A DNA stretch of 64,000 nucleotides from Nitrososphaerota archaeon (GTDB lineage: Archaea; Thermoproteota; EX4484-205; JAAOZP01), in the NCBI GenBank assembly GCA_011605725.1, contig JAAOZP010000004.1, forward strand, positions 1 to 64,000, read 5' to 3'. This document shows, piece by piece, positions 1 through 64,000 of the stretch (positions within the stretch are counted from its first letter, which is position 1; every line of letters begins with the position of its first letter). The notes beneath the pieces were generated by a model, which saw only the letters and a program-made list of their open reading frames with translations, was not told where the DNA came from and did no database searches. The translations under genes were made by a program, and so were the position numbers.

Positions 1-950
1 AGCCAGCACTTGACTTTATGTGTTTCAGACGCCTCTACTTCAGGGGGTTCCTCTCTCCTGCAAACATCCATGGCGTGTGGACACCTCGGGTGAAACCTGC
101 AACCAGGCGGAGGATCAAGAAGACTAGGAGGCTCCCCTGGAATATGACTAAGCTTCTTGGTGGAGCGTAATGTTGGTACACTTGCTAAAAGTAATTTGGC
201 ATACGGGTGTAGAGGCTCGCTTAAAAAATCTTCAAGGCTTGTTAACTCTACTATCTTTCCGGCATACATTATGGCGATCCTATCAGAAAGCTCCGTGCTT
301 AGCGCAATATCATGCGTAATAAATATGTAGCTGATTTTAAGCTCAGATTTTATATCCTTTAACATGTTCATTATGTTCGCCTGAGTTATAACGTCTAGGG
401 CTGAAGTCGGCTCGTCGAGAATAACTATTTCTGGATTTGTTACCAAAGCCATTGCTATCAAAACCCTTTGCTGCATGCCTCCACTAAGCTCAAAAGGATA
501 CCTGTCTATGAAAGATCTGCTTATTCCTACAAGCGATAGAAGTTCCAATGCTTTTTCAATCGCGTCTTTTTCAGGAATACCTCCATGAATCACAAGTGGT
601 TCTGCTACCTGTTCCCCTACTTTAAGCAAAGGGTTTAAGGAATCCATCGCTCCCTGAAAGACGATCGACATTTTCTTCCATCTGATTTTTTTCTTAAACT
701 CGTCATCTCTTAGAGTCACAATATCCATGCCGTCAATAAATATGCTTCCATCGTATTTTGCTACATTCTTCGGAAGCAGCCTCATTAGAGCTCTGGCTAG
801 AGAGCTTTTACCGCATCCGGACTCTCCAACTAAAGAAACTGTTTCTCCCTTCTTAAGGTTAAAACTTATATCGTCTACAGCTTTCACTATTCCCTTTCTG
901 GTACTATAGTGGAGACAAAGACTTTTCACCTCCATCAATGAATCCAACAT
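1..950 (-). CDS. dppD: Oligopeptide/dipeptide ABC transporter ATP-binding protein (3' end runs off the window)
   Basis: Manual translation: MLDSLMEVKSLCLHY..GESGCGKS (Walker A), YPFELSGGMQQR, ILDEPTSALD, HPY..GCRFHPRC C-terminal motif. Confidence 0.9.
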   Translation of the reverse strand, partial: MLDSLMEVKSLCLHYSTRKGIVKAVDDISFNLKKGETVSLVGESGCGKSSLARALMRLLPKNVAKYDGSIFIDGMDIVTLRDDEFKKKIRWKKMSIVFQGAMDSLNPLLKVGEQVAEPLVIHGGIPEKDAIEKALELLSLVGISRSFIDRYPFELSGGMQQRVLIAMALVTNPEIVILDEPTSALDVITQANIMNMLKDIKSELKISYIFITHDIALSTELSDRIAIMYAGKIVELTSLEDFLSEPLHPYAKLLLASVPTLRSTKKLSHIPGEPPSLLDPPPGCRFHPRCPHAMDVCRREEPPEVEASETHKVKCW

Positions 951-1118
951 TCTTCCTACCTATATGAAACTACCGTTCCTCCAGCTTTTTATAAATTTTT
1001 AGAAGAGATGTATTAATGTTAAGCTTAATCTGCAATAATGTTTCTATATGGTTCATGAATAGACTTGTCAGCGTCAATGTCAAGAAACCTGGTTTATTTT
1101 TTAGGGCATTAACCTAGT

Positions 1119-1553
1119 TTAAGGTTCATCGTATGAAGCCTGTCGTTTAAAAAGCTTTATTTTCTCGAGACACTCTTCCTCTTTGTCGCAGTCGGTAACA
1201 AGCCTTTCAAACGGGCAAACGTCATTCCTCATTCGGTTAAGGATTTCAGGAACCAGTTTTTCATATTCGACGCTCACATTCCTCTCCAGCAGTGCGTCTA
1301 AGCCCTTGTTGCTTATCACTTCAGCATAAACTTCAGCAATATTGGCATATCTGCAGAGCATTGCTGCTGCCCTGCCAACGACTTTATCAGCCATTGCCGC
1401 TCCGGATAGTTCCACGCCATATTTTTCAATAGCCTCGACAAGCCCCATAACGCCATACTTCTTAGTTGCATGAACAACTATTCCTGGTTTAACTATAACT
1501 AGGCTGAAACCATGGTTTTTCAGAATTCTTTTGGCTGTTTCCAAACCATCCAT
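1119..1553 (-). CDS. DUF1893 (TM1506-like) family protein
   Basis: ADKVVGRAAA, ILNR..DVCPFE motifs; start taken at MDGLET because the longer ORF overlaps the next gene. Confidence 0.8.
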   Translation of the reverse strand: MDGLETAKRILKNHGFSLVIVKPGIVVHATKKYGVMGLVEAIEKYGVELSGAAMADKVVGRAAAMLCRYANIAEVYAEVISNKGLDALLERNVSVEYEKLVPEILNRMRNDVCPFERLVTDCDKEEECLEKIKLFKRQASYDEP

Positions 1554-1686
1554 TTTTCCCGCAGCCTTATTATACTCTGCTCTTAGTGCAATATAAGGCT
1601 GTTGTTCCCTCGATGATCCTGAATGGAAACAGTCCTCTAAGCGTTTGAATAAGATTTTTAAGCATGGGTTTCCAATTGGCTGCAAA

Positions 1687-2832
1687 ATGAAATATAGACG
1701 GTTCGGAAAATTGGATTGGCAAGTGTCAGCCCTTGGATTCGGAGCCATGAGGCTCCCAGTAATAGGCAACGATCATTCCAAGGTCGATGAGCCTGAAGCC
1801 ATTAAGATGATAAGGTACGCTATAGATCACGGCGTCAACTATGTTGATACTGCCTATCCGTATCACGGGGGAAATGGTGAAGTTGTCGTAGGCAAGGCCT
1901 TAAGAGATGGCTACAGGGAGAGGGTTAGGCTTGCAACCAAAATGCCTCTCTGGAGCATAAACTCGCGGGGGGATATGGATAGGATTTTTGAAGAACAGCT
2001 TAAGAAGCTTCAGACAGATTATGTGGACTTCTATCTCCTCCATGCTTTAGACAGGGAAAGGTGGGTTAAAGCTAAAAGCCTTAACGTTTTCGACTGGGCT
2101 GAAAGAATTATTTCAGAAGACAGGATTAAATATCTCGGATTCAGCTTTCATGATGATTACGGGGTTTTCAAAGAGATAGTGGATGAGTATGACAAGTGGA
2201 CTCTCTGTCAAATACAGTACAATTATGAGAACGAAGATGTTCAGGCTGGAACAAGAGGGTTGAAATATGCTGCTGGAAAAGGCCTCGCAGTAGTTATAAT
2301 GGAGCCTCTTTTAGGAGGGGCTTTGGCTAATCCGCCTCCGGCTGTGAAGCAGATCTGGGATGAAGCAGGTAAGGATCCTGTTGAAATGGCTCTTCAATGG
2401 CTCTGGAACAAGCCCGAGGTCTCGGTAGTTCTAAGCGGCATGAGCACGATGGAGCAGGTTAAGAGAAATATTGAGTTTGCCTCAAGGTCTGGGGTAGGAA
2501 TGCTTACAGAGGAGGACCTTAAGCTGGTGGCAAGAGTACATGCCACATATAAGAAACTTCGTCCTATCCCATGTACAAAATGTGGCTACTGTATGCCGTG
2601 TCCAAACGGCGTAGATATACCTTGGAACTTTGAGGTTTACAACAATGGTGTTGCATACAACTCTATGGGTGCGAGCAAATGGGCATACAACAATAATATT
2701 CCGGCTGATAAGCGGGCGAGTGCATGCGTGGGCTGTAGGACCTGCGAGGAGAAGTGTCCACAGAAGATTAAGATCAGCGAATGGATGCAGAGGATCGATA
2801 AGGAATTAAGATTCCAGCCGCCTGGAACGTGA
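1687..2832 (+). CDS. Aldo/keto reductase with C-terminal 4Fe-4S dicluster domain
   Basis: SALGFGAMRLP, YVDTAYPY, LATK; CTKCGYCMPCP and CVGCRTCEEKCP. Confidence 0.92.
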   Translation: MKYRRFGKLDWQVSALGFGAMRLPVIGNDHSKVDEPEAIKMIRYAIDHGVNYVDTAYPYHGGNGEVVVGKALRDGYRERVRLATKMPLWSINSRGDMDRIFEEQLKKLQTDYVDFYLLHALDRERWVKAKSLNVFDWAERIISEDRIKYLGFSFHDDYGVFKEIVDEYDKWTLCQIQYNYENEDVQAGTRGLKYAAGKGLAVVIMEPLLGGALANPPPAVKQIWDEAGKDPVEMALQWLWNKPEVSVVLSGMSTMEQVKRNIEFASRSGVGMLTEEDLKLVARVHATYKKLRPIPCTKCGYCMPCPNGVDIPWNFEVYNNGVAYNSMGASKWAYNNNIPADKRASACVGCRTCEEKCPQKIKISEWMQRIDKELRFQPPGT

Positions 2833-3093
2833 CGCTTAAAACCTGAAACCCGCGTCCCGGTCAGTTATATGCTGCCTAGGGTTTTCAATACTGCGATATG
2901 TTTCGCATGCTAGGCTCAAAGAGGCTTGAAGAGCGGCGTGTAATGTTTTCGTCAACCATGTTGGAAAGGTAACGGGCTTTCGCTCAAGGTGAAGGTTAAA
3001 CATGTCCCCTCCAACGAGGATGTTGTGAGCGTTGGTACAGATGTTCCACTCGGAGCCCCAGCCTGTTTCAGCAAAGTTTAAATTAAAATTTAA

Positions 3094-4203
3094 ATGGTTC
3101 AAACCGGAAAAAAGATGAGGAGGTTTCTTAAACTTCCTACAAACCCTATCGAAGTTAATCCGGATAAGAAGATTAGTCAACTGGTTGATGAAATGATGTT
3201 CACAGGTTTTCAGGGGAGAAAGGTTGCTGAGGTTGTTCAAGTATGGTCTAGAATGCTTAAGAAAAGAAACATCGTGATATGGTTCGGCCTAGCTGGCGCT
3301 ATGGTTCCAGCTGGGATGAGGAGAATCATATCCTACTTGATTGAGAGGAGGATGATTGATGTAATTGTTTCAACTGGGGCGAACCTTTACCATGATCTCT
3401 TCGAAGCCCTGGGTGGCAAGCATTATGTTGGAACCCACTTGATAGATGATGTTAAGCTGAGGAGAGAGAGAATAGATAGGATTTATGATGTTTTCGCGGA
3501 TGAGAAAAGGTTTTACGCTACTGATCTTTGGATAGAAAAGTTTTTCGCCAGGACGCTTAGGGATGATTACCCTTATTCATCTCGTGAAGTGCTCTATCTT
3601 TTAGGGAAGTTTTTAAGCAGGCATGCTAATGATAAAGATTCAATTCTTGTAAACGCCTATAAGAGTGGTGTTCCAATATTCTGCCCAGCGTTCGGAGATA
3701 GTTCCCTTGGTTTCTCGATAATGTTTTCTAACAGGAGGGCTAGGGTTGCAAGCATCAACGGGAAGAAGATTCTTCTTAAGAAGAAGAGGATAATCGTCGA
3801 TTACCTTAAGGATGTTGACGAAAGTTCCAGGATAACCGAGAAGGCGAAGCAAACCGGTGTTATATACATAGGTGGAGGTGTACCCAAGAACTTTATTCAG
3901 CAAACAGCTGTGATAGCGAGCTACCAGACTAGACATGATAAAAGCCATAGTTACGCGATACAGATCTCCACAGACATGCCGCAATGGGGAGGCTTGTCAG
4001 GATGCACTTTCGAGGAGGGGCAAAGCTGGGGCAAAATCGGGTTCAGAGCACAGAGGGTTCAGTGTTACGCTGACGCCACGATAGTGCTTCCCTTCATAGT
4101 TCATTCTTTAAGCGAGAAGTTTAGGAGACTTAGAAGAGATGTTCCTGTTTTCGAATGGAGGGGTAGCGATTTGAAGATAACTTATGGAAGGATGCGGCTT
4201 TAA
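3094..4203 (+). CDS. dys: Deoxyhypusine synthase family protein
   Basis: GLAGAMVPAGM, STGANLYHD, GGGVPKNF, SGCTFEEGQSWGKI (catalytic Lys retained). Confidence 0.88.
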   Translation: MVQTGKKMRRFLKLPTNPIEVNPDKKISQLVDEMMFTGFQGRKVAEVVQVWSRMLKKRNIVIWFGLAGAMVPAGMRRIISYLIERRMIDVIVSTGANLYHDLFEALGGKHYVGTHLIDDVKLRRERIDRIYDVFADEKRFYATDLWIEKFFARTLRDDYPYSSREVLYLLGKFLSRHANDKDSILVNAYKSGVPIFCPAFGDSSLGFSIMFSNRRARVASINGKKILLKKKRIIVDYLKDVDESSRITEKAKQTGVIYIGGGVPKNFIQQTAVIASYQTRHDKSHSYAIQISTDMPQWGGLSGCTFEEGQSWGKIGFRAQRVQCYADATIVLPFIVHSLSEKFRRLRRDVPVFEWRGSDLKITYGRMRL

Positions 4204-4204
4204 A

Positions 4205-5605
4205 CTAGACAATAGCCTCGCCCCTTTCAGTCAGAGAATAGTACTCCCTCTTCCTACCCATGACTCTCTTAGCTTCCACTCTTCTAACATACCCTTTTTC
4301 AACGAGGTTGGAAAGATGCTGATAAACAGTCGGGATCTTGACGTTCACGCCATATTTCTCTCTCAACCCTCTCCAAACCTCATAACCATACATGTTTTTT
4401 TCAGACAGCAGCTTCAGGATGGCTGTCTTAGTTGACCCGAGTCTAATGCCTCCGCTCAACTCTTCTATCAACATGCCTAGGTTTGACTTCCTGTACGCTA
4501 TTTCCCTCATAACTCTTGGATCCTTAAGGCCGCTTCCCGTCACGACGCAAACTATTCTAGAGTCTCTCTCTACCTCTCCGTTTCTAACCAGCTTCACTAA
4601 TCCTGCTAAAGCAAGGCTTCCAGCTGGTTCTGCAAGTATCCCTTCTTTCTCAGCCAGCAGGCTTATGGCTTCGAAGATCTCTTTTTCACTAACGGATACT
4701 GCTAAGCCGTCTGTCTGTCTTATCGCTTTAAGGGCAGCGTTTCCAAACCTGGGGTTAGCAACGTTAAGGTCGAATATTCTGCTTCTCGGCTCAGCTTCAG
4801 CCTCAACTGTGTCGAAGCTTTTTTCAAAAGCCTTAACTATAGGCTTACAATCTTCCGGCTGGACTCCAACTATCCTTGTGCTTTCCTTAATCACATCTAG
4901 CTCCCTGAGCTCCATCATCATTTTGTAGGTTGCATAGGCGAGACCTCCCTCCCCCATTGGGAGAACCACGTAGTCAGGTGGTCTCTCGCTAAGCTGCAAG
5001 AGTATTTCAAGCATAATGGTTTTCTTAGCCTCGTTTATTAACGGATCATGCTCAACCGCAACGATAGCCCCCTTCACAGCGCGTTTCTCAAAAGAGTTGA
5101 CCACGTTGACCTCCGCGCCGTATATTATCATCTGACAAAGTTTTCCAACGTCTATCGTGGGCTTAACCTGAACATGCGTTTTTAAACCGGCTTTAGAGGA
5201 GTATGCCGCCAAAGATGCGCCAAGATTCCCAGTCGAATAAGTGAATACTCTTTCGTAACCGAGACTCAGGGCGACGGATACGAATAGGGCTGAGCTTCTG
5301 TCCAAATAGGAGCCAGTAGGCTCTACAGTCTCATCCTTAATCCAAAGCTCTTCAACCCCGATGCTTTTCTCAATCCTCATCCCGTGCTGGAGCATTGTGT
5401 TTCCCTCTCCGAGAGAGACTCTGAACTTTCTCTCGACAGCCGGCAGTATTCCGCCGTATCTCCATATTCCATGCTCCCCGGGCTCCTCTACGAAGGATGG
5501 TTTAATCTCCAGTGTTAATCCTTGTCCACACTTGTCACACAGCTTCCTCTCCACATTGAAACTGTAGGCTGCTCCGCAGCCCGTGCATCTTAGAACATGG
5601 TTCAA
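4205..5605 (-). CDS. Threonine synthase-like PLP-fold protein (PLP Lys replaced) fused to C-terminal PadR-type winged HTH
   Basis: N-terminal CxxC..CxxC, SLGEGNT, PTGSYLDR (canonical PTGSFKDR), STGN, VVTGSGLKD; C-terminal ILKLLSEKNMYGYEV..PTVYQHLSNLVEKGYV..REYYSLTERG. Confidence 0.85.
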   Translation of the reverse strand: MNHVLRCTGCGAAYSFNVERKLCDKCGQGLTLEIKPSFVEEPGEHGIWRYGGILPAVERKFRVSLGEGNTMLQHGMRIEKSIGVEELWIKDETVEPTGSYLDRSSALFVSVALSLGYERVFTYSTGNLGASLAAYSSKAGLKTHVQVKPTIDVGKLCQMIIYGAEVNVVNSFEKRAVKGAIVAVEHDPLINEAKKTIMLEILLQLSERPPDYVVLPMGEGGLAYATYKMMMELRELDVIKESTRIVGVQPEDCKPIVKAFEKSFDTVEAEAEPRSRIFDLNVANPRFGNAALKAIRQTDGLAVSVSEKEIFEAISLLAEKEGILAEPAGSLALAGLVKLVRNGEVERDSRIVCVVTGSGLKDPRVMREIAYRKSNLGMLIEELSGGIRLGSTKTAILKLLSEKNMYGYEVWRGLREKYGVNVKIPTVYQHLSNLVEKGYVRRVEAKRVMGRKREYYSLTERGEAIV

Positions 5606-5760
5606 AGCTATGCCTCATTCTAATATATAGGGAGATACTTATACATTTCCTCTTTGCTTGCAGCAATCGTTTTCCCCGCCAATAAGGATCCGGCTCAGCG
5701 AAACCCTTATCGCCGCTTAAAAAACCTTATGCATGGCTGATTAGGCGATTGTAGCAATCG

Positions 5761-5768
5761 TTTTATAA
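5761..5768 (+). promoter_or_regulatory. Probable TATA box of the GH18 gene
   Basis: TTTTATAA about 23-30 nt upstream of ATG 5791 (leaderless spacing). Confidence 0.5.
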
Positions 5769-5790
5769 TCCTCCTGTATTAGACTCATAG

Positions 5791-6861
5791 ATGCAAAAAC
5801 CGGGTTCGAGAATGGTTCTAACTCTAGCAATACTTATTATAATGGTTGTCTACGTAAGCCTGCTTATGGTCCAACGGGCTGGGAGAAGAGTGCCGCAGGG
5901 AAATTCAAGCAGCATCGAGGAGTATTTCAAAACAGTTCCTCTTGAGAAACTGGAGGTTAAGTTCTTCGGATGGGTTACGCCCGACGATGAAAGCATCAAC
6001 AGTTTTCTGGCTTACGCTGACAAGTTCACCTGGGTTTCTCCAACAGGCTCGATAGTCAATGAGCACGGGGTTTTCACCCCCAGAGTCGACAGTAGGATTG
6101 TCGAGGCTGCTAGAAGGAGTAACGTAAGTGTTGTTCCGCTTGTAGCAAACTCAGGCTTCGACAGGAGCTTGGCTCACAGAATCCTTACGGATCCTGAGGT
6201 TAGGAGACGCACGATAGAAGACATAGTCAGCTTCGTTGTCGAGAACAATTTTTCAGGGATCAACATTGATTACGAGAATATTCCTCCTGAGGATAGGAGC
6301 GCGTTAAACTCGTACATGAGGGAGCTGGCTTCAATTCTACACTCCCACGGGAAGATTGTTACTATAGATGTCTCAGGCAAAACTTGGGACGATACGTCCG
6401 GGTGGGGTGGCGCATGGGACTACAGGGCTCTCGGCGAGGCCTGCGACTACGTCTGCATAATGTGTTATGATTATCATTGGTCTGGGAGCGAAGCGGGCCC
6501 CATAGGACCCTTAGACTGGCTCAGGGAAGTCGTTAAATACGCTCTTTCAACAATACCGAGGGAGAAGATAGTAATCGGCATTCCCTTCTACGGTTACAGG
6601 TGGCTCGGTAGAAACGGTGTTGGCCTAACTTTTAAACAAGCCTTGGAAACTGCTAAAAGCGTTAACACGCTGGTTTTTTTCAGCGAGAAGGATGGTGAAT
6701 ACCATTATTCTTACGACTCGTATGAAGTTTGGTTCCAAGGTGCAAAATCAGTTGAGCTTAAGATTTCCACCGTACTTTCACACGGAATAGATAAGATTGC
6801 TGCTTGGAGGGTTGGACAGGAGGATCCAAGGGTCTGGGAGGTTATAAGTAGGAAGCCTTAG
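5791..6861 (+). CDS. Membrane-anchored glycoside hydrolase family 18 (YaaH/YdhD-like)
   Basis: N-terminal TM; GINIDYE (DxxDxE-type catalytic motif), IMCYDYHW, GIPFYGY, AWRVGQED. Confidence 0.88.
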   Translation: MQKPGSRMVLTLAILIIMVVYVSLLMVQRAGRRVPQGNSSSIEEYFKTVPLEKLEVKFFGWVTPDDESINSFLAYADKFTWVSPTGSIVNEHGVFTPRVDSRIVEAARRSNVSVVPLVANSGFDRSLAHRILTDPEVRRRTIEDIVSFVVENNFSGINIDYENIPPEDRSALNSYMRELASILHSHGKIVTIDVSGKTWDDTSGWGGAWDYRALGEACDYVCIMCYDYHWSGSEAGPIGPLDWLREVVKYALSTIPREKIVIGIPFYGYRWLGRNGVGLTFKQALETAKSVNTLVFFSEKDGEYHYSYDSYEVWFQGAKSVELKISTVLSHGIDKIAAWRVGQEDPRVWEVISRKP

Positions 6862-7416
6862 CTCTCTCGTGAGAGCTGTCTCCTTCGTAATCTTATCCTC
6901 CTTAAATATTCTGATGAACTCCGTTAGCAATAGTATTATTAGAAGGATAATCAGCAATATTCTGCCGAGACTAGTATTTGCCAGCAGCAGGATGAAGCCG
7001 ACGAGGTGTATTTTTACGCCGATCCATTTCCCGATAATATCCTCAGCGCTTGGATTATAGCTGTCCGGGTAAGCATTATAATCTCCTTTTGTAACATATC
7101 GCTTACCGCCGTGCTGGTCTATTTTGATCCCAATTATGCGGTGGACAATATTCTTCCCTGAATATGGATTCCTATAGATGATTACATCGCCCACCTGGAG
7201 GTTCTCCTTCCCGCTTAAAAGCAGTAGGTCTCCAGGGAACAGGGTTGGATACATGCTGCTGACATACCAGGGGCTCATGTCTATCTCTACAACAGCCAGC
7301 GGGCTGCTGGTGCCCATCAGGCTGTTTAAAAAAGATATTGACACCGCTATTATTACTACTGGAAGTATGATCGTTGTCAGGAAAACATTTAAAGTTTCCT
7401 TAACCCTCTTATCCAT
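6778..7416 (-). CDS. Signal peptidase I (archaeal Sec11/S26B type)
   Basis: SSMYPTL..GDLL, GDVIIY, IVHRII, TKGDYN; flanking TM helices. Confidence 0.88.
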   Translation of the reverse strand: MDKRVKETLNVFLTTIILPVVIIAVSISFLNSLMGTSSPLAVVEIDMSPWYVSSMYPTLFPGDLLLLSGKENLQVGDVIIYRNPYSGKNIVHRIIGIKIDQHGGKRYVTKGDYNAYPDSYNPSAEDIIGKWIGVKIHLVGFILLLANTSLGRILLIILLIILLLTEFIRIFKEDKITKETALTRELRLPTYNLPDPWILLSNPPSSNLIYSV

Positions 7417-7430
7417 CTTCTATAGCCCAT

Positions 7431-8060
7431 CTACTCTTCCTCTACTTCAACATATCCTGTTTCAAAAGCCTCTCTGGATTTTCCCGGCCTGGCTGTTTCA
7501 GCCTCTTTTCTAAGCCTGACTAAGGAGTATAGGAGAATTGCTAATCCAAATACGAAGCCCATGGAGGACCCTACTGTTTTAAGAATGTCAACCTGCTCTT
7601 CCCATTCGGTGATTTTAAGGAGCCATGACTCCGTTATTTTAAATGTCGCTTTAACAACACTATTATCAAGAATGGTTGCGTTAACCACGTATGTGCCGTT
7701 AGCAGTTATCATGAGATCCTTAGTGTGATTCCCCGCGTTAAAACTGTTTTGAATAATACTGGCGCTGCTCTTCTCGAAAACCAGTACGTTGATCGTACCG
7801 TTAGTTGCAACATTAAGACTCACTTTATACTGTTCCCCCCTAGTTGGGTTTAAAGGAACCTCCATTATCTTCTCCATACCAGTTATGATCTTGGAGATGG
7901 GTCCGTACTCTTGTGGTGGACAAGGTATTGAAACCTCCTTAGGAGTAAGCATGGTGATGGGTTTTCCATTAAAAAGCATGTTGACTACGAAGGGTGATGA
8001 GACAGATGCAAGTATCATGCCTACAATAGCCATTATCAAACATTTCTTACCAATATCCAT
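7431..8060 (-). CDS. Hypothetical membrane protein (N- and C-terminal TM, beta-rich extracellular part)
   Basis: Hydrophobic termini, multiple N-x-S/T sequons, co-oriented with neighbours. Confidence 0.7.
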   Translation of the reverse strand: MDIGKKCLIMAIVGMILASVSSPFVVNMLFNGKPITMLTPKEVSIPCPPQEYGPISKIITGMEKIMEVPLNPTRGEQYKVSLNVATNGTINVLVFEKSSASIIQNSFNAGNHTKDLMITANGTYVVNATILDNSVVKATFKITESWLLKITEWEEQVDILKTVGSSMGFVFGLAILLYSLVRLRKEAETARPGKSREAFETGYVEVEEE

Positions 8061-8067
8061 TTCTTCC

Positions 8068-8388
8068 TCACCCTTCTACTTTCTCCAACCTTCCGTTTCT
8101 TTCAACCAGTAAAAATACGTGTTTAACATCAACTTGACTGAATTTTTCTTTGACGATGCGCTTAGTTTCCTCCATGTGTTTCCGTGCATACTCCTCATTC
8201 TTAAAGATTATCTTTACAGAGTACGGGTCGCCTTCTTTCACCTTCTTCTTAAGCTTCTGCCTGAATATTTTTGCCTCCTGCTCGTCAGCCAAGTATACTT
8301 TCCCACTGGCGATCTCATCGTTGTCGTGAATGACGCTAATAGCTTTAGTGTATTTATCAGGCTGTCCTGTTTCAACTATTTTAAGCAA
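8068..8388 (-). CDS. Hypothetical protein
   Basis: 106-aa ORF, charged composition, 7 nt from the next gene. Confidence 0.6.
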   Translation of the reverse strand: MLKIVETGQPDKYTKAISVIHDNDEIASGKVYLADEQEAKIFRQKLKKKVKEGDPYSVKIIFKNEEYARKHMEETKRIVKEKFSQVDVKHVFLLVERNGRLEKVEG

Positions 8389-8550
8389 AGGGGTTCCTCG
8401 TGAACCAAAGGTGTTGGAGATTTAAGGTTTACGGTTTAAGCAAAACTGTTTTACGAATTAAAAAATATTTCCAAGTTAATGCTTGATCTCTATTTCCGAA
8501 TGGCAATGTCTTCGACATTTAATGAAGTAGGCATGAGCCTAGGCATCAGG

Positions 8551-8558
8551 TTTATATA
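8551..8558 (+). promoter_or_regulatory. Probable TATA box of the luxE-luxC-SDR operon
   Basis: TTTATATA about 27 nt upstream of ATG 8585. Confidence 0.55.
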
Positions 8559-8584
8559 CCGACTTGTCAACTTGTCTTAAACGC

Positions 8585-9844
8585 ATGAATTCCTTTGAGA
8601 TATTTGAAGCAGCTTCTAAAAGCAGGCTTTTTAAAGATCCATATGTTGAGAAAATATGGGCGCTGATAAAAGATAAAAGCCTTTTTTCTAAATCTGCAGA
8701 TTATTTAATTAAGCTTAGAAAAAGCCTTCTTAGGGATGCGCTAAGCTATTTTTCAAGGCATAGTGATTACTATCGGGAGCTTTTCGAGAGGCTTCGAATA
8801 AGCCCTGGTGAAGCCGAGCTGGAAGACTTGGCGAGGCTCGCAATCCCATCTGATATTCTCCGGGGAGAAGGGCACAAACAATTTCTGATCAAGGATGTGG
8901 AGGAAAACGGTGAGTATTTTATGTCAAGCGGGACAACAAACCCTAATCCCGTAAAGGTCTACAGGAGTCCTCTCGACCTGGCTATAATGATAACGGGCAA
9001 TACCTATCTTTTTGAATATGTATATGGGAAGGAGGTTGAAGCCGGAAAGGGAGTTGCGCTCTTCATGGCTGCTCCAGAGCTCAGGTATAGGCTTAACTTC
9101 GTGGCTTTCGTTCATCTAACTCTAGAGTCCAAGAAAATCCCCCTTCTCTACGGTATGAACCTGATTGAAGGCACTACGGATGGAAAGCCATGGCAGAAGC
9201 TTGTGCCGAATCAGGAGAACATTCTACGTTTCCTGAGAAGCAGGGAAGAGCCGAAACTACTCTTCACCGCACCAGCCGGTGTCTACTTGCTGTCTAAAAA
9301 GTTTGAGGAAATGAATATTGTTCAGAGACTTGTATACAAGTTGTTGAGAATCCTCCCGATAAACCTCGGTAAGGGAGGGGTAATTGTAACGGGTGGTGGC
9401 ACCAAGGGTTTTTCCGACCTGCCGCCCTATGACAAAATAGTGGAATTCTCTAGAAAATACTTTGTTTCACGTGGGCAGGACGGGAGCAGGCAAACTGTTC
9501 CATTCATGGATGTTTTCGGAATGACTGAAACATTAACCGCCATGCTTGATAAGTTTGGAGAAATGGATAAGATACCTCATCCTCTCTCCGAAGTATTTAT
9601 TCTAAATCCAAAAACCTTTGAGTTAGATAGGGATGACTACGCTGAAGGAATTATTGGAATATTTAATCCTTTCACGACATCTTGGCTGGAGGTTTTTTAT
9701 CCTGGCGACATAGTGCGGAGCCACCCTTCCAACAGGTACTACGGGAAGGAATATGTATATGTGAGGCGGCTTAGTGTTGACGAAGGTTGGAGTCTCCAGA
9801 GAGCATGTGGAGGAACACTGGAGGAATTAATGGGTCGAAGCTAG
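8585..9844 (+). CDS. LuxE-like acyl-protein synthetase (ANL superfamily)
   Basis: FMSSGTT loop, VTGGGTKG, DVFGMTE, YPGD, C-terminal RACG with the Cys position typical of LuxE. Confidence 0.75.
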   Translation: MNSFEIFEAASKSRLFKDPYVEKIWALIKDKSLFSKSADYLIKLRKSLLRDALSYFSRHSDYYRELFERLRISPGEAELEDLARLAIPSDILRGEGHKQFLIKDVEENGEYFMSSGTTNPNPVKVYRSPLDLAIMITGNTYLFEYVYGKEVEAGKGVALFMAAPELRYRLNFVAFVHLTLESKKIPLLYGMNLIEGTTDGKPWQKLVPNQENILRFLRSREEPKLLFTAPAGVYLLSKKFEEMNIVQRLVYKLLRILPINLGKGGVIVTGGGTKGFSDLPPYDKIVEFSRKYFVSRGQDGSRQTVPFMDVFGMTETLTAMLDKFGEMDKIPHPLSEVFILNPKTFELDRDDYAEGIIGIFNPFTTSWLEVFYPGDIVRSHPSNRYYGKEYVYVRRLSVDEGWSLQRACGGTLEELMGRS

Positions 9845-11314
9845 TTGGAGAATATGCTCGAGCTTAAGCCGCTTTGCAGTCATGAACATACTACTGTGGA
9901 GAAGAAGCAAGGCAATTATAGAATCCTGGAGATTAGCAGCGAGAGTATTCAGAAGATCTTGTCAGGTGGTTCAACAATCCAGGAAAGGCTTTCAAACATT
10001 GGGATCCGAAAAAGACTCAGGGTAATAGGGGAGATAGGTGAAATATGGAGGGAGAGGCTTAACAGCGGCAGATTTGAAGAGTTGAAAAGAATTCTAGTAA
10101 AAACAACGGGATACTGTGAGAAGCTTATAGAAATGGAGTTTTCACTGGTCCCAATAGTTTTAAACGAGGATAGCATCAAGAAAAACTTGGAGTGTTCGCC
10201 TGCGAGGAATATTGAAGTGCTTGAAAGATTTGTTGAAATCAATGATGGTGAAAGCTTTAGAATTGTTCCAGCAGGTCCGGTTTTAATAATAAGCTCGGGC
10301 AACTCGCTCCTCCCCTCCTTCATTCCTTCTGCAATATCCCTGGCTGCTGGAAACCTCACCATATTAAAACCGTCGCTTTCAAACTATTTAGGAATAGTCG
10401 AGGCATATGGAATACTATCGGAATTAGCCTCGGCTTCCGAGGAGGCGAGGATGATGATGGACGCGCTGATAATAAGCTACTTCACGCACGACAGTGTTTC
10501 ACTAAGACGCCTCTTGGGCGAGTCGGAAATCGGCGTGGTGAACTTTTGGGGAGGTGAGCCTGCGAGAAGCAGCATTACAAAAATTGTTTCAGAAAACCCT
10601 AATCATCCAAGGATCGTTGTCAACGGGCCTTTAACAGGATGCGCCCTTATACATGAAAAGTCGGCTGGCGAGGAGGTTGCTAAAGCCCTGGCAAAAAACA
10701 TTATACTCTATGATCAACAGCTATGCAGCTCCCCAACCTTAGCGTTTTTCATAGGCTCTTGGCAGAACGCTTTTTCCTTCACCCGTATGGTTGAACAGTT
10801 CTTGGAAGAAATAGGAGTGGAATACGAATCTGTCTTAGACGATGCGAGTGTTTTCCTCACGCAATCCGCAAGAAGGATTCTACAGTTGAAGGGTTCTCAC
10901 GTTTTTTCTTCGAAAAACATCAAGAATTTTTGGACACTCGTATTGTCAAAAGGGGGGAGTGTTCTGGATGAAGTGGTTAACCACCTTCCCGGCTTTAACA
11001 TTTATGTGCGCAGAAGGTTTCTGGAGATTGTGGTTGTGGATTCGGTTGAAGAGGCGCTGGAGCATATTAAAAGAATTTCCGGTTCACCGGCCTTTAAAGG
11101 CATCGACGGGATTCAAACCGTCGGATACTCGATTATCACGGAAGAAAAGGAGAAGGTTTTTGAAAAGCTGGCTTCACTCGGAATCTACAGGATTGTGCCG
11201 CTGAGCGACATGTCCATGAGGAGCGCCATCGAACCGTATGACGGGTTTACTCTGCTCTCCGCGTTTACCAAGATAGTTTATCATAGGGATGAGAAAACGT
11301 TTCTGAAGCCATGA
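9845..11314 (+). CDS. LuxC-like acyl-CoA/acyl-protein reductase (ALDH fold)
   Basis: GPVLIISSGN, AGNLTILKPS, FWGG, YDQQLCSSP (catalytic Cys), C-terminal PYDG. Confidence 0.8.
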   Translation: MENMLELKPLCSHEHTTVEKKQGNYRILEISSESIQKILSGGSTIQERLSNIGIRKRLRVIGEIGEIWRERLNSGRFEELKRILVKTTGYCEKLIEMEFSLVPIVLNEDSIKKNLECSPARNIEVLERFVEINDGESFRIVPAGPVLIISSGNSLLPSFIPSAISLAAGNLTILKPSLSNYLGIVEAYGILSELASASEEARMMMDALIISYFTHDSVSLRRLLGESEIGVVNFWGGEPARSSITKIVSENPNHPRIVVNGPLTGCALIHEKSAGEEVAKALAKNIILYDQQLCSSPTLAFFIGSWQNAFSFTRMVEQFLEEIGVEYESVLDDASVFLTQSARRILQLKGSHVFSSKNIKNFWTLVLSKGGSVLDEVVNHLPGFNIYVRRRFLEIVVVDSVEEALEHIKRISGSPAFKGIDGIQTVGYSIITEEKEKVFEKLASLGIYRIVPLSDMSMRSAIEPYDGFTLLSAFTKIVYHRDEKTFLKP

Positions 11315-12306
11315 GGATACTTGTAACCGGAGCCTCGGGTTTTCTGGGTGGTCATCTTGTTGAAGAAATGGTTTCAAAAGGATACGATGTCATCGGCATG
11401 GTTAGAAAAAGCAGTAATACGGGTTTTCTGAAAAGCTTGGGTGTGCAGCTTAGGACCGGGGATCTCACGGTCCCAGAAAGCCTCAGTCAAGCCACTAAGA
11501 ATATTGATATTGTTATTCATCTTGCAGCATACTATACTTTCTTCGGTAAAAAGGATTTGTATAGGAAGATTAACGTTGAAGGCACAAGGATGCTTCTTGA
11601 GGCTGCTTTAACCAATGGTGTGAAAAGATTCATCTATTGTAGTTCTACTGAAGCAATAGGTCCTGTTAGAAACCCGCCGGCGGATGAAGACTCCCCGCCT
11701 AATCCTTCTTACGAGTATGGAAGGTCTAAGCTTGAGGCTGAAAAAGTAGTTAGGAGTTACTGTGGCAGCATTGAATACTCGATCATCAGGCCATCTGGAA
11801 TATATGGTCCAAGGAATGTGAACGACGTTTCCTACTGGTTTATCACAGCCTTCGCGAAAAATGCTCTTCCAACCAGGATCATTGTTGGTGATGGGAAAAA
11901 CCTTATTCAATTTGCTCATGTTAAAGACGTGGTTCAAGGTTTTCTCCTAGTGCTTGAAAAACCAGAAGCGTCCAAAAATCAGACTTATTTCATAAGCGAG
12001 GACAGGGCTTATACTTACCTTGAAGTCTATAAAATCTTGGCAGCATTATGCAATAGGGAACCTCCTAAGATACATGTTCCACCCGTAGTTGCAAAAACCT
12101 TAGTAATGCCGGTGGAACTGTTCAACAGGCTTAGGGGAAAAGTTGATTTCACTTGGAGGATAAGTATCGTTGATGACCTTACCTCCAACAGAGCCTACAG
12201 TGTGAGCAAGGCAATGAGGGATCTCGGGTTTAGGCCAAAATACGATCTTAAGACGGGGCTGAAAGAGACTATAGAATGGTACAGGGAGAACGGTTACATC
12301 AGCTAG
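11311..12306 (+). CDS. NAD-dependent epimerase/dehydratase (extended SDR, 3-beta-HSD/OleD-like)
   Basis: TGASGFLG, HLAA, YGRSK, RPSGIYGP; ATGA overlap with luxC-like gene. Confidence 0.9.
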   Translation: MRILVTGASGFLGGHLVEEMVSKGYDVIGMVRKSSNTGFLKSLGVQLRTGDLTVPESLSQATKNIDIVIHLAAYYTFFGKKDLYRKINVEGTRMLLEAALTNGVKRFIYCSSTEAIGPVRNPPADEDSPPNPSYEYGRSKLEAEKVVRSYCGSIEYSIIRPSGIYGPRNVNDVSYWFITAFAKNALPTRIIVGDGKNLIQFAHVKDVVQGFLLVLEKPEASKNQTYFISEDRAYTYLEVYKILAALCNREPPKIHVPPVVAKTLVMPVELFNRLRGKVDFTWRISIVDDLTSNRAYSVSKAMRDLGFRPKYDLKTGLKETIEWYRENGYIS

Positions 12307-12366
12307 TTATTAGGACCTGGCGAGGAACAATTTTATCTTTAACCGTTCTGTACATACATAAGCATA

Positions 12367-13059
12367 ATGGAGATTAGAGTACTCTTAGGGACCGTTGACA
12401 GCTCAATCGTCGACTCCGACGCAGTTGTAGCTATAGATGTCTTACGTTCCTCTACGACAATATTGACTGCTTTAGCGAATGGTGCTGAAAGCGTTATTCC
12501 GGCTGCATCAACAGATGAAGCCCTAAGCATAGGATCGAAGTTTCAAGCACTAGTCGGCGGGGAGGTTAACAGCGTTAGGCCTCCAATGTTTCAACTCGGA
12601 AATTCGCCTCTGGAATATGTTCGGGAAAGAATAGGTGGGAAAACAATTGTGCTCTATACTTCCAGTGGAACCAGGCTCCTGAGGTTCCTGATGGCTGTTT
12701 CGAAAAAAGTTCTTGTGGGCGCGGTGGTCAACGTCTCCTCCTTGGTGGAACACTTGGAGAAAACGGGTTTTGACAGGGTGACCATCATTACGGCAGGTAG
12801 AATCGGTTCCCCAGCACTTGAAGACTCATATTGCGCTGGCCTCATCGTTAAGAATCTCTCATGGAGGAAATGCGACAGGAATGCGGAGATTGTGATGAAG
12901 ATTGCTGAACTCGACATAAATATCGTGAAGAAGTCGCTTCATGCTTTGGAGCTAGTTAAACTCGGATTAGAGAGGGATGTTGACTACTCTCTTACTCCTG
13001 ACAGTGTTAGAGTCGTGGCTGCAGCTGTTCCTTTCAAGGGATGTATCCGGCTCCTTTAA
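12367..13059 (+). CDS. comB: 2-phosphosulfolactate phosphatase family protein
   Basis: VAIDVLRSSTT, GGE, LGNSPLE, TSSGT, ALEDSYCAG. Confidence 0.85.
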   Translation: MEIRVLLGTVDSSIVDSDAVVAIDVLRSSTTILTALANGAESVIPAASTDEALSIGSKFQALVGGEVNSVRPPMFQLGNSPLEYVRERIGGKTIVLYTSSGTRLLRFLMAVSKKVLVGAVVNVSSLVEHLEKTGFDRVTIITAGRIGSPALEDSYCAGLIVKNLSWRKCDRNAEIVMKIAELDINIVKKSLHALELVKLGLERDVDYSLTPDSVRVVAAAVPFKGCIRLL

Positions 13060-13336
13060 CAACTCCTTTCTTCAACATTCTTCTTTGCTCCTTGTTCTGC
13101 TCATATATTCTAACAGCCAACGAGTGTGAACAAATTCTCCTCTTTAAATAACCTAGGCAGCTGCAGTTGTAATTGCCATACGCATCTCTAGAAACTATGT
13201 AAACCCCGTGATCGCCTTTAACTTCATAACTGGATTTATCCAGCTGGCTGATCCTCTTCTCTCTGAGAATCGTCCTCGCCTTCAACACGAGCTTCTCCAC
13301 TCCTGTCGCTTCCTTCTTACCGCTTTCTTCACCCAT
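13034..13336 (-). CDS. SWIM zinc-finger protein
   Basis: YNCSC..ICSH (CxCx(n)CxH). Confidence 0.75.
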   Translation of the reverse strand: MGEESGKKEATGVEKLVLKARTILREKRISQLDKSSYEVKGDHGVYIVSRDAYGNYNCSCLGYLKRRICSHSLAVRIYEQNKEQRRMLKKGVVKGAGYIP

Positions 13337-13432
13337 TTCCTCAAGACCTCTGTTCAGATAGCTTCATCCAAGCGTTTTTAAGATTTCCATGAGTGTTATG
13401 ATGCCTAAATCGCCTGGGAAACCGGGTATAGA

Positions 13433-14728
13433 TTAAGACAAGCTGGTAAGCCCCTCTGGAAACTCCAATCCAAAGTCTGAAATTCTCTTCTTAACCATGT
13501 TCATTATCTTCCTGCCTGTGAGCCTCCTAATGTTGTTCGGCCTCAGTATTCCTATGTCTGTCACGATTGCCGTTACGAATTTCGGCGGAGTCACGTCGAA
13601 AGCAGGGTTGAAAATTCTCACCTGTCCTCTTCCAGGCTCATGTGTCACAATGCTTTCTGAAGGTGGCCACTCTTCCAAGGCTTTTTCGGAAATCAATCCC
13701 CTACTCTTCATGTCTTTCGCGATCAGGCTGTAAGGGTATGTTACTTCATCAATGCTTCTCTCCTCAATCTCTATGTCGCTTCCCTTTTTAACGTCAAGCG
13801 ATATTGTAGAATAGGAGGTTGCGTAGTAAAAAGGCGCTTTGAAATACTTGAAAAGCCTAGCGATATCGGCTGAACCCACCTTGTTAGCTACTGAACCGTC
13901 TCTAGCCACTCTGTCAGCCCCCAGAATAGCCTTATTCACACCCAGTCTCTCGAACGATATTGAAACCATATTGTCGGTAATTATTGTTGTAGGAATCCCA
14001 ACCCTTTTCAGCTCCCACACGGTCAACCTATATCCTTGACTCCTTGGTCTCGTCTCTTTTGAGACAACCTTAACGTCAACACCGTTTGAGTACGCTTCCT
14101 CTATTATGCCTAAAGCATGTCCCATCAATGTGGAGGAGAGGCTTCCGCCGTTGCAGTGCGTCATGATAACGTCGCCGTTTCTCACGATCCTTAAGCCGTA
14201 GGTACGCATATAGTAGTTTAAAGCCATGTCCTGGGCAAGTATGAAGTCTGAGATTTTGCGTAAAGCATCAATGGTTTTCTCCAGGCTTTTCGTCTCATCG
14301 TAAATCTTCTTACAATAGTTGTAGGCTAGCAGCGTGGCCCAAGCCAACGGGGCTGCAGTGGGCCTTGCGTAAGCTATTTCCTGAGCCATCTGGCTTAACT
14401 GTCTAAGCGGGTCTGACCCATGCTTAGCCTGCAAGGCGCCTACAAGCAGGGTGTAAGCACCGGCAACACCTATTGCCTGAGACCCTCTCACAACCATGTT
14501 TTTTATTGCCTTAACTCCATCCTTCCAGTCGCCTATTTCCTGTGTAGTGACTTCGAAAGGAAGCTTATTCTGGTCTAGGAGAATAAGCTTGTCTTTCTCA
14601 TGATTATACCAGAGGGTTACTGGGAGGCTCGTCTTCTTATGCAGGGGGAGGCCCAGCGCAGGGTCCTCATCAAGCCCCAGCCTGTCTGAAACATGTTTCA
14701 AGTACTCCAATTCAGGTTTTTCAATCAC
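13433..14728 (-). CDS. mtnA: Methylthioribose-1-phosphate isomerase (eIF2B-like family)
   Basis: LLDQNKLP, MVVRGSQAIG, ARPTA, THCNGG, ETRPRSQG, GADRVARDGSVANKVG, NPAFDVTP. Confidence 0.88.
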   Translation of the reverse strand: MIEKPELEYLKHVSDRLGLDEDPALGLPLHKKTSLPVTLWYNHEKDKLILLDQNKLPFEVTTQEIGDWKDGVKAIKNMVVRGSQAIGVAGAYTLLVGALQAKHGSDPLRQLSQMAQEIAYARPTAAPLAWATLLAYNYCKKIYDETKSLEKTIDALRKISDFILAQDMALNYYMRTYGLRIVRNGDVIMTHCNGGSLSSTLMGHALGIIEEAYSNGVDVKVVSKETRPRSQGYRLTVWELKRVGIPTTIITDNMVSISFERLGVNKAILGADRVARDGSVANKVGSADIARLFKYFKAPFYYATSYSTISLDVKKGSDIEIEERSIDEVTYPYSLIAKDMKSRGLISEKALEEWPPSESIVTHEPGRGQVRIFNPAFDVTPPKFVTAIVTDIGILRPNNIRRLTGRKIMNMVKKRISDFGLEFPEGLTSLS

Positions 14729-14768
14729 CCGGGAAGTTTTTATCTTTATCCCCTTTTAAGCATCAGGG

Positions 14769-15473
14769 ATGAGACGTGACGTTGGAAGGAGGGAGGCGGG
14801 TTTCTTCAAACCCGCGGAGGTGATAATCGCCTCTGAAGTTAGGCCTGGTGTTAAGCCGAGCGATATCAATGGAGTCTGCACTGAGGCTTTGAGACACGGC
14901 GTCAGGGTCGTCTGTATACCCAGCGTATACCTTGGAGAGGCTGCTGTCTTTGAAAACACTGGCTTAAAGCTGTCTACTATGATATCTTTTCCAACCGGTC
15001 TGGCGCCTGTCGATCTGAAAATGATGGAGATTATGCTCGCTTCTGAGCATGGTGTTGAGGAAATATACTTCTACCCGAATTTGGGAAACTACTTGGACAG
15101 TAGGATCGTAGAATTCGAATCCGAGCTCTCTAGAATTGCGGAGGGGTCTCAGCTAGTCGGCCTGAAAAGCGTTAAACCGGTTGTCGAGATGGATATGGTT
15201 TCGGAGAAACAGCTGAGAGAAATCATCAGTATTTTCAGAACATCTGGTTTCGACACGGTGGTTATCTCATCAGGCTTCGGCTTGAGAAACATGGGTTCTG
15301 AGGAGCTGAGGGTTTTGAACACTGTTGAACAAGATGTTATGATTGAGGCCCACTGCAGGTTGAGGTCTCTACGGGATTTGCAAAGCCTTGTTGAAAACAG
15401 GGTTTGCAAAGTATGTACAGTAGACTATAAGATTGTTTTGGAAGAAGGCTCTGAAAAACGGCTTGAGGAGTAG
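14769..15473 (+). CDS. Deoxyribose-phosphate aldolase-like TIM barrel, catalytic lysines absent
   Basis: VCIPSVY, ISFPTG, KPVVE match the DeoC layout; DTVVISSGF replaces DFVKTSTGF. Confidence 0.65.
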   Translation: MRRDVGRREAGFFKPAEVIIASEVRPGVKPSDINGVCTEALRHGVRVVCIPSVYLGEAAVFENTGLKLSTMISFPTGLAPVDLKMMEIMLASEHGVEEIYFYPNLGNYLDSRIVEFESELSRIAEGSQLVGLKSVKPVVEMDMVSEKQLREIISIFRTSGFDTVVISSGFGLRNMGSEELRVLNTVEQDVMIEAHCRLRSLRDLQSLVENRVCKVCTVDYKIVLEEGSEKRLEE

Positions 15474-15519
15474 TTTTATGGAAAAACATATATTTGGATT
15501 CTAAGGGGTCATCATAGCT

Positions 15520-16692
15520 TTGCCATCTTACAGGATTGCTTTAATGCCCGGCGACGGGATTGGGCCTGAGGTTGTGAGGGAGGCTGTTAAAGTAGGAGGC
15601 GGTCTGCTTGAAGCCATGGGCGTCCAGTTTTCCTTCGAAGAGTTTCCTAATGGTGCTGACCATTATCTTAAAACCGGTGAAACGCTTTCAGACTATACTT
15701 TAAAGAGGTTGAAGGGTTTTGATGCTATTTTCTTCGGGGCTGTTGGAGACCCAAGAGTTAAGCCGGGAGTTCTTGAGAAGGGTATTCTGCTGAGAATGCG
15801 TTTCCATCTTGATCTTTACGTTAACCTTCGTCCAGTCCGGCTTCTTAAAGGTGTTGAAACACCTTTAAAAATACCTGGGGGCAGTAGTGTTGACTTTGTA
15901 GTTATACGTGAAAACACTGAGGATTTCTACGTCGACATGGGTGGGAGGGTGTCTGAAGGATGCTCGAAGGTCTTCGAGTATACTGTTGAAACCGGCGGGG
16001 CCAGAGGAAGCAGATACAGGGTTGAGGTTGAAAGTAAGCACGGCGAGGCTTTTCAAATAGGAGTGATATCGGTTAAGGGTGCTGAAAGAATAATAAGGTA
16101 TGGTTTTGAATATGCTGTTAGAAAGGGCTTGAAACTCATAACCTTCATAGATAAGGCTAACGTGCTTACTGAAGCATACGGTCTGTGGAGAGATGTTGTT
16201 GAGAAAGTAGGCGAGGAGTACAGTGGGAAGGTTAAGAGGGAATTCATGTATGTTGATGCTGCGGCGCTTCACATGGTTTTAAACCCTGGGCGCTTCAAGA
16301 TAATTGTCGCTCCAAACATGTTCGGAGACATTTTAACAGATCTGGGGGCTGCGATCCAGGGTGGTCTGGGTTTCGCGCCGAGTGGAAACATTAATCCCAA
16401 CGGGGTCTCGATGTTTGAGCCCGTGCATGGGAGCGCTCCGGATAAGGCTGGCATGAACATAGCTAACCCTGTTGCAGCAATACTCTCCTTCTCCCTCATG
16501 CTTGAACACTTATGGAGTAGAAGTGGAGATAAACGTCTCCTCGAGGCTTCAAAGATAATTGAGACGGCTGTGGAGAACGTTTTAGCAAGTGGCAGGTGCA
16601 GGACTCCGGATATGGGTGGAGACTCTAAGACGAGCGAAATGGGAGACGCTGTTCTCGAAGAATCTAAACACTTATTGTCAGATGGAAGATGA
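15520..16692 (+). CDS. Isocitrate/isopropylmalate dehydrogenase family protein
   Basis: PGDGIGPEV, YVNLRPV, RENTED, DKANVL, NMFGDILTD, FEPVHGSAPD. Confidence 0.93.
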   Translation: MPSYRIALMPGDGIGPEVVREAVKVGGGLLEAMGVQFSFEEFPNGADHYLKTGETLSDYTLKRLKGFDAIFFGAVGDPRVKPGVLEKGILLRMRFHLDLYVNLRPVRLLKGVETPLKIPGGSSVDFVVIRENTEDFYVDMGGRVSEGCSKVFEYTVETGGARGSRYRVEVESKHGEAFQIGVISVKGAERIIRYGFEYAVRKGLKLITFIDKANVLTEAYGLWRDVVEKVGEEYSGKVKREFMYVDAAALHMVLNPGRFKIIVAPNMFGDILTDLGAAIQGGLGFAPSGNINPNGVSMFEPVHGSAPDKAGMNIANPVAAILSFSLMLEHLWSRSGDKRLLEASKIIETAVENVLASGRCRTPDMGGDSKTSEMGDAVLEESKHLLSDGR

Positions 16693-17804
16693 AAAGTCTG
16701 ATCTTCAAGAAAGACGGGCTTAACAAGCTTAGTGCAAGCTATATTCCTGAAAAGCTTCCCAGCAGAGAAGAGCACCGGCTTGAGATATTCAATACTGTAA
16801 TAGGCTTCATCGAGGGAAAGCTTCCTCTGAAAGCTATTGTTTTAAACGGTCCAAGCGGCTCCGGTAAAACTGTAACTGTAAAGAAGGCTTCCGAGCAGGT
16901 TTTGAATTACTGTAACCAGAAAGGTATTAAGATTGAATACCGCCATTTAAACACTAGGTTCGCCTCTTCAGACTTCACCCTCGCGCAGATGATTGCGCTC
17001 AGCCTAATGCCAAACATACCGGGCAGGGGATACAGCAGTAAGGAGCTCCTGTTCACAATCTTCGACTACCTTGAAAAATCGGGCAAGAGCTTCCTTCTCG
17101 TCTTGGACGATTTCGACAGCTTCCTAAGCGGGGTTAGAAGCAGGTTTTTCACAGATCTTTTAAAAATTTCGGAGGAGTATGAGGGCAGGGTTAAGGTAAT
17201 CCTGATACTCATCGGGATAGAGGATGTTTCCAAGAAGGTTAAAGACTCTTGGGCGACATCCTTCTTCTGGAGGATAGGCAGAAGCTTTAAACCATACAGT
17301 GCTGAAGAAATATCTGTTATACTGAAAGATAGGGTGGAACTCTCTTTTAACGAGAATAGTGTCGACGACTCTCTTATATATTTGATGGGCAGGATGACTG
17401 AAAGATTCGGATATGGTTCGGCTAGATACGGCATCGAGCTTTTGCTTACAAGCGGGCTTAACGCGAGCTATGAGGGTTCTTCCAAGGTTGTTGCCGAGCA
17501 TGTGAGAGAAGCCCAGTATAGGATTGAAAGCATTATTACCCCGGCGGATTTGAAAACACTTTTCTCTCAGGACCCTGAAATACACAGGCTTGTTGAAAGG
17601 CTTATACGTGTTTTCGAGTCTTGCGAGGAGCCTTTCGTAGACTTTAAAACGCTTGAGGAGCATGGTGTGAGAACGAGAGATAGCGGTGTAATGGAGAGGC
17701 TTAAGAGGCTACACTTGGAGGGTCTCCTGGACTACAATCCGTCTCGGAAGGAGCTCGCATTGATAGGGATGCCCCTCCGGCTTCTTCAACAGGCTTTCGA
17801 CTAG
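16689..17804 (+). CDS. cdc6: Cdc6/Orc1-family AAA+ ATPase (divergent)
   Basis: YIPEKLPSRE, GPSGSGKT, LVLDDFD, FKPYSAEEI..ILKDR, GSARYGIELL. Confidence 0.8.
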   Translation: MKSLIFKKDGLNKLSASYIPEKLPSREEHRLEIFNTVIGFIEGKLPLKAIVLNGPSGSGKTVTVKKASEQVLNYCNQKGIKIEYRHLNTRFASSDFTLAQMIALSLMPNIPGRGYSSKELLFTIFDYLEKSGKSFLLVLDDFDSFLSGVRSRFFTDLLKISEEYEGRVKVILILIGIEDVSKKVKDSWATSFFWRIGRSFKPYSAEEISVILKDRVELSFNENSVDDSLIYLMGRMTERFGYGSARYGIELLLTSGLNASYEGSSKVVAEHVREAQYRIESIITPADLKTLFSQDPEIHRLVERLIRVFESCEEPFVDFKTLEEHGVRTRDSGVMERLKRLHLEGLLDYNPSRKELALIGMPLRLLQQAFD

Positions 17805-18441
17805 TCTTCCCTAATCGGGATACTAGCGTTAGAAAAGCTATTGCTATAAGGGTTGCTATAAGCAGATAGTTCAACAGGGTAATGTCTCCCTTGCTTATGC
17901 TTGCTCCAACCTTCTCACCCATATAGCTGTAGAAAAGAGCTCTGGGGATAGTTCCAAGAAGGGTTGCGACGGTGAACGATGCCGATGCTATTCCAGCCAC
18001 CCCTGCAAAATAGGATATTGCGTCGAAGGAAATCCAAGGTATGAATCTGGCTGCGAAAATAATTTTATACCCGTGTTTGGCGAAAAGCTTCTCAACTTTC
18101 TCAAACTGCTCCCTGTTCACCAGCTTCTCCACAAGGGGTTTTCCAAACTTTAATCCTATCGCATAGTTTATCAGGGCACCGCTCATGAGTCCAAGCGTTC
18201 CAACGATTGAAGAAGCTTCAAAGCCGAAGGCTGAGCCGCTCATAATCAGCACGGCTTCAGCAGGTATAACTGCTATGATCGATTGAACCACCATGAGCAT
18301 ATAGAAACCGAGTAATCCTCCTTTCAGCATTACCTCTTGAAGCTGGTTGAAATACTCTGAGAAAACCCTGGGGAGAATGTTAACTATAGCAATAGTTATG
18401 ATCACGATTATTGAAAGCAGCAGCTTAATGTTCAGCTTCAT
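17701..18441 (-). CDS. DedA/VTT (TVP38/TMEM64) family membrane protein
   Basis: IPAEAV, FGFE, ARFIPWISFDAISYFAG, TLLGTIP. Confidence 0.88.
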   Translation of the reverse strand: MKLNIKLLLSIIVIITIAIVNILPRVFSEYFNQLQEVMLKGGLLGFYMLMVVQSIIAVIPAEAVLIMSGSAFGFEASSIVGTLGLMSGALINYAIGLKFGKPLVEKLVNREQFEKVEKLFAKHGYKIIFAARFIPWISFDAISYFAGVAGIASASFTVATLLGTIPRALFYSYMGEKVGASISKGDITLLNYLLIATLIAIAFLTLVSRLGKTSRKPVEEAGGASLSMRAPSETDCSPGDPPSVAS

Positions 18442-18557
18442 TCCAAGCCTCCTTAACCATTGCGTAAAAGCCCTTATTAATGCTTAAGCCGGCTAGGAAA
18501 TATTTAAAAAACTCCTTAAGAGGGACGCTTATTCTAAACCGTGGAGGATGTGACTGG

Positions 18558-19694
18558 TTGAATCCTGAAGCATGTTCAAACAGTGTTTCGATGCTTGACG
18601 ATGTTGAAGCAATCAAGATGATCGATAGGGGAAACATGAGGCGGATGATATCCTCGTTTCCAGCGCTTTTTAAGGAGGCAGTAACACTATCCCGGGGCCT
18701 GTCTCTTCCCAGAGAATACAAGAATGTTAAGGAGATTGTTGTATGCGGAATGGGAGGTTCAGCTATAGTTGGAGACCTTTTCAAAGACCTTTCCCAGAGG
18801 ATGATCCCACTGCATGTCTCGGTAGTCAGAGACTACGATCTGCCTCTGCACGTTGACGAGAGCAGTCTGGTTGTAGCGGTAAGCTACTCCGGCAACACTG
18901 AGGAGACCCTAGAGTCTTTCAGGCAGGCTTACGAGAGAGGGTCCCGCATACTTGCTATTGCTTCCAACGGTCTTCTGGAGAAGGCTTGCTTAAAGCTTAA
19001 AATACCGTTTCTGAGTATTCCGTCAGGATACGCACCTAGGTCGGCGCTCCCACTACTCTTCATACCATTGTTGAAAGTGGCTGAGGAAATAGGTTTCCCT
19101 CTGGTGGATGATCATGAGCTTGCTGAAGCCTACAGGCTTGTTGAAGAATATAATTCTAACCTTATCCCGGAAAGCCCTTTCAACCAGAATCCTGCTAAGC
19201 AGCTGGCTGTTAGGCTGTATGAGAAACTCCCCATCATATACTCCATGGGTCACTTGAAATCCGTAGCACTGCGTTATAAGGATCAGATTAACGAGAACGC
19301 TAAGATGAGAGCCATGTGGGACCAGCTTCCGGAGGCAAACCATAATGAGGTTGAGGCATGGGAGAAGATTGATTTCAAAGAGCTTCTTCACGTTGTTTTC
19401 ATCGACAGCCGTTTCAAAAACCCTTATCTTACTGAAAGCATCAGCCAGCTTGTTTCGAAGATTGAAAGAGAAGGTGTTGGCTTAAGCATTGTTAAACCAC
19501 TTGGTGAAACGATGCTTGAGGAAATGTTTTCAGCCATAGTCTTGGGGGACTGGGTGAGCTACTATCTCGCAATAATGCGAAAGGTTGATCCCGCTCCTGT
19601 CAGACTAATAAGCGAGCTGAAAGAGAAGCATGATGAGAGAACAAGGTATTCTGAAAAGTTTGAAGAATGGTTATGCAAGCTTAGTAGGGCTTAA
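18558..19694 (+). CDS. Bifunctional phosphoglucose/phosphomannose isomerase
   Basis: GMGGSAIVGD, SYSGNTEET, QINENAK, PEANHNE; start inferred from a GGAGG before TTG 18558. Confidence 0.9.
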   Translation: MNPEACSNSVSMLDDVEAIKMIDRGNMRRMISSFPALFKEAVTLSRGLSLPREYKNVKEIVVCGMGGSAIVGDLFKDLSQRMIPLHVSVVRDYDLPLHVDESSLVVAVSYSGNTEETLESFRQAYERGSRILAIASNGLLEKACLKLKIPFLSIPSGYAPRSALPLLFIPLLKVAEEIGFPLVDDHELAEAYRLVEEYNSNLIPESPFNQNPAKQLAVRLYEKLPIIYSMGHLKSVALRYKDQINENAKMRAMWDQLPEANHNEVEAWEKIDFKELLHVVFIDSRFKNPYLTESISQLVSKIEREGVGLSIVKPLGETMLEEMFSAIVLGDWVSYYLAIMRKVDPAPVRLISELKEKHDERTRYSEKFEEWLCKLSRA

Positions 19695-20437
19695 AGGTAT
19701 TTTTTAATACCACTCTTTTCCACGTTCTTTTCACGCGAAAGCATCTTCGTCAACTCGTGCATACTGATCCTTCTAAACTCCATCCTGTTTCTCCTAAGCA
19801 TTCTCTCAGCCTCCTCCGTCACACCCGGGGCCAGAAGAATAATCCTTACACTCGGCCCGAGGCCTCTAGCATACCTTAACAATTGTCTAACAGCTTCTAA
19901 CCCAGCCCTATCCTTCTTTATTTCAACTATTGTTCTACGATTGTTCGCATCGACCCCGATAATGTCAACCACCCCTGTTTTCTCTCTTGCTTCTGAAGAG
20001 GTTACCCTAAAGCCTTCCTCCACAAGCTCGGGATGTTTGCGGAGAATTTCAGAAATCTCCTGCTCGCTCAAATACATTTGAAACTCACCCTTATCTTCAA
20101 GTCTTCCTGTGAAGATGTTTCTCAAGCCATATATTCTTACGATGACTTTCTCAGGCTTCTTAATCCTCTTAACGATGAGAACAATATGATCAGTGCTGAC
20201 GGTGAGCCCAACCTGGTTCGGAGGAGGCTGCCAGTTAACTGGCTCAAGCCCAGAAGGCCTGTGAATCAGGAAGGACGTATCCTCCTTAACGATTACTAGT
20301 CTCTCCCCCTTCTCTAGGAATGATCTTGCTCTTCCAATGTAATCCGCTTCGCAAAGACAGACTAATGCGATGAACTCTTTAGCGCTAACAGCCTTCTTAA
20401 GCTGCTCTGCCTTTTCCTCTAAGCTGGAGTTACACAT
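19691..20437 (-). CDS. nucS: Mismatch-specific endonuclease NucS/EndoMS
   Basis: YIGRARS, EPVNWQPP, VDIIG..IVEIK..AVRQLLRY. Confidence 0.92.
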   Translation of the reverse strand: MCNSSLEEKAEQLKKAVSAKEFIALVCLCEADYIGRARSFLEKGERLVIVKEDTSFLIHRPSGLEPVNWQPPPNQVGLTVSTDHIVLIVKRIKKPEKVIVRIYGLRNIFTGRLEDKGEFQMYLSEQEISEILRKHPELVEEGFRVTSSEAREKTGVVDIIGVDANNRRTIVEIKKDRAGLEAVRQLLRYARGLGPSVRIILLAPGVTEEAERMLRRNRMEFRRISMHELTKMLSREKNVEKSGIKKYL

Positions 20438-20643
20438 TAGCCTTCTAAGCGGCTGACGGGGTTTATTTCTTTTTTCAACATTATGTCGCTGTTCGAATCA
20501 GGGTTTAAACGGTTTTGCAAAGTTTATGTATGAATGCTTTTTAACTGTTTTGTTTCACTGGCGTGAACGGTGAAACTTAATAAACCCCTTTTGAGGAAAT
20601 CTCTCCGGTTGAAAACTGTGGACAGGAGGGGAGATGCTGAGCG

Positions 20644-22911
20644 TTGAACGGTCGGAGGGAAGGTTTTCCAAACGATACTGGAAGAAAGAATGATCAACCC
20701 GATTATGTTTACCTACGTGTCGCTGAGGCTCAGCCCACTGACGTTGGGCGGGGCTACGCCAGGATCGATCCTGAAGTCGCTAAGCTTCTGAATCTTTCGC
20801 CGGGAGACGCTATTGAGATAGTGGGCAGAAGAAAGACTTATGCTCTAGTATGGCCAGCGTCAGCCAAGGATAGGGGCCTCGGTCTAATCAGGATAGACGG
20901 GTACACGAGGGAGAATGTCGGCGTCAGCCTCGACGACAAGGTTAGGGTCAGAAAGGTAACCGCTAGGTATGCGACTACCGTTGTCCTTGCGCATACCGAG
21001 CAGCCTAGAATGGTTAACGGTGAGGAGTTTGTGAAAAGCATAATGATAGGCAGGATAATAAACAGGGGTGATATTATTCCTGTTAGGATAATGGGTAAGA
21101 TTGTTCAACTAGTCGTTGTCTCCTATCAGCCTGCGGCTGAGGCAGTTATAGTGACTGAGGACACTGTGGTCAAGATCAGCGAGAAAATATACCAGATTAA
21201 GAAGCTTCTTCCAAGAGTTACTTACGAAGACATAGGTGGCTTAGAGGAGGCTATTCAGAAGATTAGGGAGATGGTTGAGCTTCCCCTTAGGCATCCTGAG
21301 CTTTTCGACAGACTGGGAATAGAGGCTCCAAAGGGTATTCTTCTCTATGGTCCACCCGGCACCGGTAAGACTCTTCTCGCGAAAGCCGTGGCTAACGAGA
21401 CTAATGCGCACTTCATCAGCATAAGCGGACCTGAAATAATGAGCAAGTATTATGGTGAGAGTGAGCAGAGACTTAGAGAAATATTTAAGGAGGCTGAGGA
21501 GAATGCTCCAAGCATAGTTTTCATAGATGAGCTTGACTCAATAGCGCCTAAAAGAGAGGATGTTACTGGTGAGGTTGAGAAAAGGGTTGTAGCTCAGCTT
21601 CTCTCACTCATGGATGGGCTGCAGACACGTGGGAAGGTTGTTGTAATAGGCTGCACTAATAGGGTTAACGCGATAGATCCTGCCTTACGCAGGCCTGGGA
21701 GGTTCGACAGGGAAATAGAGATAGGTGTACCCGATAAGAAGGCGAGACTAGAGATACTTCAGATCCACGTAAGGGGTATGCCGCTTTCAGAAGACGTTGA
21801 CTTGAAACGGCTGGCTGAGCTGACTCCGGGTTTCGTCGGAGCTGATCTCGCGGCTCTTGCTAAAGAAGCAGCATTAAGATGTTTAAGGGAAGTCCTTCCA
21901 GAGATAGATCTTGAAACCGAGGTCATCCCGATAGAGGTTCTAAGCAAGCTTGTAGTCAGGATGAAGCATTTCATGGATGCTTTGAAGGAGATAGAGCCGT
22001 CTGCTTTGAGGGAGATAATGGTTGAGAGTCCAAATGTTCACTGGGATGATATTGGGGGTCTCGAGGATGTTAAGAGGGAGCTCATAACCTCGATAGAGTG
22101 GCCATTAAGGTTTCCCGAGCTTTTCAAAAAGCTTAACATAAGGCAGCCGAAGGGTATTCTTCTCTATGGTCCACCCGGCACCGGTAAGACTCTTCTCGCG
22201 AAAGCCCTGGCGACTGAGAGCGAGGCCAACTTCATAAGCATCAAGGGTCCGGAACTGCTTTCAAAATGGGTCGGCGAGTCTGAAAGGGGGATTAGAGAAG
22301 TCTTCAGGAAGGCTAGGCAAGTTGCTCCCTGCATAATCTTCTTCGACGAGATTGATTCGATTGCGCCCTTGAGGGGTAGGGATGTGAGCAGTGATGTTAC
22401 TGAAAGGGTTGTCAGCCAGCTTCTAACTGAGATGGACGGTCTGCAGGATCTCAGGGGAGTCATAGTCATAGGCGCGACGAACAGGCCTGATATAATCGAT
22501 CCTGCTCTGTTAAGAGCAGGAAGGTTCGACAAGCTTATAGGCTTAAGCTGGCCGGATAAAGAGACTCGTAAGAAGATATTCCAGATACATTTAAGGGGGA
22601 AGCCTGTTGCTCCAGACGTGAACATCGACGAACTGGCTTCGATGACTGAAGGCTTCTCCGGGGCGGACATAGCTCAGTCATGCAACGATGCTGGGCTCAT
22701 AGCGATAAAAGAATTGCTGGAGATGACGAGCGACGAGGAGAAGGTTATGAGGATGACTGAGAAGCTAGTTATTCAGAAGAGACATTTGATGGAAGCGATA
22801 AGCAAGATAAACATTCCTTCTCCAGAGGAGCGCAGGGCCTACGAGCTCATGATGTCGAAGTTCGCTGGCACAGCGAAATCGACAATAATGGCTTCTCCAA
22901 CCCTTGTTTAG
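20644..22911 (+). CDS. cdc48: CDC48/VCP-type AAA ATPase
   Basis: N-domain, two GPPGTGKT Walker A motifs, FIDELD/FFDEID, RPGRFD/RAGRFD. Confidence 0.96.
21331..21387 (+). repeat. 57-bp exact repeat, copy 1 (cdc48 D1 Walker A)
   Basis: aagggtattcttctctatggtccacccggcaccggtaagactcttctcgcgaaagcc identical to 22150-22206. Confidence 0.9.
22150..22206 (+). repeat. 57-bp exact repeat, copy 2 (cdc48 D2 Walker A)
   Basis: Identical to 21331-21387. Confidence 0.9.
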
Positions 22912-22971
22912 ACAGGCTTAGTAGAGAAAACATTTATTTATTTCAGTCGTAGAGAATCAGTTGAGTAAACC

Positions 22972-23826
22972 ATGTGCGCGAGTGTAAGGTACAGGCCTCC
23001 TGAAACAGCTGAAATAGGTATTTTCGGAGGGACAGGCAACTATGATCCGTCATATCTTCAGGATGCTAAACAGTTTAAAGTATACACGCCTTACGGGCCG
23101 CCGTCAGACCTCGTAACAGTAGGGTGGGTTAAGGATAGGAAGGTTGCCTTCCTACCTAGGCACGGTAGGCATCATACAATACCGCCTTACAAGGTTAACT
23201 ATAGAGCTAACGTCTGGGCTTTCAAAACAATGGGTGTAACGAGAATAATAAGCCCTGCAGCCGTTGGGAGCCTACAACCGGAGTTCATAAAACCCTACGA
23301 GTTCGTTATAATAGATCAGTTTTTCGATAGGACGACGAACAGGAGAAGCCTCTCCTTCTACGAGGGTGGAGTCGTTGGGCATGTGCCATTCAGCGACCCT
23401 GTCTGTCCGGAGCTGAGAAGAATCTTCCTGGATTCAGGCAGAAGGGTACTTCCAAACGTGAAGATCCACCCCACGCCGGAGGAGGAGGCTGAGGGCAAAT
23501 CGTTCACATACGTAACTATTGAGGGCCCAAGGTTTTCAACAAGGGCTGAATCACTCTTCTACAAGAGCCTAGGGTTCTCGGTAGTAGGTATGACAGCCGT
23601 GTCTGAAGCATACTTGGCTAGGGAAGCTGAGATATGTTTTCTCAGCATAGCGCTCATCACGGATACAGACGTGTATGGTCTAATGCCTGTTACAGCTGAA
23701 AGGGTTGCTAAAAGCATGAGGGAGAACGTTGCGAACGTCAATAAGCTTATTTATGAGACAATCCCCATTATACCAAGGGAGAGGAAGTGTGGTTGCGGTA
23801 CTGTGCTGGATGTTTCACTCTATTAG
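22972..23826 (+). CDS. mtnP: 5'-methylthioadenosine phosphorylase
   Basis: GIFGGTG, TPYGPPS, FLPRHG, NYRAN, EGPRFSTRAES, GMT, TDTD. Confidence 0.9.
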   Translation: MCASVRYRPPETAEIGIFGGTGNYDPSYLQDAKQFKVYTPYGPPSDLVTVGWVKDRKVAFLPRHGRHHTIPPYKVNYRANVWAFKTMGVTRIISPAAVGSLQPEFIKPYEFVIIDQFFDRTTNRRSLSFYEGGVVGHVPFSDPVCPELRRIFLDSGRRVLPNVKIHPTPEEEAEGKSFTYVTIEGPRFSTRAESLFYKSLGFSVVGMTAVSEAYLAREAEICFLSIALITDTDVYGLMPVTAERVAKSMRENVANVNKLIYETIPIIPRERKCGCGTVLDVSLY

Positions 23827-23877
23827 AAGACCTTCCAGCGTTAAGAAAGGTCAGTAAACGGGGGGAAACAGATACGG

Positions 23878-24987
23878 GTGTCTAAACGCCTTCCGAAAAC
23901 CATAATCGGCTTCGACCCTGGAACCACGGCTGGACTAGCCGTGTTAAACTTAAATGGGGAGCTGCTTCTCCTTAAGAGTCTAAGACACTGGAGTAGAAGC
24001 AGCATAATTCTTGAAGCTTTAAGCATCGGAGACCCTGTTCTGATTGCAACCGACAGAGCTGAGGCCCCGAGGGCAGTGAGGGAGCTAGCTCAGTCGCTGA
24101 ACTTGGCCGTGTTCGAAACAGGGAAGGAGGAGATGTTCGACAACAAAATCAGCATCATAAACGAATATGCTTCTAAAAGGAATGTCAGAATCGAGGATGA
24201 GCATCAAGCCTCAGCTCTCTACGCAGCGCTTAAAGCCTACAACAGTTTCAAAAACGAATTCAGAAACATTGAGCTGAACGTCGAGAGAAAGATAAGTGAC
24301 TTCAAGGAAGCCCTAGTAGATGAAGTTAAAAGCGATCTTATCAAGGGGATTCCTCCTGAGCGTTCGATAAAAGAGCGGCTTTCTCAAACAGTTGCTCAAA
24401 GCTTTGACGCAAACATTGTGGAGCAGCTTAGGAAGCAGCTTCTCGAGGAGAGGAGGAAGGTTGAAGTTCTTGCACTTAAACTGGAAAGCCTGAGAAACGA
24501 GCTTAGAAAAGCAGAGTCGAAGAAGCCCGGTAAAGAGACTGGTATTAGAAGCGTTGTGAGCTTCACGCCGGAAGCAATCAAGCTGACAAGTCTAAGCCAA
24601 GTTGTTGGGAGGCGGGAGAAGGATTTCAGTGAGCTCCTCCAAGTTGATGTCTTCACAGAGCTGACTTCCAAGAAGGCTAAAAGTGAGGTTAGCAGTACGG
24701 TTGTGGCTGCAGAAACCCTTAAAGGAGATCTGAGGAAGATTTTTAAAGCCCTCTCCTCAAGAGGCGTCAGGATACTTATACTGGATGCTGATAGTATTGA
24801 CGATGAAGCTGTAAAGGAAGCTGCCTACCATGGCCTCCTGCTCTGCGACATTAGAAGCCTGCCTTTGGAGAAGCATGATGAAAAGCTCTACGTGAGGAGG
24901 AGCGACATTAGGGATTTTTTAAACAGGAAGAGGAACCTGCTGACTGAAGCGTTGATTGAAAGGCTGGCTGAGCTTAGCTCAAGATAG
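23878..24987 (+). CDS. DUF460 family protein (RNase H-like N-terminus plus coiled coil)
   Basis: IIGFDPGTTAGLAVLNLNG, PVLIATD, HQASALYAA. Confidence 0.8.
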   Translation: MSKRLPKTIIGFDPGTTAGLAVLNLNGELLLLKSLRHWSRSSIILEALSIGDPVLIATDRAEAPRAVRELAQSLNLAVFETGKEEMFDNKISIINEYASKRNVRIEDEHQASALYAALKAYNSFKNEFRNIELNVERKISDFKEALVDEVKSDLIKGIPPERSIKERLSQTVAQSFDANIVEQLRKQLLEERRKVEVLALKLESLRNELRKAESKKPGKETGIRSVVSFTPEAIKLTSLSQVVGRREKDFSELLQVDVFTELTSKKAKSEVSSTVVAAETLKGDLRKIFKALSSRGVRILILDADSIDDEAVKEAAYHGLLLCDIRSLPLEKHDEKLYVRRSDIRDFLNRKRNLLTEALIERLAELSSR

Positions 24988-24991
24988 ATGG

Positions 24992-25237
24992 CTATATCTC
25001 TTCAGACTTGCCCACGAAAAGAATATTGCTGCCCCTGACCAGCACCAGGTTGAAATTAACGGTTTCCCTGTCTCCCTCATACTCCATTGTACCACTCATG
25101 ATCAGGTTCATCTGAGCATCCACGTTAAGCAGCATCCCTTTGTATACCGAGTGATCATTTTTAAGCCTTAGAAAAACTTTCTTGCCAACCATACTTCTAA
25201 GAACTGTCAGCGGCCTCTTGTTAACAGCTTCGTCCAT
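24992..25237 (-). CDS. Sm-like (Lsm) RNA-binding protein
   Basis: RPLTVL..GKKVFLRLK..GMLLNVDAQMNL, VLVRGSNILFV. Confidence 0.9.
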   Translation of the reverse strand: MDEAVNKRPLTVLRSMVGKKVFLRLKNDHSVYKGMLLNVDAQMNLIMSGTMEYEGDRETVNFNLVLVRGSNILFVGKSEEI

Positions 25238-25383
25238 ACTCCGGTTGCTCAACTCCAGAAAAAAGCAGCTACTGCTCCCTATATAAAAATTGCTGACTGA
25301 AAAGGGATTAACCATGTCTCAATCCCATTCGCAGACCATGTGCCCGTATAAAGTCAGGCTGGCAGACAAAGACTTGTCAAAAA

Positions 25384-26148
25384 TCAATATGGAAACCCCT
25401 CAGCCATCTCCGCGTCGGAAAGTTCCTTAAGGAGGCGGGCAATCCTCTCCACAGCAGCCTCCAGTATCTTCTCCCCCTTCTCCCTAGAGGATTTTAATGG
25501 GTTTCCGAAGCCGGAGTTCCTGGTTAAAACATGCCAGGGTCTCGTAAACCTGGCCCAAGCATAGGATAAAGACTTAACCTTAGGCGTGTTCACAGCTCCC
25601 TCCTCAGCCTCCTCCATACGCACAAGATGTGGAAACAGGGCAAGCCCAATGCTCGTCTCAAACTCGTCAGCATGCTCACCGGGTTCATCTATAATCATGC
25701 TTCTCACATCATCAACCGTTCTCCACCAGTCTACTGTTACAATGAAAACCCTAGTCCTGCCGTAAAGGTCTCGCATCAGAGGTGTGAAATCGTTTCCGCC
25801 ATGCCCATTTAGAATGACTAGTTTCTTCACGCCATGGTGCTCAAGCGATTCAACAATATCCCTAACCACCATGTTCAGCGTTGACTGGTCGAGGCTTATC
25901 GTCATCGGAAAGCCGAGTGAGTTTCTGTTTGAACCGTAGGGTATTGCAGGAAGCATAACCACTTTAGCACCCATCTCAGCAGCTTTTTCGCAAGCCATCT
26001 CGGAGACAGCCTTAGCCTGGTAGAAATCCATTCCGTAGGGCAAGTGTAGGCCATGAGGCTCGGTTGAGCCAACAGGTAAGACGGCAACTTCAAACCTGGA
26101 CTCCTTAACATCCTTAAGCGTAGACTCCTGAAGATTCCACGCAACCAT
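25384..26148 (-). CDS. Creatininase/creatinine amidohydrolase family protein
   Basis: LPVGSTEPHGLHLP..D, NGHGGN, HADEFETS. Confidence 0.9.
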   Translation of the reverse strand: MVAWNLQESTLKDVKESRFEVAVLPVGSTEPHGLHLPYGMDFYQAKAVSEMACEKAAEMGAKVVMLPAIPYGSNRNSLGFPMTISLDQSTLNMVVRDIVESLEHHGVKKLVILNGHGGNDFTPLMRDLYGRTRVFIVTVDWWRTVDDVRSMIIDEPGEHADEFETSIGLALFPHLVRMEEAEEGAVNTPKVKSLSYAWARFTRPWHVLTRNSGFGNPLKSSREKGEKILEAAVERIARLLKELSDAEMAEGFPY

Positions 26149-26420
26149 AATGCTAAGCATACTGATAAGCATATAAATTTTCATGGCCTAGTGTCAAGCG
26201 TTTAGGAAAGTGGTTGCTCTCAAAATCCTTAAAGCTTAAAAATTATTTTTCTTTGGCAACAATTCCTTGAACAGCACCGCATTCCTTGCAGAACACTATC
26301 GTCAGAAGCCTATCGCTCAAAGGATACTCGATGAAGGTGAATGAAGCGATGTCGGCTCCACACTTGAAGCAAACAGGCTTATACCTAACGGCTTTATCCT
26401 CCATACTCATCCTGAACCAT

Positions 26421-27428
26421 TCACCTCCTGTTTATTTCTATTACGAAGAGTTCGCTTTTAGACTGCTGATACTGCTCATCCCCATCGTATTTCGCATAGA
26501 CTTCAGCCGTGTCGTCGAGCAAATCAGTCTTCCTAGCTTTCCACTCGATGCTGAAACTCCCATCCTCACCTGTCTTCCCGGAGGCCAGCAGATCATCCCT
26601 ACCAATATCCCTCTCCATTATCCGTATGTTAGCATTGGCAACCGGCTTCCCTGTCTCAGCCTCAAGAAGCCTCCCGGTGAAGACAAGCCGCGATCCCGCT
26701 TTAACTCTAGCCGGGGGAGCTTCCAGCTTCAAAACGGTTTTAATGGGCTTAGCCTGTGCGGGAGGCTTCATCTTGTGAATAATCTGGGTGACAACCGTCC
26801 CGCTCGGTATCAGTATCTCCCTCGTCCCATCCGTAGACTCCAGCACCAGATGCATCAGCCTGATCTCCTTAACAACCCCAGTCTGCCCCGCAACGGTTAT
26901 CGTATCCCCAAAGGTATAGGGCCTGGAGAGCAGGAGGAAGACTCCTGCAACAACGTTCGACAATATGGTTTGCGTCGCGAACCCTACGACAAGACCTCCG
27001 AAAGAACCCACGGTTAGGGCAGCTGCGGGATTCGCGTTGAAGACCGAAGCTATCAGCGAGAGCAAGACGGCGAGGCCCGCGATCCTCACCAGCGTTCGAA
27101 CGGTCGCAGCGGTAGGATGATCCGTAAACCTCCTCATGTAAGTGTAAACGACTCCGCTGAGAGCGTTCACTATAAGATAGCCTAGGCCAAATATTAGGAT
27201 CGCTTGAATATATTGAATATACGGGTTGACTAGCAGTATGACTCCGCTTAAATGCTGCAGGTATGGCGGAATAGTCTCGTCAGGCGTCCAGCCGAATAAT
27301 AGGTCGAGAACCGATAAGGATACTGCTAGAACAACTATGTAAAGAATCGTCTTAAGCCATCCCGCGCGAAGGCTCTGAACCCTGCTCTCAACCGCTTTAG
27401 CCCGCGCGTCCTCTTCAGGCAACGTCAA
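26421..27428 (-). CDS. MscS-family mechanosensitive channel with C-terminal Ig-like domain
   Basis: GLVVGFATQTILSNVVAGVFL..RPYTFGDTI..GVVKEI..IPSG; C-terminal FTGRL..GKPVANA..TGEDGSF..YDGD. Confidence 0.82.
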   Translation of the reverse strand: MTLPEEDARAKAVESRVQSLRAGWLKTILYIVVLAVSLSVLDLLFGWTPDETIPPYLQHLSGVILLVNPYIQYIQAILIFGLGYLIVNALSGVVYTYMRRFTDHPTAATVRTLVRIAGLAVLLSLIASVFNANPAAALTVGSFGGLVVGFATQTILSNVVAGVFLLLSRPYTFGDTITVAGQTGVVKEIRLMHLVLESTDGTREILIPSGTVVTQIIHKMKPPAQAKPIKTVLKLEAPPARVKAGSRLVFTGRLLEAETGKPVANANIRIMERDIGRDDLLASGKTGEDGSFSIEWKARKTDLLDDTAEVYAKYDGDEQYQQSKSELFVIEINRR

Positions 27429-27514
27429 GACAGGACACCTAAGCCACTATGTGTGTGCCCGCTTAAAACTTTTTCCCAATAGCTGAGGTCGAAAGCTAGG
27501 ATACTGGTCTCAAA

Positions 27515-27526
27515 TAGTGCGCGTTA
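27515..27526. repeat. GC-linker palindrome, decayed (TAGTGCGCGTTA); first copy in the window
   Basis: Two C>T changes from TAGCGCGCGCTA. Confidence 0.6.
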
Positions 27527-27593
27527 TGTTTCAGCTATTCGCCATAGTCAATCATGCAACTCATTCAAAAGATCAATCTTTACCCTACTGGAT

Positions 27594-27605
27594 TAGCGCG
27601 CGCTG
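27594..27605. repeat. GC-linker palindrome (TAGCGCGCGCTG)
   Basis: Intact AGCGCGCGCT core, intergenic. Confidence 0.85.
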
Positions 27606-27681
27606 GCCTCATTCTCAACTACCTCGATACTTAACCATTCATACTTATATACCTTTTAAACCAGTATCGAAGTTAACGTGT

Positions 27682-28932
27682 TCAAACATATTTCTCAGCA
27701 GCAGAGGAAGCTATTCTCGCCCACTCCCATAGTCGTTGAGGCTGGTACCTAACGGTGCTAATGTCCTTCATATGGATCTCCATCACACAGTTAAACCTCC
27801 TCGCCTTCCTAAGCTTCTCCTCAATGTCTCTACGCACTGCCTCCGGGTTCCAACTCGACTCGGCCAGCACAGCGGGATTAGGCTTCCAAGCGAATATGAA
27901 CTCGTCACCCACGTTTTCAACAGCCTTGTCGAAATCTATGAAGGGGCTCATAGAGATTCTGCGCAGCCTAGGAATATTCCTCCTCAAAACCTCAACCTTA
28001 TGGTGGAGCGGCTCGCAGCACCCATAGTAGTTGAAACCCCATCTTTCATACCAACGTTTCTCATGCTTCAGCGCAAACTCCTCATGCATAGCAGGGGAAA
28101 CTGCTGCGAAAACCTGGGCCGCGCCCACTCCCCAGAGCCTCATCGGAGAGTCGCGCAGCAGTCCCAGCTTCTCATACTTGTCTAGACGTTGAAGCCAAGC
28201 GTCAACCATTTTCTCGACAAGCCTGTGCACGTATCTTGGTCTGCGGTACATGTCTACGAGAACCTCCTTGACCCCGGTTAGCATCACGATCTCGTCCCAG
28301 GGAGCAAACCAGAAGGCGCTTACGCCACGCTTCTCAACAGGCAGAACCCCGTCGAAAATCTCGCAAAGCATTTCAAACTCCCCCTCAGCTTTCTCCTCGT
28401 CGAAGAACACTTCAGGCACCCGGATCTTTTCAATGTCTTCTTCACACTTGATTTGAACATGGTAACGGTGGGAAACCACAGGATTTTTCTCGTCAATCCT
28501 CAAAATATCCTCCTTAATGCTGATGCCGAAGCCAGTGTCAACGATATAGTCGTGAAGCGGCTGCTCAACGACGGGCTCCAGGCTTAGGCTGCTGCTGAAA
28601 CGCGGATCGTCAACAAGCACGCCCAATCCATGCCTCCACTTATAGATCAAGCGTCTCAGCCTCTCCTCGTATCTCCGGCACAACGGGTGCTTCGTCCTCA
28701 ACGTAAGCTCGTCGCCAACATTCATCTCATGCCACGGGATCTCGTAAACATAGACCGGGGGCTTAACCATCTCCAGATTATTCACCCTCTTCTGCAGCTC
28801 AGCATACTCCTCGTTAACAGGGGAGGCTGCAATTTCAACGATCAGCCTTCCAAGCTCCCTCAGAATCTCCTTGTCTTCAGAAGGTATTCTACTGTAAGCC
28901 ATTGTTTCTCCCATGCTCCTTTTCCAAGCCAT
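27682..28932 (-). CDS. Uroporphyrinogen decarboxylase/MtaA-like TIM-barrel protein
   Basis: VSPAMHEEF, YYGCCEPLHHK, RISMSP, KPNPA. Confidence 0.65.
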   Translation of the reverse strand: MAWKRSMGETMAYSRIPSEDKEILRELGRLIVEIAASPVNEEYAELQKRVNNLEMVKPPVYVYEIPWHEMNVGDELTLRTKHPLCRRYEERLRRLIYKWRHGLGVLVDDPRFSSSLSLEPVVEQPLHDYIVDTGFGISIKEDILRIDEKNPVVSHRYHVQIKCEEDIEKIRVPEVFFDEEKAEGEFEMLCEIFDGVLPVEKRGVSAFWFAPWDEIVMLTGVKEVLVDMYRRPRYVHRLVEKMVDAWLQRLDKYEKLGLLRDSPMRLWGVGAAQVFAAVSPAMHEEFALKHEKRWYERWGFNYYGCCEPLHHKVEVLRRNIPRLRRISMSPFIDFDKAVENVGDEFIFAWKPNPAVLAESSWNPEAVRRDIEEKLRKARRFNCVMEIHMKDISTVRYQPQRLWEWARIASSAAEKYV

Positions 28933-28985
28933 TGGGGCCCGGGAGGACTAAAAAACTTATTGACCGCAATCCTCAAGCCCCTGGC

Positions 28986-29028
28986 TAGCGCACGTTGAAA
29001 GGCGTGAAAGGCATACTAGCGCGCGCTT
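28986..29028. repeat. Two GC-linker copies (TAGCGCACGTTG 28986-28997; TAGCGCGCGCTT 29017-29028)
   Basis: One decayed and one intact copy 19 bp apart, intergenic. Confidence 0.8.
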
Positions 29029-29103
29029 ATCAATCAGAACAGATATTGTGGGAAAAATACTGGGTGAAATCAGCACACGCCAATAGCGCTCCGCCATCCC
29101 TCT

Positions 29104-30495
29104 TTATTTTCCCTCAAGAATATCTTTAAGTTCAAAAATGATGAAGCCTTTCTCAGAAAGCTCCTCCTTGCCTTCGACTCTTCTACCGACTAAGCCGAAA
29201 TACTCTCTTCGCCTCTCCTTCCTCCACTTAAAGACTTGAGCCTTCTGCTTCAAGACTTGAATTATTCTTTTAGCCTCAGCCTTCTTCAAATCACTCCACT
29301 TCACTTCAAAAAAGGCTGATAAAGACTGGGCCTCGTCCAAGGCAACGGCATCTATCTCTTGGTCTTTAAACCACCACTTCCCTATGATCTTCGGACGGAA
29401 TGGAGCCCTCTTTAAACCGTAGAGGCTTTCTCTAAAGATCTGTTCGAAAACCGTCCCGAGATAAGCATCGTAGTCTCGCTTAACCTTCTCCAAAACCGCG
29501 CCAACGTTTCCAAGCTCAAGCTCAGACTTATTCGGGAAGACGTAGCGGAACCAGAAAGCCATGTAGGGGTCAGATATACGGTAGAGGGCTTTCCGCGGCT
29601 TAATTCTCTCCCCAACAGGGTAGAGACGCTCAATCCAGCCTAATTCCTCCAGCACGTCGAGATACTTTGAAAGAAGGGTTTTCTCGAGTCCGGTGAAGCC
29701 GGCTATCTCGCCGAAGGAAGAAGCTCCGAACGCCACAGCCTTAAGTATTACCGAGTAAAGCCTTGGCTCGCGGAGCTCATCCCTCAGCAGGAATTCAGCC
29801 TCGCCATAAAGGAACTCGCCTTTCCTGAATATTCGAGTAGCCACGTTATCCCAGAACGGGACATCTGGGTCAAACTTAAGAAGATAGGCCGGAACTCCGC
29901 CGAGACACCCGTAAACCCTAACGAGATCCTCCTCAGGATATTCTTTGAAGAATCCCCGGAGATGATGAAAACGTAGGGGCTGAAGCTTCCATTGCCCGGT
30001 TCTCCTACCGTAAAGCGGGCTCCTGTAGCTTAAAACCTCGGTCTCCATCATACTGATGGAGGAGCCGAGGAGGATTAGCATGACCTGACTGTTCTCAAGC
30101 TCCAGGTCCCAGATTTTCTGGAAAACAGAAGGTATCGCCTTATCATCCTCTATCAGCATCGGAAACTCGTCTATCACGATAATAACCCTCCCCCCTTTCC
30201 ACCATTTCAGGAACTCTTTGAAGAGCTCCAGCCAGCCGCTAATTTCAAGCTTAGAGAAGGACTCGTCACCGAGAACCTGCGACATCTTCCCCTTAAACTC
30301 CTCAAGCAGATCTCTCTCCGGCCTCCTGTCCGCCAAGAAGTATACAGCGGGCTTCCCCCTGACGAACCTTGCGATAAGCTCGGTCTTACCGATCCTCCTA
30401 CGCCCATAAATAACTATTAGCTCAGGATCCTTGCTTCTGAACTTCTCCTCCAAGTATTGAAGCTCCTCCTCCCTGTCGACAAATAGTTGAATCAC
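29104..30495 (-). CDS. Archaeal ATPase (ATPase_2) with wHTH and DUF234 PD-(D/E)xK-like domain
   Basis: FVDREEEL, YGRRRIGKT, IDEFP, SPLYGRRT, EIDAVA..FEVKW. Confidence 0.9.
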   Translation of the reverse strand: MIQLFVDREEELQYLEEKFRSKDPELIVIYGRRRIGKTELIARFVRGKPAVYFLADRRPERDLLEEFKGKMSQVLGDESFSKLEISGWLELFKEFLKWWKGGRVIIVIDEFPMLIEDDKAIPSVFQKIWDLELENSQVMLILLGSSISMMETEVLSYRSPLYGRRTGQWKLQPLRFHHLRGFFKEYPEEDLVRVYGCLGGVPAYLLKFDPDVPFWDNVATRIFRKGEFLYGEAEFLLRDELREPRLYSVILKAVAFGASSFGEIAGFTGLEKTLLSKYLDVLEELGWIERLYPVGERIKPRKALYRISDPYMAFWFRYVFPNKSELELGNVGAVLEKVKRDYDAYLGTVFEQIFRESLYGLKRAPFRPKIIGKWWFKDQEIDAVALDEAQSLSAFFEVKWSDLKKAEAKRIIQVLKQKAQVFKWRKERRREYFGLVGRRVEGKEELSEKGFIIFELKDILEGK

Positions 30496-30715
30496 GAATA
30501 TAATACTTATGATTCAACTATTTAAATCTTAGCTCTCGGAACAGCGTCACATCCAGCGCCATTAAAAAAGTGCTTCCAAGACTTGAACACACCAGCCTGC
30601 ACAGGACAATTACCGCATAGCCAGACGGCCCGAAATATTCTGGAAGCCTTCGACCAGTCTGCATCAACGCATCCCGCCTACATGCGCATTCAAGCGGAAA
30701 ACCAGCAGTCCCTCC

Positions 30716-31270
30716 CTACATGGATGATGGAGGTAATGGGGGTGGTGGAGGTGGGACGGTCTCCGGTAGGTTGAAGAACGCAACTATCTTAATTATATTC
30801 GCTACAAACACTATTATGATCCCGATGATTATTATTACTGTTGCGGCTCCAATCAGGTTGAGTAGTGCAGCCGTCGAGAACATGGAGATATTCAGCTTCT
30901 TGGCTATGATGTCGAAGCTCTTCTTCAAAAACACTGCAGATATGGTGAGGATAATACAAAGAATGAGCAGAACAACCATTATGCTTAAGATGACGCTGAA
31001 GAATCTTCGAGTGACGACTGAAGTTATGATCGTAGTAATCCCTAGAAGTACGGCGACAAATATTCCAACGATCGCTAAAACGATCGATATCAGGTAGTTT
31101 TTAAATACAGCTTCATCGTTAAGTACCCTAGATATCTTATATATCGCTACAGCTTCAAGTATGAAACCTACTATCGAGACGACAAACCCTGCTTGAGGAA
31201 TGAAGGTTCCAAAGGTCGAAAGGACTGCACCAATCCCGCCAAAGATTTTCGCGTCACTCAGCTCAGACAC
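30716..31270 (-). CDS. DUF996 family membrane protein with polyproline tail
   Basis: AKIFGGIGAVL, multiple TMs, IVAFFNLPE, C-terminal PPPPPPLPP. Confidence 0.78.
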   Translation of the reverse strand: MSELSDAKIFGGIGAVLSTFGTFIPQAGFVVSIVGFILEAVAIYKISRVLNDEAVFKNYLISIVLAIVGIFVAVLLGITTIITSVVTRRFFSVILSIMVVLLILCIILTISAVFLKKSFDIIAKKLNISMFSTAALLNLIGAATVIIIIGIIIVFVANIIKIVAFFNLPETVPPPPPPLPPSSM

Positions 31271-31411
31271 GATATTTCTAAATTTAAAGATTGCTTAAAA
31301 AGCTTTTCCTCAAAGACAGCTAAGGATCATCGATCTATCTACACGTCACTCAGATTTAATGCCTAGGATACCGATCATGCGTGCGAAACCTCTTCAGTCG
31401 ACATCCCCATT

Positions 31412-31423
31412 AAGCACGCGCTA
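31412..31423. repeat. GC-linker palindrome, decayed (AAGCACGCGCTA)
   Basis: One G>A change from consensus. Confidence 0.7.
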
Positions 31424-31684
31424 ATGTATTTATTTTTGCTCAAATGAGTAGCGGAAAATGTTAAAACAAAGAACAATACTTTAAACGGAAAATATGAAAA
31501 CCTAGAGCCATATTCTCCAAGTTTAGCAGCCTCGTAACATACTGTAGGTGTAGGAGTAATTGCTATCGACTCGTTGCATATCTCCCTAAAGCTTCCTCCC
31601 TTTATTGTTCCAGGTAAACACACAGTCATTATGTCTTGCGGTGAAAAAAGTAAATCTGAAAATTCCCCAGCTTCTGGAATAGCA

Positions 31685-31723
31685 ATAACGTTACATAACG
31701 GTAAGTAACGGTAAATTTATAAA
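31685..31723 (+). promoter_or_regulatory. Three tandem 10-bp repeats followed by a TATA box
   Basis: ATAACGTTAC/ATAACGGTAA/GTAACGGTAA then TTTATAAA (31716-31723), about 25 nt before ATG 31748. Confidence 0.55.
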
Positions 31724-31747
31724 TCGGCGCTTCGCCTTCTATGTGAA

Positions 31748-33049
31748 ATGAAAGAAGCCGAGGGAGAGACATTAGAGTTTAAGAATTCCTTGTCTGATTT
31801 CGACAGTATACTGGCTACAATATCCGCCTTCTCCAACACGAAAGGAGGAAGAATACTTATCGGTGTTAACGACGATGGAAAAGTTACAGGAATCGACATT
31901 GGTAAGAGAACTTTAGAGGAAATTGTGAATAGGATTTCACAAAATACAAATCCAAAAACATATCCTGAGATCAAAATCGAGAGGGTACAGGATAAAAACA
32001 TCATAGAAATCAGGGTTTCAGAACGTAGCGATAAACCTGTTTTCGCTAAGGGAATCGCCTATAAAAGGGTTGGAAGGAACAACGTTAAGATGGATAGGGA
32101 TGAGATCGTAAGCTTGCTCAGGAAAGTTTACGAAATATCATATGAAGATGTTGAAGTCGCAAGCATTGAAGATATTGACTTCGATAAAGTAAGATCCTTC
32201 ATAAATAGGGTCAGGGAAGCAAGATCCAGCTCGATACCTGAAAACGAGACTATTGTTTTGAGAAGCCTCGGATTAGTGGACGGCGAAGCTAGGCTGGCAG
32301 CAATAATTCTATTCGGTAAGAACCCGCAGGCCTTAGCTCCGTGGGCTGTGGTGAAGATCGGCAGGTTCCTAGCTGAAGATGCAAGACCTGTTTTCGAGAA
32401 GGAGATTGCAGGAGACCTTGTAGAGCAGATAGAAAAGAGCTATGCTGAAGTTCTATCATTAATAAGGAAGGAAATAAAAGTAAAGGGGCCCAGAAGAGAA
32501 GAAATCTATGAATATCCTGTCGAAGCAGTCAGAGAACTCATTGTAAATGCTGTGACACATAGGGATTACTCGATTAAAAGCCCAATCTACATAAAGATAT
32601 TTGAAGAAAAGATTTCCATCGAAAACCCAGGTGGACTACCCAAAGGCATAACGGTCGACGAGCTTAAAAAACCGCATAGTTCAATTCTCAGAAACCCTAA
32701 GATAGCAAACGTGCTCTACAACTTGGGGTACATAGAGAAGTGGGGAATAGGAACGTTGGAAGTCATTAAAAAATGTCTGCTTAATGGAAACGGTGAACCC
32801 ATCTTCTACTCCAACGGAGTGTTTAAGGCTGAAGTAAAAAGCAGGTACACGGTGAACATCAGCGATAAGGAAAGGATTGCTGTCGAGTACATAAGGAAAA
32901 AAGGAAAGGCTACGAGGCTGGAGCTTGAAAAAATACTGGGTTTAAAAGAAAGCTCCGTAAGAAAGCTTCTTGAAGAACTCCAACGCAGAGGCCTCGTAGT
33001 GAAAGAAGGAAGGGGAAGGAGAACAAGATACAGGCTTTCAGTTTTCTAA
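31748..33049 (+). CDS. Schlafen/AlbA_2 domain plus HATPase_c_4 plus wHTH protein (RecG-like regulator family)
   Basis: EGETLEFK, ISAFSNTKGGRILIGVNDDG, YKRVG, RELIVNAVTHRDY, NPGG, RNPKIA, EKWGIG. Confidence 0.9.
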   Translation: MKEAEGETLEFKNSLSDFDSILATISAFSNTKGGRILIGVNDDGKVTGIDIGKRTLEEIVNRISQNTNPKTYPEIKIERVQDKNIIEIRVSERSDKPVFAKGIAYKRVGRNNVKMDRDEIVSLLRKVYEISYEDVEVASIEDIDFDKVRSFINRVREARSSSIPENETIVLRSLGLVDGEARLAAIILFGKNPQALAPWAVVKIGRFLAEDARPVFEKEIAGDLVEQIEKSYAEVLSLIRKEIKVKGPRREEIYEYPVEAVRELIVNAVTHRDYSIKSPIYIKIFEEKISIENPGGLPKGITVDELKKPHSSILRNPKIANVLYNLGYIEKWGIGTLEVIKKCLLNGNGEPIFYSNGVFKAEVKSRYTVNISDKERIAVEYIRKKGKATRLELEKILGLKESSVRKLLEELQRRGLVVKEGRGRRTRYRLSVF

Positions 33050-33160
33050 ACTCTCCCCGACAAGTAACTGCTCTGTTAACTTAAGCTCATGGAAGCATCA
33101 CTCCTAATCTTCTGAATCCACAATGGGACTATGTTAAATGCAGAAACACTAATAGCGTAC

Positions 33161-33250
33161 GGCAACAACCGCTGAAGCCTACGGGCACTTCATAAAATAC
33201 AATAACCTCAAGAAAAAATAGCCGGCATCCTAAGTGGCTCAAAGACCCCA
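33161..33250 (+). pseudogene. About 90-bp diverged fragment of the ppsA 5' region, bracketed by GC-linkers
   Basis: gcaacaaccgctgaagcctacgggcacttcataaaatacaataacctcaagaaaaaatagccggcatcctaagtggctcaaagacccc aligns to ppsA about 36162-36251; TAGCGTACG at 33153, AAGCGCGCTA at 33250-33259. Confidence 0.8.
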
Positions 33251-33259
33251 AGCGCGCTA

Positions 33260-33383
33260 TATCTCATCATACTCCTGTACTATCCATATTGTTGCCTTGT
33301 GGACGTAGTCGTTTATCAAGTTCGTAGCATGAATATATGACTCGGCTAGTTTCCTCCTTTCTTTCTCAAAGTTTTCGAACCTC
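33260..33383 (-). mobile_element. tnpB: Internal fragment of tnpB (IS200/IS605 family), bracketed by GC-linkers
   Basis: RGS[K]NFEKERRKLAESYIHATNLINDYVHKATIWIVQEYDEI resembles the TnpB helix preceding the RuvC-II EDL; bounded by 33250-33259 and TAGCACGCGCTT 33384-33395. Confidence 0.65.
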
Positions 33384-33738
33384 TAGCACGCGCTTCTTTT
33401 TCTGAGGTTCCTTATCCATAAGCCACGCTTGCTGTATAGAAGCTTTTCCTCGGGACCGTTTTCTAATAGGCTCTCTTCTCATCTTTCGGTCTGAACATAA
33501 TCTCAGACATTATCCTCGCCCCGGAGTCATTTCTCATTACGAGTATCACGGAACATAGAAGTCTGCTTCCGACTCCGTGAATTCTCCATCTTTGATTCTT
33601 CTCACAAACGTTGAAATGCAGTATCTGTTCTCATCCGCATCATTCTAGTAATTCCCTCCCAAGCTTCTTTATGGATGTTTTTTAAAATTCTGGAATAACA
33701 TTTATATTTTGATGGAAAAATGGTAAATATGGTGAAAA

Positions 33739-33984
33739 ATGGAAAGTAAGGTAGAAGTTAAGAAGGTGGATCCGCAGGGCCGCGTTATTCTGCCCGCTGA
33801 CTGGCGCCAATCCGAAATGAAAGAAAGTAGAGAAATATACATAATCCGAGAGAAAGGGTATTTGAAGATAATCCCGAAGCGTAAAGTTGATTTAACCGAA
33901 TACTTTGATAAAGTTGATTTAAACGTCGAAGCCATTGAGAATTGGAAGAAGTTTGAGAAAAGGCTCTACGGGAGGCGCTCATGA
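33739..33984 (+). CDS. AbrB/MazE-type antitoxin (VapB)
   Basis: KKVDPQGRVILPADWR; ATGA overlap with the PIN gene. Confidence 0.85.
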   Translation: MESKVEVKKVDPQGRVILPADWRQSEMKESREIYIIREKGYLKIIPKRKVDLTEYFDKVDLNVEAIENWKKFEKRLYGRRS

Positions 33985-35786
33985 GGTTCTTAGACGCAAA
34001 CATTTTCATCTACGCCTATTACAAACCGAAGAGGCAGCTCTCCCAAAAAGAGAAGCATATGAAGGAGTATGCCAAGAAGATAATTAGCAATGTATCTCAA
34101 GGAAAAGAGAAGGTGGCAACCACGGTTGTGCATCTTTCGGAGATTGTGAACATCCTCAAGCACGGCATGACCGTGGATGAATTAGCTAAACTCATCACCG
34201 GCTTATTTATGCTGGACAATGTTGAAATATATGGAGTGTCTAAGGAAGACTATTTTGCCGCGGTTGAGTTGAGTAAGGACTTAAAGATTGAGCGCGCGCG
34301 CGCTATCGTGTCCGTTCTCAGCGGGAACAACTCCATTTCTTGGGCAACCCTGAGTAAGTGGAACAGCACGAGCAAATCTTGGGATTACAACATTAAGGAC
34401 TTGAAGTCGAACATGAAGTCAGCACCCGGGTTAAGCTACATGGAGATCTGGGTGGACAAGCAGGACATAGGGTACACCCCTAATGGAATAAACTTCTTCA
34501 TAGAATCGTATGCTGAGGTTGGGGCTATGCTGGAGACGGAGCTGACTTACGTCATAGGTTCCTCGAAGAAGGGAATTACTTTGGACGGGGAACCGGATGA
34601 CTGGGGCACCATAGCCCCGTTGAAGACATTTCCATCAAAGAGGATAAACCCTCCTGAGCTGGAGGCTTCAAGCGTTTACATTGCAAACGATGATAAGAAT
34701 CTCTACTTCAGGTTTGACACGAGGGGAAAGCCCACCACAACAGTCAACGAAGGAGAATTGTACAGAATTACAGAAAGTTACCTTGACACCGATAACAATG
34801 ATAACACTGGATACATAGGGCGTGGTGGAGCAGAATTCAGAGTCTACGCATCCTTCTTTGTTAACGTGTCGAAATACACTCGCGTGCGCTACGAGAAGTA
34901 CACCGGGACGGGGCGTGATTATAGTTGGCAGGAGATTTCTGAATCATGGAACGCTGGGGACTTCAACAGCATCTTCGAATTCAAAATACCTCTCAGCATG
35001 ATTGGAGTAGAGACCGGTAGAACAATCGGCCTCTACATAGATGCGTTCTTGTGCATTTTTTATCGTAATATTCCCCAGCCCGGTCATTTGACGTATCCTC
35101 CGGATACTACTCCACCAGTCACAGCAATAGCTCTGAGCAAACCTAAGCATCAGGTTGGTTCAACAACCTATGTCTCCGGCTCAACGCTTTTCGAGCTCTC
35201 GGCAAGCGATGCTAGTGGAGTTAAGGAGATAAAGTATAGGGTTGACAATGGTCCATGGAATGCCTACACGGCAGGCTTCACGCTGTCAGGGTTCTCTGAC
35301 GGTTCTCACACGATAAGCTATTATAGTGTCGACAATGCTGGAAACACTGAGACCGAGAAAACCCTTACAATAATGCTGGATAAGACTCCTCCAACGATAG
35401 GCGAAGCATCGCCAACCGGAACCATTGGCTCAACATCAGTAACTTTCACGGTTAAGGTCGAGGACTCCGGCTCAGGAGTTAAGGAGGTTAAGCTAATCGT
35501 CGACGGTGCTTCCCAAGGCTTGATGAGCCAAAGCGGAAACACCTACACTAAAACGCTAAGTCTGTCAGAAGGCTCTCACACCTGGAGCATCGAAGCGGTT
35601 GACAACGTGGGAAACACCGCAACCCGAAACTACTCTCTCACATTCTCCACATGGATGAGCCTACTACCCTACCTTATAGCTGCTACCATAGTAATCGTAA
35701 TCATCATAGCCACCGCAGCAATCATGCTTAGGAGGAGACGCGCACCACTACCACCGCCCCCGCCTCCACCACCTCCTCCACCATAA
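33981..35786 (+). CDS. Chimeric ORF: truncated VapC PIN domain (33981-34290) fused in frame via a GC-linker to the C-terminal part of a surface protein (Ig-like domains, TM, poly-Pro)
   Basis: MRFLDANIFIYA..HLSEIVNIL, then ERARAIV encoded by GAGCGCGCGCGCGCTA, then LDGEPDDW, DTTPP..DGSHTISYYSVDNAGN, TM-RRRR-PLPPPP. Confidence 0.8.
   Translation: MRFLDANIFIYAYYKPKRQLSQKEKHMKEYAKKIISNVSQGKEKVATTVVHLSEIVNILKHGMTVDELAKLITGLFMLDNVEIYGVSKEDYFAAVELSKDLKIERARAIVSVLSGNNSISWATLSKWNSTSKSWDYNIKDLKSNMKSAPGLSYMEIWVDKQDIGYTPNGINFFIESYAEVGAMLETELTYVIGSSKKGITLDGEPDDWGTIAPLKTFPSKRINPPELEASSVYIANDDKNLYFRFDTRGKPTTTVNEGELYRITESYLDTDNNDNTGYIGRGGAEFRVYASFFVNVSKYTRVRYEKYTGTGRDYSWQEISESWNAGDFNSIFEFKIPLSMIGVETGRTIGLYIDAFLCIFYRNIPQPGHLTYPPDTTPPVTAIALSKPKHQVGSTTYVSGSTLFELSASDASGVKEIKYRVDNGPWNAYTAGFTLSGFSDGSHTISYYSVDNAGNTETEKTLTIMLDKTPPTIGEASPTGTIGSTSVTFTVKVEDSGSGVKEVKLIVDGASQGLMSQSGNTYTKTLSLSEGSHTWSIEAVDNVGNTATRNYSLTFSTWMSLLPYLIAATIVIVIIIATAAIMLRRRRAPLPPPPPPPPPPP
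34290..34305. repeat. GC-linker palindrome, expanded (GC)6, at the gene-fusion junction
   Basis: GAGCGCGCGCGCGCTA. Confidence 0.85.
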
Positions 35787-36020
35787 CAACCCTAACCACT
35801 CCTTCTTTTCTTAAAAAAGTCGAACAAAGCGCCTTCACAGCCCTCGGAACCCCAAGCCTGCCTGCTGCGATTAGAAACAACGCATAAACCATCCCCATCC
35901 CGATTTTAAAAACAATGTTGAAACTCAAGTCTTAAGAACCCGAGTGTAAAGACGGTGGAAAACAACCGGTTGAAAACAGGAAACGCATATATACCACCAT
36001 GCAAACCAACCCCCTAGAAG

Positions 36021-38429
36021 ATGACCCAAGGAGAAAAATCCAAGAAATACGTACTCTGGTTCAACGAAATAGGCATAGAAGACGTACCCCTAGTAGGAGG
36101 AAAATCAGCAAGCCTAGGAGAAATGCTCAGGAAAACAGGCGTACCCGTGCCAAACGGCTTCGCAACCACCGCTGAAGCATACCGCTACTTCATAAAATAC
36201 AACAACCTCGAGAAGAAGATAGCCGACATACTAAGCGAGCTGAAAGACCCCAACGACACCAAAACACTGCAAAACGTAGGAGCAAGAATCAGGAAAACAA
36301 TCATGGAGGCAAAAATGCCCCCGGAAATAGAGGAGGAAATCAAAAAATACTACGCGCAGCTGGAGAAAGAAGTCAACCAGAAAAACCCGTTCGTAGCAGT
36401 AAGATCATCAGCAACAGCCGAAGACCTCCCAGACGCAAGCTTCGCAGGACAACAAGAAACATACCTAAACGTGTCAACACCCGAACAAGTCGTAGACAAG
36501 GTTAAAGAATGCTACTCAAGCCTCTTCACAGACAGAGCAATATTCTACAGAGTCCAAAAAGGATTCGACCACATGAAAGTCGCACTATCCGCAGCAGTCC
36601 AGCTAATGGTCTACTCAAAAGCCTCAGGAGTAATGTTCACCCTCGACGTAAGCAACGGAGACAGAAGCGTAGTAATGATAGAAGCAGGATACGGCCTCGG
36701 CGAATACGTCGTCCAAGGAAAAATCACGCCAGACGACTACTACGTTAGAAAAACCGACCTGCAAATCGTAAAGAAAGTCGTATCAACCAAAAAAGTAATG
36801 CTCGTCAGAAAACCAGGAGGAGGAACAGAAGAAAAAGAAGTCCCGCCAGAACTGCAAGACAAGCAAATACTCACCGACCAACAGATAAAAGAACTAGCAG
36901 CATACGCAATAGAAATCGAAAACCACTATGGTAAACCAATGGACATCGAATGGGCACTAGACGAAAGAGACAACAGACTCTACATACTCCAAGCAAGACC
37001 AGAAACAGTATGGGCACTCAAAAAACCCCAGGAGGAAAAAACAGAAACAGTAGCAGTAACCAAAGAGAAAGAAGTAATATGCCAAGGACTACCAGCATCA
37101 CCAGGACTAGCCGTTGGAAAGGCACATATAATTCTAAGCGTCGATAAATTAGACACATTCAAGCCAGGAGAAATACTAGTAACAATAATGACGGCGCCCG
37201 AGTGGGTTCCGGCCATGCGTAAGGCGGCTGCAATAGTTTGCGATTCAGGCGGCATGACTGCACACGCGGCCATAGTCTCACGAGAACTCGGAATCCCATG
37301 CATCGTCGGAACCGCGTCGAAAGGAAAACCTGCAACCGAAGCAATCAAGGATGGAGAAATCATAACGGTTGACGCGAAGCTGGGAGTCGTATACAGGGGA
37401 GCTTTAGCAGAAGTCGTAGAGAAAAAGGAGGAGAAGAAGGTTGAAGCCGTCGCAGTTGCAGCAGAATCATACCCGGTGACGGGAACAAAGATTTACGTTA
37501 ATCTAGGTGAACCCGAGTTAGCGGAAAAAGTCGCTTCACTACCTGTTGACGGCGTCGGACTAATGAGGCTCGAGTTCACGTACGCTGCCGAAGTAGGCGA
37601 GCACCCGCTACACTTAATCGAAACCGGTCACCCTGAGAAGGTTGTCGACAAGCTTGCCGAGGGGATGAGAAAAGTCTGCGCAGCGTTCTATCCTCGTCCC
37701 GTCGTGGTTCGTCTCGTCGACTTCAAGAGCAGCGAGTATAGAGACTTGAAAGGCGGGGAAAAATATGAGCCTGAGGAGCCCTCTGCGCTATTAGGCTGGA
37801 GAGGAGCATCGAGATATTACGATCCTAAGTATCTGCCTGCCTTCAGGCTTGAGCTCAGAGCTATAAAGAAGGTTCGCGACGAGTATGGGTTGAAGAACCT
37901 GTGGGTCATGATTCCGTTCTGCAGGACGATAAGCGAGATTGAGAAGGTCGTCGCAATCATGAAAGAGGAGGGACTTGAGCGCGGACCAGACTTCAAACTG
38001 TGGGTCATGGCTGAGATACCTTCAAACGTCTTGATAGCTGACAAGTTCAATAGATATATAGATGGGTATTCGATTGGTTCGAATGATTTAACTATGTTAA
38101 TACTTGGTGCAGACAGGGATAATGAGACTGTGGCGAAAATCTTCGACGAGAGGGACCTTGCTGTTAAAAGAGCAATTAAATATTTAATTAAAATAGCGCA
38201 TCGCGACGGCAAGACTGTTTCAATATGTGGACAGGCTCCATCAGTATATCCTGAGTTCACCGAGTTTCTTGTTAGAGCAGGCATTGACTCCGTGTCTATT
38301 AATCCTGATGCTGCAGTGTTCACTAGGAAGCTTGTTGCATCTATTGAGCAGAGGATAATGCTCGAGAAGGCTCTCGGCAAAGTTAAGGTTGACCCTGACT
38401 GGGACCTGCCTGACCCAGACGAAGAGTAA
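36021..38429 (+). CDS. ppsA: Phosphoenolpyruvate synthase
   Basis: VGGKSASLGE, AVRSSATAED, GGMTAHAAIVSRELG (phospho-His), GVGLMRLE, SIGSNDLT, ICGQ. Confidence 0.96.
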   Translation: MTQGEKSKKYVLWFNEIGIEDVPLVGGKSASLGEMLRKTGVPVPNGFATTAEAYRYFIKYNNLEKKIADILSELKDPNDTKTLQNVGARIRKTIMEAKMPPEIEEEIKKYYAQLEKEVNQKNPFVAVRSSATAEDLPDASFAGQQETYLNVSTPEQVVDKVKECYSSLFTDRAIFYRVQKGFDHMKVALSAAVQLMVYSKASGVMFTLDVSNGDRSVVMIEAGYGLGEYVVQGKITPDDYYVRKTDLQIVKKVVSTKKVMLVRKPGGGTEEKEVPPELQDKQILTDQQIKELAAYAIEIENHYGKPMDIEWALDERDNRLYILQARPETVWALKKPQEEKTETVAVTKEKEVICQGLPASPGLAVGKAHIILSVDKLDTFKPGEILVTIMTAPEWVPAMRKAAAIVCDSGGMTAHAAIVSRELGIPCIVGTASKGKPATEAIKDGEIITVDAKLGVVYRGALAEVVEKKEEKKVEAVAVAAESYPVTGTKIYVNLGEPELAEKVASLPVDGVGLMRLEFTYAAEVGEHPLHLIETGHPEKVVDKLAEGMRKVCAAFYPRPVVVRLVDFKSSEYRDLKGGEKYEPEEPSALLGWRGASRYYDPKYLPAFRLELRAIKKVRDEYGLKNLWVMIPFCRTISEIEKVVAIMKEEGLERGPDFKLWVMAEIPSNVLIADKFNRYIDGYSIGSNDLTMLILGADRDNETVAKIFDERDLAVKRAIKYLIKIAHRDGKTVSICGQAPSVYPEFTEFLVRAGIDSVSINPDAAVFTRKLVASIEQRIMLEKALGKVKVDPDWDLPDPDEE

Positions 38430-38466
38430 GGTTTCTAGTTCCCTTTTCTAACTTTTGTATTTTTCA
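38430..38466 (+). terminator. T-rich tract after ppsA (archaeal-type terminator candidate)
   Basis: gtttctagttcccttttctaacttttgtatttttc directly after the stop. Confidence 0.4.
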
Positions 38467-38490
38467 CTGTCCCCTTATTGTTAAAACTGA

Positions 38491-38504
38491 TTAGCGCGCG
38501 CTAA
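38491..38504. repeat. GC-linker, perfect 14-bp palindrome TTAGCGCGCGCTAA
   Basis: Direct repeats CTGATTAG at 38487-38494 (overlapping the palindrome) and 38506-38513. Confidence 0.88.
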
Positions 38505-38896
38505 GCTGATTAGTTTGAATATAAAAAGCTGGGGTAAGCACGTGTCAAAGGCGCGTTATCTTTACATACATTGAGCTTTTCCGGATTTTCGGATAAAAAT
38601 GTTAACTACTGTCTAAATCTATTTCATGAGAACCAAGTTAGCCCTAAAGATATGTGTTCACTAATCAGAAAGAATCTTACTCTTTAACTCCCTTCTAAAT
38701 CTTTTATACTTCAATAATTAATTGAAGTTGATTAACTGGAATAGCGTGTGCTGGTTCTGATGGATTAACATACTCTTCCAATTTGGAAGATTCCTTCTTC
38801 AAGTCCAAAGCATCCATTTCAGACCAGTAGTTTATTAAAAAAGTATACAGGACAATGTTTATATGATCCCATCCTACGTTTAATGATTTAGCCACA

Positions 38897-39666
38897 ATGC
38901 TTATTAAACTCAGTGTTTCAGATGTTCAAGATCTCGCTGAAATCTTGTTTGAGAAGTGTATTAGGCCTGAAAGTAGCATGCACGCAGAAATAGACGTCTT
39001 CTTGAAAGATTTGATATTGATCGATCTCTAGCTTCAACACCTTATAGTAGTGCTGCAAAGAACCGTTTTCGCGAATTAATCAAGAATATTAACGGTACTG
39101 ACAAGTTCATTAAGGTCGTATCATATTTGATTGAAACCAAGATCTCTCCTCAGGATACAGAAACCATAAGCGATCTTAGTCGGATCTTTGCCCCCTACGG
39201 TATTACTATTTCTGCTTCTGATAACAATTTGACCCTGCAATCGACATTAATGATTTCACAGAAGCTTCTAGAAGAAGAGCGTTATTGGTTAGAAGAAAAT
39301 GCGCCTGAAAAAACAATTACTCATCTTCGGCAAGCTCACGAAAAGTTAGGCCGAGGAGAATGGGCAGAGACGCTGTCTGCCTGTCGTAACGCATTGGAAT
39401 CTTTAACAAAGAGCGGGTCCTTTACAGGATTTATTAATGAACTTGTTGAAAAAGAAATCATAGCGAAGGGGGAGGAACAGAGGATGAAAGATGCTGAGTT
39501 ACTTAAAACCATATACGGATTCTGCTCTACAATCGGGTCACATGCGGCAGGTCAGGTGTTGGCAAATGAACAGAGGGCAAGAATGGGCTTGTTGATAACA
39601 GAGGCGGCAATCTATTTTTTATGTAGGCAGATGGAGGAAGCTAGAAGTAAAGGGATTTGTAGATGA
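38897..39666 (+). pseudogene. Abortive-infection-like protein (AbiJ/Abi_C-like), frameshifted at about 39005
   Basis: MLIKLSVSDVQDLAEIL.. joins the 39127 ORF frame if one A is added at 39005-39007; C-terminal ACRNALESL..YGFCSTIGSH. Confidence 0.5.
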
Positions 39667-39714
39667 ATAATGCTAATTTCGAGCGTTTGTTGCTGAAAAC
39701 GGTAACGTGCTACG

Positions 39715-49410: not shown

Positions 49411-51165
49411 TTATCCTCTAGCCAACTTAACTGTTCTTTCAACTGCCTCCCATATTTTGGATTTGAATAGTTCTTCTTTCTTATCTTCCTGGAGGTTTTT
49501 TATAAAATCGTATGCTTCATTGGGATGGATTTTTTCTCCTTCCTGCCTTTCCCAGCCCAGCTTCTTGATCTCGTCCTCTAACTCTCTATCAAGTTTGATG
49601 CATACATTTTGATCAATAAGATCGCCGAGCTCAACATCATGATCCGCTAAGATTATGAACGGTATCTCATATTTCCTTAATAACTTAATCCACTTTTTAA
49701 AGTTCTCTTTACCGCCTACATCCACGACGGTCACATCGTTTTGATCAAGTATATTCTCTTTCAATTCTGAGATCGCTATAACTGTAGCGTGATCCGCCGG
49801 GCCCTCTACCAGGAGAACGCTGTTAGAAAAGAATACTTCTGGTCGGAATTCATGCCGTTGAATTGCAAAACCGTTCGTCGGCGCTATGACCGTGCTTTCG
49901 TTATCATCCTTTCTCACATAAATCAGCCTCCTATCTTGTGTGCCTTGCAGTAGACTAAGGTCAACAAAGTATGGCGAATGCGTTACTATTATTGTCTGCA
50001 CGTCTTTCTTATCCATCAATATTTTACTTAGCAAGGTTATTTTCGTTTGGTGGAGGTGGAGAGCTGGTTCATCGAGTATAAGAATAGGATGTTCCGGAGC
50101 CGATATTAATGAAAGCATATAGAGAGCTTCAAAATAACCTGACGCACTCTCATGTAATCTAACACGCTTAGAACCCTCCTTTATGACTACGTATCTTTTC
50201 TTTCCAGTTAGAGCAGAGGTTTCTTCTTCATAAACGTCAAACTCTATGGACTGAAATATTTTTTGGAAATCCTGCTTTAATTTATCGTAGTTCTCAGCTA
50301 AAGGCTCTTTATTCTTTAGATCGAAAAGATTATTCGCTAGCTCTTCCAAAGAGGGCCTATGCTCAGATATGAAACATAGCCTATTCTCTAGCATTACCGC
50401 AAGCAACGTCCAAAAGGATGAGTGTCCTGTAAAACTGTATCTGGAGAGTTCTTTTATTGCATTCATAACATATTGTTTATCACGGTTTGTAAGGTATATA
50501 GTATCATCTATGTGAAATCTTGAACAATGAGATTGCTCAAAAAGGGTTTTTATATAAGTAGTGTCAAAATTGAGGGTCAGAGAAGGCATGTTTTTCTGCA
50601 TCTCCGGGAATTCCCTGCGAGAAGATTCATTTAATAGCTCTAATGCTTTTCCGGGATCTTCTCTAGAAATCGTTTGGGGCAACATTCCCCGATAGGCAAC
50701 ATATGATTCTCCTTCTCTACAGGAAGAATATAATATGATTCCATTATCAAACTATAGCGCCACGAAATCTGGTCGCACCTCTGCCGTGTCGGCAGTCGGC
50801 TTCCAGTATACGATCAGGGTTGAAATCTCATAGTCCTTATAGTAGGATTCGAGTTCTTCTGGAGGAGTATCCTTTCTGCTAACAGAATCAAGCAGTAAAT
50901 TTACTTCGCTTTCAGAAAATTCTACTCTCATATTTATTGAGCATTCAGAATTTTTATTAAACCTTAACTCATTTGAGATACCAGTGAGTGAAAGGCTTGG
51001 AGGACCAGAAGAGGGTGCACTAGGTTTAGTCAGGAGTTTCAATATTCTGATGAGGTTTGTCTTTCCACTCGCGTTTCTGCCTACTATAACATTATAGTTT
51101 CCAAAGCTGAAGCTAGCATCCTTATAGCTGTACAAATTCTTTATTTGTATGCTTTTAATCTTCAT
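49411..51165 (-). pseudogene. OLD-family ATP-dependent nuclease (ABC ATPase plus TOPRIM), interrupted by an in-frame TAG at 50752-50754
   Basis: IKNLYSY, GRNASGKTN, SASG, ILDEPALHLH, VTHSP, LLVEGPAD, ILADHD; the frame continues past the TAG (FDNGIILY..). Confidence 0.82.
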
Positions 51166-51323
51166 TCACAATAGCAATGTTAAATTAAACTAATAAATTT
51201 TAAGACATGATGGATTGACTATGAATTTTGGTAGGAAAGTGCCTAATCCGGAAAAATAACGCTTAATGCTAGTTAGAGGAAAGAATGAAGAACCTTCTCG
51301 AATAACCTTTTTCATCAAGAGCC

Positions 51324-51538
51324 TGGCGTGCACTAGTTTTCTAATCTAATGACTATTCCAAAAATTCTATTAACATAGAATATACAAACACGAATACCGT
51401 GCCTTCCCTCCGGACATTTCTACGTTCTGCTTCGCCAGAAAATTGGGCATTAACCCCTTTACTGCGTACCCTCTTTCAGCATACTCGACACGATCATACA
51501 TCTCTGTGTCTTTTAGAAACATCCCGGGTAGCGCGCTA
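51324..51538. repeat. Two GC-linker copies (TGGCGTGCACTA 51324-51335; TAGCGCGCTA 51529-51538) bracketing an unidentified fragment of about 190 bp
   Basis: Decayed and short variants. Confidence 0.6.
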
Positions 51539-51664
51539 AATTCTGGTGGGACATATAAACTTTTAACATGGGCTAAAAGTTTCAGCATTATCCATTAACA
51601 GTTGGCATTCGTACGTCTGAAGATTCATAGTTCATACTTACCTTTTCTCAAATCTTCTCTAACA

Positions 51665-52996
51665 CTATTTTGCCATCTTAAGATTTGCTCTTTTTATCTT
51701 CTTATGAAAGAATGGTATTAGAATAAAGCATAACGTTGCAAAAGCAATATGTCCACGAGCCAATATCGTAGTGGTCTCTTCTAAGTGGTATACTATGAGG
51801 GATATGAGATAACTATAGGTGCTACTCAACAGACAGTACCCTGTTACTAGAAGGAATGCAAAATCCTTCAGGCTCTTAAGATTAAAAACATCCCTATTCA
51901 AGTATGCGTAATAGCCTAGTATAATTGATTGGCCAATTATCCAGAATGAAGCGCCTACAGGAGAGTATTCTGATGAGAAGAAAGCTGGCATGTTGAAGAA
52001 CAGATTTAAAGGTATGGGGAGGAAGTACCAGAAGAACCTAAACCGCAGTTTCTTAAGCCATATTTCAAGCGCGGTTCCTGAAAAAATGAAAACCAGTAGA
52101 TTGCCGAGGAGATGATCGTAACTATTGTGAAAGAGGAATGAGGAAAAAGCTTCAACCCATCTTGAGATGCTGTTCCAATAGTTGAGCATGATGAAATCCA
52201 TGCCTGTACCTATGAACACGTAAATTGCTAACATTATAATGCTCATGGCTAGTGTACACCAGGGAGTATTCTTACTTACGATGTGCATGACGCGTAGGGT
52301 CTTCGAATTAAGCGAATTATTGCTATTTTTCAATGTGAAGCGGAAAAACAGATTAATTGTTATCAAAGCCACGGAGATTGAGCAGAAAGCTAGAAATACT
52401 ATAGCGGTGGTTAAAAACCAGCTTTTATGATGAGGAAAAGGCAACTCGTCTACTACAGAGCCTTTAACGTTTCCAGTATAGGAGTTGCTCGCGAAAACCA
52501 TTTCCATGCCTAAACGGTTTCTGACGAAGGCTGCAAAGTAGATGGTGACCATAGTAATGTTTGGCGAGGCTCTTTGAATATTGAGATGAGGGTAAGAATA
52601 GAAAAATATGGTGGATGCGTCAAATGCTAGTTTTGTCATGTTCCTGAAGAATGAGAAGGTTACCAGTATCGGCTCTTTAGAATCTATCTTGTAAAAGTCT
52701 ACGGATAGCGATGAATAATCATCATAACCAGGCAAGCCTCTGGCGATAGCATCGTATTTATCGTTACTTATGCTCTCTACATCCGAAAGCGTGAAATTCC
52801 CTATGTACGTGTTAAAAGAGAAATCACTAACTGTCCCATTTGTCCAAATCATTAGGCTGAACTGAGCACGGCTCGGCGTTAAATCATGAAACAAGAAATA
52901 ATATCCTACTGAAAATACGATAAACACTACTAATATGAAAATGATTACCATGCATACCGTAAGTTTCCTATCTTTTGCTAGTTCAGTGAGTTCCAT
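51665..52996 (-). CDS. Rhomboid-family intramembrane protease with N-terminal extracellular domain
   Basis: FLFHNSYDHLLGN, PVGASF (GxS), RGHIAF; multiple TMs. Confidence 0.72.
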   Translation of the reverse strand: MELTELAKDRKLTVCMVIIFILVVFIVFSVGYYFLFHDLTPSRAQFSLMIWTNGTVSDFSFNTYIGNFTLSDVESISNDKYDAIARGLPGYDDYSSLSVDFYKIDSKEPILVTFSFFRNMTKLAFDASTIFFYSYPHLNIQRASPNITMVTIYFAAFVRNRLGMEMVFASNSYTGNVKGSVVDELPFPHHKSWFLTTAIVFLAFCSISVALITINLFFRFTLKNSNNSLNSKTLRVMHIVSKNTPWCTLAMSIIMLAIYVFIGTGMDFIMLNYWNSISRWVEAFSSFLFHNSYDHLLGNLLVFIFSGTALEIWLKKLRFRFFWYFLPIPLNLFFNMPAFFSSEYSPVGASFWIIGQSIILGYYAYLNRDVFNLKSLKDFAFLLVTGYCLLSSTYSYLISLIVYHLEETTTILARGHIAFATLCFILIPFFHKKIKRANLKMAK

Positions 52997-53305
52997 TTAC
53001 TCATCCTCCTCTTTACTTGGCAAAATATATTTTTTCAACTCTGAATAGATAAGTGTACTTATAACAATTAACGTTATAATTGTTAATCCAGCATGTTTAC
53101 GACCCTCCATATCTAAGGAGGGTACAACTAAAAACATATACGACAGCACGCCGAGAAGAAGACAGTATAGCGCTGCATCAAGTATCAGGAAAGCTTTTCT
53201 TCGACCGTAAATAGCAACCCTTCTCCTAATCTCCTCAATCCATTGTCTCCAAGTTCTTGCTAAATATTCTGCCATGCAGTCCCAAAGTTTTCCAATCATT
53301 CTCAT
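52997..53305 (-). CDS. Small 2-TM membrane protein
   Basis: Two hydrophobic helices, abuts the rhomboid start. Confidence 0.55.
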   Translation of the reverse strand: MRMIGKLWDCMAEYLARTWRQWIEEIRRRVAIYGRRKAFLILDAALYCLLLGVLSYMFLVVPSLDMEGRKHAGLTIITLIVISTLIYSELKKYILPSKEEDE

Positions 53306-53366
53306 GCATTCAGATCAGCAAATTGCTTAAATAAATGTCATGCAAACAGTTGAATGAAGAAAAGTA

Positions 53367-54035
53367 ATGAGGTCATGGATGGGGAAGACGCTGGTGGAAA
53401 TTAGTAACGTAGAGTTTGACAGGAGCCGTTTTCGAAGATATTACGGTAATATAGGCGAGATGGTAGCTGAGGAATTTCTCGTAAGAAGAGGGTTTAGCGT
53501 GTGGCTATTTACACCGTATTCTTCATACGAGTCTCCCCTCCGGAAAAGGGGAGATTTAGGCAGAGGTGGATTACTCCATTACCTTAGCTATCTTTACTTA
53601 AAGCCGCCGGATAGAAACGATCTCGGAAGCAAATACATTGTGAAATATGGAGGGGCATCCTATGTTTTGTCGCGGGGAGTCGAAGATTATCATCATAGGC
53701 TTAAAGAGCTGAAGAACTTCTTTGGTGAAAAACTAGAGGCTTTTAGTAAATACGTGGAGGAATTAGGCATAGTCAGGAAAACGAGTGATGCTGAACCGGT
53801 TGAAATATTGCCAGAACAGGAGGAAACTAAGTATTACCCTGATTTGGTTGCGAAGAAGAGTGGTGAAATATATGTTGTTGAGGTTAAGACCAACACTGGG
53901 CTTGGATATTTAAAAGGAGCTAAACTTAAAGGACTACTGTTAGCCGAAAAGTATGGGTTCATCCCCACGGTAATTTCATTGAACATTGACGTAGAGGCAA
54001 CTAATTTAAAAATGATATCACTTGCAAGGTTCTGA
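53367..54035 (+). CDS. PD-(D/E)xK endonuclease-like protein
   Basis: GNIGEMVAEEFL, YPDLVAKK..YVVEVKT. Confidence 0.72.
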   Translation: MRSWMGKTLVEISNVEFDRSRFRRYYGNIGEMVAEEFLVRRGFSVWLFTPYSSYESPLRKRGDLGRGGLLHYLSYLYLKPPDRNDLGSKYIVKYGGASYVLSRGVEDYHHRLKELKNFFGEKLEAFSKYVEELGIVRKTSDAEPVEILPEQEETKYYPDLVAKKSGEIYVVEVKTNTGLGYLKGAKLKGLLLAEKYGFIPTVISLNIDVEATNLKMISLARF

Positions 54036-54056
54036 TGCTTTCTTTATTAATCATCC

Positions 54057-54085
54057 TAGCGGGCGCTAGCGTGCGTCGCGCGCTA
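54057..54085. repeat. Concatenated GC-linkers TAGCGGGCGCTAGCGTGCGTCGCGCGCTA
   Basis: Two to three fused or decayed units sharing TA. Confidence 0.75.
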
Positions 54086-54225
54086 ATTCATTGGTTGAAA
54101 TTATTCGGAATACTGGTTTTCGTGGTTGCATCCGCCAGAAGATGAAGAATATATCCGAGTAGTCATGTAGACAACACCAGTAGGACAAGAGCGAAAAGAG
54201 ATGCGATGAAAAGTATTAAAAAGGT

Positions 54226-54311
54226 TAGCGCGCGCTTTTAGCTTCAAAACTATGGGAACGATAATACAGATTGCTATTGCCCCAGTGACAAAATAGAGCC
54301 AGTGTGCGCTT
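54226..54311. repeat. GC-linkers TAGCGCGCGCTT (54226-54237) and CAGTGTGCGCTT (54300-54311)
   Basis: One intact and one decayed copy. Confidence 0.75.
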
Positions 54312-54485
54312 AACTTGGCTTTTAGTTGAATAACCTTGCTTTCAATTGGGGATTTAGAAAGCTATTCTCCTTTATTCCTTCTGGTTCTTTAGGAATTTCC
54401 AATGGTACAAGTTCTCCGATGAACTTCTGTTTTTAAGCTTTTGGCGAAGAAAAATTTTTAAGCTTAGATTTAGAAAACAAGCTGG

Positions 54486-55617
54486 ATGTCAAGCTACGAA
54501 CAAATTGAAGGATTTGAGTATTGGAATAAAGGAGCTTGGGAAAAATTCGTTAAAGATCACATTCTTCCTCTTCATATTTCGTCGAGCAAGCTTTTAAAGC
54601 TAAGAGAAGAAATTCTTTCAAGAACAGAGGGGAGAAAAACTGTCAGACTTAGACGACAACTTACTAAAATTTTTACTTGGAGGCATTAACGAAGAAGGAG
54701 ACTATGAAAAGAATAGCTTAGCCTTGTTCATTAAAAATGCCTTTGGAATTTATGTGGATTCAAAACAATATGTTGCTCTAGCAAAAGAAGGAATCAATCC
54801 TCTTGCATACGCTAAAGTTGAAGTTGACGCAGAAACAGAGTTCATTAAGTTTCTAAGAAATCTAAGTTCATTATCTTCAGGAATAGTTAGCAAAGTTGGA
54901 TTAGAAACTACTGAAGTAAAAGAAGTTGAGGAATTAATTAGAGAACCTGAGAAGATACTTGAAGTTTTAAGGGAACTTTATGAAAAAGTTTTACTGGTAA
55001 CTGCAAACTACAACTACTATACCTTCTTTACGGTAAGTACTAGGAACTTACCTTTCTTCTATCTTACGAAGGCATATCCAAAGCTTATAGAGAGTTTTGA
55101 TGAACTAAGAGAATTTTTAGGTCTTGGAGTAATCTTTGAGCCGGAAACTGAAGTACAGGATATAAAAGAAAAATGTACTATTTGGGGTCATGTGGAGGGA
55201 GGACTATGCAACTTAATATTTAACTTAAACAATTTAATCTGGGAAAGTATTAATCCAAGCTCTAATCTTTCACCAATATTTGGCTTTATTTCTCCCTCGT
55301 TTAAAGACTTAAAGAAAGAATACTTAAATAAAGCGGAAGAAAAGCTAAAACTTATAGGATGGAAGTTGCAACGACGTGACGCATTTAAAATTCTTCTCTG
55401 CGCGTTTAGCATCTCGTCAGGAATAGTTACTAAAAATTGGATTGTTAGATACCACACCCCTGACTACGGAACATATTATGATGATTCTGAAATCGCTAAA
55501 CAATATGAAGATAAAAGCTTGTTTAACGTTCTTAGCGATTTTTCACCTGCTTTATTCCTTGGATACCTTTATGTTGATATAGTCAGAAGTGATTATCTAA
55601 GTTTTCAAAGGGTGTAA
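54486..55617 (+). pseudogene. Hypothetical protein of about 376 aa, frameshifted at G4 54629-54632
   Basis: ORF 54486 joins the 54724 frame (GEKLSDLDDNLLKFLLGG..) if one G is removed. Confidence 0.6.
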
Positions 55618-55622
55618 TAAGC

Positions 55623-57401
55623 TTGCAGAAAGAAGAAGAGAAGAAAGAAGGTCTTGAAGAAGAGGAAAGGAAAAGAAGAGAGAAAGAAAAACAAAAAACT
55701 ACTAGTGTTCGTGAAGAAAGGATAGAAAAGAAAGAAGTTTCTAGAGAAGAAGGAAAAGAGGCTGAAGCTCAAGAAGTTTTAATAATTCCAATATTAAAAT
55801 TAGAGAAACCCTCTTTTGAAACCTATAAGTTAAAGTTAAACATTAAAGTTCCAGAAATAAAGAGAGAAGAAATGGTTGTGAATATACCATTCGTTAAACC
55901 TCAAGAAAAACCTTCAGTTGTAGTTGAGCAAAAATTTAACGACAGGATAGTAATTATAGAGCGAGAAGAAATTTTATCTACTATTCCAATTCTTAGGCTG
56001 GAGACTTTAGCTAAAGCTCAAGTTATTCAGAAATTCGATGAAGAAGTAAGAAAAATAAAAGAAGAACGAATAGAACCTTTAATACCATTCTACAACGTAG
56101 AACGATTTTCTTTACCAAGATACTTAGAAAGCCTTAATTCAAATGTTTTGACCGCTGATGAAATTACGAAGCTAAAAGTAAAAAGTGTAGAAGAGTTAAA
56201 GGAGAAAGTAGGAACTGGAGAAGCTGGGGTACCTCCTGCTGGTGAAGAAGAAATTCCTGATTTCCTTAAGTTTTCGTTTGGTAGTGAAGGAGGAAAGATT
56301 AGAAGAAAAGGCCCAAAGATAATATTGTTTAAAGATGTTAAGAAAGATAGTTATATTAATTTCTTAGAAAACGTATGCTTAAGGGTTTACAGAGAAATTG
56401 AGGGAGGAGAACCAGAAGCCGTAAAAATTGAAAAGATAGATCATTTAAACAAAGAAGAGATTGAAAGACGGTTAGAAGCCGGTGGAAAAATCTTTACGAT
56501 AAATTTAGATGAAATAAAGGAAGCAGACAGAGAAGAATTCGATAAGATGATGAAAAGATTTGATGTAACTCATTTAATGGAAAGATTGGAGGAAACATAC
56601 TCTAGTGGACTAGGATACATAATATTTACTACAAGAAGTGAAGAGAAATTTAAGAAGATGAAAGAAGATTTACTTAATATCAACCTAATGTCTCAAGGAA
56701 GGTTAAACATGATTTTTATGGAAGCAAGAAGCTTACCTTTAGATTTGATAAGGCTATCCTCTGGAATGGTTGACTTATTTAAACCGCCAGGAAAAGTGAT
56801 AATAGACGAAGTAATACCAACTTTCTCAACTTTCGATTATATTTTTAACGATGCTCTCTTTAAGGAAGATAGTCGGTTTAACAAAGTTCTTGAAGAAATA
56901 AAGAATGAAGAAAATGGATTATTCAAGCTTGCCACTGCTAGAAACAAAGGTCAAGAAGAATCGGATCTTCACTACAACATTAAAGTTTTCATAGTTAGAT
57001 ATCTAGTAAATAGGTTAAGAAAAGAAGGAAAACAGTTAAGAACCCTTGAAGAAATAATAAAACATATAAAGACAGAGGAAAAAAGTGAAGGAAAGGAAAC
57101 ACCTGATGTTCAGGTAGACAATGAAGTCTATGAAGTTGAGACCTTGTTTGGAGAAGGTGTAGATGCTGACAAGAAAATTGATGAAACAATTAAGAAACAT
57201 GGTAGTAAAAAGGTAAACATAGTTATGGATAATTTTGGATTTCTATTACACTTAAAGGACTTAGAAAAAAGAAAGAGACATTACAAGAATGTAGAATTTT
57301 ACACGTTGGACTTAAAGAATAAAGAATTAGTAAGCATTGAAGAATTCAAGAAAGAGTTAAGGAAAATACTTTTATCTGCAAACAACAAAGCTGATTTTTG
57401 A
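55623..57401 (+). CDS. Protein with charged N-terminus, four repeats of about 33 aa and a C-terminal PD-(D/E)xK-like domain
   Basis: IPILKLEKP/IPFVKPQEKP/IPILRLETL/IPFYNVERF repeats; ESDLHYNIK..TPDVQV..YEVETL. Confidence 0.6.
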   Translation: MQKEEEKKEGLEEEERKRREKEKQKTTSVREERIEKKEVSREEGKEAEAQEVLIIPILKLEKPSFETYKLKLNIKVPEIKREEMVVNIPFVKPQEKPSVVVEQKFNDRIVIIEREEILSTIPILRLETLAKAQVIQKFDEEVRKIKEERIEPLIPFYNVERFSLPRYLESLNSNVLTADEITKLKVKSVEELKEKVGTGEAGVPPAGEEEIPDFLKFSFGSEGGKIRRKGPKIILFKDVKKDSYINFLENVCLRVYREIEGGEPEAVKIEKIDHLNKEEIERRLEAGGKIFTINLDEIKEADREEFDKMMKRFDVTHLMERLEETYSSGLGYIIFTTRSEEKFKKMKEDLLNINLMSQGRLNMIFMEARSLPLDLIRLSSGMVDLFKPPGKVIIDEVIPTFSTFDYIFNDALFKEDSRFNKVLEEIKNEENGLFKLATARNKGQEESDLHYNIKVFIVRYLVNRLRKEGKQLRTLEEIIKHIKTEEKSEGKETPDVQVDNEVYEVETLFGEGVDADKKIDETIKKHGSKKVNIVMDNFGFLLHLKDLEKRKRHYKNVEFYTLDLKNKELVSIEEFKKELRKILLSANNKADF

Positions 57402-57553
57402 ATTAATATGAAATTAAAGTCGATGGTTTTCCTTTCTCGCTGTAAATTCGGAAGTTCTTCCCTTACAATACTTTTATTAGAACTCTCTTTGTTTGAATAA
57501 GGAAGGGTACTGACTTTCCTCCCTTCCCATTGTCATTCCCTGCAACACTGAAA

Positions 57554-57565
57554 AAGCGCGCGCTA
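57554..57565. repeat. GC-linker AAGCGCGCGCTA
   Basis: The NERD reading frame is open from this point. Confidence 0.85.
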
Positions 57566-57629
57566 TTATAGGTATCCTCTATTTGACCCAGTTTCACCTT
57601 TCTTACTCTCATATTATTTACCTTTCCAT

Positions 57630-58325
57630 GTGGCCTTTTATCATTTAATAATGGTGAGTCAAAGCAAGATTGAAGAAAGATTTTTTCATGCGTTAGATGT
57701 ATCTTTTATGCTTGCAGGGAATAAAAGTATATCCCAGAAAGAATTCCTAAATCATGGATTAAAACCTGATGAGTTTCAGAGAATGTTTTGGGAATGCAAA
57801 ATAGGAGGAGGAGAGGGGGAGGAGAACGTTGCAGAGGTTCTCAACTCCCTGAGGAGTTTTGAAACTGTTAACGATGTTGTCCTCCCGGGTGAGAAGGCTA
57901 ATATTGACCATGTTGCGGTTTCTACAAAGGGGGTTTTCGTCATCGAGACTAAGAATCATAAGGGCTTGGTCAGGTGCAGGGGAGACTCCTGGGAGCTTTT
58001 GAAAACAGGCAGGAGGGGAACCGTCTACTCCGGCAACATCGGAAACCCCAGTAAGCAGGTTAAGAGGAATGCTGTTGCATTGAGAAAATTCCTATCTGAG
58101 AAGCTTGGAGTAGTCGCCTATGTGCACGGTATCGTCTGCTTCACTAACCCTGAAGCTAGGCTGGAAGTACAGGAGCCAACGGTCACCGTGATCCACATCA
58201 CAAACCTGAAAAGCTTCTTCCAGACACTTGAAGAACAGGAAGCGTTATCCGAGCAGGAAGTTAGAAGGATCAAGGCGGAGGTTGAAAAATACTCTTACAA
58301 CAGACCTAGGGAAAAACATGTTTAA
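57630..58325 (+). CDS. NERD-domain nuclease (probably 5'-truncated)
   Basis: GGEGEENVAEVL, NIDHVAVSTKGVFVIETKNHKG, NPSKQV. Confidence 0.8.
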   Translation: MAFYHLIMVSQSKIEERFFHALDVSFMLAGNKSISQKEFLNHGLKPDEFQRMFWECKIGGGEGEENVAEVLNSLRSFETVNDVVLPGEKANIDHVAVSTKGVFVIETKNHKGLVRCRGDSWELLKTGRRGTVYSGNIGNPSKQVKRNAVALRKFLSEKLGVVAYVHGIVCFTNPEARLEVQEPTVTVIHITNLKSFFQTLEEQEALSEQEVRRIKAEVEKYSYNRPREKHV

Positions 58326-58369
58326 AAATAGCTTTGCATAATATTATTTAATGTTTCCTTAAAACCAGC

Positions 58370-58456
58370 TAGCTCGCGCTACGTAAAACCCCTGAAGAGT
58401 TAAGTTTGCATGTTCCTTCTTCATGTAAGCTTATATAAGATTAAGAGCGCGCGCGG
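58370..58456. repeat. GC-linkers TAGCTCGCGCTA (58370-58381) and GAGCGCGCGCGG (58445-58456)
   Basis: Two variant copies 63 bp apart. Confidence 0.75.
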
Positions 58457-58482
58457 AAACGTATCCTCATGCTGCTGAACTC

Positions 58483-58851
58483 ATGGAGAAAGTAGATGCG
58501 AAGGTCAAAAGGATTAAGGGCCTTGATGAAGAGGAATACTACTTTTGCTGGCCAGTTAACGTGATTGGCCTAAAAGACGTTATGGCTGAAGTTGAAAAGT
58601 TGTTGAATGAAGAAATGTTTTCGAAAAATGACCCAGAGGATAGGGAAATGGTTTTTGAATGGCTAGAGAAATTTAGTGATAGTTTTTTCAAGGAAAGAGC
58701 AAGGACTAAGAGCTTGACAAGCGATGAAGTAGATGAGTGGATTGAACGCTGGAACAAACACATGGAGCGATGGGGCAAATTCTTCAAGGGGGCTTATGAT
58801 ATTCACCGAAAGTATAATGCTGAGATGTGGTTTCTGGTAGTATCCGCATAA
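58483..58851 (+). CDS. Hypothetical protein; 5'-truncated paralog of 59018-59652
   Basis: Shared KVDxK, WPxxVxxLKxV and WGxFFxxA..RKY..WF motifs. Confidence 0.6.
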   Translation: MEKVDAKVKRIKGLDEEEYYFCWPVNVIGLKDVMAEVEKLLNEEMFSKNDPEDREMVFEWLEKFSDSFFKERARTKSLTSDEVDEWIERWNKHMERWGKFFKGAYDIHRKYNAEMWFLVVSA

Positions 58852-59021
58852 CCGCGATTCTTAATAACCTAGGCATCAAAGGTTTATACCGTGCTCTTAA
58901 CGAGTTTCTGAACACTGGTAAGTTGAAGATGCCCGATGGAACAATACTGTTGGACATAAGCCCGGATGAGGCGAGGAAAGTGGTTAAGCTACTCACGTGG
59001 GCCGGGGGTTACATACCGTGA
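58827..59021 (+). CDS. Short ORF or C-terminal gene fragment coupled to the downstream gene
   Basis: 64 aa; TGA overlaps GTG 59018 (GTGA). Confidence 0.4.
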   Translation: MVSGSIRITAILNNLGIKGLYRALNEFLNTGKLKMPDGTILLDISPDEARKVVKLLTWAGGYIP

Positions 59022-59652
59022 CCGAGGAATATATTTATATAGTTGTTCCTGATGACGCTCCGCCAGAAGCCCGGAAGGAACTAAAAGACTTGCAGTCCCA
59101 GACACTTAACGATGAGGAAAAAGGCATTACCCTCATAATCGGAATACCTTTCATGCTTCATAAGGGTTTGAAGTATATTCCGACGATACTCGCCTGGGCC
59201 TTTGAGAAGGGGGGTTCCTATGGGGATGATTATCTGGATCCCGAGGGGAAAGTTTCCAGGTGGCATTCGAGACTCATGAAGGAAGTGTACGACGAGCTTT
59301 CAAGGAAGGTCGACGTGAAGATAGAGGAGCATGCCGAGGGCAGGTTGGGGGCAGTCTGGCCCTGCGAAGTACTAGACTTAAAAGAGGTTCAGGAGGAGGC
59401 GGTGCTGCTCGCGAAATCGACAAAATCCTAGTGAAGATGGATAATAAGAGAGATTACCGGATGCTGCTTAGGCGAGCCGCCGCTCACACGAGCAGTTCGT
59501 GGGAAGAACTACCATTCGAAGAGAGGATAAGGAGGCACATGGAAATTGAGAACAGGTACTTCAGGGCATGGGGTAACTTCTTCCTGAAAGCGCTTGAGCT
59601 CCGTAGGAAATACCCGAACGCGAGATTCTGGTTCAAAACCGAAACGATTTAG
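59018..59652 (+). pseudogene. Hypothetical protein of about 210 aa, frameshifted near 59400
   Basis: MTEEYIYIV..WPCEVLDLKEV in one frame, AREIDKIL..WGNFFLKALELRRKYPNARFWF in another. Confidence 0.55.
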
Positions 59653-59680
59653 CATAAAATATCACTAATCCGGGTTTGTG

Positions 59681-59818
59681 AGAGCAGGCATTAAGCGGCG
59701 CTGCAGTCTTCACTCGTAAGCTTGTTGCAAGCGTCGAACAGAGGATTATGCTTGAGAAAGCCCTTGGCCAGGTTAAAACCGATCCCGACTGGGACCTGCC
59801 TACCCTGACGAAGAGTAG
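59681..59818 (+). pseudogene. Diverged remnant of the ppsA 3' end
   Basis: Encodes RAGI..AAVFTRKLVASVEQRIMLEKALGQVKTDPDWDLP-PDEE*, matching ppsA about 38274-38429 with mostly synonymous changes. Confidence 0.88.
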
Positions 59819-59939
59819 GGTTTTTAAAATATTAGATTTGCCAGCTTCCTCTAGCTTTTTTAACTCTTCCTTTTTCCCTTTGATTAAATAGTCTAAAGGC
59901 TTAATAATATCTTCAACCCCTTTCTAGGGTTGGAATACA

Positions 59940-60182
59940 ATGAATCTTAAGAAGACTCATCACCTCGACAGGATTACTATTGACCCGGATGTTATGGGTG
60001 GCCAGCCATGTATTAGAGGCCTGAGGATTCCAGTATCCCTCATAATCAAGCTGATAGCTTCAGGCAAGAGCGTTAAAGAAATACTGGATGACTACCCTGA
60101 GCTTGAGGAGGAGGATGTTAGACAGGCTTTAGAGTACGCTGCCTGGGCGACCACGGAAGCATCCATACCGATAATCCCATGA
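59940..60182 (+). CDS. DUF433 family antitoxin
   Basis: RITIDPDVMGGQPCIRGLRIPV..EILDDYPELEEEDV. Confidence 0.92.
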   Translation: MNLKKTHHLDRITIDPDVMGGQPCIRGLRIPVSLIIKLIASGKSVKEILDDYPELEEEDVRQALEYAAWATTEASIPIIP

Positions 60183-60443
60183 GATTCCTAGCCAACATGT
60201 GCATATCGCCAAAGACGGTTGAGTTTCTGAGAAGCTTAGGATATGAAGTAGATAGGGCTAGTGTGCTTGGGCTCTCAAGGTCAAAGGATCGGGAAATAAT
60301 CGACTACGCGGCTGTGAACTCAATGGTTTTAATAACCATGGATCTGGATGTCGGTCGGATAATTGCCCTTCTTGGGAGAAGAAAACCGTCAGTAATATTG
60401 CTGCGCCTTAGGAAGCCGACTGTCGAGAACATAGCGCACACTA
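60179..60443 (+). pseudogene. DUF5615 PIN-like toxin, truncated at GC-linker TAGCGCACACTA (60432-60443)
   Basis: MRFLANMCISP..DREII..LITMDLD..PSVILLRL; homology ends at the linker while the ORF runs on into the next gene. Confidence 0.7.
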
Positions 60444-60535
60444 TAGAGTTCCACATACTCTATGCTTTTAAGCACCCATGCCGGCAATCTAAAATCTTAT
60501 ATAACAGGTTAGGTAAACATACTCGAGTAGCAAGC

Positions 60536-61093
60536 ATGATGAATAAGGCTCAGCCTAGGGATAGTGGACTGTTGTACGAGTTCACGGCTAACCTTGTTAA
60601 TATCTTTAAGATCCGAGGAACCATTTTAGGAAAATTGGATCTGCAGAAAACCGTGTATTTTATGAAGAGGCTAGGGGTAAAAATTCCTTTCGAGTTCAGA
60701 TGGAATCTTCTAGGCCCATATAGTTACGAGCTTGCGCATTATTGCACCCTCCTAGAGATCAAGGGCTTGCTGTCTTACTCAGGAACCTTCAGGCTGAATG
60801 AGGAGAAGGCTGAGGAATACAGGCTGGACTTACCGAAGGATGTTGCTGAGAAGATTAAACGCTTTTTTGAAGATATGGATGGATTATGTGAAGAAAAGGG
60901 TTATGACAGAGTTGTTTTCATTGAGTGTGCTGCCTCCCTAGACTTCATTAATCAAAACATTACTGCAGAGGGGTCTAGGAAAGATGCTGTTTTCTCCCTT
61001 CTTGAGAAACTGAAGCCTGAAAAGGCAGAGAAGTTCAGGGAAATGAGGGAGGATGCTTGGATGCTCCTCATACGCGAGAAACTGGTTGACTAG
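60536..61093 (+). CDS. YwgA/SocA-like winged-helix protein
   Basis: LQKTVYFM, FEFRW..GPYSYEL; own ATG at 60536. Confidence 0.6.
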   Translation: MMNKAQPRDSGLLYEFTANLVNIFKIRGTILGKLDLQKTVYFMKRLGVKIPFEFRWNLLGPYSYELAHYCTLLEIKGLLSYSGTFRLNEEKAEEYRLDLPKDVAEKIKRFFEDMDGLCEEKGYDRVVFIECAASLDFINQNITAEGSRKDAVFSLLEKLKPEKAEKFREMREDAWMLLIREKLVD

Positions 61094-61118
61094 TAGCCTA
61101 TGATCCTGAGCCTTCATC

Positions 61119-61407
61119 ATGAGTAGAAGGACGTACAAGTATTTTCGCGACCCTATACATGGGTTCATAGAGGTTGATGAGCGTTTTCTAAAAATCATTG
61201 ATTCACCGTTTTTTCAACGTCTACGGAGAATAAAGCAGACCTGGTTTTCCATGGTGCTGAGCATTCTAGGTTCAGCCATTCCCTGGGTACATATCACTTG
61301 GCCGGCATCATAACTGAAAAAATTGATCCAGAAGGGTCAAGAAAAGGGTTGTATTATGAGTTTTATCTTGCGGCGCTGCTTCACGACATTAGCCATAGCG
61401 CATGTTA
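61119..61407 (+). pseudogene. HD-domain dNTP triphosphohydrolase (YwfO/SAMHD1-like), frameshifted and truncated at GC-linker TAGCGCATGTTA (61396-61407)
   Basis: RDPIHG..FQRLRRIKQ / LVFHGAEHSRFSHSLG..AALLHDISH then linker. Confidence 0.82.
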
Positions 61408-61507
61408 ACATTTTCATGGGCCCTAACGTGCTTAAACCTCCCATTTCAATCGAACTATTCTCGGTAATGCTTATATTCACCTTACTGTGTAATTATCGAC
61501 GGAGAGA

Positions 61508-61707
61508 ATGTCCAACAGCACTTTGGAGGAGGTCTTAAAGAGGTTAGGCTTATTCGCAGCAAGGTTGAGAGGCTGGAGGACCTTGTGGAGGAGAGGCTGA
61601 TCGGTTCCGATGAGCCGCTAGAGGACGAGGCTGAGGCGATGAGAGAATACTTGGAGGCGAAGGAGAAGGGAGACGTAGAATACATACCTCTGGAGAAGAT
61701 CGAGTAG
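61508..61707 (+). pseudogene. RelB-like archaeal antitoxin, frameshifted near 61533
   Basis: MSNSTLEEV / LKEVRLIRSKVERLEDL..EYIPLEKIE; upstream of relE-like gene. Confidence 0.55.
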
Positions 61708-61721
61708 GAGAGATAAGCTTA

Positions 61722-61984
61722 TTGCAACGATACCGCGTTTTTCTTGAAAGAAGAGCCCTTAAAGAGCTTGAAAAGATTAAGGGAGAAATGCACGGCAGAA
61801 TTGTCGAAGCCCTGCATATTCTTCAAGACGAAGGATTTTCAAAAGACTCGACATTATAAAACTGCGAGGAAGCAAAAACCATTACCGGATAAGAGTAGGC
61901 AAGTACAGAATACTGTTTGAACTAGCTTCCAATAAAACGATAACCATATATGCTATACTGCCACGTGAAGCAGCATACCAATAA
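61722..61984 (+). pseudogene. RelE/StbE toxin, frameshifted at A4 61841-61844
   Basis: YRVFLERRALKELEKI / LDIIKLRG..YRIRVGKYRILF..PREAAY. Confidence 0.8.
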
Positions 61985-62035
61985 ATCAAAAGAACAAGTA
62001 AATTGGATAGAAAACAGAAAGAGATGGTAATAAAA

Positions 62036-62051
62036 AATACGCGCGCGTATT
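62036..62051. repeat. GC-linker variant, perfect 16-bp palindrome AATACGCGCGCGTATT
   Basis: Terminates a coiled-coil gene fragment. Confidence 0.75.
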
Positions 62052-62334
62052 CGTCCGTTCTTGCATTTGCCTCCTCTTCCTCAAGTCTGTCGATTTGTTC
62101 CTCTAATCTAGAAATATATTCTTCAGCTTTTTCTATGTTATTTTCCCATCGCTCAATATTACTTTCCATCCGTTCTCGCCATTCTTCATATTTTCTCTTT
62201 CTTTCTTCTTGTCGTTGTAACCACTCCTCACGTTTTCTTCTTTTCTCTTCTTTGATCTCTACAATTCTTGATGTCGCTCGATTCCACGCATCACTTAACG
62301 TATCATATATCTCATGCCGTTGGTCTCTGCTCAT
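62052..62334 (-). pseudogene. Internal fragment of a coiled-coil protein gene
   Basis: MSRDQRHEIY..EEKRRKREEW..NARTDEY; the composition changes abruptly at the linker. Confidence 0.5.
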
Positions 62335-62396
62335 ATATACGCCCCGCAACGAGCAGAAGATCATCGAACATGTAAGGAAGCTTTCGCCTTGAGTCC

Positions 62397-62486
62397 TAGC
62401 GCGCGCTTCAATAACGGCTAACGTTTATAGCTGGTTAGCTCTGTCCCCCAAAGAACATTATGAGTGGAACCCCAGCGCGCGCGCTA
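62397..62486. repeat. GC-linkers TAGCGCGCGCTT (62397-62408) and CAGCGCGCGCGCTA (62473-62486)
   Basis: Two intact copies 64 bp apart. Confidence 0.85.
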
Positions 62487-62566
62487 AGATTTTAAACATT
62501 TTTTCAAGCATCGCGCACGAAACGGAAAAGTATGCGTGGAAATACTGGCTTCCTAAAAAATAATTC

Positions 62567-62980
62567 CTATTCTTCAGCATTTGGAGTAACCCAGATTCTT
62601 TTAATCCCCTTAACCCTGTCGAACTCCCTGTCTTCAGAAACTATATTGCTTATTCCGGCTTTCTCCATCGTTGCCAAGTGTATAGCGTCAGAGGGTTTCA
62701 AACCGTACTTTAACAAGTATTTTTCAACGGGCTTTAAATCCTCCTCTTCAACGGGCAAGACTTCAGCGTAGGGCAGCACCGTGTTTTTCAAGAAGTCTAA
62801 AGTTGTTTCATAAGACACTCCATACTTTCTCGATATGTAAAGCACCTCATCTACCACAAGCATGTTCGTAAACAGCTGTTCCTCAAGAAGTCTTCTGAAA
62901 AGCTCTTCTATCAGCCTTCTTTCATCATCCACCATAGCGTTCAAGTATATGAGGAAGCAGGAATCTAGAAAGGCTTTCAA
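62567..62980 (-). CDS. vapC: VapC PIN-domain toxin
   Basis: FLDSCFLIY, VVDEV, LKPSDAIHLA, SEDREFD. Confidence 0.9.
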   Translation of the reverse strand: MKAFLDSCFLIYLNAMVDDERRLIEELFRRLLEEQLFTNMLVVDEVLYISRKYGVSYETTLDFLKNTVLPYAEVLPVEEEDLKPVEKYLLKYGLKPSDAIHLATMEKAGISNIVSEDREFDRVKGIKRIWVTPNAEE

Positions 62981-63249
62981 CCAGTGTTCTCCTCGAACTC
63001 CATTTCTAAATAGGCCTTACTCAGGTCTCCTAGCTTCGGGCTGGAAACCCTCATCCTTCTAATCTTTTCAACATGCTCCTTAAGCCTTTTCATTATTTCC
63101 TCTGGAGAGGGTTTTCCCCTTATCAAGATGCCTTCTGAAGTGGGTTCGATCGAAACTTTCTCTCCCTCCACTATTCCATACCTGTCTCTAAACACTTTGG
63201 GGATAAGTATCTGCCCCTTTTCTCCAACTTTTACCTTGAGTTCAACCAT
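62977..63249 (-). CDS. AbrB/MazE-type antitoxin (VapB)
   Basis: KVGEKGQILIPKVFRDRYGIVEG; overlaps the vapC start. Confidence 0.9.
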   Translation of the reverse strand: MVELKVKVGEKGQILIPKVFRDRYGIVEGEKVSIEPTSEGILIRGKPSPEEIMKRLKEHVEKIRRMRVSSPKLGDLSKAYLEMEFEENTG

Positions 63250-63314
63250 GGTTTCTGAAAGTTATACCTTAGTTGGAATACTTAAACCTTTCCAACTTAA
63301 GATACAGCCAATGG

Positions 63315-63553
63315 GGCGCGCTCTTCCTTTTCCGGAAAGAGGCGAAACCCCTTGCTTCATCTAATAGCTTTCTCCTCAAGCGCGCGCTAACATTACTTTT
63401 TCGTATAGTTTCTCCTCCATTTAACATTGGAAATCAGTAATTACTGCTAATGTTTTCCAGTGCTTTTTCTATAAAAACATACTACGTTTAACAAGTATGG
63501 TGTATAAAAAGGAGTTTGAAGATGTTGTGTTTAGATATCAGTAGCGCGTGCTA
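63315..63553. repeat. Three GC-linkers: GGCGCGCTC (63315-63323), AAGCGCGCGCTA (63378-63389), TAGCGCGTGCTA (63542-63553)
   Basis: One intact copy and two variants. Confidence 0.78.
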
Positions 63554-63584
63554 AACTTCTTAAATAGCTGGAAAGAATAAAAGT

Positions 63585-64000
63585 ATGGATATGTTGACTA
63601 GTAGTCAGCTAGGGGATTTTTTAAGCATTGCTAGGGAGAGGCTTAGAAGTGGAAAGAGAATACCGATAGAAGGGGGAGGCACTTGGGATACGAGAGTAAG
63701 GAAATTTTTCTATGATGAAATGTTTGAGATTCTTAAAGAGGAGTTTGGCGTAGATAATCCCAACGAGTATCTTTACGTGGAAGGGAGGAATCGTCTACGT
63801 GGAGAGAAGCGTGTTAAGCTTTTCGGTTCAGGGCTTTACCCGGATGCTGTGATAAAATTTGACGATGCAATGGTTGCGATAGAGCTTGACGCCGGACAGG
63901 CTGGCAGGCCGAGCGGCAGCAGGATAAAGACAGCGCTGGCTAAAGCTGGAATCCTCGGGCTAACAGGCTGTTTCCAAAGCATTTACGTATTCTTCTTCAT
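63585..64000 (+). pseudogene. PD-(D/E)xK-like protein, partial, apparent frameshift near 63646
   Basis: MDMLTSSQLGDFL.. / KWKENTD..LYPDAVIKF..VAIELD; runs off the window. Confidence 0.5.

What the first reader, a model, noticed from the sequence alone, without database searches (positions are those of the whole stretch)
27515..63553. Island stitched together by a 12-bp GC palindrome, (T/A)A-GCGCGCGC-T(A/T): candidate undescribed DNA capture/joining system
Seen: A(GC)4-6T cores start at 27595, 29018, 34291, 38493, 48691, 49393, 54227, 57555, 62398, 62474 and 63379. About 17 shortened or decayed copies also occur, e.g. 27515, 28986, 31412, 33250, 33384, 51324, 51529, 54057, 54300, 58370, 58445, 60432, 61396, 62036 and 63542. 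I saw no GCGCGC in the first 27 kb of core genes. The copies delimit one- to few-gene modules (UROD-like; ATPase plus DUF996; Schlafen; R-M/pAgo; HEPN-like; OLD; NERD; vapBC) in mixed orientation, and also 20-200-bp scraps. Decay is mostly C>T or G>A, implying copies of different ages formed in vivo. Knowledge: the motif is not an integron attC, a dif/pdif site or a CRISPR repeat, as it is too short and lacks their arms and spacing. Inference: it is the product or site of a recurrent joining reaction. Options are (a) a recombinase acting at a GC core with a relaxed partner site, (b) end-joining that adds a (GC)n linker, or (c) the footprint of a TA-targeting IS630-like element or a 4-bp GCGC duplication. 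The enzyme is not in this window.
Basis: partly seen in the sequence, partly recalled or inferred. Interest (0 to 1): 0.93.

Follow-up and report, generated by a model that had tools for sequence, protein, structure and literature searches.

The report
GC-palindrome scars at DNA joins
A short palindrome, TA-GCGCGCGC-TA, is not a gene signal in this hot-spring archaeon but a filler left wherever broken DNA was rejoined, which points to an undescribed way of joining any two DNA ends through a self-pairing GC tail.

Summary
The window has 15 GCGCGCGC hits against 0.3 expected, and none lies before 27.6 kb. All 11 listed cores and the main decayed copies are real.

The motif [T]A(GC)nT[A] peaks at n=4. 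It is genome-wide, about 60-70% lies in the 12% of the genome outside long ORFs, and it clusters in variable regions.

New sequence comparisons show what it is:
- Homology to paralogues, sister species and metagenome strains stops within 0-2 nt of the GC run, while the other copy runs on without any motif.
- Deletions of 0.46, 0.9 and 1.4 kb carry only the filler at the junction.
- Three copies of one vapBC cassette have nested, different ends, each capped by (GC)3-5.

So the motif is made de novo at DNA joins.

The most likely mechanism is end joining of the terminal-transfer, anneal, extend kind published for Saccharolobus primase. The enzyme is not identified. One lead is an accessory RadA-paralogue plus compact PriS-like primase pair that tracks the motif within the genus. 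However, motif-rich genomes of two other families lack it.

This scan had already found the motif on other pieces of this genome. No paper describing it was found.

The parts
27595..27604 (.). A(GC)4T filler at the junction of a ~1.4-kb gene deletion that is private to this genome
   Evidence: The gene is present in G002, G016, G008, G007, G010, G006, L055 and L058. The left flank is native up to ...GGATT and the right flank is native from TGGCC....
27515..27526 (.). Old decayed copy, TAGTGCGCGTTA
   Evidence: It is orthologous to TAGCGCGTGCTA in G002/L058. The two copies decayed differently.
28986..28997 (.). Old decayed copy, TAGCGCACGTTG
   Evidence: It is orthologous to a perfect TAGCGCGCGCTA in G002 and L058. 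Homology to L059, L060 and L086 ends here.
29018..29027 (.). A(GC)4T junction
   Evidence: Homology to L055-L058 and G002 stops at ...GGCATACT, and the relatives run on with unrelated sequence.
31412..31423 (.). Decayed copy, AAGCACGCGCTA
   Evidence: Homology to G002/L058 ends at 31413.
33251..33258 (.). A(GC)3T junction
   Evidence: A paralogous match to window 36162-36253 ends exactly here.
33384..33395 (.). Decayed copy, TAGCACGCGCTT
34291..34304 (.). A(GC)6T junction that truncates a PIN gene and fuses it in frame to an Ig-domain protein gene
   Evidence: L055 and L060 continue the PIN gene after ...GATTGA. Relative to L058 about 0.5 kb is missing. ORF 33981-35786 is therefore a chimera.
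38492..38503 (.). Perfect TAGCGCGCGCTA, 63 bp after the PEP synthase stop codon
   Evidence: G002 and G016 carry their own GC run at different distances after the same stop codon. G003, G007 and G008 carry none.
48690..48701 (.). Perfect TAGCGCGCGCTA between hsdR and a 177-aa ORF
49393..49402 (.). A(GC)4T between the 177-aa ORF and the OLD nuclease gene
51530..51537 (.). A(GC)3T
54057..54068 (.). Decayed copy, TAGCGGGCGCTA, with a further GCGCGC at 54078
54227..54236 (.). A(GC)4T
57555..57564 (.). A(GC)4T on the left of the NERD gene module
58370..58381 (.). Decayed copy, TAGCTCGCGCTA, on the right of the NERD module
   Evidence: Homology to a G007 locus ends at window 58309, 5 bp from a GC run in that locus.
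58446..58455 (.). A(GC)4G
60432..60443 (.). Decayed copy, TAGCGCACACTA
   Evidence: Homology to L020 ends at 60433.
61396..61407 (.). Decayed copy, TAGCGCATGTTA
62398..62407 (.). A(GC)4T, left edge of a 66-bp scrap
62474..62485 (.). A(GC)5T, right edge of the scrap and left cap of the vapBC cassette
62541..63378 (-). vapBC cassette (PIN 62567-62980, MazE-like 62977-63249). It is present in three copies with nested, different end points.
   Evidence: It is 89% identical to G000:C7:380996-381837 and 93% identical to G002:C43. Each copy ends at a different base and is then capped by (GC)3-5.
63379..63388 (.). A(GC)4T, right cap of the vapBC cassette
   Evidence: The C7 and G002 copies run on for about 80-100 bp before their own caps.
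63542..63553 (.). Decayed copy, TAGCGCGTGCTA
27682..28932 (-). UROD-like gene, a conserved backbone gene of the genus
   Evidence: It is present in all genus genomes compared and lies next to PEP synthase in motif-free G003.
36021..38429 (+). PEP synthase, a core gene lying inside the 'island' range
   Evidence: It is 82-90% identical across the genus.

Best explanation
The palindrome [T]A(GC)nT[A], with n mostly 4 and a range of 3-6, is a junction filler. It is a scar written into the DNA each time two DNA ends are joined without homology. This happens after deletions, when stray fragments are captured, and when gene cassettes are moved.

Shown: the motif is absent from the parental sequences and appears exactly at the break. 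It is 4-9 nt of net added sequence. The flanking A or T is sometimes native and sometimes added, and 1-2 nt of G or C may be shared with the end. Old copies decay by CpG transitions while new ones arise nearby.

Inferred mechanism: each resected 3' end receives a short tail that starts with A, or TA, and continues with alternating G and C. Because (GC)n pairs with itself, any two tailed ends can anneal in either orientation, even at high temperature. Gap filling and ligation then give the symmetric A(GC)nT.

This is the 'terminal transfer, anneal, extend' end joining demonstrated for the Saccharolobus primase PriSL, but here it leaves a stereotyped product.

The enzyme is not identified. It could be the replicative primase. 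A second candidate is an accessory pair at G000:C7:378062-379796 made of a RadA paralogue and an overlapping compact PriS-like primase. I put that specific candidate at about 0.15-0.2.
For: 1. De novo origin at breaks
- Window 27595 is a 1.4-kb deletion whose gene is present in eight relatives. Both flanks are native and only A(GC)4 lies between them.
- C10 against C11 shows a 0.9-kb deletion with (GC)4 at the junction.
- G008 and L064 carry a 464-bp intragenic deletion with (GC)3 where six other genomes are intact.
- Window 34291, (GC)6, truncates a PIN gene that continues in L055 and L060.
- The reverse cases also occur: L057, L059 and L086 carry the motif where the window runs on.

2. Intragenomic junctions
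- About 60 junctions show paralogous homology stopping 0-2 nt from the run while the source continues.
- Scraps of 47-180 bp are bounded by the motif on both sides.

3. Nested ends
- Three copies of one vapBC cassette have nested, different ends, each capped by the motif.

4. Breakpoint statistics
- 9 of 40 unique homology breakpoints lie within 6 bp of a run, against 1.7% expected (P about 2e-8). Three more lie at decayed copies.

5. Motif properties
- The size distribution peaks at n=4, and n=2 is not enriched.
- The phase is specific: 119 (GC)4 against 12 (CG)4.
- There is no position preference relative to gene starts or ends.

6. Independent assemblies
- Orthologous copies occur in independent assemblies and have decayed differently, so the motif is not an artefact.

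7. Published precedent
- PriSL adds nucleotides to 3' ends, prefers G, adds A to base-paired ends, and anneals strands through 2-4 GC pairs. It mediates microhomology end joining in vivo (PMC3333859, PMC12019639).
- No Ku was found in the genus.

8. Candidate pair
- The AEP keeps the DxD and SGxxGFH motifs and has a PriS-like fold.
- It was found in the six genus genomes with 6-118 copies of the ten-mer, plus a fragment in G008. It was not found in seven genomes with none.
- Six contigs from other organisms encode homologues. Together they hold 13 (GC)>=4 runs in 100 kb, against 0 in 81 kb of control contigs of similar G+C.
Against: No enzyme activity was tested, so the tailing step is inference. 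Why the tail should alternate G and C, and why n peaks at 4, is not explained by any known polymerase property.

One clean case (G000:C7:191785) is a pure insertion of (GC)3 plus an 8-bp duplication with no loss of DNA. This also fits a small mobile insertion.

Against the accessory primase as the agent:
- The same motif is strongly enriched in other Thermoproteota families that lack it. Ten-mer counts against control are G105 22 vs 0 (a complete genome), G389 35 vs 1, G395 14 vs 1 and G142 30 vs 0 (only a pseudogene remnant there).
- G009 has 16 copies and no gene was found.
- G023 has a distant homologue and no enrichment.
- Within the genus, the gene pattern largely follows one clade.
Confidence: 0.68

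Rival explanations
1. Two-step model. The 8-12-bp palindrome is itself a tiny mobile insertion, made by an unknown nuclease or insertase. Later recombination or microhomology deletion between two copies removes the DNA between them and leaves one copy at the junction.
For: There are pure insertions with a short duplication: G000:C7:191785 has (GC)3 plus an 8-bp repeat and is absent in G002, and C10:30933 has a 6-bp repeat. Copies cluster and lie 30-200 bp apart. Being palindromic, any two copies act as direct repeats.
Against: Junction-type events far outnumber pure insertions. At least 10 junction events were seen in window comparisons, against 1-2 insertions in about 290 kb of G002 alignment. 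For the 1.4-kb, 0.9-kb and 0.46-kb deletions, no relative shows a motif at either end point. Nested cassette ends each carry a cap. There is no general target duplication.
Confidence: 0.12
2. The motif is a site for a site-specific recombinase, like an integron, dif or att site, that shuffles gene cassettes between copies.
For: Modules of one to a few genes are bounded by copies. Strain differences end at copies.
Against: Copies arise where neither partner had one. Both sides of captured scraps carry full-length copies rather than half-sites. The same cassette has three different end points. There are no conserved arms beyond 12 bp. No integrase was found among the window ORFs by Pfam.
Confidence: 0.04
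3. The motif is the excision footprint of a TA-targeting cut-and-paste transposon whose inverted-repeat tips are GCGC.
For: The TA...TA frame and the palindromic shape resemble Tc1/mariner footprints. A variable n could come from different annealing registers.
Against: No DDE_3 (IS630) transposase was found in five genomes. There is no high-copy IS family. TnpB does not correlate with the motif. The filler sits at kilobase deletions where tips would have been resected. The flanking A/T is often native to non-TA sequence.
Confidence: 0.04
4. The motif is a selected functional element, either a protein-binding or Z-DNA-forming site, or an iterated palindrome spread by mutation and repair bias as proposed for cyanobacterial HIP1. 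Its presence at breakpoints would reflect fragility.
For: It is strongly over-represented and phase-specific. (GC)n can form Z-DNA and promote breaks (my own knowledge). AGCGCT is under-represented: 50 against 108 expected in intergenic DNA.
Against: It appears as added bases, not by substitution. It has no positional preference relative to genes. Orthologous copies decay freely. Positions after the same gene differ between species. No C5 methyltransferase was found in the motif-rich genomes.
Confidence: 0.06

Closest known systems
Primase (PriSL)-mediated microhomology end joining / polymerisation across discontinuous templates in Saccharolobus (PMC3333859, PMC12019639)
   Same: Both occur in a Ku-less archaeal thermophile. 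In both, 3' ends are tailed, with G preferred and A added to paired ends. Annealing goes through 2-4 GC pairs, followed by extension. The repair produces indels enriched in G and C.
   Different: The published products are mostly 1-2-bp indels. No stereotyped 8-12-bp alternating GC palindrome and no genome-wide scar class has been reported. Involvement of any primase here is inferred, not shown.
N-nucleotide or filler DNA at NHEJ and V(D)J junctions (TdT, Pol mu), and bacterial Ku-LigD end joining
   Same: Untemplated bases are added at joins between non-homologous ends. A primase-family polymerase domain does the end processing in LigD.
   Different: The filler here has one fixed sequence and symmetry. 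No Ku was found in the genus. The two ATP-dependent ligases are present in motif-free genomes as well.
GC clusters of yeast mitochondrial DNA and GC-rich palindromes of fungal mitochondria (e.g. PMC4478555)
   Same: These are short GC-rich palindromes scattered in AT-richer non-coding DNA. They are polymorphic between strains and associated with deletion end points.
   Different: They are 30-50 bp long and structured, fall into sequence families, and are thought to transpose. Here the element is 8-12 bp, has no family structure beyond TA(GC)nTA, and is found at de novo junctions.
REP/REPIN elements with RAYT transposases, and Neisseria dRS3/NIME mosaics
   Same: Both are intergenic palindromic repeats. 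NIMEs are 50-150-bp scraps bracketed by a short repeat, as the scraps are here.
   Different: REP elements are 20-40-bp hairpins moved by a Y1 transposase, and dRS3 is a 20-bp integration target. Here there are no arms beyond 12 bp, and copies arise where none existed before.
HIP1 (GCGATCGC) of cyanobacteria
   Same: It is a lineage-specific, hugely over-represented short palindrome that is sometimes found at deletion borders.
   Different: HIP1 is common inside genes and spreads by substitution. This motif is mostly non-coding and arrives as inserted bases.

Membership tests
End-joining junction filler (MMEJ/NHEJ-type scar) | Lies exactly at the join between sequences that are not contiguous in the ancestral arrangement | tested here: met
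   Deletions of 1.4, 0.9, 0.46 and about 0.5 kb, and about 60 paralogue junctions. 9 of 40 breakpoints lie within 6 bp of a run, against 1.7% expected.
End-joining junction filler (MMEJ/NHEJ-type scar) | The filler bases are absent from both parental flanks | tested here: met
   At window 27595, C10:141 and the G008 junction, relatives show no GC run at either end point.
End-joining junction filler (MMEJ/NHEJ-type scar) | End points are not sequence-specific (variable resection) | tested here: met
   Three vapBC copies have nested ends. GC runs sit at different distances after the ppsA stop codon in three species.
End-joining junction filler (MMEJ/NHEJ-type scar) | An end-joining enzyme adds the filler | not testable with these tools
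   Only candidates are available: the replicative PriSL, or the accessory AEP at G000:C7.
Site-specific recombination site (integron attC, dif, att) | The site pre-exists in the partners, products share identical end points, and a recombinase is associated | tested here: not met
   The motif originates de novo and cassette ends are nested. No integrase domain was found in the window ORFs.
Tc1/mariner-IS630 excision footprint | A TA target duplication and a resident DDE transposase with matching ends | tested here: not met
   PF13358 was absent in five genomes. There is no repeat family with such ends. Flanking duplications show no excess.
REP/REPIN | An imperfect hairpin of 20 bp or more | tested here: not met
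   Palindromic arms do not extend beyond TA, and the extension counts fall off as expected by chance.
REP/REPIN | A RAYT (Y1 transposase) gene in the genome | not tested
   PF01797 was not searched.
HIP1-like iterated palindrome | Abundant inside coding sequence and spread by point substitution | tested here: not met
   78 of 111 A(GC)>=4T copies lie in the 12% of the genome outside long ORFs. Copies appear as insertions.
CRISPR array | Regularly spaced repeats of 24-40 bp with unique spacers of constant size | tested here: not met
   The repeat is 8-12 bp. Spacing ranges irregularly from 30 bp to several kb.
Archaeo-eukaryotic primase superfamily (the candidate protein only, at G000:C7:378918-379796) | DxD and SGxRGxH catalytic motifs and the AEP fold | tested here: met
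   PF01896 hit. D112, D114, S162, G166, F167 and H168 are invariant in 33 homologues. The AF2 model has pLDDT 81.5, and its best PDB matches are PriS at TM 0.55-0.60.

The most novel reading that the evidence does not exclude
Some hyperthermophilic archaea have a dedicated 'linker-tailing' end-joining pathway. An enzyme, possibly a primase-family polymerase, writes a self-complementary TA(GC)n tail on any free 3' end. Any two ends, whether host or foreign, can then be joined in either orientation at high temperature. This pathway would build and erode defence islands, fuse genes, and leave a datable scar at every event. The pathway is present in at least three families of Thermoproteota.
Probability: 0.4. 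Interest if true: 0.9.

Novelty: new variant of a known kind. Interest (0 to 1): 0.82.

Why it matters
How archaea without Ku repair double-strand breaks is an open question. The only experimental lead so far is primase-mediated microhomology joining in Saccharolobus.

A fixed, recognisable filler would give a natural, genome-wide record of such events in uncultured thermophiles. It would show where breaks are repaired, how much DNA is lost or captured, how defence islands and chimeric genes are assembled, and roughly when each event happened, from the CpG decay of the scar.

It also makes the question testable. One motif-rich relative in the survey, G105, is a complete single-contig genome. 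Induced breaks in such an organism should yield (GC)n junctions.

An enzyme that tails DNA ends with a self-annealing GC tract at high temperature would also be of practical interest.

Tried and rejected
- **Complex prediction.** Complex prediction for the RadA paralogue with the compact primase gave no verdict, score 0.00. This is not evidence either way.
- **Families not found or not correlated with the motif.** Ku and reverse transcriptase were not found in the genus. C5 DNA methyltransferase occurred only in a motif-free genome. Both ATP-dependent ligases are present everywhere. There are two copies of family-B polymerase in four of the five genomes, including motif-free G003, and one in G004. 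IS630 DDE_3 was not found in the five genomes searched. TnpB does not correlate.
- **Flanking target duplications.** There is no excess over shuffled or random controls.
- **Longer palindromic arms, or hairpin-end replication.** Rejected.
- **High-copy IS or MITE with GCGC ends.** None was found in the self-comparison of the genome.
- **Promoter or terminator role.** The motif shows no preference for 5' or 3' gene ends or for intergenic type.
- **Fragment copies of the primase gene in several genomes.** Their edges mostly do not coincide with motifs.
- **RadA paralogue in motif-rich genomes of other families.** None was found.
- **Literature.** Full-text searches for the motif strings and for related terms found nothing relevant.

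Full report
**1. Observation**

The window is G000:C4:1-64000 of a 2.23-Mb assembly in 20 contigs.
- GCGCGCGC occurs 15 times (overlapping matches, 12 separate runs), all between 27596 and 63387. The expectation from dinucleotide shuffles is 0.31.
- No (GC)>=3 run lies before 27596.
Most listed 'decayed' copies are one- or two-mismatch versions of TAGCGCGCGCTA that keep the TA...TA frame while the inner CpGs have changed, mostly by transitions.

**2. The motif genome-wide**

- There are 471 (GC)>=3 runs in the genome.
- The phase is specific: 119 (GC)4 against 12 (CG)4.
- Only positions -2/-1 (T, A) and +1/+2 (T, A) are conserved outside the run. The palindrome does not extend further.
- The length is peaked. 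Intergenic A(GC)nT counts are 50 for n=2 (below the expected 108), 33 for n=3, 63 for n=4, 11 for n=5 and 1 for n=6.
- Long ORFs cover 88% of the genome, yet 269 of 471 runs, and 78 of 111 A(GC)>=4T copies, lie outside them.
- Copies cluster in a few regions and show no preference for promoter or terminator sides.

**3. What the copies are**

*Within the genome.* I blasted the flanks of every run against the genome. Of 254 paralogous matches, 48 end at the run. A one-sided analysis gave about 60 junctions where homology stops 0-2 nt from the run and the source copy continues with unrelated sequence. Several scraps of 47-180 bp are bounded by the motif on both sides, while their 85-99% identical sources have no motif at either end.

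*Window against relatives.* I compared the window with seven species of the genus and with metagenome contigs fetched through the UROD-like protein.
- 27595 is the junction of a 1.4-kb gene deletion private to this genome. Both flanks are native, with A(GC)4 between them.
- 29018 is a junction 22 bp beyond an older copy (28986). That older copy is still perfect in G002 and L058.
- 34291, (GC)6, cuts a PIN gene that continues in L055 and L060 and fuses it to an Ig-domain gene.
- The reverse also occurs: L057, L059 and L086 carry the motif where the window is continuous.
- G008 and L064 have a 464-bp intragenic deletion sealed by (GC)3, where six other genomes are intact.
- After the PEP synthase stop codon, G000, G002 and G016 each have a run at a different distance. 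G003, G007 and G008 have none.
- The vapBC cassette at 62541-63378 exists in three copies whose homology ends at three nested positions on each side. Each end is followed by (GC)3-5.

*Breakpoint statistics.* Overall, 9 of 40 unique homology breakpoints lie within 6 bp of a run in one genome, against 1.7% expected (P about 2e-8). Three more lie at decayed copies.

The motif is therefore created de novo at joins between non-contiguous DNA. The end points are not sequence-specific, and the net addition is 4-9 nt. The flanking A is native in some junctions and added in others, and 1-2 nt of G or C can be shared with the end.

**4. What it is not**

- There is no general target duplication, no longer hairpin and no resident IS family with such ends.
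- No IS630-type transposase was found, and TnpB does not correlate.
- No Ku and no reverse transcriptase were found.
- No C5 methyltransferase was found in motif-rich genomes.
- A site-specific recombination site would need pre-existing partner sites and would give identical end points. A regulatory site would be positionally conserved.
- Orthologous copies in independent assemblies, decayed differently, exclude an assembly or library artefact.

**5. Mechanism**

The data fit break, resection, addition of a short tail, annealing, fill-in and ligation. Because (GC)n is self-complementary, two ends that receive the same 3' tail (A, then alternating G/C) can pair in either orientation. The product is necessarily the symmetric A(GC)nT, and different overlaps give n=3-5.

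Published work on Saccharolobus primase supplies every step except the alternation. The enzyme shows terminal transfer with G preferred, efficient addition of A to base-paired 3' ends, promotion of annealing through 2-4 GC pairs, extension across the discontinuity, and a role in double-strand-break repair in vivo (PMC3333859, PMC12019639).

The tailing step and the enzyme are inferred here. The alternation of G and C and the peak at n=4 remain unexplained.

**6. A candidate enzyme, and its limits**

*The gene pair.* A family search showed a second primase-small-subunit-like gene only in motif-rich genomes. It is a compact protein of about 265-290 aa whose start overlaps the end of a full-length RadA paralogue, downstream of dinB, at G000:C7:376638-379796. 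The paralogue is 50% identical to the canonical RadA, which is itself 91-98% conserved across the genus. The primase-like protein keeps the catalytic motifs. Its model (pLDDT 81.5) matches archaeal PriS best, then LigD polymerase domains.

*Pattern within the genus.* The gene is found in G016, G000, G002, G007, G006 and G012. Their ten-mer AGCGCGCGCT counts are 118, 88, 70, 32, 18 and 6. G008 (33 copies) has only a fragment. The gene was not found in seven genomes with zero copies, nor in G013 and G010 (3 each) or G009 (16). This pattern largely follows one clade. The close pair G006 and G010 differs in both the gene and the n=4 motif, although G010 does show excess n=3 copies, 28 against 4 in the control.

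*Contigs from other organisms.* Contigs encoding homologues at 43-67% identity carry 13 (GC)>=4 runs in 100 kb. Control contigs of similar G+C carry 0 in 81 kb.

*Evidence against necessity.* In a 401-genome sample of the phylum, the family occurs only in these genus genomes, in G023 (no enrichment) and as a fragment in G090. Yet the same motif, with the same flanks and the same modal n, is enriched in genomes of two other families that lack the pair. Ten-mer counts against control are G105 22/0, G142 30/0, G389 35/1, G395 14/1 and G285 90/29.

The pair is therefore not necessary for the motif. It remains a lead, at about 0.15-0.2, and the replicative primase or an unknown factor is at least as likely. 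The paralogue is closer to the RadA of one of those families (57% identity) than to its own genome's RadA, which suggests horizontal acquisition.

**7. Comparison with known systems, and novelty**

The nearest known mechanism is primase-mediated microhomology end joining. The nearest known sequence classes are mitochondrial GC clusters, REP elements, NIME/dRS3 mosaics and HIP1. All of these fail one or more defining features (see the membership table).

Full-text searches for the motif found nothing relevant.

Earlier notes of this scan had already flagged the motif on other pieces of this genome. One follow-up called it a possible repair scar at strain-variable points. Those notes also call the organism a hot-spring Bathyarchaeia. 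I did not verify that label, although the names of homologous proteins are consistent with it.

- junctions with both sides known;
- the nested cassette ends;
- the size distribution of n;
- the spread of the motif to other families;
- the tested, and only partly supported, primase candidate.

**8. Verdict**

The finding is real, statistically strong and not described in the literature I could search. The enzyme is unknown.

Noticed in passing
window 38233-38491 and 59700-59826; also G000:C4:69735-71074 and 195-212 kb: The last ~200 bp of the PEP synthase gene plus 60 bp downstream recur many times in every genome of the genus, including motif-free ones, and often several times per contig. This looks like duplicated attachment sites of elements that integrate at the 3' end of ppsA.
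   Followed up: partly
window 39715-41087 (- strand): A short pAgo of about 460 aa is split into two overlapping ORFs. The N half is 40314-41087 and the C half is 39715-40356, so it is probably frameshifted. The two upstream ORFs (41068-43244) have no family match.
   Followed up: partly
window 49411-51165 (- strand): The OLD-family nuclease is split. An N-terminal ATPase piece (50752-51165) is separate from the ATPase-TOPRIM body (49411-50685).
   Followed up: no
window 33981-35786: This 601-aa ORF is a chimera. A PIN-domain N-terminus is joined through the (GC)6 tract to an Ig-domain protein. It is an example of gene fusion by the joining process.
   Followed up: yes
G000:C7:376638-379796 (L108): This is the cluster dinB, RadA paralogue, compact PriS-like primase. 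The last two genes overlap. The pair is conserved next to each other in G002, G006, G007, G012 and in two further MAG contigs, L139 and L140. G000:C12:18273-18857 holds a scrap of this locus that begins exactly at a motif.
   Followed up: yes
G105, G142, G389, G395, G285 (loci L147-L164): The same TA(GC)4TA motif is enriched in genomes of two other families of the phylum. It is often near contig ends and in clusters. The phenomenon is wider than this genus.
   Followed up: partly
G000:C7:191785 and G000:C10:30933: Two copies are flanked by short direct repeats of 8 bp and 6 bp. The C7 copy is a clean insertion relative to G002. The C10 copy lies next to tRNA-like sequence. These may be repairs of staggered breaks.
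   Followed up: partly
whole genome: The hexamer AGCGCT (n=2) is under-represented. It occurs 50 times against 108 expected in non-coding DNA and 346 against 512 in coding DNA. This could reflect restriction avoidance or conversion to longer forms.
   Followed up: no
G000:C10:1-148 and G000:C11:1-140: Two contigs start with the same 140 bp at 100% identity and diverge exactly at a (GC)4 run. Several contig ends lie within 250 bp of a motif, which suggests that strain variants break the assembly there.
   Followed up: partly

What the first reader, a model, noticed from the sequence alone, without database searches (positions are those of the whole stretch)
33153..33395. Mini-array of linker-bounded scraps: a ppsA piece and a tnpB piece
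Seen: the order is linker (33153), about 90 bp of diverged ppsA 5' sequence, linker (33250), 124 bp of inverted tnpB-like sequence, linker (33384). The tnpB frame ends ..GAG ATA TA|GCGCGCT, so the gene supplies the TA. Similar short inter-linker pieces occur at 27527-27593, 54086-54225, 54238-54299, 58382-58444, 62409-62472 and 63390-63541. Inference: these are either residues of serial linker-leaving deletions or captured fragments of incoming DNA, which would be loosely spacer-like. With a pAgo nearby, it is worth asking whether they are transcribed as guides (speculative).
Basis: partly seen in the sequence, partly recalled or inferred. Interest (0 to 1): 0.75.

Follow-up and report, generated by a model that had tools for sequence, protein, structure and literature searches.

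The report
Gene scraps trapped between repair-scar palindromes
In this hot-spring archaeon a 90-base excerpt of the ppsA gene and a 124-base excerpt of a transposon gene sit between copies of a tiny GC palindrome that this lineage seems to add wherever broken DNA is rejoined, so the "mini-array" is most likely an old compound repair scar, not a CRISPR-like memory.

Summary
33162-33251 is an 85% copy, with two frameshifts, of ppsA 36162-36253. 33260-33382(-) is an internal 41-aa TnpB fragment. Copies of A(GC)nT bound both pieces; the leftmost "linker" is only a half-site.

TAGCGCGCGCTA has about 275 copies in the genome against about 27 expected, has no conserved flanks, and is confined to part of one Nitrososphaerota genus. 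It is new sequence at joints: near-identical metagenome strains carry an intact vapC and Ig gene where the window has (GC)6T across a deletion of about 550 bp.

Short linker-bounded pieces are a real class: 32 gaps of 37-160 bp against 11-13.5 expected, and none under 37 bp. Four of them, ppsA included, are excerpts of sequences that stay intact and linker-free elsewhere. In 10 of 11 ends the outer linker letters overlap the joined DNA.

Best reading: a compound scar of linker-mediated end joining with trapped DNA fragments. Serial joining events are the main rival.

No Piwi domain, Ku, CRISPR-like regularity or intact tnpB was found, so the guide or spacer idea has no support.

This scan had already flagged the palindrome phenomenon in other windows of this genome and in other genomes. 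I reproduced its co-occurrence with a PriS-like gene, but not the claimed RNA template.

The parts
31684..33050 (+). SLFN/AlbA_2-HATPase-wHTH gene cassette, left neighbour of the array. It is horizontally mobile: 88% identical to a genome of another family.
   Evidence: Pfam. Match to G021:C15 covers exactly 31684-33050. Metagenome contigs diverge at 31684 and 33045.
33051..33152 (.). 102 bp of unknown origin (filler). No match in the genome, genus or class.
33153..33158 (.). Half-linker TAGCG(T). Either a decayed or incomplete palindrome, or chance.
   Evidence: Sequence. 8 of 12 letters match the consensus, about 5% chance within +/-10 nt (my estimate).
33159..33249 (+). ppsA excerpt (about codons 47-77), 85% identical to 36162-36253, with two frameshifts. 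It is an isolated copy: the source gene is intact 3.0 kb downstream in the same orientation.
33250..33259 (.). Linker, (GC)3 form AAGCGCGCTA. The first two A's are also the next ppsA letters, a 2-nt overlap.
   Evidence: The exact 10-mer TAGCGCGCTA has 17 copies in the genome.
33260..33382 (-). Internal TnpB (IS200/IS605 OrfB) excerpt of 41 aa, matching residues 233-271 of a 375-aa homologue. It ends just before the RuvC-I motif.
   Evidence: It is the only OrfB_IS605 match in the whole genome.
33384..33395 (.). Linker TAGCACGCGCTT. The same mutated copy (AGCACGCGCTT) with the same right flank is present in G013, where the left flank is different, so this linker is old.
33396..33738 (+). Conserved upstream region of vapB, the backbone that resumes after the array. 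It is shared with G002 and G013.
34292..34304 (.). Young linker (GC)6T sealing a deletion of about 550 bp between vapC codon 104 and the Ig-domain gene. It creates an in-frame VapC-Ig fusion ORF (33981-35786).
   Evidence: Pre-deletion forms are in X1 contigs and L055.
36021..38429 (+). Intact ppsA, the source-like gene of the excerpt. Its last 200 bp or so are multi-copy in the genus.
27527..27593 (.). 67-bp inter-linker piece, origin unknown.
54057..54299 (.). Back-to-back linkers (54057-54085), then pieces of about 140 bp and about 62 bp separated by linker 54226-54237. Origins unknown.
58382..58444 (.). 63-bp inter-linker piece, origin unknown.
62409..62474 (.). 66-bp inter-linker piece. 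The next block, 62523-63373, is a linker-bounded cassette found elsewhere in G002 and in G000 contig C7.
63390..63541 (.). 152-bp inter-linker piece. 38 nt of it are 92% identical to C11:41389-41424.

Best explanation
The stretch is an old, non-functional compound scar of double-strand-break repair. In this lineage, broken DNA ends are joined through a short self-complementary run, A(GC)nT, usually TAGCGCGCGCTA. That run is added at the joint and overlaps the ends by 1-4 letters. In one repair episode near the vapBC upstream region, short free or copied DNA fragments were trapped between the chromosome ends: a 90-bp excerpt of ppsA and a 124-bp excerpt of an IS200/IS605 tnpB. Each joint received its own linker, as in multi-fragment capture at breaks in eukaryotic end joining.

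Shown: the identity of the pieces; that the linker is new sequence at joints; the excess of 37-160 bp pieces; the overlap at the borders.

Inferred: that the pieces entered in one step; which enzyme writes the linker (candidate: a PriS-like AEP polymerase that co-occurs with the motif); and how.
For: 1. The pieces are internal fragments of two unrelated genes, in opposite orientations, each ending at a linker.
2. The linker is absent from the parental sequences. None of 10 ppsA orthologues has it. At 34292-34304, a 99.7%-identical strain and three relatives carry an intact vapC and Ig gene without any linker.
3. Four short pieces are complete excerpts of sequences that remain intact and linker-free elsewhere: ppsA; C6:25765-25825; C9:60798-60863; C16:246-404. 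Identities are 85-99%.
4. There are 32 gaps of 37-160 bp against 11-13.5 expected when local density is kept, reached in 0 of 2000 shuffles. No gap is under 37 bp against about 5 expected. Relatives show the same mode at 55-100 bp. Independent serial events would not give a preferred size or a lower limit.
5. The outer linker letters are shared with the joined DNA in 10 of 11 ends, and (GC)n varies from 3 to 6. Both fit annealing of added GC tails.
6. A mix of genomic and transposon DNA trapped together at one break is documented in yeast, plants and humans (PMC11724301).
7. The motif and a PriS-like gene occur in the same subset of the genus.
Against: - No intermediate or empty-site form of this particular array was found. 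It is fixed in all contigs of the species and absent from other species, so a single step is not shown.
- The right linker is shared with G013 next to a different left flank. Joints at one place can therefore be remade, and the array could have grown stepwise.
- The left 'linker' is only a half-site.
- Some short pieces elsewhere are collinear residues of paralogous copies (C1, 28.3 and 30.3 kb) or an att-like tRNA duplicate (C9:66136). Those fit serial events.
- All five local source-copy pairs have the same orientation. Random ligation would give that with P of about 0.03.
- The writing enzyme is unproven. I found no GC-repeat template next to the PriS-like gene of this genome.
Confidence: 0.5

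Rival explanations
1. Serial events. The same linker-mediated joining acted several times. For example, an unequal joining between chromosome copies made a local duplication reaching into ppsA, an IS200/IS605 copy was present, and later linker-leaving deletions trimmed both to small residues.
For: - The source ppsA lies 3.0 kb downstream in the same orientation. All five local source-copy pairs share orientation.
- The C1 pieces at 28.3 and 30.3 kb are collinear residues of paralogous units.
- The right linker predates the split from G013 and has different left flanks in the two genomes.
- Deletions with a single linker are shown directly.
Against: - No collinear remnant lies next to the ppsA piece. 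The 102 bp to its left match nothing upstream of ppsA.
- The excess of 37-160 bp gaps and the absence of gaps under 37 bp are not expected from independent events.
- No intact tnpB, and no other tnpB fragment, was found in this genome or genus.
Confidence: 0.3
2. The palindrome is a site for a site-specific recombinase or a tiny mobile element, and the pieces are cassettes shuffled between such sites, as in an integron or shufflon.
For: - Blocks bounded by linkers recur in different contexts, for example 62523-63373 in G002:C43 and G000:C7.
- The same linker has different partners in G000 and G013.
Against: - Linkers appear at joints where neither parent had one.
- There are no conserved flanks.
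- Length varies, (GC)3-6, and the borders overlap the ends.
- 12 bp is shorter than known recombinase core sites (own knowledge).
Confidence: 0.08
3. A spacer-like record of incoming DNA that is transcribed into guides for an Argonaute or another defence system.
For: - The tnpB piece has no relative in the genus, so it may be of foreign origin.
- The array lies in a defence-rich variable region with an SLFN/AlbA_2 gene, VapBC, a type I R-M system and an OLD nuclease.
Against: - No Piwi domain in the genome.
- The pieces include host ppsA and tRNA sequence.
- Lengths run from 37 to over 300 bp, with no leader and no regular repeat.
- The pieces decay like pseudogenes, with frameshifts and 15% divergence.
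- No Rfam match.
Confidence: 0.03
4. Chance similarity, or an assembly or library artefact.
For: The left linker is weak. The tnpB Pfam score is below the curated cut-off.
Against: - ppsA match at E 1e-20. TnpB pairwise match at E 5e-9.
- The motif is in roughly 10-fold excess.
- The array is bridged by independent contigs from four studies spanning 2017-2025 and by three further metagenome contigs.
- A mutated linker is shared between species.
Confidence: 0.02

Closest known systems
Capture of DNA fragments (filler DNA) at double-strand breaks by end joining in yeast, plants and human cells (PMC11724301, Introduction)
   Same: Short pieces of genomic and transposon DNA, sometimes several at once, are inserted at a repaired break. 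There is a little microhomology at each joint, and the source sequence stays intact.
   Different: Here every joint also carries a constant self-complementary A(GC)nT run that is in neither partner. The host is an archaeon in which I found no Ku. The pieces have a preferred size of 37-160 bp.
Telomerase-made interstitial telomeric repeats inserted at repaired breaks (PMC8537989)
   Same: A fixed short sequence, foreign to both ends, is written at a break during repair and stays as an evolutionary scar. It is recognised by comparison with empty orthologous loci.
   Different: No reverse transcriptase or template RNA is shown here. The added sequence is a palindrome of 10-14 bp, not a tandem telomeric repeat. 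There are hundreds of scars in a 2.2-Mb genome.
PriSL primase-mediated microhomology end joining in Saccharolobus (PMC12019639)
   Same: An archaeal AEP primase with terminal-transferase and strand-annealing activity repairs breaks using microhomology. A PriS-like gene co-occurs with the linker here.
   Different: According to that paper's abstract, the Saccharolobus pathway mainly increases small insertions and deletions. No constant written palindrome or trapped fragment is reported there. The gene here is an extra, PriL-less paralogue next to radA, and its role is untested.
CRISPR repeat-spacer arrays
   Same: Short unique segments, some of mobile-element origin, alternate with a recurring short palindromic motif.
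   Different: The 'repeat' is 10-14 bp and variable. 'Spacers' are 37 to over 300 bp and include host genes. There is no leader, no regular spacing and no adjacent cas genes. Linkers are scattered genome-wide at deletion and rearrangement joints.
HIP1-type highly iterated palindromes of cyanobacteria (own knowledge)
   Same: A short GC-rich palindrome is strongly over-represented in one lineage.
   Different: HIP1 sits inside intact genes genome-wide. This motif sits at breaks in homology and is demonstrably new at young joints.

Membership tests
CRISPR array | Identical direct repeats of about 23-50 bp | tested here: not met
   The recurring unit is a 10-14 bp palindrome of variable (GC)n length.
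CRISPR array | Spacers of near-uniform length in a regular array | tested here: not met
   Pieces run from 37 to over 300 bp. This array has only two pieces, of 91 and 124 bp.
CRISPR array | Adjacent cas genes or leader | tested here: inconclusive
   The neighbours scanned are SLFN/AlbA_2, VapBC, an Ig-domain protein and ppsA. I did not run a dedicated cas search of the whole window.
pAgo guide locus | A PIWI-domain Argonaute encoded nearby | tested here: not met
   PF02171 six-frame search of the genome gave no match at E<=0.01, while the control genomes did match. Ten large window ORFs carry no Piwi domain. The genome is 93% complete.
IS200/IS605 element (TnpB) | Full-length TnpB with RuvC motifs and a zinc ribbon | tested here: not met
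   Only 41 aa remain, matching residues 233-271 of 375. The fragment stops before RuvC-I and is bounded by linkers.
IS200/IS605 element (TnpB) | Element ends with hairpins, and tnpA | tested here: not met
   The flanks are a ppsA fragment and vapB upstream DNA. There is no other OrfB_IS605 match in the genome.
Ku/LigD non-homologous end joining | Ku protein encoded | tested here: not met
   PF02735 was not found in the genome, which is 93% complete.
Integron-like cassette array | Recombination sites present at both partners before exchange, plus an integrase | tested here: not met
   Parental sequences of young joints carry no linker. I did not search for an integrase.
MITE / REP-type palindromic element | Conserved element longer than the core, with target duplication | tested here: not met
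   No conservation outside the 12 letters in 104 copies.
Linker-written end-joining scars (provisional class noted earlier in this scan) | A(GC)nT palindrome exactly at a break in homology | tested here: met
   33250 (end of ppsA homology), 33384, 34292 and 31412 coincide with block ends against G002 and G013.
Linker-written end-joining scars (provisional class noted earlier in this scan) | Linker absent from both parental sequences | tested here: met
   ppsA orthologues. Intact vapC and Ig forms in X1, L055, G002 and G013. Four excerpt sources.
Linker-written end-joining scars (provisional class noted earlier in this scan) | Co-occurrence with the PriS-like AEP gene | tested here: met
   The gene is present in G000, G002, G016, G007 and G006, with a fragment in G008. 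All of these are linker-rich. It was not found in the genus genomes that lack exact copies of the linker. These genomes are kin, so the match is not independent evidence.
Linker-written end-joining scars (provisional class noted earlier in this scan) | RNA template matching the linker beside that gene | tested here: inconclusive
   A hairpin with compensatory changes lies at the 3' end of the gene. I found no GCGCGC or linker-complementary stretch in the G000 or G002 copy.

The most novel reading that the evidence does not exclude
The lineage has an active process that takes excerpts of DNA and inserts them. Excerpts of 40-160 nt, from the host or from invaders and possibly copied from RNA or from resection debris, receive self-complementary A(GC)nT tails from a primase-family enzyme and are stitched into breaks. 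This would be a natural linker-ligation mechanism that shuffles gene fragments and can create in-frame fusions such as VapC-Ig at 33981-35786.
Probability: 0.2. Interest if true: 0.9.

Novelty: categorically new. Interest (0 to 1): 0.78.

Why it matters
How most archaea repair double-strand breaks without Ku is an open question. Hundreds of joints sealed with one constant self-complementary run would be the footprint of an undescribed end-joining route.

The mini-arrays add three things:
- The route can trap or copy short DNA excerpts.
- It has a preferred fragment size with a lower limit near 40 bp.
- It uses 1-4 letters of overlap at each joint.

These properties are testable and constrain the enzymology. 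They also explain how mosaic defence islands and in-frame gene fusions arise in these genomes. If the enzyme is found, a natural activity that adds adaptors to DNA ends would also interest tool builders.

The array itself is probably inert debris.

Tried and rejected
- Full-text search for AGCGCGCGCT inside words timed out. The exact 12-mer is in 0 papers. A general end-joining search gave only CRISPR-editing reviews.
- Protein search for longer relatives of the 41-aa TnpB piece found nothing.
- A metagenome scan for a scrap-specific 20-mer found this species' own contigs and unrelated short matches, but no alternative source ppsA.
- No RNA holder is listed for the stretch, so transcription could not be examined.
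- Prim-Pol PF09250 is not in the genome.
- No Rfam family matches 32800-33900.
- The short direct and inverted repeats in the array are at chance level. This includes a 13/15 match between the end of the AlbA_2 gene and the end of the tnpB piece: about 0.4 such matches are expected per 900 bp, and half of this one lies inside the tnpB homology.
- I considered that piece sizes follow archaeal histone steps of 30 bp. One histone gene exists. The sizes show no clear 30-bp ladder by eye, and I did not test this formally.
- I looked for a GC-repeat template around the PriS-like gene and did not find one in this genome.
- Comparing 44001-64000 and a linker-dense stretch of C9 with five relatives gave no clean case of an empty site against a piece-with-two-linkers site.

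Full report
**What is there**

The 690-bp gap between the SLFN/AlbA_2 gene (31748-33049) and vapB (33739-33984) holds no ORF of note. From left to right it contains:
- 102 bp that match nothing (33051-33152);
- TAGCGT (33153-33158);
- a 91-bp copy of ppsA codons 47-77 or so (33159-33249);
- AAGCGCGCTA (33250-33259);
- a 41-codon TnpB fragment on the minus strand (33260-33382);
- TAGCACGCGCTT (33384-33395);
- vapB upstream DNA that is conserved in relatives.

*The ppsA copy.* It is 85% identical to 36162-36253 (E 1e-20) and has two single-base deletions. Homology stops exactly at the linker.

*The TnpB fragment.* It scores E 0.0026 against OrfB_IS605, below Pfam's cut-off. It aligns at 44% over 39 aa to residues 233-271 of a 375-aa protein with HTH_OrfB, OrfB_IS605 and Cas12f1-like TNB domains, from a genome of another family of the same order. 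It is the only OrfB_IS605 match in this genome. Nothing like it was found in 16 genus genomes.

*The leftmost 'linker'.* This is only a half-site.

*Argonaute.* No Piwi domain exists in the genome.

**The palindrome**

- TAGCGCGCGCTA with up to 2 mismatches occurs 21 times in the window against 1.2 expected.
- It occurs 279 times in the 2.23-Mb genome (274 after merging overlaps) against about 27 expected.
- Flanks show no conservation in 104 copies.
- The GC run varies: the (GC)3 form has 17 exact copies, (GC)4 has 28 and (GC)5 has 4.
- Exact copies are confined to part of one genus of hot-spring Nitrososphaerota MAGs: 28, 26, 35, 14, 11, 9 and 4 copies in seven genomes, and none or one elsewhere.

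**The palindrome is new sequence at joints**

- In G002 and G013 the vapC gene continues past ...AAGATTGA as CCCAAACGATGCC. In the window the same point is followed by GCGCGCGCGCGCT and then the interior of an Ig-domain gene. The result is an in-frame VapC-Ig ORF.
- A 12-kb contig from one hot-spring run is 99.7% identical over 31300-34291 and then runs on into intact vapC. A second contig of the same run is identical to 34305-34600 and runs leftwards into the intact Ig gene 5' part.
- A contig from another metagenome shows about 547 bp where the window has 21 bp.
- Homology blocks against G002 also end at linkers 31412 and 34294.
- None of 10 ppsA orthologues has a linker where the scrap ends.

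**The array is real and old**

- Independent contigs from four studies bridge 32764-33748 with 0-9 differences. Three further metagenome contigs carry the scrap at 99-100% identity.
- No other species of the genus has the array. G002 lacks 31728 to about 33420 and has no linker there.
- G013 has the same mutated linker, AGCACGCGCTT, and the same right flank, but an unrelated left flank. This linker therefore predates that split, and joints at one place can be remade.
- The scrap is 78-85% identical to every genus ppsA, while those genes are 87-94% identical to the window's own ppsA over the same stretch. That fits an old, freely decaying copy.

**Short pieces are a class**

- Among 274 merged linkers, 32 gaps are 37-160 bp. 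Shuffles that keep linker density at the 2, 5 or 10 kb scale give 11-13.5, and 0 of 2000 shuffles reach 32. No gap is under 37 bp against about 5 expected.
- Five relatives show few gaps under 50 bp and a mode at 55-100 bp.
- Directly abutting linkers also exist, at 54057-54085.

**Where pieces come from**

Twelve of 42 short pieces have a second copy in the genome.

*Excerpts of an intact source.* Four pieces match over their full length up to both linkers, and their source lies inside continuous DNA without linkers:

| Piece | Source | Identity |
|---|---|---|
| ppsA scrap, C4:33159-33249 | C4:36162-36251 | 84-85% |
| C6:25765-25825 | C6:23020-23080 | 95% |
| C9:60798-60863 | C20:867-932 | 97% |
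| C16:246-404 | C1:24875-25033 | 99.4% |

*Other kinds.* Two pieces on C1 (near 28.3 and 30.7 kb) are collinear residues of two paralogous units (at about 28.3 and 30.3 kb). C9:66136-66200 duplicates the 3' end of the tRNA gene at which a variable island begins, like an attachment-site copy.

*Orientation.* All five local source-copy pairs share orientation.

**Borders**

For 11 ends with a known parent, the linker shares 1, 2, 4, 2, 1, 3, 2, 1, 0, 1 and 1 letters with the parental continuation (read). Ten of 11 share at least one, where chance gives one in four. This supports 'the gene supplies the TA'. It also fits annealing of added GC tails in variable register.

**Mechanism**

I favour a compound repair scar in which fragments were trapped between ends that had received self-complementary tails (0.5). 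The reasons are the size class, the lower size limit, the isolated excerpts with intact sources, and the mix of a genomic and a transposon piece. The same mix is described for fragment capture at breaks in eukaryotes (PMC11724301). Serial joining events (0.3) remain possible for this array, because no intermediate is available.

*The enzyme.* This is inferred only. A PriL-less PriS-like gene next to radA occurs in the linker-rich genomes and was not found in the genus genomes that lack exact copies. These genomes are kin, so the link is weak. Its 3' end folds into a hairpin with compensatory changes. I found no stretch complementary to the linker there, so I did not reproduce the RNA-template claim made in earlier notes of this scan. 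Ku and Prim-Pol were not found. Archaeal PriSL is known to carry out microhomology end joining (PMC12019639). Telomerase is known to leave fixed repeats at repaired breaks (PMC8537989).

**Comparison and novelty**

The array fails the tests for a CRISPR array, a pAgo guide locus, an intact IS200/IS605 element, an integron-like array and a MITE (see the membership rows). The exact 12-mer appears in no paper of the searched library. The palindrome phenomenon had already been noted by this scan in other windows of this genome and in other genomes. This report adds the analysis of the linker-bounded pieces.

Noticed in passing
window 38234-38440 (also 59700-59826, and G000:C4:69735-69973, 70829-71034, 201862-201960, 204789-204910, 211104-211358, 212157-212280): The last 200 bp or so of ppsA are multi-copy (75-90% identical) in this genome and in nearly all genus genomes, including those without linkers. 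An AT-rich variable island starts right after ppsA. This looks like an attachment site for integrative elements with many decayed copies.
   Followed up: partly
window 33981-35786: An in-frame fusion ORF. VapC (PIN) residues 1-104 are joined through linker-encoded ERARA to an N-terminally truncated Ig-domain surface protein. The Ig part is only 54% identical (protein) to the G002 gene and 83% identical (DNA) to another strain of the species, while the flanks are 88-99% identical.
   Followed up: partly
window 31684-33050: The SLFN/AlbA_2-HATPase-wHTH gene with its 44-bp upstream stretch is 88% identical to a genome of another family (G021). It sits in several different contexts in metagenome contigs. 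G002 keeps only the 44-bp upstream stub.
   Followed up: partly
G000:C9:61487-61634: A second ppsA-like scrap between linkers: 47% identical over 32 aa to ppsA residues 218-249 or so.
   Followed up: no
G000:C12:18403-18857; G002:C5:15332-15827; G016:C64:582-836: Fragments of the PriS-like gene itself lie in linker-dense regions, so the candidate enzyme gene also gets broken and copied.
   Followed up: no
L015 1905-1945 (G000:C7, 3' end of the PriS-like gene): A hairpin inside the coding end: CCGGC...GCCGG in G000 and G002 against CCTCCC...GGGAGG in G006, G007 and G012. The changes are compensatory even though they alter the protein sequence.
   Followed up: partly
window 41877-50685: A defence island in low-GC DNA: type I R-M genes hsdS, hsdM and hsdR (43241-48506), an OLD-family nuclease (49411-50685), and several large ORFs without a Pfam match (41877-43244, 51665-52996, 55623-57401).
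   Followed up: no
window 54057-54085; G000:C5:83385-83406: Two or three linkers lie directly back to back with no piece between them.
   Followed up: no
G000:C9:60558-60670: The conserved backbone ends at a tRNA gene in all five relatives. The linker-rich mosaic island of about 13 kb begins right after it.
   Followed up: partly

Follow-up and report, generated by a model that had tools for sequence, protein, structure and literature searches.

How did the toxin gene of a VapBC pair and the gene of a surface protein come to be read as one protein, and what is the alternating GC run that lies exactly between them? The window, which is the whole stretch of 64,000 nucleotides analysed here, comes from the draft genome (2.23 Mb in 20 contigs) of an uncultured archaeon of hot springs. 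A preliminary description had proposed an in-frame fusion at a GC-linker, and this is what we found: a single open reading frame (ORF) of 601 aa at 33981..35786 on the plus strand, composed of VapC/PIN residues 1-103, the residues ERARA and a headless surface protein (Table 1). The junction DNA reads AAG ATT GA/GCGCGCGCGCGC/T ATC GTG (slashes here and below mark the junction), with the (GC)6 run at 34292-34303, and the predicted sequence of the chimera across it contains DLKIERARAIVSVLSG and KIERARAIVSV. The (GC)5 word GCGCGCGCGC matched the window three times, overlapping or separate matches counted, against 0.01 expected from dinucleotide shuffles, and three matches were equalled in none of 100 such shuffles.

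The vapB-like ORF of 81 aa, which is also present in G002, a genome of the same genus, matched the Pfam families MazE_antitoxin (E 0.001) and MraZ (E 0.002), both below the cut-off. Its stop codon overlaps the start of the fusion ORF (ATGA), the position of the cognate antitoxin of a VapC. Residues 3-102 of the fusion ORF matched positions 2-88 of the 120 in the PIN profile with 17.7 bits, which is under the gathering cut-off of Pfam PF01850 (23.6 bits) and short of a full fold; an intact vapC orthologue (141 aa; L002:1501-1923) scored 50.5 bits over positions 14-118, so the end of the domain (NDAL...FDEDF) is missing from the fusion. In the alignment with intact orthologues the acidic residues D5 and E54 are kept. 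Everything from vapC codon 104 is lost, including the segments ..NDAL.. and ..FDEDF.., which, by comparison with PIN domains in general, would carry the third and fourth acidic residues, and the set of four is thus incomplete. This agrees with the earlier statement that the PIN domain stops at about 103 aa, before its last acidic residues. A PDB sequence search with the intact VapC as query gave no match.

The downstream part was matched by the Ig-like families Big_7 (E 1.3e-10) and Big_13 (E 3.2e-10) of Pfam. It keeps the latter half of the N-terminal domain as well as two Ig-like domains and a C-terminal transmembrane (TM) helix, the hydrophobic WMSLLPYLIAATIVIVIIIATAAIML, which is followed by RRRR and a poly-proline tail. 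Intact surface homologues start with MNxLRIFxxxALIII..GQPQGY, and the fusion ORF joins them at about residue 108; the signal peptide and about 107 residues are lost, including the first of the two internal repeats of the N-terminal domain. The fusion ORF has no N-terminal signal peptide, and the PIN fragment stands in its place. An extracellular-type protein without signal peptide, as first described, is therefore an accurate reading of this half.

Table 1. Features of the fusion locus and GC scars at homology breakpoints in the window.
Feature	Position	Strand	Basis
vapB-like antitoxin gene, AbrB/MazE fold, 81 aa, intact	33739..33984	+	ORF listing; Pfam
vapC 5' part: PIN residues 1-103 and 2 bases of codon 104	33981..34291	+	end of homology in relatives
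(GC)6 filler, read as (E)RARA	34292..34303	.	absent from all unbroken relatives, either side
3' part of the surface-protein gene, beginning near codon 108 of its intact form	34304..35786	+	blastn, P0001 alignment, Pfam
Whole chimeric ORF, 601 aa	33981..35786	+	ORF listing
A(GC)4T scar	27596..27603	.	G002:C27 homology stops at 27594 and resumes at 27684; 1.5 kb instead in G002
A(GC)4T scar	29019..29026	.	end of G002:C27 synteny, homology ending at 29015
A(GC)4T scar just after pps	38494..38501	.	homology of all relatives stops at about 38434
A(GC)4T scar	63380..63387	.	right end of segment 62541-63389

In relatives the locus has an order of ancestral type, in which vapB, vapC, about 110 bp, the surface gene and pps follow one another, all as separate genes. 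G002 contains vapB, vapC, 112 bp, a 496-aa surface protein whose N-terminus is a signal peptide (MNGLRIFLSLALIIILQ...GQPQGY), and PEP synthase; the vapC of G002 itself carries a premature TAA. By blastn, homology to the vapBC loci ended at 34291 in five of five relatives, and the metagenome contigs L036 and L052 were 98.6-99% identical to the window over 3.2-3.6 kb ending at this position. On the left side the unbroken L036, L052, L035, G002 and G013 all read ...AAGATTGA/CCCAAACGAT and go on into intact vapC; the left A at the 34292 junction is ancestral (TTGA/CCC). On the right side the blastn homology of L034 and L035 begins at 34305, and the unbroken L034, L035 and L036 read ...GACTACxT/CATCG. 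The protein P0001 aligns from fusion residue 109, the first after ERARA, is identical over 222 residues and has 59 more residues upstream of the alignment (...GLGLDYI/IVSVLSG). The GC run is absent from every unbroken relative on both sides of the junction. What is missing here is about 540 bp (539 in the coordinates of L036, 544 in those of L035), comprising vapC from its codon 104 on, the intergenic DNA and the surface gene up to about its codon 107, with 12 bp in their place. BLAST of each half, the check suggested in the preliminary description, thus gave intact homologues that extend past the junction and lack the GC run.

Homologues of PIN-Ig architecture with ERARA in diverse taxa, which had been named as the finding that would speak against a scar, were seen in neither the protein nor the genome searches. 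No PIN+Ig homologue was among the 336 significant hits in a search of 5.8 billion proteins; none of these hits contained PIN and none covered more than 85% of the query. Across 41 related genomes the PIN half lies in frames of 139-158 aa, short partial matches aside, and the surface half in separate frames, and a scan of species genomes likewise revealed no PIN+Ig architecture. Because the homologues of both halves are intact without the GC run, and no relative shows PIN+Ig or ERARA, the run is a junction scar and not a pre-existing site. That it is a scar in coding DNA and not a transcription-factor or other binding site follows equally from both parents, which run past the junction without it. 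Since near-identical unbroken copies of both parents are available, their comparison with the fusion shows, at single-base level, that the run belongs to neither of them and was added in the joining, and the fusion is one of the clearest examples of the scar.

We consider it about 80% probable that this segment of about 540 bp was lost and its ends were rejoined via a newly written (GC)6, as one case of a genome-wide joining scar, with the chimera as by-product. The conserved gene order favours a simple deletion as the origin of the junction, which is known from one draft assembly. The junction may instead join DNA of two origins, as the nearest relatives of its two flanks differ: L036 is 98.7% identical to the window left of the junction and 83% right of it, and the nearest nucleotide relative of the right flank is L034 (88%). 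Against this stands the same conservation of gene order in relatives.

The run at the junction belongs to a mark that is found throughout the genome. The octamer GCGCGCGC has 229 copies in the draft genome (2.23 Mb), where composition would predict about 17, and the remaining GC octamers of the same genome have 3-27 copies each. About 200 occurrences of tA(GC)4-6Ta were found, and in the context tA(GC)nTa there is an A at -1 in 130/153 and a T at +1 in 129/153; the T of the flanking TA is present in only about 50%. No conserved sequence was found beyond 12 bp around the runs, and since no consensus exists beyond the tA..Ta flanks, the mark is not the terminus of some longer repeat. By length, there are 131 runs of 8, 35 of 9, 31 of 10, 1 of 11, 2 of 12 and 1 of 16, which places the fusion-junction run among the three longest in the genome. 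The runs form islands at 27-64 kb of the window, C4:179-207 kb, C1:24-35 kb, C9:60-73 kb and C20:27-38 kb. These islands are variable regions, and the runs in them are mostly intergenic. According to ORF calls that are crude, 51/201 runs lie in ORFs of at least 100 aa, which make up 85% of the genome, and 19/201 are 30 codons or more away from an ORF end. Positions 4000-23999 of the window contain zero runs, and these 20 kb are collinear throughout with G002, G007 and G016; from 27.5 kb on, the homology of the window is patchy.

The runs also coincide with the ends of homology. When 411 kb of G002 were compared with G000, 17 of the 148 HSP ends lay within 3 bp of a run in either genome, against a mean of 0.62 and a maximum of 3 with locally shifted sites. 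In this control the run sites were moved by 40-800 bp; it was used because a uniform-random control is too lenient when sites and repeats share islands. In the self-comparison of G000, 12 HSP ends had a run no more than 3 bp away; the local-shift control gave 2.0. Among the G002 runs, 19/34 are one-sided, with homology in just one flank that often reaches up to the run (miss 0-5 nt). Four breakpoint scars of the window are given in Table 1. The pps 3' fragment recurs at other places of the genome, and these copies terminate at the scar that follows pps. Segment 62541-63389 is matched by a homologue in G002:C43 and, with 89% identity, by a paralogue at C7:380996-381837. At about 28987 the window has an older copy of the scar in decayed form, AGCGCACGT, which is intact in G002. 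Some scars are common to orthologous positions and carry point mutations; two G002 runs are of this kind, shared with G000 but point-mutated, and are therefore old scars.

Where the event is clean, what is written can be read directly. L036 reads ...aaaaattA(GC)5tcgtcg where the 97%-identical L035 reads ...aaaaattTCTtcgtcg, 3 nt having become 11 nt, and at G002 C27:83219 only 2 nt were replaced by the scar. In L049/L052, from two other samples, two further scars lie at other positions of the same surface gene, one of them equivalent to window 35428, and each removes or replaces more than 1 kb relative to L036. Of 29 non-shared junction sides, 22 have an A beside the run, ancestral in 11 and new in 11, and a non-A base is always ancestral. 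As the flanking A is new in 11/22, the flanking A/T is part of the written unit. In 19/29 sides the parental sequence shares 0 nt with the run, and a 1-nt microhomology was seen in 11/22. Little or no microhomology is thus needed for joining. This is not the pattern of classical microhomology-mediated end joining (MMEJ), for the filler is constant and the parental match to it is mostly nil.

A process of end-joining type would account for these junctions. One double-strand break, or two, would have occurred; a short self-complementary A-GCGC... tail would have been written onto each 3' end; the two tails would then have paired, the gap been filled and the strands ligated. We favour the rejoining of breaks with such tails on five grounds: the filler is constant and self-complementary; neither parent has it; it is found where DNA was deleted, where a break cost almost nothing and at both edges of inserted or replaced segments; flanking arms are lacking; and existing copies decay by point mutation.

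The strongest competitor is site-specific recombination of integron-like or cassette type, in which the fusion would be a deletion between two tA(GC)4Ta sites that vapC and the surface gene had each carried beforehand. The sites are indeed palindromic and mostly intergenic, they cluster in variable regions, and their spacing in the islands is about one site per gene or gene block. However, a site exists at the breakpoints in 0/5 unbroken vapC and 0/4 unbroken surface genes, some sites replace just 2-3 nt of otherwise continuous sequence, the run length varies from 8 to 16, and no flanking arm is conserved, as it would be in attC-like sites. For the fusion junction this explanation is very improbable and largely refuted.

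A lower probability still is given to the excision footprint of a TA-targeting cut-and-paste element (IS630/Tc1-like), read as TA + GCGC/GCGC + TA. The tA...Ta flanks and the perfect palindrome resemble Tc1/mariner footprints, but such an excision would not delete 540 bp of flanking host DNA and yet keep its footprint, the two flanks are often unrelated (the one-sided 19/34 sites above), no repeated element with GCGC termini was found (consensus of at most 2 nt), and the T of TA is kept only half of the time.

A chimeric contig, assembled or binned wrongly at a low-complexity GC run, might be suspected in a 20-contig draft, and we hold it to be hardly credible: the halves are natural neighbours in four independent assemblies with only the deleted segment missing, 12 bp is too short for an assembly mis-join, like scars are present in metagenome contigs assembled independently from several samples (L035, L036, L047, L049/L052), and some are shared at orthologous positions with point mutations. 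Z-DNA-induced deletion was rejected because the run is absent from the parents, hairpin-telomere fusion because the flanks do not form inverted repeats, and a scaffolding linker because the run is found in independent assemblies and decays by point mutation.

Equally hardly to be believed is a selected functional chimera or regulatory palindrome, in which the GC run would be an operator or designed linker and PIN-Ig a real family; the frame is open over 601 codons and coupled to vapB, but the architecture is in no homologue, the PIN part falls below the Pfam cut-off with the last third of the domain gone, the surface part has no signal peptide and a first extracellular domain shorter by about 107 residues, an in-frame join is a one-in-three chance, and the event, judged by the left flank, is recent.

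The chimera is probably a recent and non-functional by-product, as judged from its sequence. Its left flank is about 1.3% off the unbroken relatives and its right is identical to P0001 over the 222 aligned residues, which makes the event recent, and the open frame therefore says little. The fusion ORF is translationally coupled to vapB and so probably expressed, and its surface half, with the signal peptide missing, would not be exportable by the usual route. The earlier suggestion that the process can create new chimeric proteins stands in part: a chimeric ORF has been made, but nothing shows a function, and scars deep inside ORFs are only 19/201. Scars of the fusion type are a route by which new chimeric ORFs can arise.

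The best candidate for the writer is mini-PriS, an accessory primase-polymerase that is paired with a second RadA and may act together with a small structured RNA; it is a candidate only by co-occurrence with the scars inside this genus. Mini-PriS is a protein of 292 aa (G000:C7:378918-379793) whose gene overlaps the second radA; it contains DxD, SGxRGFHIH and a zinc knuckle, and matches PF01896 with 31.5 bits. In the genus it was found in G000, G002, G006, G007, G008 (fragment), G012 and G016, which have 6-118 copies of AGCGCGCGCT, and it was not found in nine genus genomes with 0-3 copies. Neither mini-PriS nor the RNA, named R1, was found in G009, which has 16 motif copies. As the genomes with mini-PriS are kin within one genus, this co-occurrence is not independent.

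RNA R1 is an element of about 88 nt that follows degraded mini-PriS copies (G000:C12:18844-18931) and has a 9-bp helix with three compensatory pairs. It is absent directly downstream of the intact C7 mini-PriS gene, where a HEPN-MNT pair follows after 49 nt. Its covariance model matched only in this genus within a 151-genome sample of the phylum, and an Rfam scan of the window revealed no known RNA family. The putative template AGCGCU is present in the R1 copies of G000, G002 and G016, and is replaced by GGGCU in G006 and by GUGCU in G010, a genome that has R1 and only 3 motif copies. AGCGCU overlaps the primase stop codon and lies in the predicted helix P1, with no covariation. The motif is also enriched in other families, namely in G105 (22 vs 0), G142 (30 vs 0), G389 (35 vs 1), G395 (14 vs 1) and G363 (10 vs 1), and the sites of G105 are partly clustered. 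In these five genomes neither mini-PriS, searched with a single sequence and a profile, nor R1 was found; the mini-PriS search revealed canonical PriS and one degraded fragment only. A break-joining system in which mini-PriS, with its RadA paralogue, copies its own small RNA, writes A(GC)nT on ends and glues any two of them is doubtful, on account of this kinship, of a template that sits in a stop codon and helix and has variants, of G010, and of the other families that have the motif without either component.

Among known systems, the nearest described activity to GC-scar joining is the MMEJ of the replicative primase. In Saccharolobus islandicus, PriSL(X) mends double-strand breaks by MMEJ; it acts as a terminal transferase, anneals strands and extends them, and the resulting junctions have small insertions and deletions but no fixed filler (PMC12019639). 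The GC-scar junctions likewise resemble rejoined breaks, and the candidate is an archaeo-eukaryotic primase (AEP) of PriS type; in contrast, the GC scars are a constant self-complementary A(GC)nT with minimal microhomology, and the candidate is not the replicative PriSL but an accessory 292-aa PriS-like protein beside a second RadA.

Four other systems may be compared. VapBC modules are represented in typical archaeal form, with the upstream gene as vapB, residues 1-103 as vapC and an overlap of 4 bp between the two, but the toxin is here cut before the last third of PIN and fused to an unrelated protein. The fillers of Pol theta end joining and the N-nucleotides of NHEJ vary by junction and are copied from nearby or random. 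They too are nucleotides of neither parent placed exactly at a deletion junction, whereas here one palindrome recurs about 200 times. HIP1 of cyanobacteria is an iterated GC-rich palindrome that is spread over coding and non-coding DNA and conserved in place; a short GC-rich palindrome is strongly over-represented here as well, but it clusters in variable islands, avoids ORF interiors and sits at homology breakpoints. Telomerase, in the healing of breaks and at interstitial telomeric repeats, adds a fixed short sequence to DNA ends from an internal RNA template. The bacterial DRT10 is a reverse transcriptase with an ncRNA that makes tandem repeats (bioRxiv 10.1101/2025.10.16.682844). Similar to these two, a small RNA with AGCGCU beside a hairpin co-occurs with the scars in the genus, its template role being putative; unlike them, there is no reverse transcriptase here, and the product joins two ends and caps none. 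The literature searched, which was incomplete, gave no account of a constant self-pairing filler at DNA joins, its matches being primers and unrelated work.

If the writer enzyme is found, it would be a possible tool for joining DNA ends. If the reading of mini-PriS with its own RNA is true, it would be a telomerase-like enzyme built from a primase, which drives deletion, fragment capture and occasional in-frame gene fusions. For these archaea, GC-scar joining would add a new way of repairing double-strand breaks and of shuffling the genome, and the GC scars would be a readable record of past breaks.

The vapC orthologue of G002, a genome of the same genus, carried a premature TAA at codon 11 (L012:642-1067, contig C21), a stop codon by which the toxin was independently inactivated in a second genome. 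Inside the surface-gene locus and close to it, other hot-spring metagenome contigs bore A(GC)nT scars that differed from those of the window (see table). Two surface-gene paralogues stood in tandem in one of these contigs (L036), whereas the window contained one. The surface protein had an N-terminal domain that was an internal duplication with the module ..LYF..D...DTD.N..TG.., and residues 227-282 of the window ORF matched residues 1-53 of P0001, the nearest unbroken surface protein, with 28.5 bits; the first copy of the module was lost from the window protein through the deletion at the fusion junction.

Upstream of vapB, we found a 92-bp piece of the 5′ coding region of pps, the PEP synthase gene (window 33162-33251; also 36162-36253), which terminated at a short AGCGCGCT (33249-33256) and was common to L036, L052 and G002. 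Window 31728-33431 was a 1.7-kb insertion compared with G002, where only 10 bp stand. This insertion, also present in L036 and L052, contained a 433-aa gene with Schlafen AlbA_2, HATPase_c_4 and wHTH domains, and decayed motif copies (AGCACGCGCT) lay at about 31412 and 33384.

The mini-PriS gene, encoding the candidate filler writer, was directly followed by a HEPN-nucleotidyltransferase (MNT) toxin-antitoxin pair in the source genome (G000:C7:379845-380751; L054:2032-2938) and in G002, with other downstream sequence in other genomes. G000:C12:18265-18931 (L064/L073) was a mosaic with a scar at its start; it included a radA fragment, two mini-PriS gene fragments and a structured RNA of ~88 nt (model R1) that occurs just once in G000. 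In other families of the phylum, AGCGCGCGCT exceeded the reversed-pattern control 10-35-fold in G105, G142, G389, G395 and G363, unrelated genomes in which neither a genus-type mini-PriS nor the ~88-nt RNA was found.

Scars at the surface-gene locus and copies of the pps 3′ fragment
Feature	Sequence	Position	Remark
A(GC)nT scar	L049	539-546	
A(GC)nT scar	L049	1978-1987	
A(GC)nT scar	L052	4138-4145	
A(GC)nT scar	L036	6541-6550	
A(GC)nT scars	L035	1701, 2306, 5138	
pps 3′ fragment	window	38233-38495	ends at scar 38494
pps 3′ fragment	window	59700-59826	
pps 3′ fragment	G000 C4	69735-69973	
pps 3′ fragment	G000 C4	70829-71034	
pps 3′ fragment	G000 C4	195579-195662	
pps 3′ fragment	G000 C4	201862-201960	
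pps 3′ fragment	G000 C4	204789-204910	
pps 3′ fragment	G000 C4	211104-211358	
pps 3′ fragment	G000 C4	212157-212280	

The 3′ fragment of pps (final ~200 bp plus ~60 bp past the gene) had eight further partial copies with 75-90% identity, all located in scar-rich stretches of contig C4. These copies may be captured fragments, or else duplicated attachment sites of elements integrating at the pps 3′ end.
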